Positions 1-64,000 of a DNA stretch of 64,000 bases are shown one piece after another (position 1 is the first letter of the stretch; the number at the start of each line of letters is the position of its first letter). Source of the DNA: Octopus sinensis (taxonomy: Eukaryota); assembly GCF_006345805.1 (NCBI RefSeq), contig NW_021833290.1, positions 12,763-76,762 of the forward strand, in the 5' to 3' direction. A program made the translations under genes and the position numbers. The notes under the pieces are model-generated. The model did no database searches. It was given only the letters and a program-made list of their open reading frames with translations, and was not told the DNA's origin.

Positions 1-2935
1 GATGATAGCTAAGCCAAAGTCGTTACATGCTTGCTCAAAACAGTCAATGAACCTTTGGAGGGCTTCTTCTGTGTGTGATACCAGAGCGGCATCATCAGCA
101 AATAGCATCTCCTTGATCAGGACGTTTCTGATTTTGGTCTTGGCACACAGGCGCGAGAGATTGAACAGTTTCCTGTCACTTCTACTGTGCAGAAACACTC
201 CATCATCTGATGTCTGAAAGGCTTGTGAGAGTAAGAGCGAGAAGAAGATGCCCAAAAATGTAGGAGCGAGGACACAACCTTGCTTTACCCCGTTTTTTAT
301 TTGGAAGGCGGCTGATGTTGAACCGTTGTGCTGTATGGTGCCTTGCATGTCATTATGGAAAGACTTGATGATCCTCAGCAGCTTTGGTGGACATCCGATT
401 TTTTGGAGCAGGATTAAGAGGCCTGTTCTGCTTACCGAGTCAAAAGCCTTTGTTAGATCAATGAAGGCCATATATAATGGCATTTTCTGCTCTCTGGACT
501 TCTCCTGAAGTTGGCGTACGGAGAATATCATATTGATAGTTGATCTGCTTCTTCTAAAGCCACACTGCGATTCCGGATAGATCGAGAAGCAAGTAGTTGT
601 AGCCTTGCCAGGATAACGCGGGCAAAGGTCTTTCTAACAGTGCTTAGAAGAGATATACCACGGTAATTGTTACAATCACCACGGTCACCTTTGTTTTTGT
701 AAAGCGTAATGGTGTTAGCATCCCGCATATCCTGAGGGACTGTACCCTCTTCCCAGCACTGACACAGAAGCTCATGAAGATGCCGAAGCAGGATGGGGTT
801 TTTACCGGCTTTGATGATATCTGAGGGGGTGCCGTCTTTTCCCGGAGACTTAGTTCTTGCTAGGGAGTTAACAGCCTTGGTGAGCTCTGCTATAGATGGC
901 GGACTGTCAAGTTCGCACATGACTGGCAAGATCTTGAGACTCTCGACTGCAGCCTCAGCCACTGTAGTCTCCCGTGAGTAGAGATCCTGGTAGTGCTCCA
1001 CCCATCTATCCATTTGCTTGCCTTGATCCCTGATGAGATCTCCAGAGGGGCTGACTTGGTTGCGGATGGACCGAGGGCCTTCTTCAAACCGGTATACATC
1101 CCACAGGTGTCGCCACTGTCAGCAGCTGACTGGATACTCTGACAGATTTCCTGCCAATACGTCTGGCTGTCAGTTGGGTTTTATTTCGTGTCTTTCTGAG
1201 TTCTTCGAGGGACTTTGTAGAAGAATCACTCTTGTATTGCATCAGAGCTGCACGCTTTGCTTTGATAACTGGTTCCAGCTCTGAGAGCCCAGCATTGAAC
1301 CAATCTGGGTTTTGCCTTTCTCTCATGCCGAAAGTATCTATTGATGTCGTATACAAAGCTTCCCTGATATAGTTCCACCTACTTTCAGCAGAGGAGGTTG
1401 GGCAGCTACTGAGGGCAACTTTGATAGAAGCAGCAAAACATTTTCGCAGTGTAGGTTCCGAGGTTCTGGCAGTGTTAATGCGTGGTCGGCCCACTTCCTT
1501 GAAGCGATGGACTTTTTTAGGCAGAATCCTCACCCTACTTCTAATTAGTGAGTGGTCTGTGTCACAATCCGCGCTGTGGTAACTGCGGGTCAATAGAGTA
1601 GAATTCAGAAAGGATCTCCGTGTAATGATGAGATCCAGCTGATGCCAGTGGTGAGATCTTGGATGTCTCCAAGATGCCTTGTGGGAAGGCTTGTTGGTAA
1701 AGAATGTGTTTGTGATGCACAGGTTGTGGTATGTACAGAATACGAGTAGTCTCTGACCATTGTCATTCATGTTGCCAATACCAAAGTGTCCAACACAAAT
1801 GGGCCACGAATCATGGTCAGATCCCACGCGAGCGTTAAAATCCCCCAGAAGGTAGATATTTTCAGTCGTTGGTATATTTTCTATGACACAGTTGGGATCT
1901 TTGTAGAACTGGTACTTGGTCTCCTCTGAGCTGTAGAAAGTGGGAGCAGAGATGCTGAGTAGATGTACTGAGCCAGAAGAAGTCGAGAGGCGCAGTGAGG
2001 GGATACGCTCAGTGCCTCCTGATGGTGGTTCTATTGAGGAGAGTAATGAGTTTCTCACTGCAAAGCTAACGCCATGCTGACGAGGTTCTTCTGGATCGCT
2101 TCCTGCCAAAAGGAGGTGAAATCCTGCTCTTTGAGTTTGCCGTTTGAGGGGAGACTTGTCTCCTGCAGCCAGCAATATCTATGTTGATCCTCTTTAGTTC
2201 ACGGTCAATGATGGCCGTTTTCCTTGTGTCTTCAACCCTGAGTAGATCATCAGATATTCCAGGGCACATGGTCCTCACATTCCAGCTTGCCAACCGCACA
2301 ACTGGTGTTTTCTTGACTTTTAGTTGTTTGCCTGGTGCAGAGGTTGCAGGCCGCTTTTCAAGTCATACTCTTAGCTTCAAGCACCCAATGAAGCAGGCGA
2401 CCTGTGGCGAGTCAGCACCTTATTGACTGGGGGCTGCCCAGCTTGAGGTGGGCAGTAGCTAACCAATAGGACACGAAGGTCCCTCCCACCGTCAGAGGTA
2501 ACCCGTAGCGCCCATATTTTACGCCAGTCTGAATAGATTTATCACTCGTGACCGTTACCTCCTGTGTTGTTTCTGCAGCTTTTTACAGCAGCACTGAAGT
2601 GTCCTCTCCAGGTTTGCGCAGGTCTGGGCTATAGATAAGAAAGTCCTGAGTAACCCAATCGTCAGGTTTCCTCTCTCGACCTTGCTGATGTAGTCCAAAG
2701 GAGTGCAGTGCATTACGTTTGGCACCAGCTTGGTTGCAGGAGCTGCCGGAAGAGTGTCGAGTCGAACACTAGACCGCCTTCGGGGCTCCACTCCGGATTT
2801 CTTTGAAGGTTGTTTCCGTTCCGTAACCCTTGATAGGGGCCCATACCGGGTACTGTCAGCCGGAGCCAGCTGAGCCCGGAACTCGTGTCAGGCAGGGTCG
2901 TCACTCCCTGAAGTAGTGAAGAAGTTCGCTACCCA
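1..2935 (-). mobile_element. RTE-clade LINE (BovB-like): 5' UTR, APE endonuclease and RT, frameshifted, running off the left edge
   Basis: Minus-strand ORF pieces: LASWNVRTM, LLGDFNARVG, WRHPRSHHWHQLDLI, DTDHSL, CWEEGTVPQDMRDA, CNNYRGISLLS, and LFADDAAL near position 100. Confidence 0.95.
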
Positions 2936-3006
2936 CTACCTTTTCAAGTAATGTTAAATTATTGTTAGATTATATATATATATGGGTATGTATGTGTATG
3001 TATATA

Positions 3007-3043
<37 letters not shown>

Positions 3044-3255
3044 TTCTCTCTTTATCTTTATATGGGTTTGTTTGTCCTTTGTATAATAAAACATTGATAA
3101 ACACTTAAGAATTTCGTCGAAGGTACGAATTAGTATATTGTGGGTCACAAGTAAAACACTGTTGATCATGGTGACGTATAATACGTGCGATAAAATCGAA
3201 TGTTTGGAACAAAACAAAATAAATTTGAATAAATGTGTTAGAAGCTTTTGCTTAC

Positions 3256-3308
3256 CCAGGATATTCAACTCGGAATTTTCCAGTCACGGTTAAAACCTCA
3301 TGCTCCAT
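3256..3308 (-). CDS. Exon, SEA-like region, duplicate copy (MEHEVLTVTGKFRVEYPG), phase 0-2
   Basis: cttttgcag acceptor and gtaag donor; 53 nt; paralogous to 15766-15818. Confidence 0.8.
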
Positions 3309-3647
3309 CTGCAAAAGCCAGATGTGTATATATATATATATATGCATACATTAAATTCAAGAAACAAAGTTTGATTTAAAAGCGTTGAGAAGTATAAAAA
3401 GATACAGATAAGGAAATAATTTTACATATGTATGTATTTGTGTTTAAGCTGATCAGGCTAACAAAATCGATATCACTATCTACGAAACGTATTGAGCTCA
3501 CTCACTATTTAAATTGACGTTTTGCATTTCTTGTATAAAATATGCATGTGTGTGTGTGTGTGTGTGTGTGAATGTATGCATGTGTGCGCGTGTTCAGCGC
3601 GTGTGTGTGTGTGTGTTCGGAGAAAGAGAGGGCAGATATCTACTCAC

Positions 3648-3730
3648 GGCTCTTGATATGTTCTCAGCAGGTTTTTTATATTCGTTGAAAGATTTTAAAA
3701 TCAAACGAAATGCGAAGGATTTGGTCCAGC
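3648..3730 (-). CDS. Exon, SEA-like region, duplicate copy (G-WTKSFAFRLILKSFNEYKKPAENISRA), phase 1-0
   Basis: ccatag acceptor and gtgagt donor; 83 nt open frame; phase fits both neighbours; paralogous to 16808-16889. Confidence 0.8.
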
Positions 3731-3967
3731 CTATGGATTGATATAGAAAATAATTGCTGTATTTATAAATGAGACACACGTCATAGATGCACATAAAACC
3801 CACATACGTAGATAAAAATATACATTCATAATCACATATACACTTAAAAATACTATAAATAAATATATATATATACGAACATACAGACTCACATTAATAC
3901 ATCTGCATCTACATGTATAAACACATATATAAATGCATGTTTGTACACATACACAGTTCCATGTACT

Positions 3968-4000
<33 letters not shown>

Positions 4001-4125
4001 TATGTGTGTGTGTATATATATATATATATGTATAAAATATTATTAGAGACAAAACCACTATTTTGCAAAACAAACAAGAAAGACTTAATCAATACATAAA
4101 TTTTAATAAATAGTAAAAAAAACCG

Positions 4126-4168
4126 CCACTACAATTGTTTCTTGTCTTGATCGACAATCTTCAGGTGG
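4126..4168 (-). ncRNA. Minimal type I hammerhead ribozyme motif in a Penelope-like terminal repeat (~4045-4200)
   Basis: CCAC-CTGAAGA-TTGTC(gatcaa)GACAA-GAAA-CAATTG-TA-GTGG: full core, stems I and II paired, palindromic stem III. Confidence 0.8.
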
Positions 4169-4609
4169 ACTTCCAATCTAAAATATCAATATTTTAAAAT
4201 ATAAAAATAATAATTTTAAAATAATTAAAGTATGAATGAAAAAATATAAATATATAATCCATATATAACCTATATATAATCCATATATAATCAATATATA
4301 ACAATATATAAACTAAAATAAACCTATCAACAATTAAATATAAAATATAAAATATAAAATATAAAATATAAAACAAAACAAAAAAATAATAATAATATAA
4401 TAATAAACTATATATACACCCATACACATATACCTAATTATATATAACCATATCTAACTACATACACTAAATCACACCCCCATATATATATCCCTATACA
4501 TACACATAAAAACGTCTAGGCAACTATAAATAAATAAAATAGCTAAATACTTCAACACAATACTTATTCATACTCCCACACACACACACATACAACCCAC
4601 ATTCACGCT

Positions 4610-5390
4610 CTAGAAAACGGACATCACTTAAAATTATGAACGGAGAAATGGAATAAATGGAATTAAAAATTATATTCACTTGGTAAAACGAACACTACTT
4701 AGAAATTATGAAATATATATGAACAATTTCAGTTAGAATGGTTGATTCTCTCAATTTCGATACCATATGACAAAGGCAAGAAATTCTGTCTTCTCTGCAA
4801 TTCTGAGCTATTTTTCATTATTTTTTCTAAAAATACTCTAGTAAGCACGGTTATAGAGCGAGCATACAGATGTAAGCATTGGCAGAAACGTACATTTAGT
4901 GCATATAAGTAGTCTCTATAATTATATATAATTTAAACTTTAATTTCCTTTATATTTAACATTCACTATGGGTATCCCTACTCTTTCTATTAGCTACTTA
5001 TGACGTTATACCATATAACGTTTTTTTTAACAATATTAATAGCGTGCTGTCTATCACTCTACAAATCCATCATTTTTTGCTAAAATGTCTTATTGACAAG
5101 TTTCGCTTTTTTCACCTTCCTGAAGAGAAGATTGCATTCTTTCATTTATTCTTTTGAATAGTAACAGTGGAATTGTCGAAACATGTGTCGAAAGTAAAAA
5201 TATTTGATTACACTTGCGTTAAACTCCATTTATTTATTCATATATTATTCAAAATATTCAACGTAAACACGAAGTTTCTACCTTTATAAACAAGGAGTTA
5301 CAACATCTTTACTTGCGAGATTTTTGCTACCCTGGTAACTATTTATTTATTTTTTCCGTGTTAATTGTTAACAAGGTAAAAATACACTCA
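4610..5390 (+). mobile_element. Degenerate Penelope-like element 3' end
   Basis: KGKKFCLLCNSE-like C-terminal motif near 4770, followed by a hammerhead-like CTGAAGA...GAAACATGTGTC at 5116-5194. Confidence 0.5.
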
Positions 5391-5529
5391 TCTATTTATA
5401 TATACATATATGCAAATCAGCCCACATTTGCATACATACGTAACATATATATATATATATAAGTTTATATTCATATGTACTTACATAAGTAAACATATAT
5501 ATATATAATATATATATAATATATATATA

Positions 5530-5578
<49 letters not shown>

Positions 5579-6021
5579 CATATAAATATACATTTAGAAA
5601 CATTTATTTGCATCTATGTGCACGTACACGTATCCAATATAGGATTTCATTATAGGGACAGCCCTTCTGTGAAACGATCGTAAAAAAGGTTTAAATATTT
5701 AATTCAAAACTTATAAACTGTCATATACATTATATATTTATACGTATACATATATACATATATTTTTATAAATATTTATATTTATTTATTTATATATTTT
5801 TAATACAACCATTTTTTTTCACACGTGTATATCTTTCAGAGAAGTTTTCTGATATTGAATTCTTAATATTAATAATAATATATTATTTAAAAATATATAT
5901 AATCGCTCGCATTAAATATATAAATACCTTAATAATATTAATACTTTGATACAATAGAGCACTCAATATATATTCAGTATATAATATTCTCATTGAATGT
6001 ATTTGACTAAAGATTCATATA

Positions 6022-6452
6022 TACTCTTTACTCTTTTTACTCTTTTATGTGTTTCAGTCATTTGACTGTTGCCATGCTGGAGCACCGCGTTTAGTCGAGC
6101 AAGTCGACCCCAGTACTTATTCTTTGTAAGCCTAGTATTTATTCTATCGGTCTCTTTTGCCGAACCGCTAAGTTACAGGGTCGTAAACACACCAGCATCG
6201 GTTGTCAAGCGATGTTGGAGGGGGGATAAAAACAGACACAAACATATACACACATGCACACACATAGATATATATACATATACATATATACGACAGGCTT
6301 CTTTCAGTTTCCGTCTACCAAATCCACTCACAAGGCTTTGGTCGGCCTGAGGTTATAGCAGAAGACACTTGCCCAAGGTACCACGCAGTGGGACTGAACC
6401 CGGGACCATATGGTTCGTAAGCAATCTACTTACCACACACCCACTACTACGC
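6022..6452 (-). mobile_element. tRNA-derived SINE (family 1), near full length
   Basis: A/B-box head (GTGTGTGG..GGTTCAGTCCC), accttgggcaagtgtcttc core, internal microsatellite, AAAGAGT-type tail. Confidence 0.85.
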
Positions 6453-6527
<75 letters not shown>

Positions 6528-6832
6528 ACATATATACATATATACATGCAACCATGCCGTCACTTGCATACATATGTATTAGAATATGATTGTTCCTTTC
6601 CAGCAACACAAAACCATCCAATGGCCATTTTTATGGGTTTCGAAACAAAAAGCCTACAGTTACAAGGAAAATGACAATAATAAAAGCACAGTAAAATAGA
6701 ACGCAAGAGAAATATCTAAAACGGTTTTTATTAATTTGATTACCCTGTGTACGAGGGATACAATGTGTGCAAGAAAGAGGGATATTATCGTTTGGAAGGA
6801 GAATCGCTTTCAATTGAAATTTCAGGAAGAAC

Positions 6833-7116
6833 CTGCGTGGTACCTTGGGCAAGTGTCTTCTACTATAGCCTCGGACCGACCAAAACCTTGTGAGTGGATT
6901 TGGTAGACGGAAACTGAAAGAAGCCTGTCGTATATATGTATATGTATATATATCTATGTGTGTGTATGTGTGTATATGTTTGTGCCTGTTTTTGTTTCCC
7001 CCCCTCCAACATCGCTTGACAACCGATGCTGGTGTGTTTACGACCATGTACATTAGCGGTTCGGCAATAGAGACCGATAGAATAAATACTAGGCTTACAA
7101 AGAATAAGTACTGGGG
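6833..7116 (+). mobile_element. Partial family-1 SINE, inverted relative to 6108-6388
   Basis: Near-identical reverse complement of 6108-6388, including the microsatellite segment. Confidence 0.85.
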
Positions 7117-7399
7117 CCTTTTCTCTGTCGCGTCGCTTAATTTAGGCTTTTTGGACACAGTTTCTGCACTTTTCACACTTTCAGGCCTTTTCATTAGAAA
7201 TTTAGCAAGAGAAGTCTGCTTTTACCTGCCTTTTTATTTAGTCTTTAGTAGTTTTTCTGTGCCACATTGTAAATACTCGGCTAAGCTTTTTTTTCCATCT
7301 CTATACGTTCTTCTACTGCTATTGAGCATCTCCCAGTCTGGTCTTTCCTTAATTACAGTCGGTTGATATCTGCTTTCGGATGTTGAGCTCCACATATTT

Positions 7400-7990
7400 T
7401 CAGCAACTTATTAGTTTTTGTCAAATTTATTTATTTTGATTATTATTTCTCTTTATCACAGGTTTTGTAGGAGTTCCTTGAGGCTTGCATTGTGGGAGTT
7501 CCTGGACACTTGCTCATTCTAATGTCGACCCTCCAGTTTGTGGCCAAAGCTTACTCTTGCGCTGCCAATATAGTGTTCTCGGTCTCTTTCTTTAGAATTC
7601 CTTTCATCAGCCAATCCCACCTATTTTTTGTTATATGGAGATTCATTGTGTTCTCCCTTCTTGCGCCATTCTTCTTCATTTCTTTTTGTGTTTCTTCCTT
7701 CGGTTTTCCTGCTTTCAATACTCCCTCATTCCTAACTGTCACTAACAAGGTTTCCTTACTTTGGGTTCGGTATCTCATTAAGACTTCGAGTTCGAAACGC
7801 ACGCAGTTTCCCACACTTATCAGTCCCTTTTTTCCATTCGCTCTCTTCGTGTATCGGCGATCGAGGTCTGCATGTGGATGATGGGCTCCATACATCGTTA
7901 GGACCTTTCTTGACTTCCTGTCCATCTCCTTTAGCTTCTCTGTCCAATTCAGTTTTCCAGCTTTCAAACCAATATTTTGTTCACTCACCA
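7400..7990 (-). mobile_element. R4/Dong-type non-LTR retrotransposon fragment
   Basis: DRKSRKVLTMYGAHHPHADLDRRY..KKGLISV; WDWLMKGILKKETENTILAAQE. Confidence 0.8.
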
Positions 7991-8175
7991 AAAGTGCTCT
8001 CTTTTTCTCTTTTCCTTCATGTCGTGGTGTTTGATTCCATCTGTGTGTGTGTGTTGGAGAGAGAGAGAGTGTGTGTTTGTTGGGGGGGGGGGGAGAGCAT
8101 TGTAAGCGATGAATGAAATGAACATGAAATGAAAAAATCGTGTAAATGAAAGGACATAATAAACGGAATAATATA

Positions 8176-8388
8176 GGTTTCAAATATTGGTACGTGACCA
8201 GCAGATTTGGTGTAGGGGTTAAGTTGATTACATTGACCCAGAGCTCAACTTGCGCTTATTTTATCGACACAGAAATTATGAAAAGCAAAGTCAATCTTGG
8301 CGGAATTTGAACTCAGAACGTAAAGACAGACGAAGTACTGCAAAGCATTTCTCCCGCTCTGCTAACGATTCTGCCAGCTTTCCGCCTA
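8176..8388 (-). mobile_element. tRNA-derived SINE (family 2)
   Basis: ggcggaatttgaactcagaacgtaaagac...gctaacgattctgccagct; recurs at about 9985, 10209, 23495, 27470 and 56095. Confidence 0.8.
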
Positions 8389-9053
8389 ATTTAAGGATTA
8401 ATAGTGATAAGTTTTCATAATGGTCTAATGAGAAATTGAAATCATCACATCACTAAATGCATATGAAAATCTATTCAATTTGACAGTGCCATAATAACAT
8501 TTGAGAGAAGTAAATTGCTTATATTCTATGACAAACAGATATGTAGGGTATGTCATTGAATATTTGAAGATTCTACAACCACCGCTCCAACGTAATGTAT
8601 GCAAAGTGGTATGTACCAGTAATATCCCTGTTGTTTTTCTGCTTCTCTATCTACTCAGCCTGTCTGCAGAATGTTTACGAAAACGTGGTTTTAACGATAT
8701 TACAATAATGAACTCAACCCTCCAAAGTAATAAATTTTTTAATAACGTTTCCATAAATGAGTCAAATGATTTGCCGTTGAACGAGATGGACACATTCCTG
8801 GAGGACTCAAACGGGAGAATAGGTTGCATTACCTTTTGATAAATCATTTTAATTACAAACACACACACACACACACACAGGACAGTCATAATGGAACAGA
8901 CATAGAAAGACATACACATACACACTCACCACCCCCACCCCCACCAGAGTGGTCGTATTTAAACAGACAGAAAGTCACTCACAAAAATTACTTCTTCTCA
9001 TCCTGCTACTTCTACTACTGTAAAAGTCATTTAAAAATAATTTGCTCGCTCAC

Positions 9054-9196
9054 CATCATCAATGCCTTTGCTCTGTTCTGCACTGTAACATTGAGACATG
9101 TCTGGTTCTTGCCAGATACCAGTAAACGGTGAACACTTTTGTGATGACAGGTTTTGACTTGATGCCATTTCTGGATGCCCCATCGTTCTGGAAGAA
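9054..9196 (-). CDS. Exon, second half of HRM domain (C-SSRTMGHPEMASSQNLSSQKCSPFTGIWQEPDMSQCYSAEQSKGIDD), phase 2-1
   Basis: ttttttcag acceptor and gtgagc donor; 143 nt open; W.EPD..C motif; phase matches 10609-10723. Confidence 0.88.
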
Positions 9197-9984
9197 CTGA
9201 AAAAATAAATGTTAAATATTGTCAGTCGAGTTTATTCATTCTGAGGAGAATTTCATCAATCTCAGAGGAATATAAGAAACCTTCGAACTGGTCGTGATTT
9301 GAACTCATAATTTAGTGAAAGAAGGATAAATGGTGTCTTGCATTTGGGGGAGAAATCTATTATTTACTCCTGACCCCTATCCTCAAAACTAATGTCAAAT
9401 ATTTTCTAACTAGAGTTCAGATATAAAAACAATATTCCTGCATCTGTTTTTATTTACAATAATTTCTTGTTTTTATGATTATTCAATACAAGATTAGTTG
9501 GAACGGTGTAGGTGATGCAGCATTAAGGAGCCAAGTTGTTAGTTCAAGTTGAATGGGGGAATTAGTTGCTAATATTTCGCCACCATAGACATCAGTAGCA
9601 ACAGCGGCAGCAATGGATTTATGTATATTTTCCTACATATGCACAGATTTGAGTGATTCCACCAGTTGGTCTTGTCTTAAAACTAATAAAGCTCAGCCTC
9701 TGGGAGGATCAAGTTAGATGCTTAACCTGTGGAATGACGTGGTAGAAATGAGAGAAGAGAGACCGTATTACATAGTCTGTAATGAGTGAAATCCCAGGAT
9801 GACCATCATGTACTAGCAAGATATATAGCTCTACAGTAATCATAAAATTGAATAAATAGTATTAGCCTGAATCCAACAGAATCACTGATAGATTCTATTG
9901 GCTGTATCTAGGTATGTGCTTTCTTTGCTACAATTATTTTGTGAAATTCTGGAACTTACAAGAATCTTTAAATCTTTGAATAAT

Positions 9985-10370
9985 GCTGATTTCAAATTTT
10001 GCCACAGGGTCAGATATTTTGGGTGGGGATAGTTCGATAACATAGACCCCAGCTTACTTATTTTATCGATCCCGAAAGGGTAAAAGATAAAGTTTACCCT
10101 GGTAGCATTTGATCTCAGAATGTAAAGTCAGAGGAAATGCTGCTAAGCATTTTGTCCGGCATGGAAACGATTCCGCCAGGTCAGCACCATAAAGCCTTGT
10201 CTAATATTGGTTTCAAATTTTGGCACAAGGCCAGCAATTTCAGGGGAAGGGATAAGTCGTTTACACCAAACCCAGTGCTCAATTGGTATTTATTTCATCG
10301 AATCGAAAAAATTAAAGGCAAAGTCGACCTTGGCGGAATTTGAACTCAGAACATAAAAACGAATGAAATG
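9985..10370 (-). mobile_element. Two tandem family-2 SINE copies
   Basis: Two tttcaaattttg(g/c)caca..gaactcagaa units in head-to-tail order. Confidence 0.75.
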
Positions 10371-10608
10371 AAAGCTTTGTATAATATTGGCGACAAAGCA
10401 AACGTAGATAGTTAGGACAAGGCTAAATTATATCAAATAATGTATAAAATGTAAAAATGCTGGGACAAGAGATTGCAACCGATAGACGTTTAATTCTATC
10501 TTGTTAATCTATAAAGCTGTTATTTGCTCTACCAAGTAACATTCTCTCACAATAGGATGGCGCTGAAAACTTCAAACTTTGAGTAGAAATAAATCAATAC
10601 AAACGAAC

Positions 10609-10723
10609 CAATGCCTGGTGGCTACATTTCTATGACATGGGATCTCAGCAGTAGTTCCTATTTTTGTCATTGGCCAAGAGAAAGCTCGATTGTTAGTTGA
10701 TGTTGTGCTTTCATCACAAACCA
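10609..10723 (-). CDS. Exon, first half of hormone-receptor (HRM) domain (VCDESTTSTNNRAFSWPMTKIGTTAEIPCHRNVATRHC), phase 1-2
   Basis: ctttttcag acceptor and gttcgt donor; C..WPxTxxGxxAxxPC..ATRxC is the HRM signature of adhesion/secretin GPCRs. Confidence 0.88.
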
Positions 10724-12126
10724 CTGAAAAAGAAGCAAAATATGGACATGAAAGAAGCCAGTAGTAGTAGTAGTTGTAGTAGTAGTAGTAGTAGTAGCAG
10801 CAGCAGCAGTTAATGTTGGAAATAAATTGTTTGGACCACCTGCTGGCTGATATGAGGACAATTATACACGAAGTGTTGCAAACATACACGGAGAGCATAT
10901 ATATTTATTCAAAATAGACAGATTTCTAGTTTTTCATTTAGTAGTTTGTAAAGAGATAAATGATTTAGAAATGAATTACAATCCCTTACAACACAAGGAC
11001 CCAACCAGGCTCCATGCAATTCTTGGAAGTGTAGTCTATTCTTAACTAAAATGGCGACAATATGATTTTCTCCATATTCTTGCTCTGTTAAAATATTTGA
11101 GAAAAATTACATTAAAGTGTCCTACTTATTAAAATTCTAATTCATTATTTATGCAGCTGAAGATGGCATTGCATTTAAATTGATGTAATTTTTGTATTGT
11201 TCAATTAAATTTAGCCGATTGAAACTGCATAACTACTTGATATCCTGTAGATTATATATATATATATTCTTATATATATTTTTTCTTATATATTCTTAAA
11301 AAACAATAAATAAAATAAATAGAGGTGTGTGCATATGTATATATATATATTTTATATTTTTTCGAGCATATATAACTGGTTACGGGATATGACTACTCAG
11401 AATGCTAGTCTGTTTCGCGGCCTCTAGTGTTGAATTTCGTCAATATATTGATCACTCTTTAGACATACTGACCGGAAGCGCAAAACCTAATGTACGCTAG
11501 AAATGGGTAGATGTTATATTGATTTGGCGATGGTAAAATGAAATGAATGGAAACGAAGTGAAAATATATCCTTTTTCGGCAATGGGATATGATTTGTTCC
11601 TCTCTTATATCTCTTAGACATTGTTTAAAGCGTATGAGCTGTGTGTGTATCTATCGTTTCTTATTCAAAAATTAATATGATCACTTCAAACAAAATGAAA
11701 TTCCGCCGAGGAAAAATATTTGCAGCATTGAATAATTTTCCTGAGTGAATTAAAGAAAGTACTGGAATTGTTTGAATTATTCTGCCCAGTAGAGTCTGCA
11801 TCTTCTACTTCTATACAAAATTAGAAGAAAACATTTTTGCCCTCGGTTAATTGGTATAATTAAAAAGAAACTGAGCAAAGACAAACAGTTCCGTAGGGAC
11901 AAGAAACGGAAAAGCGCAAAATAAAATGCTTTTTTTTAAAATTATCCAAGCTTTGAGAAAATGTAAATAAATAGTTGTGTGTGAGAGAGAGAGAGAGGGA
12001 GAGAGTCTGTGTGCTTGGTATCATCTACTGTGGTTGATGATGACGACAACGACGAAGAGGTTGGTGATTGATGAAGCTAATTATGACGGTAATGATGATT
12101 AAATTAATAAGAAACACGATACTTAC

Positions 12127-12281
12127 TTTCATCAATGAATTTCATGTGGCTTTTCTTAACTCCTAAGTTAAGCAATTCCTGGGAATTGTTCAAAACTTGG
12201 GAGATATTGCGCCGCAGTTGACTTTCAGTCATTTCGCTAAATACTGTACAGTAAATAGCAAATATTTTATTTCTGTTTGAG
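12127..12281 (-). CDS. Exon, SEA-like region (SNRNKIFAIYCTVFSEMTESQLRRNISQVLNNSQELLNLGVKKSHMKFIDE), phase 2-1
   Basis: tttatttcag acceptor and gtaagt donor; 155 nt open; phases match both neighbours. The SEA assignment is tentative. Confidence 0.85.
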
Positions 12282-12384
12282 CTGAAATAAAAAATAAATA
12301 CATACATGTATGTCGGTATGTATGTATGTATGTAGCTAGCTAGCTAGCTAGAAATATAATACATACTATATAGATATATATATA

Positions 12385-12431
<47 letters not shown>

Positions 12432-12432
12432 A

Positions 12433-12477
<45 letters not shown>

Positions 12478-12488
<11 letters not shown>

Positions 12489-13050
12489 ATTCGAGACAAA
12501 ACCACTATTTTAAAACCAAACAAGGAAAGACTTAATCAATACATAAAATTTTAATATAAATTAAATAAACCGCCACTACAAATGTTTCATGTCTGCTCCG
12601 ACAATCTTCAGGTGGATTTTCGATCTAAAAATAGCAATATTTTAAAATATAATTTAAAATAATTTAAATTAATAAAACAATAAAATTATCAATGAAAGAA
12701 TGTAAAAAAATAAAAATATAATCTATATATAATCTATATATAATCTATATATAATCAATATATAATCTAAAATAATCTAAAATAAACCCTATAAACAATT
12801 GAATATAAAAACCTATTATAAAAGTTCTCATATTTAAAAATGTACAAAAACCAAAACCACAGACATGAAACATTTGTAGTGGCGGTTTATTTAATTTATA
12901 TTAAAATTTTATGTATTGATTAAGTCTTTCCTTGTTTGGTTTTAAAATAGTGGTTTTGTCTCGAATTATATTATATAATATTTTACTATAAATTGGATTT
13001 AACCCTAAATCTGATTTTTCCCTATTTTGGATTCATTCCCTAATATTATT
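12478..13050. mobile_element. Penelope-like terminal repeat in an inverted arrangement (arms ~12478-12595 and 12860-12977), with a hammerhead motif at 12573-12615 (-)
   Basis: The arms are reverse complements; same family as 4045-4200; CCAC-CTGAAGA-t-TGTC(ggagca)GACA-t-GAAA-CATTTG-TA-GTGG. Confidence 0.7.
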
Positions 13051-13576
13051 ATATATATATATATATAATATACATTCGTTTAAAAGCTGCCCTGTTAATC
13101 TTGGGGTCCAACAATGACACCATGCATTGAGTACATATTAAGTTTCATGAAACATGAATATTTCTCAAGCAATGAACAATTTTCATCAAAGCAATGATAT
13201 AATTTGTCGACTCGGAACTTATTGCAAAGCTTCATGATAAACAACAGTACCACCACCATCGCCACCATATCTGCCATACACACGCCATCCAGACTTCTGA
13301 CGCCATCACCATCAATACTTTTCATCACTTCCCCCTCCACAACCATCACCACTGTCTTTCACATCGCTTTCTATCACTATATTCAAATATAGCTCAGGAT
13401 TGGATTATCATAGCTAAAATAACCGCATTCAATATGGTTGAGAACAGAATTAGTTAAGAAGGCTCGAACTACAAGCGGGTGACTAAAAGTTGTCTTAAGA
13501 ATATATTCGTCCACTAAGAAATCCACATGAAGGCCTTCACTCCCTGCATAAATCTTTAAATACACTTTATATATAT

Positions 13577-13637
<61 letters not shown>

Positions 13638-14409
13638 ATTACCTGGTTGGTTTTAAATTGCGTGTTAGCCACCTTCAATATTTTATAATCTTCACATTGC
13701 CATTTTGTGAAATCAGTCCCTAATTCCTATGGCATTCTCAATGATACTGAGAGGCGTGAGTTAGCCTCCACCAGCCGTAATGGAGTGAGCATTGCTGATG
13801 AGTATTAACTTCCTATAAGAGATTACCATGCTAATCTAATCCATCTGGCTTACCGTGGGGAATGTTCTCCCCACTGTCAATGCAAACAGACCATATGTCT
13901 TTTTGTGGCTAAGGAGTCTATGACTAATATTTTCTAATAATGCTGGTGCTCACTGCACTCTTTTCACACTTAGTGACTGTGAATTATTCCTTGTTGGTTT
14001 CAAATTGCCGGTAGCCACCACAATTTATATATATACACACCCATATATATGTGTGTATATATATGTGTGTATATATATTGTGTGATGTTATGTATGTATA
14101 TATATATACATATATATATATACAGCAATTTAATAAATAAAACATATGCATACATACATACATATATGTACATACCTACATCTATACGTATATATACATA
14201 TATATATGAGTACAGGACACTACAAAAAAGCGTAGAACACAACGAAAAACATGAAATCAAACAAGGAAACGGACTCTTTTCAACAACGAAAAAACAGAGT
14301 ACAAGACAAACAATACAAGGAACATTCCCCTTCTTCAGCTGCTCCTGTTTCGACTCAATGCGTATATGTATATATATGTATATATATATATATAAATATA
14401 TATATATAT

Positions 14410-14470
<61 letters not shown>

Positions 14471-14494
14471 GTATGTATGTATATGTATATATGC

Positions 14495-14569
<75 letters not shown>

Positions 14570-14716
14570 CAGTCTCTGTATCTTTATATGGGTTTGTTTG
14601 TCCTTTGTATAATAAAACATTGATAAAACTTAAACATTTCATTGAATGTATGAATTAGTATATTGTGGGTCACAAGTACAACACTGTTGATTATTGTGAC
14701 GTATAATACATGCGAT

Positions 14717-15689
14717 GATGCCGCTCTGGTAACACACACAGAAGAAGCCCTCCAAAGGCTCATTAACTGTTTTGAGCAAGCATGTAACGACTTTGGCTTA
14801 GCTATCAGCCTTAAGAAGACCAACATCATGGGTCAGGCTACATCGGACAAGAGGTGGAGAAGTTTACCTATCTGGGCTCTACCGTCACCTACAACCTATC
14901 CCTTGACGCTGAGCTCAATATACGCATTGGCATTGCAAGGCAGCTGCGCGATGGCCCAACTCTCCAACGGACTTGGGACAACAATAAGCTGACCAAGACC
15001 ACAAAATAAGATCTACCAGGCATGTGTACTCAGCACTCTACTGTATGGAAGCGAGACCTGCGCTATACACACGCCAAGAGCGTCGCCTAAACATCTTTCA
15101 CCTGCGCTGCCTCCGAAAAATCCTCCACATCAAATGGCAGAATCATATCCCCAACAAAGATGTCCTCAGGCAAGCAGGAATACACAAGCATGTTTGCACT
15201 CCTCACACAAAACGTATGAGATGGCTTGGGCTGTTAGCCGTATGAAAGATGGCAGAATCCCCAAGGACATACTCTAACGGAGAGCTTGCTAGCGGTACCA
15301 GGTCTGTGGGTAGCCGATCTTACGTTACAAGGATGTTTGCAAAAGGGACATGAAGGCCTGCAACATCAACATTAGCGGTTGGGATGCAGTCGCCGGCAAC
15401 CGTGGAGAATGGCGTCGTACAGTAAAGAGTATACAGAGGAGTGACAGAAGAGAGAGGAGAAATGGAAAGAAAGGAAGAGACATGAACAAGAGACCATGGC
15501 ACTACAACCAGCCAGGAACAGTCTTCGCTACATTTGCAGTACCTGCCAGAGGGAGTGTTTGTCCAGATAGGACTACACAGCCACAGCAAGAAATGTAACA
15601 GGAAATAAAATATAACAGCCGGACTAGACCTAGAAAAAAAAAAAAAATGCGCAACTCCATTGTCTCCCGAGACAGAAAGGATGCCAAAC
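14717..15689 (+). mobile_element. 5'-truncated RTE LINE with 12-bp TSD
   Basis: Starts at DDAALVTHTEEALQRL and includes FHLRCLRKILHIKWQ and RMRWLG. AATACATGCGAT flanks it at 14705-14716 and 15690-15701; the empty site is at ~3180-3191. Confidence 0.95.
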
Positions 15690-15765
15690 AATACATGCGA
15701 TAAAATCGAATGTTTGGAACAAAAGCAAATAAATTTGAATAAATGTGCTAGAAGCATTTGCTTAC

Positions 15766-15818
15766 CCACAGTCTTCAACTCTAAATGTTCCCGTCACGGT
15801 TGAAAGGTCATGCTCCAT
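15766..15818 (-). CDS. Exon, SEA-like region (MEHDLSTVTGTFRVEDCG), phase 0-2
   Basis: cttttgcag acceptor and gtaag donor; 53 nt. Confidence 0.82.
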
Positions 15819-15983
15819 CTGCAAAAGCCGGATGTATATATATATAAATATATTATATATAATATATATATATATATATTATATATATAATATATATATA
15901 TATATATAATATACATACATTAATGAAAGAAACTGAGTTTGATTTAAAAGTCGTTGAGATGTATTGAAAAATAGATAAAGAAT

Positions 15984-16290
15984 ATTTTATTCTGAAACGC
16001 AGGATAATGCTAATGATATAACGTGAACCGGATGAAATATCCATAATTTGCAGAAAAATCTGTCGGCGGCCAGCTATGTGACTACACCTCACACCCCTGT
16101 GATTACGCTTTAAGTGCTTTACCATTAAGCTAAACTGCGCGAACGACAAATACTTCTGCAAAGTTAGGCTATATACATCTAGCTTTATAAGACGCGTAAT
16201 CTGGCCGCCGACAGAGTTTTCGGCAACAGGTGAATACTTTATCCTGTTCATGCTATACTATTAGCATCATCCTGCGTTTGAGAATATAAT
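15984..16290. mobile_element. MITE-like foldback element with ~90-bp imperfect terminal inverted repeats
   Basis: tattctgaaacgcaggataatgctaat...tctgtcggcggccag pairs with ctggccgccgacaga...attagcatcatcctgcgtttgagaata; absent from the paralogous block near 3410. Confidence 0.8.
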
Positions 16291-16807
16291 TATATATAAA
16301 TATATTAGCTTGACACTCGGTAAAGTGGGGGAAATGAGAGGGTTTTTAATGTTCCGAGCATATCTCTTTTTCAGAAAGGAAAACGAAAATGTTGAGAAGA
16401 AAAATATTACCAAAAGGAAGTGTGTGTGTGTGTAAACATAAGATTAGTGATATTTTTGAGTAGGATTTTATTTACTGTCAGAATCGGAAATTATATCACG
16501 GAATATATTAAGACAAAATAGTGGATAGAACAGTCTTTTTATTGACCAGCAAAAATTCAGTAAGTTAAAAAAGAAAGTTTTATGTAATAGTTTACTATCA
16601 GTAAATGGAGTTGAATGTCTGAATTTCATGAAACCTCACTATTTATTTGACGTTTCACATTTCTTCTATAAAATATGCATGTGTGTGTGTGTATGTGTGC
16701 GTGAGAGTGTGTATTTGTATGCATGTTGCGCATGTTCAGTGCATATGTGTGCGCGCATGTGCGTCTGTGTACGGAGAAAGAGAGAGAGAGGGCAGATATC
16801 TACTCAC

Positions 16808-16889
16808 GGCTCTTGATATGTTCTCAGCGGGGATTTTATATTCGTTGAACTTTTTAAAATCAAACGAAATACGAGGGATTTGGTCCAGC
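16808..16889 (-). CDS. Exon, SEA-like region (G-WTKSLVFRLIL../FNEYKIPAENISRA); 82 nt, 1 nt shorter than its paralog, so frameshifted as assembled
   Basis: Same acceptor and donor as 3648-3730; 1-nt loss around the AAAAA run. Confidence 0.75.
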
Positions 16890-17302
16890 CTATGGATTGA
16901 TATAGAAAATAATCTCTGCTTTTATAAATGAGACACACGTCATAGATGCACATAAAACCCACATACGTAGATAAAAATATACATTTATAATCACATATAC
17001 ACTTAAAATACTATATATATATATATATTATTCTTATTCTACCTATTATATACGTTTTTTATTATTATTATTATTATTTGCAATTTACTTAAGCATTGAC
17101 ATTTAATTATTATTTATTTTTTATATTTCTATTATATGTAATTTTCTAGATGGTGTAATTTAATTGTTCATTTTGAATTGATAAAAAGTGTTTTTTTTTA
17201 TTTTATTTTTTATATACAATCTTATAATGTGTGAAATTTGATTTAGTATTTCTAATTTAATTTTTCCCTTGTAAGTTTGGATTTTATTCACTCAAATAAT
17301 AT

Positions 17303-17380
<78 letters not shown>

Positions 17381-17389
17381 TTATCATTC

Positions 17390-17660
17390 TTCCCTTCTTC
17401 CTGTCGCTCTCTTCGTGTATCGGCTATCAATGCCTGCACGTGGATGATTGGTTCCATACATCGTTAGGACCTTTCTTGACTTCCTGTCCAACTCCTTTAG
17501 CTTCTCCTCCGTCCACTTCAGTTTTCCAGCATCATTCCGAACTACTGCTACTGACTGCGTGCGAGTTTATCGCCGAAATTATGTTCCAGGCATTCAGCTT
17601 TCTAACCAATTTTTGCTCACTCGCCAAAAGTGCTCTCTTTTACTCTTTTCCTTCATGTCG
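17390..17660 (-). mobile_element. R4/Dong fragment, paralog of 7840-8040
   Basis: Shares ccatacatcgttaggacctttcttgacttcctgtcc and the downstream flank. Confidence 0.7.
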
Positions 17661-17878
17661 TGGTGTTTATTTCCATCTGTGAGTGTGTGTGTGTGTTAGA
17701 GAGAGAGAGGGGGGGAGAGGGAGAGAGGGAGAGAGAGCATTGCAAACAGTATATATATACACACACACGTATACACATCAAAATATTTTCCCGTATATTA
17801 ATTACTATAAATATTCTTATTAACTATCAATTTGTAATAAACTTGTTAGTGTTTATTTAGACAATAAATAACACTTAC

Positions 17879-18061
17879 CAATGAAATCATTCTGTTACAC
17901 AAGTGTCCGACGCAACAACCAGTACAAGACGTGCCATTCGTCCGTTTATTGCATGTAAGGGTATTGTTTCTCATAGCTTCAACACATTTTCTGTATGTGC
18001 TGCAGGACCTTTCAGTCTTCAGTTTAGCACCGTTCATTGATATTGCGAATCGGCATACAGG
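17879..18061 (-). CDS. Exon, C-terminal part of Ly6/uPAR (three-finger)-like domain (PVCRFAISMNGAKLKTERSCSTYRKCVEAMRNNTLTCNKRTNGTSCTGCCVGHLCN...)
   Basis: attattacag acceptor and gtaagt donor; CCxxxxCN terminal motif. It ends in phase 0 while the next exon type needs phase 1, suggesting a 1-nt loss after CN. Confidence 0.85.
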
Positions 18062-20022
18062 CTGTAATAATAGATATGAAAATTATACACTACAACAACA
18101 ATATTTATTAGGACGATTACTGCTAATTACAGCAACAACAACAGAAACAACACCACTGGGGATGTTTACCATGCAAGTAAGTTTAATCATTGCTTTAAAA
18201 TACCCAAAAGCAATAAATGAAACCGTAAAAGAGTTGCCGAATTGTTGAAAGTTAACAGCATAAGTAAAATTCCGTAAAAGTTATTGCTATTTAGTATTCA
18301 AAAATCATGTTTTAAATGCTTACAGTGTCCAAACCTCTCGGATCACAAGGAGATATGGCCATCGGATCACGGTCTGTATCAAAACCGCATCGCACTGTCA
18401 CCCATTGCCCAACTTAAAATAGGTTAAATTATCCTAATAAAGATGTATCAATTCTCTAAAATTTCTTCTTACTGGAGGAATGCTCAAGAGGAATTTTTCA
18501 TATAAAATTTACGGAAAATCATGCGTACAAAACTCACCAACAAGAGAAACTAATATGCCTTTACCCAAAGATGAAAATGAAATATAATTGTCAGATTGAA
18601 CTCCTCAGTCCAAGCAAATAAAACAGAAAATACATAAAACGAACACAAGAGAAACTTCGTTTTATTTTGCAAGTATATTTTATATGAAAATACGGTATAT
18701 TAGTATAAAATTTGGAGAGAAAACAACCAAGGTCTTGTTAACTTAATAAGGGACATTCTGAAAACGAAAAATATCAGAAATGGAGAAGAATATTTAAGAA
18801 AAGAATCCATCACGAAAACGCAATTAATAATCGCAAACACCTAACAATAATAAAAGCAATGAAAATGTAGACATTGAAGTTAGAAATAAGATTTGCATTG
18901 CCTTAGTTTGAAATTGAAACTTGTTTCTTCCAATGTTGGAAAAGTTTTAGAAAGAAAATTGGATCTCCCAAACTGAGTGAGGATGTCATGAAAAAATAAC
19001 CAATGATAGTGTCCGAAGGCTGGCGTCTTCAAAAGAGCCAATGGAGTCGGTGATTGCAAATGAATGAATCATTACATAAGCTAACTCAGCTTCAAGAAAA
19101 CAGAAAGGTCTGAGATCAGAACAGACAATGAAACAGGCAACAGATTGCAGCCATGCTCTTATGTCACGCTCTATTCTCCTATATTCTCGTAATGTGAAGC
19201 ATTGATCTGTGACATTACCGGTGTCTTTTATTGTTTCTCTTGTGTTTCTTTCACCAATGTACAACTGTGTATTCAGAGATATGCCTGACAATTTTAATTT
19301 GTGTTTTAGCTGCGTTTTAAAGTTATAGGTTTTACCTTTCTGTGAAACAATATGACCCCCACCTATTATGTTCTGGAGAGCTTATTGTACTACTTGATGT
19401 GAGGGAAGATTTAATCTGTTTCGAATATTTCATAACCTCGTATATCAAACAACCTCTTTTGCTATGGCCAGCAGATGAAGGAAAAGTCTCATTTGCTTCT
19501 TAACTTATTCAATCCGCTCCCTGTAATGTTTGCGAACTGGTAGGGCCAGGTTCGACTTCCAGTTACCCCTCTAAGGTTGGTGACCCGAGGTCATTCGACA
19601 AGGAACCTTGATTCCAAGTTGACTTATAGCCACATACATTCATGCATCCTACTCTAAGGACAGCCATGTTTGTCGGAGAAAGGTCACTCTAAGTTCGTGT
19701 GTTCGTTTCTTGAATAGGTATTCCTGGACAGGGTAGAACGTTGCGTCCTTGAACAAGGCACTTCATTTCACTTTGTCCCAGTCTAATCAAGTGAAATGTG
19801 TCCCAACCTAGTGATGTTCATCTATTTCTTCTCTTCAATCGTCACATCCTTCTCGTCCCATTGAGTCATGAATAAGAAGATCGACAGGGTGTGTGTATGT
19901 CTACGCAGGCGCATAAAAAAAACTAGCGAAAGCATAGTACAATCTATGTGGCCTTAATGGCTTTCGAGTGACGGTTGTGGATATATTTTAACGAAAAGGA
20001 AGAAAGTAATATTCCAGTTTAC

Positions 20023-20112
20023 CTCTGTTCCTGGACAGCTTGTCACTTCATTCATTGCATTTAATTCCTGAACATGTTTGACACTGTAAATTCCGTTGAA
20101 ATAACGAGTAAT
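20023..20112 (-). CDS. Exon, N-terminal part of Ly6/uPAR-like domain (YSLFQRNLQCQTCSGIKCNE / EVTSCPGTE); frameshift gives TGA at 20048-20050
   Basis: attctgtag acceptor and gtaaac donor; LxCxxC start. The phase-1 start matches the LRRCT exon and the phase-0 end matches the next exon only if an indel is assumed. Confidence 0.78.
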
Positions 20113-20681
20113 CTACAGAATACAAGTAAATATCTGTATTTATGAACCAAATAATGCAATGCATAGCAATAACAAGAAATATTTTCTTTCAGATGTAAAA
20201 ACAAATGTATGCGTGTTAGTATTGAATCAATACATGTTAGACATATAAAGCAAATTATTAACAAAGACTATAAACCTATTTTCATGTTCATTCGGAAACG
20301 TTTCAATAATGTCACAAATTCAACTGAGAGAAGCATGAAAGCCACTTGTTGTCCTTTTAGTATTCTGATGTAACAAACACGTGAAAATCGTTGAACAAGT
20401 CAAATAAAGGGATTAAATTTGTAAGTTGCAACCATTGATGCAGTGGGAACTCCCTAATGAAACCTGAGAATCTCATTTAAGTTATGCTGCAATGTCATAT
20501 AGTATGTGAAGAAGGCCATAATATGTGAAGTGAGCAAAACAATATTTGGATAAACAATAAAAATTATGATCACTAATATTGTGCTTTTTCCAATATACAC
20601 ACATTTATGTATGTATGTATGTATGTATGTATGTATGTATGTATGTATGTATGTATGTATGTATGTATGTATGTATGTATG

Positions 20682-20710
<29 letters not shown>

Positions 20711-20713
<3 letters not shown>

Positions 20714-20850
20714 GGTTTTAGTTGCCAATCCTGTAAAATACATTGTAGATATTTAGCTGGGCTAAAAAGTCACATTCGATCACAGCACCAGTAACAGTTA
20801 AGCTTCGTCCAATGGCCATACTCGGTAACAAGGGGGCAGCCATAATAATA
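20711..20850 (+). mobile_element. Extreme 3' end of an RTE-like LINE (C-terminal C2H2 motif plus tail) after a (TATG)n microsatellite (20608-20710)
   Basis: FSCQSCKIHCRYLAGLKSHIRSQH, stop, short UTR, (TAA)n tail. Confidence 0.55.
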
Positions 20851-20929
20851 CATGTATGTATTATGTATGTATGTATGTCATTATTCACTGTTATTTCAAG
20901 ATTTCTTGGCAATAGAGAAGGAGAGAGTT

Positions 20930-22020
20930 TCTATCCTACACCTACGGCTCCTTCATTGGAATTTCAACAACATCAATATTGCCATCATCTCGGAACTTTC
21001 TACCAACATATCCATGCATAGTCTCCTGTTTATAGATACTCATCTGTTCATCTAATGATACGTTGCGGTAGAGTCGTGCGACATCTTTGAGCATGTATTC
21101 TGTTATCAGATAAGGAATGTTGCTCAAGGAGCTGCCTTCCAAGTCATATGAATTATGCAAACTTGGTCAAAGGATGCACTTTGACATTTGTGGTTATAAG
21201 ATGTTACCGAAAGGATATGATACGACATTCAAAGACATTTTGCATCGATGTTAAGCCCCTGCCGCCTTGTTTTCGTTTTAAGGAGAGGGGGTCTACTTTA
21301 CCGTTTATGTGGAAATTATGTGTACTTGTCAGTATTTTCCGGGTTTTCACATAAACAGCTCGGATCTCATCAAGTGACCAATAAAACAGCCCAAATGTCA
21401 GTATGAGTACTTGCACAGCAAACACGTTTGTGGGCAATGTTTTATTGAATGCATAGATTTCTGAGGTCGAAATTTTATTTATTCAGCTGTAATGTTCTTT
21501 GTTTATACTTTAATGACACCTGTAAGTTAATGGTACCTGTAAAAAAGCACTTGTTTTGTTACAGGTGCTGTTATGAGATATATTTTCAACCACCCCTAGA
21601 TATCTGTAACATTCCTCTTCAGATATAGGGGAAACTGTCAGGTCATTGATGGCGATGTTGCTAGTCTGGTTTACATTTTTCGCCCTTTTCACAACCATAT
21701 AACATTTATCCTGAACAAACGCCAACCCACATTTTTTGAGAATGTTGTAACTTGGTCAAGGCTCTTTTTCATCTCATCCATATTCTTTGCATAAAGTTTT
21801 TAAGTCATTCACAAAGAAACAGCGTTCAATTTTGTAATTTCTGTTTCCTTTTGAACCAATGAGATATCCTTAACATGAATGACATGAGGTTTACAGAAAG
21901 TATAAACAACATCATAACGAGGTTGTCCCCTTGGAATATGCCTTTGCGATATTGTATTCTGTCAGTGATAATAGTCACTCTTTGTGTTTAATTTCATGAT
22001 GGTGGCTCACAATGGAATCA
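20930..22020 (-). mobile_element. Degenerate R4/Dong-type RT fragment
   Basis: RKGIFQGDNL, CFFVNDL, YRYLGV, KRKQGGRGLTS and MHG motifs in broken frames. Confidence 0.8.
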
Positions 22021-23494
22021 GGTCAGCTATGGCTTTGATTATGCCTCACTGGAAATTTACCAAGCTGAAGGACTTCTAGCATCCATGAGTGTGTATGTAT
22101 GTACGTATGTACGTATGTATGTATGTATGTATGTATGTATGTATGTATGTATGTATGTATGTATGTATGTATGTACGTATGTATGTGTATGTACGTATGT
22201 ATGTATGTATATCTGTATGTATGTATGTATGTATATGTATGTATGTATGTATGTATGTCCGTATGTGAAAATGTATGTATGTATGTGTGTGCGTATGTAC
22301 ATACATATACATACTGACTCATATATTTTCTCGAGTGATGTGCTTCATCGGACTCCATTTTAAGTCTGTCATTTGGAACCTTCGCTGTTTATGCCGGATT
22401 CTTCTCTGTTGTAAACAATCAAGGCTGGTCTTTGGTTTCAGGATATCTTCCTACTTTCCCCCAACCAATCACAGCAGCCTTCTGAATGATCATGAGCATT
22501 GACTGTCTTCCTGGCTAAGCGCTAAATATATACTTTACCTCTCTACTTTACTCTCTCTACTTTTTCTTCTCTCTCTCTCTCCTCCGCAGCATCACTCTTA
22601 CCAACCCACATCCTCACATTATTTGTCCCTCCGCCCACATTTACACTTTATACACACTTCACACGCTAGACCACAGTTTCTACCTACACATCTCACTTCG
22701 GTAGCACAGTTACTCTCTGCACACTTTATTACACACAAAGACAAACACACACACACACACACATACACACACTTGTCCCATTGGATATTCTACATTTGAC
22801 ACACACATACAAATGCATACACACTCGTACATAGACTCATACATATTCCCTCACGCCACTCACTCTTCAAACACATACACACCTCACACACACATACCCA
22901 TACTCACAAGTGCTGCCCTCACACATTCACTTTTGCACCCAACGTTTTGCTTTGTATCTCTAAACCACTCACTTCTCTCTCTCTCCCTCCTCCTCCTCCT
23001 CCTTTTTCCTCCCACTACTGCTTGGCTCCTACTAACAGTTTACCTCCCCTATACGCACACATACCGCACCCTTCTTCTCTCCCTTTCCATTCGTGTTCAC
23101 TCTTCTTCGAATAAAACCACTTTTGCTCTTCTCTCCTTCTTTCGTCAGCCATTTTCTGTCTCTCACTTAACCCATGTGTACCAACCCTTTGCTTGTACAG
23201 TTTACATTATTTGACCTTCATGAAGTGTGCCATCTTTTTCAGACAATTTACATTACTGAATGTTTTGCCTGCATTTTGCCCTTTCTTGTCTTGGTATTTG
23301 ATCTTCTGAAGCAACTTTTCTCTCTTATTCGATTTTTATCCTATAGATTCTACTGCAACTGTCCATGTCACGTCTTGCTGACTTTACAGTGTTCCCAGAG
23401 CATTGAACAGCAGTGATGGTGTCTGAATTGTGGTAACCGTCATGAATTATCATGAATACAGGTTTCTCTCTTCCAATATTTAGATGGCTTTCAA

Positions 23495-23700
23495 GGCGGC
23501 AAGCTGGCAGAAACGTTAACACACCGGGCGCAAAGCTTAGCAGTATTTCGTCTGTTTTTTCACGTTCTGTGTTCAAATTCCACAGAGGTCGACTTTGCTT
23601 TTATCCTTTCGGGGTAGCAGTTGCGTACTGGGGTCGATCCAATCGACTGGCCCTCTCCCCACAAATTTCATGCCTTGTGCCTAGCGGAGCAAAGAATATT
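23495..23700 (+). mobile_element. Family-2 tRNA SINE
   Basis: ggcggcaagctggcagaaacgttaac head, gttcaaattcc B box, gtcgactttgc. Confidence 0.8.
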
Positions 23701-24792
23701 TAGATGGCTTCCAGTCCGCCATATCAGCTTTTTTCTCAGCTACAACTTTATGCTCTCTAACGCCTTTGCTTACCAATACACTACGTTTTCCTTAATATAA
23801 TGGGACATAAAATCGTTATATTTAATACCGACACTCTGTATATCCATCCATCTACCATCTTCAACGCTCATTATTCCTGGGAGGGTCATGAGGACATCTG
23901 GTGCCTCAGGTACCTCCTGCATAGGGTACTATCAGAGGCAACTGCCAATACGCATACTGATTGGATTCTCAAGCATGACCAAATGAGGCTATGGATATTT
24001 TCTAGCTATCACTTTTTGGTGGTCTAACTCTACATTCCCTGCTGTTTTTCATCATTTTAAAGAATCGATCTTGCGATTTTGTCATGTGACATCCTAATCG
24101 CATGTCCGCATTACCGGAAATGTAGTGGCACAATACGGAAAAGTACCGACCTGATCTGGAGAGACTCCCTCATCTCCAAGGTACACACTGTGTCGAGTAA
24201 GCTACTCCAGTTTTTTCGGAGGAATCCCATTTCGTCGGCCGCTTCTCTGTTTGAGATCAGACTCTTTCAGTCGTTAGCCAATATTCATGACAACAGATGA
24301 GAATGGGCACGAAACCCAAACTGAAGATAGTGTGTTTGGCTTTGTTACCAAGTTGTCCTCTTCTGGGGATCGAATACTGGAACATTTTTTTGTATCTCGG
24401 GAGGGTCATTAAGCCAATAAAAAACACACGTACTGGTTCTATTTCACTCATTCATTATTCGTCACTTTGTTAACAATTTGTTAACGAATTAACTAAATGA
24501 ATGTTTGATTAACCGTTTGGTTAACCTATCAACCAGTTATGGTTGTTAGCGACATTTTGTTGTGTGTGTGTGTGTGTGTGTGCTGTTGATGGTTTGTGTG
24601 ATACAGTTGAATCTATAAGTTCGTTAGAGAGAAGATGTGAATGTAAAGCGTGCGAATGGTAAAACGTTTATTCCTCATATCTTTATCTATAGTTTCCCTT
24701 TCATAAGACATGATATTGCAAGCTTCAGAGAATAACCCGGATTTTCTTAGTATTAATAATAAAAGAAAAGAAGAAACGAGAATTTTACTTAC

Positions 24793-24950
24793 TTTGACAT
24801 TGCGAATAATCCAGTATAGGTATTCGTTTCCCTGAGCCTTCCTGACACGTGCCAGAGACAGCAACAGTTCTGTTATAGACTTTTTTAATATACTTAACGA
24901 AGGCTGGCAAGTGACATCCACACTTCATAAGGTTATTGTTTTCGAGGTAA
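24793..24950 (-). CDS. Exon, last LRR strand + LRRCT cap (YLENNNLMKCGCHLPAFVKYIKKVYNRTVAVSGTCQEGSGKRIPILDYSQCQ), phase 2-1
   Basis: attattacag acceptor and gtaagt donor; 158 nt open; CxC...C...C cap pattern. Confidence 0.9.
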
Positions 24951-25553
24951 CTGTAATAATAAAGAGAACTCTGAATGCGTTTCAGATCAACAGAGAAATT
25001 CCTATGTGATTTGACAAGAAACAAAGATTATAAAATTTGAGCAGGTTTATAAACGCTATGGCATTCATTTTTTTAAGTGTTGTTAATAACATCAATATTG
25101 CGAAATGGTTTCTAGTAGAAAGTGGAAGCACTAAGGTTCTTTTCTCTTTTAGCTTAGATATTGAATAATAAAGTACCTTAAATAAGATTACTAGCCACTT
25201 GAAACGATTCTATTTTATTGTAGTTTAGGGACATTTTAGTGTCGGGAATTTGGTGGTAGGGATCTTGCGCCGCTCTGTCTGAGAAAACTCGTTTAGATGG
25301 GCGGTTTTGGCGCTAAGAAGGTCGTGTTTATTCTATGTAGCAACTGGTTTTAAAACTAGAGACGTACCAGCGCAGAAACTGAGAGATTACAGTGTTGTAC
25401 ATTTTATAGCTTCAGCGGTACAGACATGTATAGTAATACTCCTAATTAAGAAGGGGAAAATTAATATTCAATTTTGATATATCAATTTGAATATTTTCAG
25501 TCAATAATAAATCTCTGATCGAGATGTAAACAGTAACCGCTCGACAACGTAAA

Positions 25554-25879
25554 GTATAATAGCCATCTCAATATGGCTAACCACTAAGGGTGGGTGTTAC
25601 TATAGCTTTTAACCCCAGGAGATCATCGTCAACGCAGGGTATTCACCGGATTCCGATCGTAAACCGGTGATTACCGTGCGTTGACAAGAGGCAAATACCT
25701 CGAAACTGCGGTCCGTGCGTATCACTTAGGCTTATGAGAGAGGGATGACCTCCCTTTGCAAATACCATAAGGGCACAGATAGTGTGCCTAAAGCCAGCTG
25801 GAGACGATGATCTCCTGGGGTTACAAGCTACAGTAACACCCACCGTTAGTGGTTAGCCATATTGAGATGGATATTATAC
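25554..25879. mobile_element. Foldback/MITE-like element with ~77-bp terminal inverted repeats
   Basis: 25554-25630 is a near-perfect reverse complement of 25803-25879. Confidence 0.85.
25667..25725 (+). ncRNA. Candidate type I hammerhead ribozyme with U3-A8 core variant
   Basis: GTGAT-tac-CGTGCG-TTGACAA-GAGG(caaata)CCTC-GAAAC(tgcg)GTC-CGTGCG-t-ATCAC. Confidence 0.6.
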
Positions 25880-25999
25880 AATATTTTCAGTGTTTTTAAA
25901 AAAGAGCAACAGCAAGAACAACAGCAACAACATCAACAAAAATACAACAAAAACAACAACAACAACAAAAACAACAAAACAATAATAATAATAATTACA

Positions 26000-26270
26000 C
26001 AACCATGACTATTTGAAGTGAGAAATAGAAGGTTGTTGACAATGAAGAGAGTAGAGGTGATACCAGTAGTAATTGGTACATTTGGAAGTATTAGCACTCA
26101 ACTCCCAGCATGACTGAAAACAATTGGTACAAGTGTGAAGGTAGAACACCTAAAAGAAATCAGTATTGCTTGGAACGCAAGAATTCTTCGTAGGGTTCTT
26201 GAAGTATAAACAGTAAACAAGTACACTTTCCATCAAACCCAGAAAAGTAAGCTGTGAGTTTTCATATGAT

Positions 26271-26303
<33 letters not shown>

Positions 26304-26580
26304 ATATGATGGTGATGATTATGATGGTGATGGTGATGATAATGATGATGATGATGATTATGATGGTGATGATTATGATGATGATGGAGGTGATGATGAT
26401 GATGATGATGTTGATGATGATGAGGAGGAGGAATACATTCTTTAAATGAGAATGCATGGACAGTTTGAAAAGAATAAACAGGATGTTAAGGATAATACAG
26501 CATCGTGGGCATGGCTTGAGCGAAGTGATTTGAAGCGTACCACTGAAAGCCTGATCATTGTTGCATAAGACCAGGCTCTC
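26000..26580 (+). mobile_element. R4/Dong fragments on either side of a (GAT)n microsatellite
   Basis: VEVIPVVIGTFGSI (endonuclease end); MHGQFEK..SWAWLERSDLKRTTESLI..DQAL. Confidence 0.7.
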
Positions 26581-27319
26581 GCTGCCTCATTGGTCTGTCT
26601 CATTCGCTGTGTATTGACCAAAACCAAATAATCCATTGATGAGGAGGTCATCCGATAATCCCTAAAGCCAAAAACCTCTCAGTTCAATTGTCTTATGTCT
26701 GAGTAGAAATTAGAGGGAAAATGAATAAAAGAAGGTTTAACCTTCTCATTTGACCATTCACATGCAATCATAGACATCTTCATACACATTCAAGCATGAA
26801 TATGGTAGTAGAAAGTAAAGTTAGAGTTACAGAGAGAGAGAGAGAGAGAGATGGGGGTATGAATGTAATCCATTCACACCACTCTGTACTACAAACTGCA
26901 GTAGATTTATTAGAGAGGAGAAATGAGAAAATGATAATTGAAAATACAGATACCAAATAAAATTAGGTAGGATGTGGTTAGAGAATATATAAATGGCATA
27001 CTAGATTTAGAGGATATTCTAGATATAGATGATATGCTATTGAATTATTGAATATGATTTTCAGAAGAGAATATTCTGAACCTTTTAGGAATTTTGCTAC
27101 ATCGTAATGCAATTCTATAATGTTCTGATAAATACAATTTTGAAATAGTCTGCTTGTATACCTCCCAACCTCTAATACTGCGCAAACGTTGTTAGTTTTT
27201 TACTATTTGTCTCCCTTAAAAGGTTCTCCATTCCAAGCAGTGTGGTTAAGCTTTAATAGGGATAGGATCGTGTTAAATTTCCCTCTCTTTCTTTACCTCT
27301 CCACACACACGTGTATATA

Positions 27320-27360
<41 letters not shown>

Positions 27361-28544
27361 TAACACAGAAGAATGGAGATATCATACACATTGAATCAGA
27401 TTGGCAAATCACAAAATCTTGCGATACAGTAATACTGCGTATTAATCGGCCCTTTAGTTACAGGGTGTTCTCTTTTCATGTTCTGAGTTCAAAATTTGGA
27501 GGACGATTTTGCCTTTCATCTTTTTGGGGTCGATGAATTAAGTACCAGCCGAGCACTAGGGTGGATGTAATCGACAAGCCCCCAGCCACAAAATTGCAGG
27601 CCTTGTGCTTATCGTAGAAAGAATATTTTAGCCCCTTGATTACCAAATTACCAAATGGCTTCGTGGTAGAAAAACAGAGGCAAATACAGCAATCATCAGA
27701 AATATTTGAATGGAATTTTTGTGGTTCTTATTCCTTCTGATAACTCCGTTGTCATAAGGATATAATAAGTAATAACAATATATATATATGTGTGTGTGTG
27801 TGTATGCTTATATATGCACATACGCATACACACACAGGAAAATTTATATATGTGTGCATGAAGGTTTGTATGTAGGCCACTCTCTCGACTCCAGTTAATT
27901 ATGAGTATTTATAAACATGGGGTAAACTAGATCAAACCAACCTTCTGATATTTGAACATAATCTTTTCGATAATAAAACACAGTGCTCGGAAATCATGTT
28001 GATCCACTGAAATTTAAATCAACTCATTGTTGTTTATTACCAACAACATTTAACGAGGAATTGAGAATTTTATGACCTCATTTTTATTTTTTTCATTTTC
28101 CTATAACCCAAAAAACTGTTTTGCTTACATTTTAACTATGCTGGGAAGAATAAGAAGCGCCATCTTCATATTTTTCTATTGGGTTGCTGTTCAAATATCT
28201 GAAAAAGAGACAAATATTACACACTTTAAAATAAGTAAAATTAAATAAATCTGTTTACTCTTGTTCATTTCTAAATTGCTTTTTAGTCAACACTAACAGG
28301 GTAAATGCTGATATTACACACTACAATTGTTTATTCCTCTTTATATTTCTATGGGAAGTGTTGTTTGAACAAGAATAGGTTCCTTCAATCTAACTTAATT
28401 ATCCTAACAGAAAACCTGATAACAAAACAGCAAAAGATGGAAGGGAATAAAATACAAAAATAAAAAAAAATAACAAGGAGACTTTCTTATGTGCACAATA
28501 TGGGTTTTAGTCAACATTCTCATCTATGGTAGAAATATCTTCCT

Positions 28545-28703
28545 CCATACAGGCAAGGTTCTGTGGCAGGAAAATTACATCTCACATCCATGGATTCTTT
28601 AGTCCAACTGTGTGGCACCTTGGACAAATAACATTAACTATAACCTTGGGTCAACTAAGCGTTGTGAGTAAATTTGCTGCAGGAAACTGTGTGGATTCCC
28701 TTC

Positions 28704-28770
<67 letters not shown>

Positions 28771-28980
28771 ATATATTATATATATATATGCGAGTGCTTT
28801 ATAACCAATATTGGTTTGTTTACGTCCCCCTAACTTAGTGATTCCTCAAAAGTTATCCGACTGATTAAGTGCCAGATTTTAAAAATTCAGTACTAAGGAT
28901 GATTTGTTCGAGTAAACGCTTGAAGGTAGTACTCCAGCATGGCCGCAATCTGATAACTGAAACAAGGAATAGTAAAAGTA
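28545..28980 (+). mobile_element. Old, degenerate family-1 SINE with an expanded internal (TA)n
   Basis: gtggcaccttggacaa core; tttacgtcccctaacttag; actccagcatggccgca. Confidence 0.6.
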
Positions 28981-29594
28981 CATACTCCAGTAGCAGTGTA
29001 ATGATAAAAAAGGTTTTCAAAACAATAAAATAATAATTATTGCAATAACATTGACCATCTTCAGACCAGTGCATAACTATCAGAATCCTATTCAAAGTTC
29101 ATAAAACAATGGTCACCTTTTGGTAGAAGATAAATACTGGGTACCTATAAATTGACTTTACAATTTGAACACTTCAGAAGACAATGAAGAACAAGGATAA
29201 CTCATCAAACTTTATTGGAAATCTTTGGCAAACAAATATCAGAAGCATTAGAACACTTCGACGTGGATTTAATTGTTACCAATTCTACGTCGCTAAAAGC
29301 CACACTTCTTTTTTGTCGGTTGAATTTTATAACGGGATTTTTACTAAAAGAGTCTTCCCAATGAAGACGTTCTTTTAAATTTGATTAATCTACACATTTC
29401 CTTTGGAAATAACTGAGATATTTTGATTCAAAGTCACTTTTTTGCCTTACGCTGCCATTTTTTACCTCGAAAACTTTGAAATAAATATTTTAAAGAATCA
29501 ATTTCCAATTATTTTAGCTCCAAATGTAGCTTACATCTCGATCATCATTGCCAAAACGATGCAATTAATTAGGTTGAGAGCTGAATTACTAATT

Positions 29595-30610
29595 AAATCA
29601 TGTAATAGGAGTGGAAGAGCTGCACTCTGTTGTTCACAGTCTCTAAGTGAAGTTCAGTAACAAGGACGGGGAGTCTATTGTTGGGGTGCCGGGTGGGATA
29701 ATCTATAGTCACCTTGATACTTTGGTGGATGGAGTTGGCTACTTGCTGCATGCTCTCCATTATGTTCCTCTCAGTTTCTACATTACCGTTACTAGAGCTG
29801 GTCTTAACTGTGATATTAATGCAATCTATATACCTACAGTAAATTAGAAGAGTTGTGGACTGTTTTGCCAAGGATTGCTTAGGTTTTCTGATCCACCAGG
29901 TCATGAAGAGGCCGGCAATATCTCCAGATACACCGACACAAATGGCCGCACCTTGAACTTACATGTATAGTTTCAAGCATTTGTCTTATGAAGGAAGGCC
30001 GAAGACGCACGACCTTTGTTCTCTCGAAAAACGACGACGCCGTGGTGATCTCATTCTTGGTCCCTACATCATAAGCGGAAAGTGTATCCTCTCGAAAGAG
30101 CTGTTCTTCACTCCTGCTCCAGAGCGTCGGCTGCAGGGTCACTCCGAAAAGCTCTATCTACGACGATTTCATCTCAATCGAAGGAGAGGGGCTATCTCCG
30201 TCCGGGTTGCGGATCCGTGGAATAAGCTGCCGGACGAGATAGTGAAGATGCCGACGACCGCTCGGTTCAAAGTCTCTCTTGACCAGAAATAGCCTGAACT
30301 CTTTGTATGACCACCCTCCCTGTACATAACGCCCTGTCCCCCTACATGGCCTTGCTTTTGCTTTTTGAGACAAAAAATTAAACTAAACTAAACTAGTGAT
30401 ACTTTAGTCTGTGGTTCTTCAAGGTGGTTCTTACGCTAGCTCCTACTGCCTGTGCAATCATTCCTTTCTCCTAATTGTTGTTCTCAGGGAGTTGGGTGGG
30501 TAGGGTCAAGCCACACCAGCGCTCAGTGGTGCATTTATTTACTGCTGAAGTGATGGTGGGTGGTCTAAGAATCTGTGATCTGGCGGGGTAGAATATATAG
30601 TCTAAGAACG
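29595..30610 (-). mobile_element. Penelope-like RT fragment interrupted by a CR1 insertion
   Basis: YCRYIDCINI..ANSIHQSIKVTIDYPTRHPNNRLPVL (29595-29905); MIAQAVGASVRTTLKNH (30396-30470). Confidence 0.6.
29910..30394 (+). mobile_element. CR1-group LINE 3' end with (AAACT)n tail
   Basis: LSYEGR..SLEKRRRRGDLI..LQGHSEKL..RVADPWNKLP..FKVSLD. Confidence 0.88.
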
Positions 30611-31816
30611 AGACACGGATCACGCGTGTTGACATCACAGAACTACACTTCACATTTCACAGACAATCTCATTACATTATACTCCAGCAAAATCGATGTC
30701 AATAGATGGGTAGAGGGAAGCAAGTCCTTAGTGTCCACTACACAACATGTGAAGAACTTGGAGTGACCAAAAATACTCATTTTATTGAGGATGTCCTCAG
30801 TGCTAACAGAAGAAGAAGAAGAAGAAGAAGAAGAAGAAGAAAAAGAAGAAGAAGAAGAAGAAGAAGAAGAAAAAGAAGAAGAAGAAGAAGGAGAAGAAGA
30901 AGAAGAAGGAGAAGAAGAAGAAAGAAGAAAAAGAAGAAGGAGAATAAGGAGGAGAAGAAGAAGGAGAAGAAGAAGAAGAAGAAGAAAGAAGAAGAAGAAG
31001 TAGAAGAAGAAGGAGAATAAGGAGAAGAAGAAGAAGAAGAAGAAGAATAAGAAGAAGAAGAAGAAGGAGAGAAGAAGAAGGAGAAGAAAAAGAAGAAGAA
31101 AAAAGAAGAAGAAGAAGAGAAGAAGAAGAAGGAGAAGAAGAAGAAGAAGAAAAAGAAGAAGAAGAAGAAGAAGAAGAAGAAAAAGAAGAAGTAGAAAAAG
31201 AAGAAGGAGAAGAAGAAGAAGGAGAAGAAGAAGGAGAAGAAGAAGAATAACGGCAATGCGGATAAATAACTGCCAGTCGTTGTCATGTCCAAACACATTC
31301 AAATAGATATATCATGAATAGAGTCCAGTAGTTGATTCGTCGATATATTAAGGAAATGCGAAAAAAATGTCATCGTTCAGAAGATATATGAAGCAGGAAG
31401 AAACGTTGCTTAGTTTCACATCGTATGTAATTGCGAAGAAATATTGAATAATGTTCATTATGTGAAGAAAGAATTTATATGGAAATATAACGAATAAGGG
31501 AAGAAGAAGAACAAGAAGAAGAAGAAGAAGAAGAATAGAAGAAGAAGAAGAGAAGAAAAGAAGAAGGAGGAGGAGGAGAAGAAGAAGAATAAGAGAAGAA
31601 GAAGAAGAAGAAGAGAAAAGAAGAAGAATGAGGAGAAGGAGAAAAAGGAGGAGGAGAAGGAGAAAAAGAAGAAGAAGAAGAAGAAAAACAAGAAGAAGAA
31701 GAGGGGGATTTAGGAAGAAGAAGAAGAAGAAGAAGAAGAAGAAGAAAAGAAGAAGAAGAAGAGAAGAAGAAGAAGAAGGAGAAGAAGAAGGAGAGGGATA
31801 ATAATAATAATAATAA

Positions 31817-31847
<31 letters not shown>

Positions 31848-32273
31848 AAGAAGAAGAAGAAGAAGAAGAAAAGAAGAAGAAGAAGAAGAAGAAAAGAAGA
31901 AGAAGAACAAAAACTTCAACAACAATAACAAAAAAATTATCTCGGTGGAATTGTGGATAAATAACCACACGGCACCACAGAATCAACAGAACAATGTGAA
32001 ATAAAATAGTAGCTAAAACTTATATTAATAGTGCAGATACAGACATACATATGAACATACACATATATTTTCAGGAATAACATTTTTATGCAGACAATTA
32101 TCAACTGACAGTCATTGACATGTTCAGACTCAATCAAATAAATATAACACGAATATGAGAACTGAATATGATTTACAGTAATAGAGAGTGAGAAAACATG
32201 GAAATAAGGGGATATTAAATTTAAAGACATAGTATATTCCTCATGTATAAACGACAACATTGAAAGAACTTAC

Positions 32274-32345
32274 AATTCCTCTAAGCTGTGAAGGCCTTGA
32301 AACATCTCCTTTTCAATCCTTGAAATTTTATTGTTGCCAAGGTTT
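32274..32345 (-). CDS. LRR exon type A: NLGNNKISRIEKEMFQGLHSLEEL
   Basis: 72 nt; cttcag acceptor, gtaagt donor; phase 2-2. Confidence 0.92.
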
Positions 32346-35267
32346 CTGAAGCAGGAAACAATATTGGTTAGATTGACATAGTGTGAATTGCGATAACATA
32401 TTCAATATTGTTCTTTATGAAAAGGGAAAAAATATAGGAAAATAACACAAGAAGAAGAGGAACAGGAAAGAGATTGAGAAGAAGAAGAAGCCAAAGAAGA
32501 AGGGGAGGTGGGGAAGGGGAAACGGAGAAGACAAGGAGGAAGTGGAGGGGGAGAAGAAGTAGAAGAAGGAGGAGTTGGAGGAGGAGGAACGAAGGAGAGG
32601 AAAATGGCTGAGGACGGAGTAGGACAAGGAGATGAAGGAGGGGTGGGGGAAATAGGAGGAGGAGCAGAGGGTAGAGTAGAAGAAAAAGATGTAAATTATT
32701 AAAAAGAGGAGGAGGGTGAGGAGACGAAGAAGAATAGGCAAAAGAGAAGAAAAAGAAGAAGAAGAGGAAAAAGAAGAAGAAGAAGAAAGCGATGAAGAAG
32801 GAGGAGGAAGAGGAGAAGGAGGGAGAGAATTACAAAAAAGAAGATGAGAAAAAAAAGAAGAAGGAGGAGAAGGAGGAGAAGTAGAAGAAAGTAGAAGTAG
32901 GAGTGGAAGAAAAAGAGGAAGAAGAAAGAGGATAAGGAGGGGGAGGGGAAAGTAAGAATTACAAGAAGGAGGAGGAGGAGGAGAAGAAGAAGAAAAGAAG
33001 AAGAAGAAGAAGCAGAAGAAGAAAAAGGAGGAGGAGTAGAGGTAGAAGAAGAGGAAGAAGAACAGGAAGCTGTAGAAGAAAGAGAAGACGGAAGAAGAGG
33101 CAAGAGGTGGAGGAGGAGGATGAAGGGGAAGAAGAAGTTAGAGAAAAAGAAAAAAAGAAGAAGAAGGAGGAGGAGAATAACAAAATGAAACTATGAAGAA
33201 GAAAGAGCCGAAAGAGGAGAAGTAGATGAAGAAATAGAAAGTAGAATAAGAAGAAGTAGAGGAAAAAGAAAAATAAGGAGGAAGATGAGGAGGAGAAGTA
33301 CAAGAAGAAGAAGAAGAAGAAGAAGAAGAAGAAGAAGAAGGAGAAGAAGAAGAAGAAGGAGAAGAAGAAGGAGGAGGAGGAGGAGGAGGAGAAGAAGAAG
33401 AAGTAGAAGTAGAAGAAGAAAGAAGAAAAAGAAGAAGAAAAGAAGACGAAGAACAAGAAGAAGGAAAAGGAGGAGGATGAAGGGGAAGAAGAAGAGAAAG
33501 GAGGAGGATGAGAAGAATATGAAGAAGTAGAAAGTGTAGAAGAGGTAGAAGACGAAGAAAAAAAGAAGTCGTAGAAAGAGAAGAAGAAAAGGAAAATGAT
33601 GGAGGAAGACGGGGAACAGAAGTAGAAGAAGAAGACGAAGAAGGAGAAGAAGAAGGAGAATAAGAATTAGAAGAAGAAGAAGAAAAAGGAGCAAGAGAGG
33701 AGAGGGGTGGAGATGGACGAGAATTACAAGAAGAAAAAGGAGGGGTGGGGTGGTGAGAGGAGGAAGTGAATTACAAGAAGTAAATGTAGATGAAGAAGAA
33801 GAGAATAAAATTAGAAGAAGAAAAGAAAGAGGAGGAGGTGGAGGAGGAGAAGAAGAAGAATAGTTTAAAAGAAGGAGAAGAAGAAGAAATTGAAGAAGAG
33901 AAGAAAAAGAAGGAGGAGGATGATGAGCAGGAGGTGAGGCGGAGGAAGGAGAAGACGAAGAAGAAGAAGAAGAAGAAGAAGAAGAAGAATAGTTTAAAAG
34001 AAGAAGGAGAAGAAGAAGAAAATGAAGAAGAAGAGAAGAAAGTAAGGATAGGAGGAGGCATGAGGTTGGCTAAGGAATAAGAAGAAGGAAGACTAAGACT
34101 AAGAATATAAGAAGAAGACGACGACGACGAAGAATAAGAATAATAAGAAGAAGAGTATAAGGAAGAATAAAGAATAGAAAAGAAGAAGAAGAAGAAAAAG
34201 ACGAAGACGAAGAAGAAGAAGAAAGGAAGAAGAAGAAGGGGAGTAGAAGAAAAAGAAGAAGAAGAAGAAGAAGAAAGAAGTTATATTGAAAATCATGGTG
34301 TTGAAGACGAAACTGAAATTGTTCTTAAAATATCAGGAAATAATTCAAGGATAGATCGATAAATTTTGGGCGAGAAGACATGGCTGAAAAATCATGGAAT
34401 ATACGGAATCAGAAATCAACATATTCAAATGCACTCATACGCATTCTTATATTCATAGTATCAACGACGGAATGCGGTATGCACACTCACATCACACATA
34501 TTCCCACTCACCCTTGTGGAAATATGGTGAGAGAGATTATTTCATATCGCTTCATTGTCAGAAGAATATTAGAAAACACACGCTTACAAGAAATATATCA
34601 GCAGTTTAATTGTATCAGGCCAAATATTCGAGCTTACAAGTACAGTATGTATTTCAGGTTTACAGATAGAATGTATGTGACTATATTATTCGAATATATA
34701 TTTTCCGCTTCCAATTTAGTTGCTCTATTACATAAATAACGTGAAGTGAATGACAAAATTCGAAGTTGAATGATAATATCGAAACATGAAGGAGAATATT
34801 GAAATAGGAAATGGAGGAGGATGTAAAATATAAAATAAAGGAATAATATATTCACATTTCACACAGAACTACACTTATATATGAACATACACATATACTT
34901 CAGCTAAAAATATTTGATGCAAACATGTAAACTCACAAACGTTACCATTTCTAATACAAATTCATATCAAAATCATTGAAATTGGGGAACAAAATGAGTT
35001 ATTTAGATGCGAATTGAAACGAAGCAAGTACAAGAAAGGAACATTATATTTTTCCTATTATTTCACATTTTCTCTCAAATTCTCTCTCTTTCTTTCACAT
35101 TGTCTCGCTCTCTCATATTCTTCTTTGTATATTCCTAAATCGTGTTGATTCTACAAATTCGAATTGATTTTGTTTGGTGGAGTCTGAAATTTTATACATT
35201 TGTGAGCTTATATATCAGCATCAATTATTACATTCGGAAAATAATATCAAGAAACTGAAGAACTTAC

Positions 35268-35339
35268 AATTCTGTTAAATTGCAAAGCCCCGTGAATACA
35301 CCTTCTTTGATGGTTGCAATGTTGTTGGAACCAATATTT
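35268..35339 (-). CDS. LRR exon type B: NIGSNNIATIKEGVFTGLCNLTEL
   Basis: 72 nt; ctatag acceptor, gtaagt donor; phase 2-2. Confidence 0.92.
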
Positions 35340-36580
35340 CTATAGCAGTAAAGAAAGAGTAAAATAGATTATATGGAAAATATTTGTGATACGACATCAA
35401 ACACTGTGACTTCAGAATGAAAGGAAGAAAAAGAAGAAATATAACGAAGAAGAAAAAGAAGAAGAAGGAGAAGAAGAAGAAGAAGAAGAAGAAGAAGAAG
35501 AGAAGGTAGATGAAGAGAAGAAGAAGAATAAAAAGAAGAATAAGGAGGAGGAAAAGGAGAAGAAGAAGAAGAAGAAGAAGTAGAAGAAAACGTAGAAGAA
35601 GAAAGGAGAAGATAAAGGAGAAGAAGACCTAGAAGAAGAAAAAGAAGAAGAGGAGGCGGAGGAGGCGGAGGAGGCGGAGGAGGCGGAGGAGTCGGAGGTG
35701 GAGGAGAGGTGGGGATGTTAGGAGGAGGACAAAGGAATGGATGACTGAGGAGGGGCAGCTGGGGATAGCAGCAGAAGGAGCAGGAAGAGCAGGAGGATGA
35801 GTATAAGAGGAAGAATTGGAAGAGAATGGAAAAGAGGGAGACCATTGAAGAAGCAGAAAGTACAGAGAAGAAAAAGAACAAGAAAAAAAGAAGGAAAAGA
35901 AGAAGACAAAGAAGAAGTAGAACAGGAAGAAAAGTAACAAGAAGAAGAAGAAGATGAAGTAGAAGAAGAATAAGAGGAAGAAGAAGAAGAAGAAGACGAC
36001 GAAGAAGAAGAGGAACATGCAGGAGATGAAGAAGGAAAGAAGAAGACGAAGAAGATGAAGAAGAAAAATAGAAGAAGAGAAAGAAGAAATTAAAGAAAAA
36101 GGAGGATGAGTAGGACGAAGAGGGGAGGTTGAGGAGAAGAATTGCAATAAGAAGAAGAAGAAAAAGGAGAAGGAGGTGGAGGAGGAGGGGGAATAGGAGA
36201 ATTACAAGAAGAAGAACAAAACAACAACAATAACAAAAAAATTATCTCGGTGGAAGTGTGGATAAATAACCACACGGCACCACAGAATCAACAGAACAAT
36301 GTGAAATAAAATAGTAGCTAAAACTTATATTAATAGTGCAGATACATACATACATATGAACATACACATATATATTTTCAGGAATAACATTTTTATGCAG
36401 ACAATTATCAACTGACAGTCATTGACATGTTCAGACTCAATCAAATAAATATAAGACGAATATGAGAACTGAATATGATTTACAGTAATAGAGAGTGAGA
36501 AAACATGGAAATAAGGGGATATTAAATTTAAAGACATAGTATATTCCTCATGTATAAACGACAACATTGAATGAACTTAC

Positions 36581-36652
36581 AATATCTCTAAGTTGTGAAG
36601 GCCTTGAAACATCTCTTTTTCAATCCTTGAAATTTTATTGAAGGAAAGAGAT
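36581..36652 (-). CDS. LRR exon type A: SLSFNKISRIEKEMFQGLHNLEIL
   Basis: 72 nt; canonical splice sites; phase 2-2. Confidence 0.92.
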
Positions 36653-37683
36653 CTGAAGCAGGAAACAATATTGGTTAGATTGACATAGTGTGAGTTGCGA
36701 TAACATATTCAATATTGTTCTTTATGAAGAGGGACAAAATTATAGGAAAATAATACAAGAAGAAGGGGAACAGGAAAGAGTTTGAGGAGAAGAAGAAGAC
36801 AAAGACGAAGGGGATGAGCGGAAGGGGAAACGGAGAAGACGAGGAGGAAAAGGAGGGGGGAGAAGAAATAGGAGGAGTTCGAGGAGGAGGTGGGGAGGAG
36901 AAGAAAAAGCTTGAGGTCGGAAGAGGACAAGGAGATGCAGGAGGGGTGGGGGAAATAGGAGGAGGAGCAGAGGGTAGAGTAGAAGAAAAAGATGTAAATG
37001 ATTAAAAAGAGGAGGAGGAGGATGAGGAGACGAAGAAGAATAGGTAAAAGAAAAAGAAGAAGAAGAGGAAAAAGAAAAAGAAGTAGAAGAAGGCGATGAA
37101 GAAGGAAGAGGAAGGGGAGAAGGAGGGAGAGAATTACAAAAAAGAAGATGAGGATAAAAAGAACGAGAAGGAGAAGGAGGAGAAGTAGAAGAAAGTAGAA
37201 GTGGGTTAGGAAGAAAAAGAAGAAGAAGAAGGAGAAGTAGAAGAAGAATAAATGAAGTAGAAGAAAGAGAAGTTGAAGAAAAAGAAAAATAAATAGGAAG
37301 ATGAGGAGGAGAAGTAGAAGAAGAACAACAACAACAATAACAAAAAATTTATCCTGGTGGAAGTGTGGATAAATAACCACACGGCACCACAGAATCAAGA
37401 GAACAATGTGTAAGAAAATAGTAGCTAAAACTTGTATTAATAGTGCAGATACATACATACATATGAACATACACATATATATTTTCAGGAATAACATTTT
37501 GATGCAGACAATTATCAACTGACAGTCATTGACATGTTCAGACTCAATCAAATAAATATAAGACGAATATGAGAACTGAATATGATTTACAGTAATAGAG
37601 AGTGAGAAAACATGGAAATAAGGGGATATTAAATTTAAAGACATAGTATATTCCTCATGTATAAACGACAACATTGAAAGAAC

Positions 37684-37755
37684 AATTTCTCTAAGTTGTG
37701 AAGGCCTTGAAACATCTCTTTTTCAATCCTTGAAATCTTATTGTTGCGAAGACCT
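37684..37755 (-). CDS. LRR exon type A with weakened donor: GLRNNKISRIEKEMFQGLHNLEKL
   Basis: 72 nt open; a 4-nt deletion turns donor gtaagtt into gttctt. Confidence 0.75.
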
Positions 37756-40394
37756 CTGAAGCAGGAAACAATATTGGTTAGACTGACATAGTGTGAATTG
37801 CGATAACATATTCAATATTGTTCTTTATGAAAAAGAACAAAATTATAGGAAAATAATATGAGAGGAAGAGGAACAGGAAAGAGATTGAGGAGAAGAAGAA
37901 GCCAAAGAAGAAGGGGAGGAGGGGAAGGGGAAACGGGGAAGACAAGGAGGAAGTGGAGGGGGAAAAGAAGTAGAAGAAGGAGGAGTTGGAGGAGAAGGAA
38001 CGAAGGGGAGGAAAAAGGCTGAGGACGGAGTAGAACAAGGAGATGCAGGAGGGGTGAGGGAAATAGGAGGAGGAGCAGAGGGTAGAGTAGAAGAAAAATA
38101 TGTAAATTATTAAAAAGAGGAGGAGGGTGAGGAGACGAAGAAGAATAGGTAAAAGAGAAGAAAAAGGAAAAGAAGAGGAAAAAGAAGAAGCAGAAGAAGG
38201 CGATGAAGAAGGAGGAGGAAGAGGAGAAGGAGGGGGAGAATTACAAAAAAGAAGATGAGAAGAAGAAGAAAGAGGATGAGAAGGAGAAGTAGAAGAAAGT
38301 AGAAGAAAGAGGATAAGGAGGGGGAGGGGAAAGGAAGAATTACAAGATGAGGAGAAGAAGAAGAAGAAGCAGAAGAAGAAAAGGAGGAGTAGAGGTAGAA
38401 GAAGAAGAAGAAGAACAGGAAGCAGTAGAAGAAAGAGAAGAAGAAGGAAGAGGGGGCAAGAGGTGGAGGAGGAGGATGAAGGGGAAGAAGAAGTTAGAGA
38501 AAAAGAAAAAAAGAAGAAGGAGGAGGAGAATAACAAAATGAAAATATGAAGAAGAAAGAGCCGAAAGAGGAGAAGTAGACGAAGAAATAGAAAGTAGAAT
38601 AAGAAGTAGAAGAAAATGAAATAGAAGAAAGAGAAGTTGAAGAAAAAGAAAAATAAGGAGGAAGATGAGGAGAAGTACAAGAAGAAGAAGAAGAAGAAGA
38701 AGAAGGAGGAGGAGGAGGAAGAGACGTAGAAGCAGAAGTAGAAAAAGAAGAAAAAGAAGAAGAAAAAAGAAGACGAATAAGAAGAAGGAAGAGGAGGAGG
38801 ATGAAGGCGAAGAAGAAGAGAAAGGAGGAGGAGGAGAAGAATATGAAGAAGTATAAAGTGTAGAAGAAGTAGAAGACGAAAAAAAAAGAAGTGGTAGAAA
38901 GAGAAGAAGAAAAGGAAAAAGATGGAGGAAGACGGGGAACAGAAGTAGAAGAAGAAGACGAAGAAGGAGAAGAACAAGGAGAATAAGAATAAGAATTAGA
39001 AGAAGAAGAAGAAAAAGGAGCAAGAGAGGAGAGGGGTGGAGGTGGACGAGAATTACAAGAAGAAAAAGGAGGGGTGGGGTGGTGAGAGGAGGAAGTGAAT
39101 TACAAGAAGTAAATGTAGATGAAGAAGAAGAGAATAAAATTAGAAGAAGAAAAGAAAGAGGAGGAGGTGGAGGAGGAGAAGAAGAAGAATAGTTTAAAAG
39201 AAGGAGAAGAAGAAGAAATTGAAGAAGAGAAGAAAAAGAAGGAGGAGGATGATGAGCAGGAGGTGAGGCGGAGGAAGGAGAAGAAGACGAAGAAGAAGAA
39301 GAAGAAGGAGAAGAAGAAGAAGAAGAAGACGACGACGACGAAGAAGAAGTAAAAGAAGAAGAAGGAGAAGAAGAAAAGAAGAAGAAGAAGAAGAAGAAAG
39401 AAGAAGAAGAAGAAGAAGAAGATACATTAAAAATCATTGTCTTCAAGACGACCCTTAAAATGTTTTCATAATATCATGAAATAATTCAAGGATAGAATGA
39501 AAAATTTTGGGCGAGAAGACATGGCTGAAAAATCATGGAATATACGGAATCAGAAATCAACATATTCAAATGCACTCATACGCATTCTTATATTCACAGT
39601 ATCAACGACGGAATGCGCTCTGCACACTCACATCACACATATTCCCACTCACCCTTGCGGAAATATGGTGAGAGAGATTATTTATTTAATATCGCTTCAT
39701 TGTCACAAGAATATTAGAAAACACACGCTTACAAGAAATATATCAGCAGTTTAATTGTATCAAGCCAAGTATTCCAGCTTATAAGTACAGTAAGTATTTC
39801 AGGTTTACAGATAGATGTATGTGACTATATTATTCGAATATATATTTTCCGCTTCCAATTCAGTTGCTCTATTACATAAATAACGTGAAGTGAATGACAA
39901 AATTCGAAGTTGAATGATAATATCGAAACACGAAGGAGAATATTGAAATAAGAAATGGAGGAGGATGTAAAATATAAAATAAAGGAATAATATAGTCACA
40001 TTTCACACAGAACTACACTTATATATGAACATACACATATACTTCAGCTAAAAATGTAACCTCACAAACGTTACCATTTCTAATACAAATTCATATCAAA
40101 ACCTTTGAAATTTGGGGAACAAAAAAGAGTTAATGAGATGCGAATTGAAACAAAGCAACTACAAGAAAGGAACATTATATTTTTCCTATTATTTCACTTT
40201 CTCTCTCAAATTCTCTCTCTTTCTTTCACATTGTCTCGCTCTCTCATATTCTCTTTGTATCTTCCTAAATCGTGTTCATTCTTCAAATTCGAATTGATTT
40301 TGTTTGGTGCAGTCTGAAATATTATATATTTGTGAGCTTATATATCAGCATCATTACTTTCGGAAAATAATATCAAGAAATTGAACAAACTTAC

Positions 40395-40466
40395 AATGTC
40401 TTTAAATTCGAAAGGCCCGTGAATAAACCTTCTTTGATGGTTGAAATGTTGTTCCATCTCAGATCT
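40395..40466 (-). CDS. LRR exon type B: DLRWNNISTIKEGLFTGLSNLKTL
   Basis: 72 nt; canonical splice sites; phase 2-2. Confidence 0.92.
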
Positions 40467-41630
40467 CTATAGCAGTAAAGAAAGAGTAAAATAGATTATA
40501 TGGAAAATATATGTGATACGACACCAAACACTGTGATTTCAGAATGAAAGGAAGAAAAAGAAGAAAGATAACGAAGAAAAAGAAGAAGTAGACGGAGGAG
40601 GAGGAGAAGAAGTAGAAGAAGAAGATGAGTAGAAGAAGAAAGTAGAAGAAGGAGAATTGGGCAGGAGGTGGAGGGGGCGGAAGAGAAGGTGTAGTGGGGA
40701 GGTTAGGAGGAGGACCAAGGAATGGATGACTGAGGAGCGGCAGCTGGGGGTAGAAGCAGAAGGAGCAGGAAGAGCATGAGAATGAGAATAAGAGGAAGAA
40801 TTGGCAGAGAATGGAAAAGAGGGAGACAAGTGACGGAGCAGAAAGTACAGAGAAGAAAAAGAAGAAGAAAAAAAGAAGAAGAAGAAGAAGAAGAAGAAGA
40901 AGAAGAAAAATAGAAGAAGAATACAAATAAGTAGAAAAATAAGAAGAAAAAAGAAGGCAAAGAAGAAGACAAAAAAGAAGTAGAACACGAAGAAAAGTAA
41001 CAAGAAGAAGAAGTAGATGAAGTAGAAGAAGAAGAAGACGACGAAGAAGAAGAGGAACATGTAGGAGATGAAGAGGGAAAGAAGAAGACGAAGAAGATGA
41101 AAAAAAAGAAAAATAGAAGAAGAGAAAGAAGAAATTGAAGAAAGAGTAGGATGAGTAGGACGAAGAGGGGAGGTTGAGGAGGAGAATTGCAATAAGAAGA
41201 AGAAAAAGGAGGAGAAGGAGGTGGAGCAGGAGGGAGAATAGGAGAATTACAAGAAGAAGAACAAAACAACAACAACAACAATAAAAAAAATTTATTTCGG
41301 TGGAAGTGTGGATAAATAACCACACGGCACCACAGAATCAAGAGAACAATGTGTAAGAAAATAGTAGCTAAAACTTATATTAATAGTGCAGATACATACA
41401 TACATATGAACATACACATATATATTTGCAGGAATTACATTTTTATGCAGACAATTATCAACTGACAGTCATTGACATGTTCAGACTCAATCAAATAAAT
41501 ATAAGACGAATATGAGAACTGAATATGATTTACAGTAATAGAGAGTGAGAAAACATGGAAATAAGGGGATATTAAATTTAAAGACATAGTATATTCCTCA
41601 TGTATAAACGACAACATTGAATGAACTTAC

Positions 41631-41702
41631 AATTTCTCTAAGTTGTGAAGGCCTTGAAACATCTCCTTTTCAATCCTTGAAATTTTATTGCTGTCAAGAG
41701 AT
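41631..41702 (-). CDS. LRR exon type A: SLDSNKISRIEKEMFQGLHNLEKL
   Basis: 72 nt; canonical splice sites; phase 2-2. Confidence 0.92.
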
Positions 41703-42524
41703 CTGAAGCAGGAAACAATATTGCTTAGATTGACATAGTGTGAATTGCGATAACATATTCAATATTGTTCTTTATGAAAAGGGACAAAATTATAGGAAAA
41801 TAATACAAGAGGAACAGGAAAGAGATTGAGGAGAAGAAGAAGACGAAGAAGGGGATGAGGGGAAGCGGAAAAGAAGAAGACTAGGAGGAAAAGGAGGGGG
41901 AGTAGAAGTAGAAGAAGGAAGAGTTGGAGGAGGAGGAGGGGAGAAGAAGAAGAAGGAGGAGGACTGAAGAGGACAAGGAGATGAAGGAGAGAAAGGAACA
42001 TAGGAGGAGGATGGGCAGAGGAAAAGAAGACAAAGAAGAAGAGGAGGAGGGGAAGGGGAAAATAAGAAGACAAGGAGGAAGAGGAGTTGGGAGAAGAAGT
42101 AGAAGGAGGAGGAGGAGAAGGATGAGTAGGAGGAGTAGGCGGAGATGAGGAGAAGTAGGTTGAGGACGGGGGAGGACAATGAGATGCAGGAGGGGGAATA
42201 GGAGGAGGAGGAGGAATGGGAGGAGTAGAAGAAGAAGATGTAGAAGATTAAAAAGAGGAGGAAGAAAAAGAAGATATAGAAGAATGAAGGGGATGGAGAG
42301 GAGAAGAATAATAAGAAGAAGAAGCAGGAAAAAGAAGAGGAAGAAGAAGTAGATGAAGAAGAAGAAGAAGAAGAAAAAGAAGAAGGAGAAGGAAATGGAG
42401 GAAAAGAGATGGATGAGGAGGAAGGGGAAGGAGAAGAAGGAGAAGAAGAAGAAGAACAACAACAACAACAAGAATAAGAAGAAGAAGTAGGAGGAAGAGG
42501 AGGAGAATAACAAAATGAAGAAGA

Positions 42525-42555
<31 letters not shown>

Positions 42556-43686
42556 AAGAAGGAGGAGGAAAAGTAGAAGAAGAAAAGAACAAAAAGAAGA
42601 AGAAGACGACGACGACGAAGAAGAAGTAGAAGAAGAAGAAGGAGAAGAAGAAGAAGAAGAAGTAAAAGAAGAAGAAGAAGAAGAAGAAGAAGAAGAAGAA
42701 GATACGTTGAAAATCATGGTGTTCAAGACGAAACTGAAAATGTTGTCATAATATCAGGAAATAATTCAAGGATAGAGCGGTAAATTTTGGGCGAGAAGAC
42801 ATGGCTGAAAAATCAGGGAATATACGGAATCAGAAATCAACATATTCAAACGCACTCATTCGCATTCTTATAGTCATAGTATCAACGACGGAATGCGCTA
42901 TGCACACTTACATCACTCATAATCCCACTCACACTTGTGGAAATATGGTGAGAGAGATTATTTATTTCATATCGCTTCATTGTCAGAAGAATATTAGAAA
43001 ACACACGCTTACAAGAAATATATCAGCAGTTTAATTGTATCAGGCCAAATATTCCAGCTTACAAGTACAGAAAGTATTTCAGGTTTACAGATAGAATGTA
43101 TGTGACTATATTATTCGAATATATATTTTCCGCTTCCACTTCAGTTACATAAATAACGTGAAGTGAATGACAAAATTCGAAGTTGAATGATAATATCGAA
43201 ACACGAAGGAGAATATTGAAATAAGAAATGGAGGAGGATGTAAAATATAAAATAAAGGAATAATATAGTCACATTTCACACAGAACTACACTTATATATG
43301 AACATACACATATACTTCAGCTAAAAGTATTTGATGCAAACATGTAAACTCACAAACGTTACCATTTCTAATACAAATTCATATCAAAACCTTTGAAATT
43401 TGGGGAACAAAAATGAGTTATTGAGATGCAAATTGAAACAAAGCAACTACAATAAAGGAACATTGTATTTTTCCTATTATTTCACTTTCTCTCTCAAATT
43501 CTCTCTCTTTCTTTCACATTGTCTCGCTCTCTCATATTCTTTTTGTATCTTCCTAAATCGTATTCATTCTACAAATTCGAATTGATTTTGTTTGGTGCAG
43601 TCTGAAAGTTTATACATTTGTGAGCTTATATGTCAGCATCAATTATAACTTTCGGAAAATAGTATCAAGAAATTAAACGAACTTAC

Positions 43687-43758
43687 AATTCTTTTAAATT
43701 TGAAAGCCCCGTGAATGTACCTTCTTTGATGGTTGAAATGTTGTTCTCGTACAGATCT
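43687..43758 (-). CDS. LRR exon type B: DLYENNISTIKEGTFTGLSNLKEL
   Basis: 72 nt; canonical splice sites; phase 2-2. Confidence 0.92.
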
Positions 43759-45035
43759 CTATAGCAGTAAAGAAAGAGTAAAATAGATTATATGGAAAAT
43801 ATTTGTGATTCGATATCAAACACTGTGACTTCAGAATGAAAGGAAGAAAAAGAAGAAAGATAACGAAGAAGAAGAAGAAGAAGAAGAAGATTAAGACAGG
43901 AAAAGAAGAAGAAGAAGAAAGGAAAAGAAGAAGAAAAAGAAAGAAAAAGGAGAAGAAGAAGCAGTAGTAGAAGAAAAAGAAAAGTAGAAGAAGGGGAATT
44001 AGGGACGAGGTGGAGGATGTGGGGGTGGAGCAGAGGTGGGGAGGTTAGGAGGAGGACAAAGGAAGGGATGCCTGTTCAGGGGGCCGCTGAGGGTAGCAGC
44101 TGAAGGAGCAGGAAGAGCTGGAGACTGAGAATAAGAGGGAGAATTGGCAGAGAATGGAAAAGAGGGAGACCAGTGACGGAGCATAAAGTACAGAGAAGAA
44201 AAAGAAGAAGAAGACAAAGAAGAAGAAGAAGAACAAAATTAGAAGAGGAAGAAGGAGGAGGAGAAGAAGTAGAAGAAGAAGCAGAAGAAGAAGAAAACAA
44301 AGAAAATTAAGAAGAAGAAGAAAAAAGAAGGCAAAGAAGAAGTAGAACACGAAGAAAAGTAACAAGAAGAAGAATAAGTAGAAGAAGAAGAAGAGGAAGA
44401 AGAAGAAGACAAAGAAAAGGAAGAAGAAGAAGAAGAGGAAGAAGAAGAAGACGACGAAGAAAAGGAACATGAAGGAGATGGAGAAGGAAAGAAGAAGACG
44501 AAGAAGATGAAGAAGAAGAAAAATAGAAGAAGAGAAAGAAATTGAAGAAAAAGGAGGATGAGTAGGACGAAGAGGGCATGTTGAGGAGGAGAATTGCAAT
44601 AAGAAGAAGAAAATGAGGAGAAGGAGGTGGAGGAGGAGGGGGAATAGGAGAATTACAAGAAGAAGAACAAAAACAACAACAACAACAACAAAAATATTAT
44701 CTCGGTGGAAGTGTGGATAAATAACCACACGGCACCACAGAATCAAGAGAACAATGTGTAAGAAAATAGTAGCTAAAACTTATATTAATAGTGCAGATAC
44801 AGACATACATATGAACATACACATATATATTTTCAGGAATAACATTTTTATGCAGACAATTATCAACTGACAGTCATTGACATGTTCAGACTCAATCAAA
44901 TAAATATAAGACGAATATGAGAACTGAATATGATTTACAGTAATAGAGAGTGAGAAAACATGGAAATAAGGGGATATTAAATTTAAAGACATAGTATATT
45001 CCTCATGTATAAACGACAACATTGAAAGAACTTAC

Positions 45036-45107
45036 AATTCCTCTAAGCTGTGAAGGCCTTGAAACATCTCCTTTTCAATCCTTGAAATTTTATTGTAGGA
45101 AAGATCT
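45036..45107 (-). CDS. LRR exon type A: DLSYNKISRIEKEMFQGLHSLEEL
   Basis: 72 nt; canonical splice sites; phase 2-2. Confidence 0.92.
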
Positions 45108-46760
45108 CTGAAGCAGGAAACAATATTGGTTAGATTAACATAGTGTGAATTGCGATAACATATTCAATATTGTTCTTTATGAAGAGGGACAAAATTATAG
45201 GAAAATAATACAAGAAGAAGAGGAACAGGAAAGAGATTAAGGAGAAGATGAAGAAGAAAGAGAGGAGGGGAAGGGGAAAAGAAGAAGTCAAGGAGGAAGA
45301 GTAGGGGGGAGAAGAAGTAGAAGAAGGAGGAGTTGGAGGAGGAGGAGGAGGAGGAGGGGAGGTGAAGTAGGATGAGGACAGGGAAGGACAAGGAGATGCA
45401 GGAGGGGGAGGAAAATAGGAGGAGGTGCAGAGGGTAGAGTATAAGAAGATATAGAAGATTAAAAGTGGAGGAAGAAAAAGAAGTAGAAGGAAGAGGAGGG
45501 TGAAAAGAAGAAAAAGAAGAAGAAGAAAAAGAAGAAGTAAAACGAGAAGAAGAAGCGGAAAATGAAGAAGAAGTAGAAGCAGGAAAAAAGGAGAAGAAGG
45601 AAGAAGAGAAAAATAGGTGGAGGCGGAGGTGGAAGAGGAAGGGGAAGAAGAAGAAGACAGATGAGAAGGAGGAGGAGGAGGAGGAGGAGGAAGGGGAAGT
45701 AGAAGAAAAAGAAGGAGGAGAAGGAGGAGGAGGAAGAGTAGTAGAAGAAGAAGAATAAGATGAAGAAGAAGAAGATGACACTTTGAATATCATGGTATTC
45801 AAGATGAATCTGGAAATGTTCTCAAGATATCAGGAAATAATTCAAGGATAGATCGAGAAATTTTGGGCGAGAAGACATGGCTGAAAACTCAGGGAATATA
45901 CGAAATCAGAAATCAACATATTCAAATGCACTCATACGCATTTTTATTTTCATAGTATCAACAACGGAATGCGGTATGCACACTCACATCACACATAATC
46001 CCACTCACACTTGTGGAAATATGGTGAGAGAGATTATTTATTTCATATCGCTTCATTGTCAGAAGAATATTAGAAAACACACGCTTACAAGAAATATATC
46101 AGCAGTTTAATTGTATCAGGCCAAATATTCCAGCTTACAAGTACAGAAAGTATTTCAGGTTTACAGATAGAATGTATGTGACTATATTATTCGAATATAT
46201 ATTTTCCGCTTCCACTTCAGTTACATAAATAACGTGAAGTGAATGACAAAATTCGAAGTTGAATGATAATATCGAAACACGAAGGAGAATATTGAAATAA
46301 GAAATGGAGGAGGATGTAAAATATAAAATAAAGGAATAATATAGTCACATTTCACACAGAACTACACTTATATATGAACATACACATATACTTCAGCTAA
46401 ATGTATTTGATGCAAACATGTAAACTCACAAACGTTACCATTTCTAATACAAATTCATATCAAAATCATTGGAATTTGGGGGAAAAATGAGTTATTGAGA
46501 TGCGAATTGAAACAAAGCAACTACAATAAAGGAACATTATATTTTTCCTATTATTTCACTTTCTCCCCCAAATTCTCTCTCTTTCTTTCACATTGTCTCG
46601 CTTTCTCCTATTCTCTTTGTATCTTCTTAAATCTTGTTCATTCTACAAATTTGAATTGATTTTGTTTAGTTCAGTCTGAAATTTTATACATTTGTGAGCT
46701 TATATATCAGCATCAATTAATACTTTCGGATAATAGTATCAAGAAATTAAACGAACTTAC

Positions 46761-46832
46761 ACTGTTTTTAAATTGGAAAGCCCCGTGAATACACCTTCTT
46801 TGATGGTTGAAATGTTGTTCCCGAAAAGATAT
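46761..46832 (-). CDS. LRR exon type B: YLFGNNISTIKEGVFTGLSNLKTV
   Basis: 72 nt; canonical splice sites; phase 2-2. Confidence 0.9.
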
Positions 46833-48850
46833 CTATAGCAGTAAAGAAAGAGTAAAATAGATTATATGGAAAATATTTGTGATACGACATCAAACACTGT
46901 GACATCTGAATGAAAGGAAGAAAAAGAAGAAAGATAACGAAGAAGAAAAGGAAGAAGAAGGAGGAGGAGGAGGCGAAGAGGAAGAAAAGTAGAAGAAGAA
47001 GAATTAGTAGAAGAAGAAAGGAGAAGAGGTAGTAGAAGAAAAAGAAGCGAAAGAAGGAATACCTGGAAAAAGGAGGAGGAGGATGATAAAAGGGAAGAAG
47101 AAGTAGAAGAAAAAGTAAAAGAAGAAGAAGAAGGGGATGGGAGGAAAAGAATAACAAGAAGAAGAAGATAAATATAAGAAAGACGAGAGGAGGAGGAGGA
47201 GAAGTAGGTGAAGAAGTAGAAATAAGAAGAAGAAGAAGGAGAAGAAGAACAACAACAAGTCGAAATAGAAGGAGGATGAGGAGGGGGAGGGGAAGAAGAA
47301 ATATTGCAAGAAGAAGGAAGGAAAGAACAGGAAGAAGAAGATGTAGAAGTAGTAGAAGCAAGAAAAAGAAGAAAGATAACGAAGAAGAAAAGGAAGAAGA
47401 AGGAGGAGGAGGAGGCGAAGAGGAAGAAAAGTAGAAGAAGAAGAATTAGTAGAAGAAGAAAGGAGAAGAGGTAGTAGAAGAAAAAGAAGCGAAAGAAGGA
47501 ATACCTGGAAAAAGGAGGAGGAGGATGATAAAAGGGAAGAAGTAGAAGAAAAAGTAAAAGAAGAAGAAGAAGGGGATGGGAGGAAAAGAATAACAAGAAG
47601 AAGAAGATAAATATAAGAAAGACGAGGAGGAGGAGGAGGAGAAGTAGATGAAGAAGTAGAAATAAGAAGAAGAAGAAGGAGAAGAAGAACAACAACAAGT
47701 CGAAATAGAAGGAGGATGAGGAGGGGGAGGGGAAGAAGAAATATTGCAAGAAGAAGAAGGAAGGAAAGAACAGGAAGAAGAAGATGTAGAAGTAGTAGAA
47801 GCAAGAAAAAGAAGAAGATGAAGGAGGTGGAGGAGAAGGAGATAGAGAATAACAAAAACAGAAGTGAAGAAGAAGAAGGAGGAGGAGGAGGAGTAGAAGA
47901 AGAAGTAGAAAGAAGAAGAGGAAGAAAAAAAGAAAAAGACAAAGAAGAAGAAGAAGGAAGGGGAGGAAAAAGGAGGAGGAGGAGTGTGAAGGAGGAGAAT
48001 AAGTAGGAGAACATGAAAAAGAAGAAGAAGATGAAGGAGGAGGAGGTTGAGAATAACAAAAAGAAGAATATAAGAAGAAGAAAGAGGAGTAGGAGGAGAA
48101 GTAGATGAAGAAGTAGAAAGTAGTGGTAGAAGAAGACATAGAAGAAGAAGAAAAAAGAAGTAGAAGAATGAGAAGAAGAAATGAAAAAGAAGAAGGAAGG
48201 AACAGAAGAAGAAGAATTAGAAGAAGAAGCAGAAGAAGAAGAAAATGAAGCAGGAGAGGAGGGGAGGAGGAGAATAACAAGAAGAAAAAGGAGGAGGCGC
48301 GGAGAGGATTGGGTAGAAAAAAAGAAGAGGAAAAAAGAAGTAGAAGAAGGAAGGGGAAAAAGGAGGAGGAAGAAGATGAAAGGGAAAAAGTAGGGGTAGA
48401 AGAAAAAGAAGAAGAAGAAGAACAAGGAGGAGGAGGAGGAGGAGTAGATGAAGAAGTTGAAAGTAGAAGAGGAAGAAGTGGAAGAAGAAGAAAAAAGGAG
48501 AAGCGAGAGAAGAAGAAGGTTAAGAAGAAGTAGTAGAGAGAGAAGAAGAAGAAGAAAAAGAAGAAGAAGAAGGAGGAGAAGAAGGTGCAGCAGGAGGAGA
48601 GGAACAGAAGGAAGAAGAAGAAAAAGAAGAAGAAGAAGAAGAAGAAGAAGAAGAAAAAAGGAGAAGCGAGAGAAGAAGAAGAAGGAGGAGGAGGAGGAGA
48701 AGTAGATGAAGAAGAAGAAAAAGAAGAAGAAGAAGAAGGAAAAGAAGAAGAAAACGAAGGAAAAGAAGAAGAAGGCAGAATACGAAATGACAAAAAGATG
48801 AAGAAGAAGGCGGAGAAGGAGAAATAGAATAAGAAAAAGAACAAAAAGAA

Positions 48851-48882
<32 letters not shown>

Positions 48883-50094
48883 AAAATATAAAGCGGGAGA
48901 AGAAGAAGAAGAAGAACAACAACAACAACAACAACAACAAAAAGAAGAAAAAGAGGAAGAAGAAGAAGAAGAAGTGGAAAAAGAAAAAGATAAAGAGGGA
49001 GAAGAAGAAGAACAACAACAAAAAGAAGAAGAAGAAGAAGAAGAAGAAGAAGAAAAGATAAAGAGGGAGAAGAAGAAGAAGAAGAAAAAGAAGAAGAAAA
49101 AGAAGAAGAAGAAGAAGAAGAAGAAGATGACAATTTAAAAATGATGGTGTTCATGATGAAACTGAAAATGTTCTCATAATATCAGGAAATAATTCAAGGA
49201 TAGAGCGATAAATTTTGGGCGAGAAGACATGGCTGAAAAATCAGGGAATATACGGAATCAGAAATCAACATATTCAAATGCACTCATACGCAATCTTATA
49301 TTCATAGTATCAACGACGGAATGCGGTATGCACACTTACATCACACATATTCCCACTCACCTTTGTGGAAACATGGTGAGAGAGATTATTTATTTCATAT
49401 CGCTTCATTGTCACAAGAATATTAGAAAACACACGCTTACAAGAAATATATCAGCAGTTTAATTTATCAGGCCAAATATTCCAGCTTACAAGTACAGTAA
49501 GTATTTCAGGTTTACAGATAGAATGTATGTGACTATATTATTCGAATATATATTTTCCGCTTCCACTTCAGTTACATAAATAACGTGAAGTGAATGACAA
49601 AATTCGAAGTTGAATGATAATATCGAAACACGAAGGAGAATATTGAAATAAGAAATGGAGGAGGATGTAAAATATAAAATAAAGGAATAATATAGTCACA
49701 TTTCACACAGAACTACACTTATATATGAACATACACATATACTTCAGGTAAAAATATTTGATGCAAACATGTAAACTCACAAACGTTACCATTTCTAATA
49801 CAAATTCATATCAAAATCATTGAAATTTGGGAACAAAAATGAGTTATTGAGATGCGAATTGAAACAAAGCAACTACAATAAAGGAACATTATATTTTTCC
49901 TATTATTTCACTTTCTCTCTTAAATTCTCTCTCTTTTTTCACATTGTCTCGCTCTCTCCTATTCTCTTTGTATCTTCCTAAATCGTATTCATTTTACAAA
50001 TTTGAATTGATTTTGTTCGGTGTAGTCTGAAATATTATACATTTGTGACCTTATATATCAGCATCAATAATATCAAGAAACTGAACGAACTTAA

Positions 50095-50166
50095 AATTCT
50101 TTTAAATGTGAAAGCCCCGTGAATGCTCCTTCTTTGATGGTTGCAATGTTGTTGTTCCACAGTTCT
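50095..50166 (-). pseudogene. LRR exon type B with destroyed donor (GT>TT): ELWNNNIATIKEGAFTGLSHLKEL
   Basis: 72 nt open frame; the plus strand reads aacttaa instead of aacttac at 50088-50094. Confidence 0.75.
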
Positions 50167-51006
50167 CTATAGCAGTAAAGAAAGAGTAAATTAGATTATA
50201 TGGAAAAAATATGTGATACGACATCAAACACAGTGACATCTGAATGAAAGGAAGAAAAAGAAGAAAGATAACGAAGAAGAAGAAGAAGAAGAAGAAGAAG
50301 GGGAAGAAGAAGAAGAAGAAGGAGAAGAACAAGAAGAAGAAGAAGAAGAAGAAGAAGAGGAAGTAAAAGAAGACGAAGACAAAGAAAAGGAAGAAGAAGA
50401 AGAAGAAGAGGAAATAGAAGAAGACGACAAAGAAGACGGAACATGAAGGAGATGAAGAAGGAAAGAAGAAGAGGAAGTATAAAAAGAAGAAAAAGAAGAA
50501 GAGAAAGAAGAAATTGAAGAAAAAGGAGGATGAGTAGGACGAAGAGGGGAGGTTGAGGAGGAGAATTGCAATAAGAAGAAGAAAATTAGGAGAAGGAGGT
50601 GGACGAGGAGGGGGAATAGGAGAATTACAAGAAGAAGAACAAAAACAACAACAACAACAACAAAAATATTATCTCGGTGGAAGTGTGGATAAATAACCAC
50701 ACGGAACCTCAGAATCAACAGAACAATGTGTAAGAAAATAGTAGCTAAAACTTATATTAATAGTGCAGATACAGACATACATATGAACATACACATATAT
50801 ATTTTCAGGAATAACATTTTTATGCAGACAATTATCAACTGACAGTCATTGACATTTCAGACTCAATCAAATAAATATAAGACGAATATGAGAACTGAAT
50901 ATGATTTACAGTAATAGAGAGTGAGAAAACATGGAAATAAGGGGATATTAAATTTAAAGACATAGTATATTCCTCATGTATAAACGACAACATTGAAAGA
51001 ACTTAC

Positions 51007-51078
51007 AATTTCTCTAAGCTGTGAAGGCCTTGAAACATCTCTTTTTCAATCCTTGAAATTTTATTGTAGCCAAGATCT
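51007..51078 (-). CDS. LRR exon type A: DLGYNKISRIEKEMFQGLHSLEKL
   Basis: 72 nt; canonical splice sites; phase 2-2. Confidence 0.92.
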
Positions 51079-52808
51079 CTGAAGCAGGAAACAATATTGG
51101 TTAGATTAACATAGTGTGAATTGCGATAACATATTCAATATTGTTCTTTATGGAAGGAGACAAAATTATAGGAAAATATACAGAAGAAGAGGAACGAAAG
51201 AGATTAAGGAGAAGAAGAAGAAGAAGAAGAAGAAGAAGAAGAAGAAGAAGAAAGAGAGGAGGGGAGGGAAAAGAAGAAGTCAAGGAGGAAGAGAAGGGGG
51301 GAGAAGAAGTAGAAGAAGGAGGAGTTGGAGGAGGAGGGGAGGTGAAGAAGGATGAGGACAGGGAAGGAAAGGAGATGCAGGAGGGGGAGGAAGGGAGGAA
51401 AATAGGAGGAGGTGCAGAGGATAGAGTATAAGAAGATATAGAAGATTAAAAAGTGGAGGAAGAATAAGATGAAGTAGAAGGGAGAAGAAAGGGGAGGAGG
51501 AGAAGAAGAGAAGAGGAAGAAGAGAGGAGAAGAAGAAGAAGGAGAGAAGAGAAAGAAGAAGTAAAAGGAGAAGAAGAGCGGAAGAAAATGAAGAAGAAGA
51601 AGAAGCATGAAAAAAGAAGAGAGAAAAAGAAAAAGAAGGAGAAGAAGGAAGAAGAGGAAAATAGGTGGAGGCGGAGGAGTAGGAGGAAGCGGAAGGAGAA
51701 GAAGAGGACAAAGGAGAAGGAGGAGGAAGAGAAGTAGGAGAAGAAGAAGAAGAAGAAGAAGAAGAAGAAGAAGAAGAAGAAGAAGAAGAAGAAGAAAAGA
51801 AGAAGAAAAGAAGATGACACTTTGAATATCATGGTGTTGAAGACGAAACTGAAATTGTTCTTAAAATATCAGGAAATAATTCAAGGATAGATCGATAAAT
51901 TTTGGGCGAGAAGACATGGCTGAAAAATCAGGGAATATACGGAATCAGAAATCAACATATTCAAATGCACTCATACGCATTCTGATATTCATAGTATCAA
52001 CGACGGAATGCGGTATGAACACTCACATCACACATATTCCCAATCACACTTGTGGAAATATGGTGAGAGAGATTATTTATTTCATATCGCTTCATTGTCA
52101 CAAAAATATTAGAAAACACACGCTTACAAGAAATATATCAGCAGTTTAATTGTATCAGGCCAAATATTCCAGCTTACATGTACAGTAAGTATTTCAGGTT
52201 TACAGATAGAATGTATGTGACTATATTATTCGAATATATATTTCCCGCTTCCAATTCAGTTGCTCTATTACATAAATAACATGAAGTGAATGATAAAATT
52301 CGAAGTTGAATGATAATATCGAAACACGAAGGAGAATATTGAAATAAGAAATGGAGGAGGATGCAAAATATAAATAAAGGAATAATATAGTCACATTTCA
52401 CACAGAACTACACTTATATATGAACATACACATATACTTCAGGTAAAAATATTTGATGCAAACATGTAAACTCACAAACGTTACCATTTCTAATACAAAT
52501 TCATATCAAAATCATTGAAATTTGGGTAACAAAACTGAGTTATTGAGATGCGAATTGAAACAAAGCAACTACAATAAAGGAACATTATATTTTTCCTATT
52601 ATTTCACTTTCTCCCCCAAATTCTCTCTCTTTCTTTCACATTGTCTCGCTCTCTCCTATTCTCTTTGTATCTTCCTAAATCTTGTTCATTCTACAAATTT
52701 GAATTGATTTTGTTTGGTTCAGTCTGAAATTTTATACATTTGTGGGCTTATATATCAGCATCAATTAATACTTTTGGATAATAGTATCAAGAAATTAAAC
52801 GAACTTAC

Positions 52809-52880
52809 ACTTTTTTTTAAATTGGAAAGCCCCGTGAATACACCTTCTTTGATGGTTGAATGTTGTTCTCGGAAAGATAT
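52809..52880 (-). CDS. LRR exon type B with two compensating homopolymer indels (restored: YLSENNISTIKEGVFTGLSNLKKV)
   Basis: 72 nt with canonical splice sites. Relative to 46761-46832 it has -1 near 52860 and +1 in the T run at 52811-52818, giving an in-frame TAA as assembled. Confidence 0.7.
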
Positions 52881-53689
52881 CTATAGCAGTAAAGAAAGAG
52901 TAAAATAGATTATATGGAAAATATTTGTGATACGACATCAAACACTGTGACTTAAGAATGAAGGAAGAAAGAAAAAGAGAAAGAAGATAACGAAGAAGAA
53001 GAAGAAGAAGAAGAGACATGGAAAATGAGGTGTTCAAGATGAAAACCGAAAAAGGATTGAAGAGAGAAGAAGAAGTAGAAGAAGAAGAAGGAGAAGAAGA
53101 AGAAGAAGAAGAAGGAGAAGAAGAAGAGAAGAAGAAGAAGAGAAGAGAAAAGAAACAGAAGAAGAAAAAAAATAAAAAGGCGTAAAGATGAAGATTACAA
53201 GAAAAGAAGAAAAAAGAAGAATACGAAGAAGAAAAAGAAGAAGAAGAAGAGAGACGAAGAATAATAATAAGAAGAATAAGAAGACCAAGAGGAGAAGAAG
53301 AAGAAGAAGAAGAAGAATAGAAGAAGAAGAAAAGAGGAGGAGGAGAGAAGAAGAAGAAGAAGAAGAAGGAAGAAGAAGAAGAAGAAGAAGACGGAGAAGA
53401 AGAGAGAGAAGAAGAAGAGAAGACGAAGAAGAAGAAGAAGAACAAGAGGAAGAAGGCAGAAGATGCAGGAGGAGAAGAATATCTTAATGTGGCAGCAGTT
53501 TCATGTTTATTTCTTACTTGACTTGCACAACCTCGAGTATCCGCTTCGCCTCTCTATGTACCAACACACACATCCACACACATACACGCACATATACGCA
53601 CATACACACATATATGCTCAGAAATATACACACATATGTATATCTACCTCTGGGTGCGAGTATGTGTGCGAACCTCGTCCCGGTAGTGG

Positions 53690-54410
53690 TGTTCTTTTTA
53701 CCTGTCGATATAGTTTATTATCGAATCTAAAGGTGTTGTCTTCTAGTTCCCGGCGTGTGTCTTTGGAAATGTGTTTTGAAGCGTTCGTCCATCCGTCCGC
53801 TATGTTTTTCTACCCAGTGTTTGATTGCTTCCAGGCCCAAAGTGTGATGTATTTGTACAAAGATTAGTCAAATCTTTTAAGTATAGTACGTTCTGGGACA
53901 GTGGGTGGAATGTGTTTGATGAAATCCATATCGTCTCGGGTATAGCTGGGCATTAATGGGCACAACGGTTTGAGGAGTATATCCAAAAGATGGCTCAGTT
54001 GTTGTGTTGGGGCTCAGGGTCCAGCAACTGTTGGTCTCAATTTGATGTCAGTAGGTCTTAGTATTTTTATATGCTGATCCTTGCATTTTGGAGCATTCGC
54101 AGATCTTGGGTGATCCATAGAAATTACTCTCTTTCATTACAGAGCTGCATAAATAATCTTTCTCATTATCTGTGAACGAACGTTGGTATTCATTTATCTG
54201 ACTTTTGGGTGTATTCATTATTACTTTTTCCGGGTGTCTTGGTTCTTCCTTGTAGCAGGATTGGTCTGTTTCCAATATTTTATTTTTATAGTAGTCTTGG
54301 TCCGTGACTGCTTTCACCCTTCCCTAATCGGTTTCTTTTAGGATGATTGAATTGTCATTCTTCAGTTTGTAAGGCTTTCTTTTCTTCTTCAGGAAGGTTC
54401 TGTTCGCTTT
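53690..54410 (-). mobile_element. Penelope-like RT fragment
   Basis: ESNFYGSPKI; LRPTVAGP; LSHLLDILLKPL..SYTRDDMDFI; LEDNTFRFDNKLYRQVK. Confidence 0.8.
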
Positions 54411-56094
54411 ACGGATATTTTATTATATATGATATAAAACGGATTTAAGTCACCACGTAAAGTATGAATGAAAAACACATATGCATGTAAAATATGAGAA
54501 AAGAATGGATGTTCAAAATATTTGTGATTTGAATTAGATTTACAAAGCCTTCGTTGCAACATCAGTTTTCAGTGGAAGATATTTTTATCATCTCAGAAGT
54601 CAGCTTTATTTATAAATATCTTGTTTCTGTCCAATGAGCATTCCATTTGTTATTACACTTTGCTGTCAAAAGTAATTTACCTTTGCAAAAGTAAACTCCT
54701 TTCCTTTGCTTAGTTGATGCATAAAAGTTCTTCACAAAAATAAACCCCCAAAACTTCAAGACTGAAATAATAGACTAGGAAGGAAAACATAACAGAAATA
54801 GAAAGGGATTTATTAATAGAACTGGTGATGGTAGAGTGGGGAAACCCTGATATAATTTTGAGTCATGTGCTACAAAGGAGAACAACCTTACATGGTGATT
54901 TAACTGGCTTAGGGTGTTATTTAAAAAAGGGATGTAATTACATACATTGCCTTAGTTTTTTAGTCTTTGTTTAGCCCTTTGCTCCTTACTCTTGCTGTAT
55001 TAAACCTCAGTTTGTTCCCATTATTAACCACCTATGCTAAATCCTTCATCCCCTAAATAGCATCCCTGTTCATCATTCCTGTAAAGGTTGACCTGCAACA
55101 GCTCAAACGGAATATTAATGATATCTGTCTCACAAGTATTGGAGATCTTGCAGGAGTTAAAAAACTTGTATGATCCTTTCTCCAAAATCGGTAAAATAAA
55201 AAGTGTGGGATTTTAACTCAGATCACAAACAACTGGACAATATACTGCAAGGTGTCATATTCGACGTCCTCATAGTTGCATTTGTTCATTGAACTGTTAT
55301 GGTTCTTTATTGATCTCGGAAATGAATGACCCAAGGTTGACCTTGGCGGGACTTGAAGTCAGATTGCCGAGTGTCAGAACGTGATGTATTCTGCTAGACG
55401 GTCAAATGATTTGTGCCAAACCTCGCTCAAGTTATGAACGATGAAAATATCTAACTTATTAAACAGAACTTCAACTTTACTATTCAACATCTTGAGTTAT
55501 ACGAGATTTAGGAATTCTATTATTGAAACTTTTCTCTTTATTTTACATTAGGATTTCTCATTTTGTCAAAACGTTCCAAATGTTTTGAGAAATAGATCTG
55601 ATCGAATGAATTGATCCACTTTAGTATTAGGATATTTGATTAAAACTGAAAGTTTAAGGTGATTAATGCAATGATGCAAGCCAATTAACTGGAAGTAATC
55701 ACCTGGAAGAGCAATGTGTTGCAACAGAGTATTTGTTATGATTTATGTATCAAATAATTACTCTTTTTTATTCTATTCCATTTCTTGAGACGTTAAATTT
55801 TAATAATTTACTTAAAAATTGCGTAAGATTTCAGGTGAACGGGGATACATCAATCAGCCGAAACTTCAAATAACCTTCCATAATTTTGTAATAAGGTTTA
55901 TTGTGTTCATGATAGGGTAAATTTTTCTGATGACATTCTATCAAAAATAAATTCCTCATAATTTGTTAAAATAACACTATTTTGATTTCTTCACTTAGGT
56001 ATTTTAAGAATTTGGTAATTTAAGCGGATCTCGTCATTATCTGCTGTTTAATCCATCTGTTTCATTTTTAATTATAAAAATAATAATTTCTTCC

Positions 56095-56295
56095 ATAGGA
56101 ACAAACCTGAAATTTTGGGAAAGGGACAAGTCCTTTACATTGATCTCAGAGATTAATTGCTATTTATTTTACTGACTCCAAAAGAATGAAAAACAAAGTC
56201 AACCTCGACAGAATTTAAAATCGAAACGTAAAGACGAACGAAATACCGCTCAACATTTTGTCTGGCGTGCACAACGATTCTGATAGCTCGCTGCA
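56095..56295 (-). mobile_element. Family-2 SINE
   Basis: aaagtcaacctcgacagaattt..aacgtaaagacgaacgaaataccgct..acgattctg. Confidence 0.7.
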
Positions 56296-56752
56296 TATTC
56301 TATTATAAAATTAACACAAACAATAATTAACAATTATTCTGTGACACGATCAACTGATATTATATCATATTACTGTAATAATAAGCAACAATTCAACTAA
56401 TTAATGATATAATATAACTATGTGGAATACACGTTTTCTTAGCACTAAAGTTTTTATACTGTCCGTTCATTGAATATACCGTAAGATTTGATAAGTTCAG
56501 ACAAATGACATCAAAGTCAGATACTAGTCAGATCCAATCACTGTGTATGAGATGTTATATATTATAAATTCAATATGGTAAGAAACAGTTTATTTGACTT
56601 CACAACAGGTAACATATCGATTTGTTTTACTCTAACATAAGATTGTGCTTAAGGCTGTGAGATAAACAGCATAAGCGATTAGCTGAGAACATAATCAATG
56701 AGAATTTAAAATATTGGATGTGGAAAATACGTAGAAAGTGTCAAATACTTAC

Positions 56753-56943
56753 AAATATTCAACATTCGTCGGAATTGGTTGTGGAATTGATAGTAAATTG
56801 CGACGTGCACAATTTATTCTCGTTGTAAGTGAATTGCAAGTACATATCTTGCATATATCTGAATCAGCTTGAGTCTCCAAAAACAATATCGTACACAGTA
56901 TCAACACAAGAGACCGTCTATATGATACTACGTGGTGAAACAT
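56753..56943 (-). CDS. First coding exon: signal peptide + LRRNT (MFHHVVSYRRSLVLILCTILFLETQADSDICKICTCNSLTTRINCARRNLLSIPQPIPTNVEYL), ends phase 2
   Basis: Hydrophobic leader, CxxCxC..INC..L..IP..IP cap, gtaagt donor. An acceptor (cttttacag) at 56964 implies an upstream non-coding exon. Confidence 0.92.
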
Positions 56944-57493
56944 ATTGCCAGGCGTAGATTTATCTGTAAAAGAAGAAAATAGGAAATGTCAGAGATTTCA
57001 ATGTTATTAACTTCAAATTGCAGATTCTCCGAAGCAACTAAAATTCACCCCTGTTCCACATGACAAATATATTTTTGTTTTCGTGATTGGATATTTAAAG
57101 CTAAAAAATTAAATTTCGATAAATTAGTGTGAAGAAATTTATAAAAATATTATAGCTTTAACGCGTAATAATATCAAAGAAAACACCAAACACACACACA
57201 CAAACACAAACGCACTCCTACACACATCTGTAACCATCTTCGGGGGTGGGGTCTAATATATTTACAAAACTAGTGAACCATGAGTTTCGTAGACCCTAAA
57301 TACGCAGTGGTTGTAAACCCGGTTGGGTCGTTAAATCCGATGGGACCCCACAAGCAACTGTATGGTAACAAAGGATTTTTCCTGTACCCCAGTTTTAGAA
57401 GCGTTCATACAAAGTTTTCCTTAAATGAACTATCATGATTTCATTTTACTTACTTTTTTTTTACTGAAAACAAGAATAAAGCATGAACGTAAA

Positions 57494-58020
57494 TCTATAT
57501 ATATAAAACTCAACTTGTGTGTCTGTCTGTGTATCTGTGTGTGTGTCTGTGTCTTTTACTTCCCGGCACATCTCCTCCTAGCCAACAAATCGTAGAACCA
57601 CCAAACATGGGTCACTTAAAGTTTAGGCGAATGAAAATTGAACTGCGCTATTTCTGTTCCGAAATTCATCTCGCAAGTGCAAAAATCGATAATGTGTTTG
57701 TTTAGGCCTTCTCCCATGCATTGAATAGTGAACTTTACTCAGTCAGCTGTTTGACGTGAACTGTGTTCACCACGCATGCAAGCATGCGTAAATTGCATGA
57801 AAAATAAACAAATCACGATATAAAAACGAATCGCCGTAAACATTGTAGAAATTCGGCAAAGAAATGAATTTTCGGGGTGTAGCCTGGAGGGTTTTTTCGT
57901 ATTAATCGTTGGAACTTTGTGAACTCATACCAATTGTTTTCATAACATTTTTAACGCTTTGAATTAAATATGACCATTTTGCGTTGAGTCTGCAGTTTGA
58001 ATCACTAACCAAATTTTAGC
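57494..58020 (+). mobile_element. Possible non-autonomous Helitron-like element (5' end only)
   Basis: A|TCTATATATATAAAA start followed by a (GTCT/GT)n microsatellite; 3' end not established. Confidence 0.35.
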
Positions 58021-58099
58021 AGGCAGGATTTTTGATCATCACAATATATCGCCAGCGACTCCCTGAAACTCTCCTCTGATATCCTCGTTGAGAAATACT

Positions 58100-58305
58100 G
58101 TTCTAAAAGAATAATTCAACAATGCAATTTTCTGTATGTTATATGTGTTTGTAAGTCCTGGTGTTTTTGTTATGTATTTGTCTGAATATTTTTTTATCAT
58201 GCCTAATGCACCTACTATGATAGGAATTGTTTCTGTTTTTAGATTACACATTATGGTTACCTCTATTTCTAGGTCTTTGTATTTTGAAAGTTTTTCCGTT
58301 TCTTT
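58100..58305 (-). mobile_element. R4/Dong-type endonuclease C-terminal fragment
   Basis: LSKYKDLEIEVT.MCNLKTETIPIIVGALGMIKK..NIQKIALL. Confidence 0.75.
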
Positions 58306-58319
58306 ATTGTTATTATTAT

Positions 58320-59420
58320 TCTTATCTGTGTCCGGTTTTGGAGACTAGTTGTTCGGAGCTCTAAGTTTTCTTTAGAATTTGTTGTTACAATGTCGTTTTC
58401 AAAATTTTATTGACCACAGAACCCACCTCGCTGTAAGCGGGGCTAGCTGCAGTGGCCAGAATTCGCCCCTTAAAGGCGAATTTTGAGTTTTAAAAACTAC
58501 AATTTAATATTTTAAAAAGAAAAAGTTCAGTCTGGCTTCCCAAATCGAGGCAATAAAGGTTCTTACATCATCCGTTTTGACGTTTTGTCACCTCCGCTTG
58601 TTAATATTTTTGAGAAACATAGCAAAGACAGCAGCAGCAGCAGCAGTAGTAGCAACAACAACAACAGCATCACAACCATCAGCACCAACAAAAACATAAC
58701 AGAAAAATGAAGAGGAGGCAAGGAATCAATCCACTTTGACCCTAAAAAAGAAGACACACCACCAGAAATAGACAGCTGATTCTTGGTGGTAGATGTCCTC
58801 TTGGACATATAGGTCAAAACGAGCATCTTACAGATGCGGAAACTTTACAAACAAAACTATTCGGGTCAAGGCCTAAAATTGTGGGTGAAAATGGACAGCC
58901 AAAGTCTGGACACAATTCCAGATATCATAAATTCACACGTTGGCACCAACCTCCACGTGGCCTTTGAAAGCTGATGGTTTCGGTATCATCTGTGTGGGAA
59001 CACAAATCATCTAAAATTCTTCTATTGCCCACAACAAATTAGAGAAAGGAGCCTCTCAATTTTGCCAACATCATCAACACCACCACCACAGCAACAATAA
59101 CAACAATAGCAACAGCACCAACAGAGGCAGGTGACCATCGTGGCTACAAAATCAAGAATAACAGTAGCAGCAACACTAATCGCAGCAGCACGGGCAGCAG
59201 CAAAAACAACAGCATCAACCCCGGTCCCCACCACCAAAAACGCAACAACGTTATGAATAGGACAACGCCAAAAAGCTCTACAAGATTTGCCCCTCCCCTG
59301 TTCGGAGCACTCAGACATACCTTGCGCGGATAGGGACGACGAAAGACCAAAATGGCAAGAGGTCGCCTGAACACACAAAAGAAAAAGAAACAGAACCAAA
59401 AACACACAGACAATTCAGAC
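58320..59420 (+). mobile_element. Probable degenerate L1/Tx1-type 5' region/ORF1
   Basis: Broken frames with a degraded knuckle-like C..CG..H..CP near 58990-59030 and CAA/CAG low-complexity stretches; co-oriented with the endonuclease fragment at 60590. Confidence 0.35.
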
Positions 59421-59429
59421 ATAGACTTG

Positions 59430-60580
59430 CCCAAATGCATCAATAAATTAACATTGATATTTTTTCACCGTTGTTGCAATCATCTGAAATGCAACTGTCA
59501 AAGCGCGATATTCGAGCAATTTTGCTATTCAACATCAAAAAAGGATGTAAAGCAGCTGAAACTTCTCACGATGTCAACGAAACGTTTGGTGAGGAAATGA
59601 CCAGTGAGTGGTCAGTTTGAAAATGGCTTAAACGATTTAGCAGTGGAAACCTGAAAATCTTGAGCGTAGTGGACGCCCGTCTGTCATCGATGACGGTCAA
59701 CTGAAGATCGTCATTGAGAAAGACCCACGTAAAACCACTCGAGAACTAGCAAAAGAACTTCAAGTCAGCCAGAAAATGCCTGAAACCATTTGCATGCGAT
59801 CGGAAAATCAGAAAAGCTCGACAAATGAATACCACACGATTTGAATGAAAATCAGAAAATGTGAACTTATGAAATGTGCTCGTCACTTCTTCGCCGAAAC
59901 CAGACCGATCCAATTCTTGACCGTATTTGCGATGAAAAGTAGATTCTGTATAATAATAGAAAATGTTTTTCGCAGTGGATGGACCCAAATGAAGCACCGA
60001 AAAGCTTCCCTAAACCCGATCTCTTCAAAAAAGAGATTATGGTGATTGTTTAGTGATGTGCCGTTGGACTCATCCACTATAACTTATTAAAACCCAGAAA
60101 ATCCATTACTGCAGAAACATATTACCAAGAAATTGCCAATGTGAACGAAAAACTGCTACTCCTCTGTCTCAGACTGGTCAACAGAAGAGGGCCAATCATT
60201 CTTCATGACAATACTCGACCACACGTTTCACTAATGACGCTCCAGAAGTTTAGGGAATCTGGCTACGAAGTTCTTCCTTACTCAGCCTACTCCCCAGACC
60301 TTTCTCCCAACGTCTATCACTTTTTCAAGTATCTTTATGGTTTCCTTCGAGAGAAGGAGTTCAAAAATCAAACCGATGCTGAAAGCGCGTTCAAAGAGTC
60401 CATCAGCTCCAGAACTCCAGATTTTTATGTTAACGGAATAAACAAACTTTGTAACTCATTGGCAAAAATGTGTTTATAGTAATGGTACAGACTTTGATGA
60501 ATAAAATTTCCCCATTGCTGGAATACATTGTGATGAATTTCACGTTTCAAAACGTTGCTTACTTTTTACTCAGCCTGATA
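59430..60580 (+). mobile_element. Defective mariner transposon
   Basis: MQLSKRDIRAI..KAAET, ERSGRP, IPHDL, HDNTRPH, YSPDLSP.VYHFF. The right end reads ...tactttttactcagcctga+TA; the left TIR was not found. Confidence 0.92.
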
Positions 60581-60589
60581 TTTATTTCC

Positions 60590-60818
60590 ATGTCAAACGG
60601 GAATGAGGGGCGGGGTGGAATGGCAGTGTTGTCCCAGAGACGCCTGGATCTCAACACAAAGATTATCTTCCTGGACTCAGAAGGTAAGTTGGTGGTCCTG
60701 GACGTCGTGAACAGTAGTAACGGAGGTGTCCTCAGTCTGGTGGCTGTTTATGCCTCGACACGTTCAGGATAGCTGAACATCTTCAGACGTCTGGAGGTTT
60801 TCCTTGGAGTGTCTAGAC
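60590..60818 (+). mobile_element. L1/Tx1-type APE endonuclease fragment
   Basis: GGMAVL..IFLDSEGKLVVLDV..LVAVYAS. Confidence 0.65.
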
Positions 60819-63800
60819 CAGGTGTCTGTAACCTGTGGCACGCGTGTCATGTGTAGCACGCGGAACAATTCACAATGGCATGCACACCACTTGGCAAAAA
60901 ATAAAAGTAAAATTTTATTTATAACTAACTCTGAGGAAGCGACATCATAATAATTAAATTACATATCTTTTTTACGATCCATCTATTCTAGCCTAAACTA
61001 TCTGAAGTTAGTTGTATTTGGTAGTATTACATTTCCTTAAAAATATAGTACTACTGAACACAATTTTGATACGAAATTATGAATGTTAGCACAATTAATT
61101 TGTTTGTAAGCTGGTGCTGAAAGCATTTCTATGGACTTTATTACTGAAGCCGGGAGCTAGAGGTGCGAACGCTTATTGTTTCGAACTCGGCTGTATATTT
61201 GGTTGACCACTTTACAGCAGCCAGTCTAAATAAAGACACTCTTTAAAATCGGCTGCTACATTGCGGGTCGTCTATAAGTAGACGCTTTTAAAATTATTCT
61301 CACATTTTGGGAAGAAAAAGCGGTAACGAGTAGGGTTTTCAAAAGGAATTAAACATGAAAAGTCAAAAATTATAGTTATTTTCTTAGGTTTCAATTTCTC
61401 CTTCGGAAGTTAAGTTGTCTGATCTTTTGGGTATATATTTTTTTGTTTATACATATCATTTATTTTAATCTAATTATTTTATTATTACAAAAATTAATTC
61501 ATTAAATTAATTTCATTCTTTTTTACTATTTATTTTATTCTAATTATTTTATTTAGTTATTTTTATTTGTAGAACCTAATTTAAGGGTTTATACACCTGA
61601 CATATCAATTATCAATATATAGTGCAGCAAATTGCATAACAAAGGACCAAAATTTGACGTTCGTTCATTTCAAGATTTCTGGAGCACTGAGTATGGATTT
61701 GTACAACAAAATCATCGAGTTGTGTGTGCGTTCTGCTGTGAATTTGTCGTATGTCGTACATCAAGTGTTCAAATACACTATCAAACTAGACACCAGACTA
61801 TGTCTAAAAACGCTGATGATAAAAGGCAAATCATAAAAAGGGCTATTTCTAGTTACAAATGAAGGACTTCTGTTTTTGTTCAAATGCTTGGAACCAACAA
61901 TGAAGCCAAATAATGTAGTTAGACAATTGCTCAATGTATAGTTGAGAAAGGTAAACCTTTAACAGTCGGAGAATTTATCAAAAAAGATTTTCTGAGAAGT
62001 GCAAAACTTTTGTTCAGTGATCAAGCAAACGCTGAATAAATACTGTCTCGAATTCAAGAAATACCAACTTCTGCATGATCAGTTGAGAGACGTGTAACTG
62101 ATATAGCTGAAAACATAATTATAACACAGAAAGTTAGATTACAAAAAGCTGCTGCATTCAGTGACCCCTATCGATGAAAGTACTCAAGTGAATGACATGG
62201 CGCACCTAGCAATTGTTGCAAGATGCTGGGACAATGATCGTATTTACGAAGAATCATGTTGTTTGATTATTCCTCTTACCAATACATCTACAGGACAGGA
62301 CATTCTGACTGCATTTCTAAATTATTTCGAAAATCAAGCCATTAATACAAATAAAATATTTTGTATTACTACTGGTGGTGCACGTGCAGTGGGTGGAAAG
62401 GAAAAAAAGATTTATTAAGCGTCTTGAAAATCACATTTCACGCAGTTTAATGTGTTTTAATTGCATTGTACATCAGGAAAATTTAGTTGCAAAACTTTCG
62501 TCACAAAGCTTGAGTTCTGTCGTGGAAACTGTTGTTAAAATAGTTAACTTCATGGTTTCTTGCTCTTCACTGACTCACAGACAATTTAAGTCTCTTCTGC
62601 AGGAACTGGACAGCGAATATGCAGACTTCCCACTTCACAGTAAAGTCCTGCAGCGTAGACTCGGTTAAAATTTCTCTCTCCCATTTATTATATATACGTG
62701 CATTCGAACGTAGAAGGGAACAGCTATCCGGTTGCCGCTATTTGGATCCCGTTCTGTCCACTACTCTGATTAGTTGGTATTGGCGCAATTTGTCGCGCCA
62801 AACTACCGCGTATCACCAGTCGGAGTCAGCCTGTTCTCTACCCCGTTTTGGCCTACTTCTCCTTATAAAAACTCAGCCTTTTCTCCTGTCGTCTTTTGGT
62901 TCCAGACCTTTTAAGGTATAGGCACTGACCACAAAGACACAGCCAGTTCCAGAGACTTACCAACTTTGTCCAACAGCATTCCAACAACCTCCGAATTCGT
63001 CGCCACCACCATGTCCTTAACGTCTTCAACATCATCTCTCTACGTACACAGCTCTGCAAGCGATGCATCCAGGTTCCAACACTTCACTGTTCGTGAATTA
63101 CTTCATCATGGGTCAACAACAAATATACAACCAGTATGAACTCCTGTACAAGTTACCCAGGCAGCAGCATCACAGCCACGACATCACGTTCAACATATAC
63201 CTGTAATTGTCTCCTACATCTATGAACCCATACGCATACATTCTGTTCTCATGACGGCATGTCTATCGTTCAGTATACATGATGCACACACAGACACATC
63301 CGTTAACATATCAATAAATCTTCTTTTAATCATTCTACGCGGTTGTCTCCTTTATCCATCTGGCAAATAGATGGTACTATCAATTTTCTCTTTATTGTAA
63401 GGGCTGTGTGATGTGGTACTAAAGAGCCATTCTTGTCAACTCGCATCGCACGGTCCTTACAGTCCGTTGGCTTTGTCGGGGTAATGTTTTGAACAGATTT
63501 GTATCATGCTTAGAAGAATATTTCTTGAAAGGAAACAGTTGCCAGAATTGAACAACGAAGACGGTTTATTTAAACTGATGCTTCTAACTGACAGTCACTT
63601 GAATGATTAAAATTTGCATTTACAAGAGAGAGGTCAAACAGTACTTGATGTTTTTGAATATTGGAAAGGATTTTGTTAAAATCAGATTTTTTTTGCGTGA
63701 TAAACTTAGCAATACATAAAAATACTTTCCAAATGTAAAAGCTTATTCAAATCGATTTAATATTTAATAAAAACGAACTTCAAAAATATATTGCAACGTT

Positions 63801-64000
63801 GAAAGAAGAATTTTCCAAGTGAGATAAATATTTCAAAACAAATTCTCCTATATTTTCATTTCTCATCAAACCCGACTTTGAGGGATTTGAAAACGAACCC
63901 AATTCATCTATCACTTTTGGGCTCAACAACAAATATACAGGATAGCTTTGAAGTGGAAATGATTGAATTAACCACTTCAGAATTATGGGGGGAAAATTTA
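60819..64000 (+). mobile_element. Defective hAT (Charlie/GTF2IRD2-like) transposon, right end outside the window
   Basis: GTCTAGAC target then CAGGTGTCTGTAACCT terminus; CAFC..HYQTRH zinc finger; DESTQVND; ITTGGARA; CIVHQENL; KV|RWLCRGNVLNRF. Confidence 0.9.
62649..63461 (+). mobile_element. Probable solo LTR (813 bp) inserted in the hAT transposase
   Basis: TG...CA termini; GTCC duplication at 62645-62648 and 63462-63465; AATAAA near 63313; removing it restores LHSKVRWLCRG. Confidence 0.82.

Follow-up and report, generated by a model that had tools for sequence, protein, structure and literature searches.

The gene lying on the minus strand of an Octopus sinensis contig (NW_021833290.1) combines an unusual set of receptor domains, and raises the question whether it encodes an adhesion G protein-coupled receptor (GPCR) or something else. 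ADGRG6 has the arrangement SEA-HRM-GAIN, and ADGRA has LRR-Ig-HRM. A preliminary description of the 64,000-nucleotide stretch of this contig analysed here (the window) had joined leucine-rich repeats (LRR), a Ly6/uPAR (LU) domain, a SEA-like region and an HRM into one gene, and had proposed a lineage-specific GPCR family coupling a diversifying binding surface to G-protein signalling.

All the domains named in that description were found at their places on the minus strand, as a signal peptide, 13 LRR exons, an LRRCT, a Ly6/uPAR domain, and probable SEA and HRM domains. The first coding exon (56753..56943, with its ATG at 56943) bears a signal peptide, recognised by eye, and an LRRNT, for which a Pfam match below threshold was obtained in homolog P0008. 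The LRR array is made of 12 near-identical 72-nt exons of two types, A (52809..52880, 50095..50166, 46761..46832, 43687..43758, 40395..40466 and 35268..35339) and B (51007..51078, 45036..45107, 41631..41702, 37684..37755, 36581..36652 and 32274..32345), and of one capping LRR exon (28129..28198). The last LRR strand and the LRRCT share an exon (24793..24950), which is followed by two LU exons (20023..20112 and 17879..18061), three exons of the SEA-like domain (a, 16808..16889; b, 15766..15818; c, 12127..12281) and two of the HRM (10609..10723 and 9054..9196). The phase-1 donor of the latter faces a second, eroded copy of the SEA in this gene and GAIN in full receptors. Exons a and b of the second copy, which the preliminary description had missed, are within the window (3648..3730 and 3256..3308), and its eroded exon c lies to the left (G000:C9761:5815-5733). 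Annotation splits the gene into two models.

This exon series cannot be due to chance, since Octopus proteins in the databases are 70-100% identical to it. The splice phases would chain correctly if five short indels are allowed. These sit in the first LRR exon (52809..52880, with an internal frame break in this assembly), the capping exon (70 nt instead of 72 nt in paralogs), the first LU exon (a frame break), the second LU exon (183 nt, against 184 nt in 6/6 paralog copies) and exon a of the first SEA-like domain (82 nt, against 83 nt in paralogs). In addition, the donors of two LRR exons are damaged: that at 50166 reads TT here and GT in two sibling contigs, and that at 37755 is weak here and normal in one sibling contig.

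The cysteine-rich domain is a Ly6/uPAR three-finger domain, with its conserved cysteines and terminal CN, and the predicted fold of a paralog confirmed this assignment. Pfam gave an E value of 0.12 only, and the model of paralog P0115 (pLDDT 68.9) retrieved three-finger folds in the first 35 rows of a structure search. The model is closest to Prod1 (the best match, Z 7.7, rmsd 2.6, 70 aligned), Lynx2 (best by Foldseek, E 0.007) and Lypd6b. The alpha/beta region is likely a SEA domain: its predicted secondary structure fits a ferredoxin-like alpha/beta fold at block pLDDT of 63-84, and PF01390 matched below its cut-off (E 0.013) in one of 15 proteins. The SEA self-cleavage motif is G-S-V-V-V; it is absent from the SEA of the window, in which G-S is followed by polar residues. 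For the HRM, sub-threshold matches to PF02793 were obtained in 10/37 and 6/15 proteins (best E 2e-4), with a structure model of low confidence. Whole-model fold searches and a profile search of the PDB were filled by LRR matches, hence uninformative on SEA and HRM.

The preliminary description had placed a GPCR at this locus, its remaining exons being expected left of the window. No match to GAIN, GPS or 7TM was found in the 12.8 kb on that side, in which the second SEA is followed only by the last exon of the family (G000:C9761:4329-4277), with its stop, 1.4 kb past the eroded SEA exon. As read from the genome sequence, the eroded SEA would join this last exon directly and in frame, and because the gene runs into it in this way, the locus is not a GPCR. 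A 7tm_2 domain was not found at the window locus. That the gene is nevertheless a GPCR, with GAIN and 7TM exons further downstream, as holds for its paralogs, is very improbable in view of this stop-bearing exon. Furthermore, among at least 71 matches listed, no GPS lies on the window contig, on scaffold C25 (98-99.6% identical to the contig) or on C29 below 1.47 Mb, and on C25 the next downstream gene is oriented the other way. At a control locus (C29:1.44-1.49 Mb) GAIN, GPS and 7TM exons were found, followed by the same last exon. A C-terminal hydrophobic stretch was absent in 8/8 membrane-less models tested, and two receptors had 7-8 stretches. The window gene is therefore an offshoot, without a membrane part, of the adhesion-GPCR expansion of octopus.

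The contig is unplaced, repeat-rich and accompanied by two near-duplicate contigs, which would fit a loss of the GAIN/7TM block in assembly, but five large scaffolds together carry this junction 15 times, and models built on an independent O. vulgaris assembly have it too, which makes such an artefact most implausible. In all, the shortened tail was found at 25 places in the genome, these 15 included. The last exon lies 1.3-1.55 kb downstream in 25/25 near-full-length matches to the eroded exon, and the exon order is the same at 7/7 other mapped loci of the membrane-less type. Database models with the short tail, P0224 among them, exist under both O. sinensis and O. vulgaris labels, those of O. 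vulgaris being open and full-length. Given the 25 places and the O. vulgaris gene models, the short tail is not a one-off misassembly.

The proposed GPCR family itself stands, its extension to the window locus does not. Paralogs join LRR, LU, SEA-like and HRM domains to GAIN and 7TM, and in P0016, P0030 and P0033 GPS and 7tm_2 follow a long ectodomain above the Pfam cut-offs. The best matches of the GAIN-7TM of homolog P0075 among solved structures were ADGRG6, G2 and G4. Compared with vertebrate ADGRG6/GPR126 and ADGRA2/3, the octopus family has LRR and LU and lacks CUB, pentraxin and Ig domains, and the window gene further lacks GAIN and 7TM. An octopus-specific LRR adhesion-GPCR expansion has already been described as group 3 by Ritschard et al. 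2019 (PMC6408891), with the database name 'ADGRG6-like'. Two group 3 accessions fall in the clusters of homologs P0061 and P0054. By this homology the window gene belongs to that family, though by descent only, without the receptor half. The supplement of PMC6408891 contains LRR and one HRM (Gene3D) match, and tandem clusters and branch-level positive selection were reported there; no selected sites were found, and neither SEA nor uPAR is listed in its InterPro sheet. As the genes in that study were collected by a 7TM profile, membrane-less members fall outside it. LU-bearing GPCRs were reported in molluscs in 2026 (PMC13719153). In PMC13719153 and PMC11595613, on receptors of molluscs, arthropods and starfish, LU lies towards the N-terminus of 7TM receptors, a figure legend names GPS, LRR, LU and 7TM, and octopus, SEA, HRM or a soluble offshoot are not mentioned in the text. 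Our search with representatives was crowded by LRR-only matches, so that breadth outside octopods is poorly covered.

The membrane-less form could have arisen through loss of GAIN-7TM in a deletion that ran from one phase-1 intron into another and stopped at a TA run. Unequal crossing-over would have copied and reshuffled the 72-nt LRR exons, and may also have swapped the short tail between paralogs.

Instability of a duplicated region could also have produced the short copies as by-products, most of them dead, the LRR variation being selected in the full receptors and carried along. The frameshifts of the window gene and those found elsewhere (5 in 66 non-LRR exon copies) point in this direction, as do the pooled pN/pS of these exons (0.64, a weak constraint estimated on few sites), the second SEA, which lacks one strand and has a poor predicted fold, and the tail copies, which are 91-100% alike. 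We nevertheless consider this unlikely, as the 66 exon copies contain no in-frame stop, the eroded exon is open in 6/6 copies and the last exon in 8/8, the models are open and full-length in a second species, and LU peptides match the membrane-less subfamily (see below). As to the window copy itself, four of its indels are common to three near-identical contigs and it may therefore be truly broken; its frameshifts are probably assembly errors, and the animal itself probably carries an undamaged gene.

The diversifying binding surface of the preliminary description was borne out, as the LRR exons vary chiefly at positions of the concave face and show an excess of amino-acid changes there, pN of the concave codons exceeding exon-wide pS in both exon types. 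With a four-codon concave set chosen post hoc, non-independent sequence pairs and gene conversion as a possible mimic of the pattern, pN was 0.44 against an exon-wide pS of 0.06 in type B, and 0.56 against 0.25 in type A. Codons outside the set had a pN/pS of 0.33-0.44. For type A and a six-codon set fixed beforehand, pN was 0.39 and pS 0.42 within the set. The LRR register was taken from the LxxLxLxxNxL motif, and the concave sites are those variable in lamprey and hagfish variable lymphocyte receptors (VLR). As in VLR, which also has a secreted form, 24-residue LRR cassettes lie between LRRNT and LRRCT and vary on the concave strand, and structure searches with the LRR part ranked VLR structures near the top (Z 14.4, rmsd 1.9, 115 aligned). 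Unlike in VLR, each octopus cassette is a germline exon flanked by introns, and many whole genes contain such cassettes; these genes add LU, SEA and HRM and originate from a GPCR. No sign of somatic cassette assembly was seen in the genome sequence, each cassette being a spliceable exon of a complete germline gene.

We favour, with a probability of about 0.5, an adhesion-GPCR ectodomain devoid of GAIN and 7TM that is likely secreted and serves as a germline-diversified recognition protein for body surfaces. In mucus or fluid, the concave face of the LRR array of each copy would bind its own ligands, most likely foreign surfaces such as those of microbes. The protein would thereby act as a soluble partner form to the membrane receptors that share its front half, and would not signal by itself. 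A wider proposal, which is possible but tentative, is a germline VLR-like repertoire derived from an adhesion GPCR, in which a front half of reshuffled LRR cassettes is common to sensors in the membrane and to secreted binders, recombination switches between the two forms, and skipping of cassette exons may multiply the binders in skin mucus. Database isoforms that differ in the LRR exons they include, 13 of them on a sibling contig, do not establish alternative splicing, several being mid-exon chimeras of near-identical repeats.

Three LU peptides of an O. vulgaris skin-mucus table (PMC10138644) match membrane-less or short models and 0/30 GAIN-bearing models. They could also be shed front halves of receptors outside the compared set. 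For six motifs searched, no tail, SEA or HRM peptide was present among the table rows listed. The main sites of group 3 receptor expression are axial nerve cord, suckers, skin and gills (PMC6408891), and with these sites a neural role fits too. Rather than acting on microbes, the soluble proteins might then serve in arm nerve cord, suckers or skin as diffusible identity cues, or as decoys, towards the endogenous ligands that the membrane paralogs bind. The LRR part superposes equally well on Nogo receptor, Slit, LRIG1 and VLRs, and the LU similarity to Prod1, Lynx2 and Lypd6b agrees with such a role. However, endogenous ligands would rarely cause such change on a binding face, and the peptides were found in skin mucus; we regard this possibility as somewhat unlikely.

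No description of a soluble octopus subfamily was found in the literature searched, and cephalopods are not known to have soluble recognition proteins that form a large, variable family. A multi-copy membrane-less branch of adhesion GPCRs with selection on its binding face is a concrete, testable recognition candidate, and illustrates how simply a receptor can be turned into a secreted binder. Annotations also need correction, such genes being now named 'slit-like' or 'ADGRG6-like'. The mucus protein put forward as an octopus welfare biomarker under the name 'adhesion GPCR G6' (PMC11431876) may be such a soluble form.

The contig that carries the gene (C9761, 76,762 bases, of which the window is the final 64 kb) belongs to a genome of 2.7 Gb, and the named homologs of the gene are Octopus proteins, with identities of up to 100%. 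The first coding exon (56943-56753, minus strand) is followed by twelve 72-nt leucine-rich repeat (LRR) exons, with types A and B represented six times each; all twelve are of phase 2 at each end and lie among introns of purine-rich repeats. After a capping LRR exon and the LRRCT, the Ly6/uPAR (LU) domain takes up two exons, the SEA-like region three and the HRM two; a final pair within the window (3730-3256, minus strand) comes from a second copy of SEA. This pair had been overlooked in the preliminary description, the listed exons of which were otherwise recovered. The predicted protein comprises 793 residues, provided that every exon is used and the frames are intact. At window positions 30800-53500 the LRR introns consist of 600-base blocks 93-95% alike and of degenerate GAA repeats, the plus strand being 74% purine, and are a likely substrate for exon duplication. 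Broken non-LTR retroelement copies, which we take to be RTE-like, lie in introns of the gene (1-2400, minus; 14650-15600, plus) and carry endonuclease and reverse-transcriptase frames. Fragments resembling transposases, presumably mariner-like and hAT-like, are found 5' of the gene (60057-60476 and 61585-62665, plus).

The proposed succession of LRR, LU, SEA-like and HRM domains was borne out. The LU identity was confirmed by the modelled fold of the paralog P0115. The alpha/beta region is likely a SEA domain, as judged from its modelled secondary structure and a single Pfam match, below threshold, in an Argonauta homolog, and the two exons after it likely encode an HRM, with sub-threshold matches in 10 of 37 proteins. 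The second SEA is one strand short, and its structure model is of low confidence.

GAIN, GPS and 7TM exons had been expected left of the window, and tblastn with four paralogs as queries detected none of them in these 12,762 bases. Instead, the search identified the third exon of the second SEA in a shortened form (contig positions 5815-5733) and, 1.4 kb further, the last exon of the family (4329-4277), both with AG/GT ends and joining in frame. Applied to a control locus (C29:1.44-1.49 Mb), this search returned LRRCT, LU, SEA, HRM, GAIN, GPS and 7TM, followed by a homologous last exon whose entry phase is identical. The claim of a G-protein-coupled receptor thus holds for paralogs but not for the window locus, which is membrane-less. 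The intron preceding the last exon resembles the post-SEA intron as far as a TA run, and its 3' end resembles the last intron of the receptor; from these matches we infer a deletion at this place. A tandem array of ~530-base units, folding back as a large inverted repeat, occupies L012 780-5100 (G000:C9761:7176-11484) and is also present in the copy on scaffold C25.

The locus is no one-off accident and belongs to a repeated membrane-less branch. Exon-level mapping of seven further loci gave the order HRM, second SEA, last exon in every case, with neither GAIN nor 7TM. Among 43 matches to the eroded exon, 25 were near-full-length and retained, and the last exon lay 1.3-1.55 kb downstream of all 25. 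Fifteen of them had an HRM upstream, and 15 lay on scaffolds C1, C5, C14, C25 and C29; unplaced contigs may be redundant, so that 15 is a safer copy number than 25. In the HRM census (29 of 56 matches entered, distant clades excluded), the next element was the eroded exon in 15 cases, GPS in 10, neither in 4 and both in none. Database models bearing the short tail are labelled O. sinensis and O. vulgaris, and no hydrophobic stretch was found at their C-termini. On a database contig equal in length to that of the window, the gene is split into 'slit homolog-like' models and P0224, the end of which agrees with the splice predicted here. Literature searches returned no published description of this branch.

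In a phylogeny of the front half common to both forms (31 rows; two lacking the anchor motif were removed), the membrane-less label changes at least five times, and in P0029 the short tail follows a front of receptor type. Tails appear to have been exchanged between paralogs by recombination, the root of the tree being unsure. Four receptor models (P0016, P0012, P0020 and P0026) pass directly from SEA to GAIN without HRM, miss the usual cleavage residues where a GPS is present, and nest among membrane-less forms. Other membrane-less designs (P0036, P0060, P0073 and P0004) may reflect independent losses, or the models may be truncated. Two O. bimaculoides models stop after a complete SEA, with a different common tail, in one O. 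vulgaris model HRM runs into a tail resembling the last exon, and one membrane-less model has LRR and three LU domains.

Five window exons contain indels of 1-2 bases, mostly at short base runs. Contigs C10451 and C12785 are ~99% identical to that of the window across 47-50 kb, representing redundant assembly or very recent duplicates. Four indels are common to the three contigs, and the others differ and are non-nested. The near-identical C25 copy is intact at these sites and broken in HRM exon 2. Of 66 copies of non-LRR exons, 5 carry a frameshift and none is interrupted by an in-frame stop. The indels are more likely to be consensus errors than a recent breakage of the window copy in the animal. 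Selective constraint on the non-LRR exons is weak (pN/pS 0.64).

Within the window, LRR codons 1, 3 and 4 differ by 0.62 per base among 5 type A exons and by 0.50 among 6 type B exons, the remaining codons by 0.12 and 0.04, respectively. For the comparison across loci, two redundant contigs were set aside, as were 4 exons that are out of frame, which left 17 distinct type A (of 35 found) and 14 distinct type B exons (of 26). At the concave-face positions x3, x5, x7 and x8, a set picked after inspection of the window data, pN was 0.44 (B) and 0.56 (A), with an exon-wide pS of 0.06 and 0.25 and a pN/pS of 0.44 and 0.33 in the other codons, all values being uncorrected and from non-independent pairs. 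Four-codon sets scoring as high numbered 1 of 8,855 (B) and 6 of 8,855 (A). With a six-codon concave set, which we take from work on VLRs, type B keeps its excess (pN 0.31 versus 0.06) and type A is equivocal (0.39 versus 0.42 within the set). The product is most likely a secreted, germline-diversified binder, which may serve either immunity or neural signalling.

In the available part of PMC6408891, group 3 is an adhesion-GPCR expansion of octopus, with LRR in 5 of 22 members and expression in nerve cord, suckers, skin and gills; two group 3 accessions given there, one skin-specific, fall in homolog clusters of the window gene. GPCRs with an LU domain are described in molluscs and arthropods in the accessible text of PMC13719153. 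Argonauta and one further sequence run also hold full-length homologs.

The portion of the PMC10138644 supplement available on O. vulgaris skin mucus contains at least three LU peptides with at least 4 spectra, and a type A LRR peptide with at least 4 spectra. None of six tail, SEA and HRM motifs was among the matches listed there. Of the three LU peptides listed, one is encoded by LU exon 1 of the window and two cross the LU splice joint. When models were classed by a rough pattern into 19 membrane-less and 30 GAIN-bearing ones, these LU peptides occurred in 1, 5 and 6 of the former versus none of the latter, and the LRR peptide in 13 and 3, respectively.
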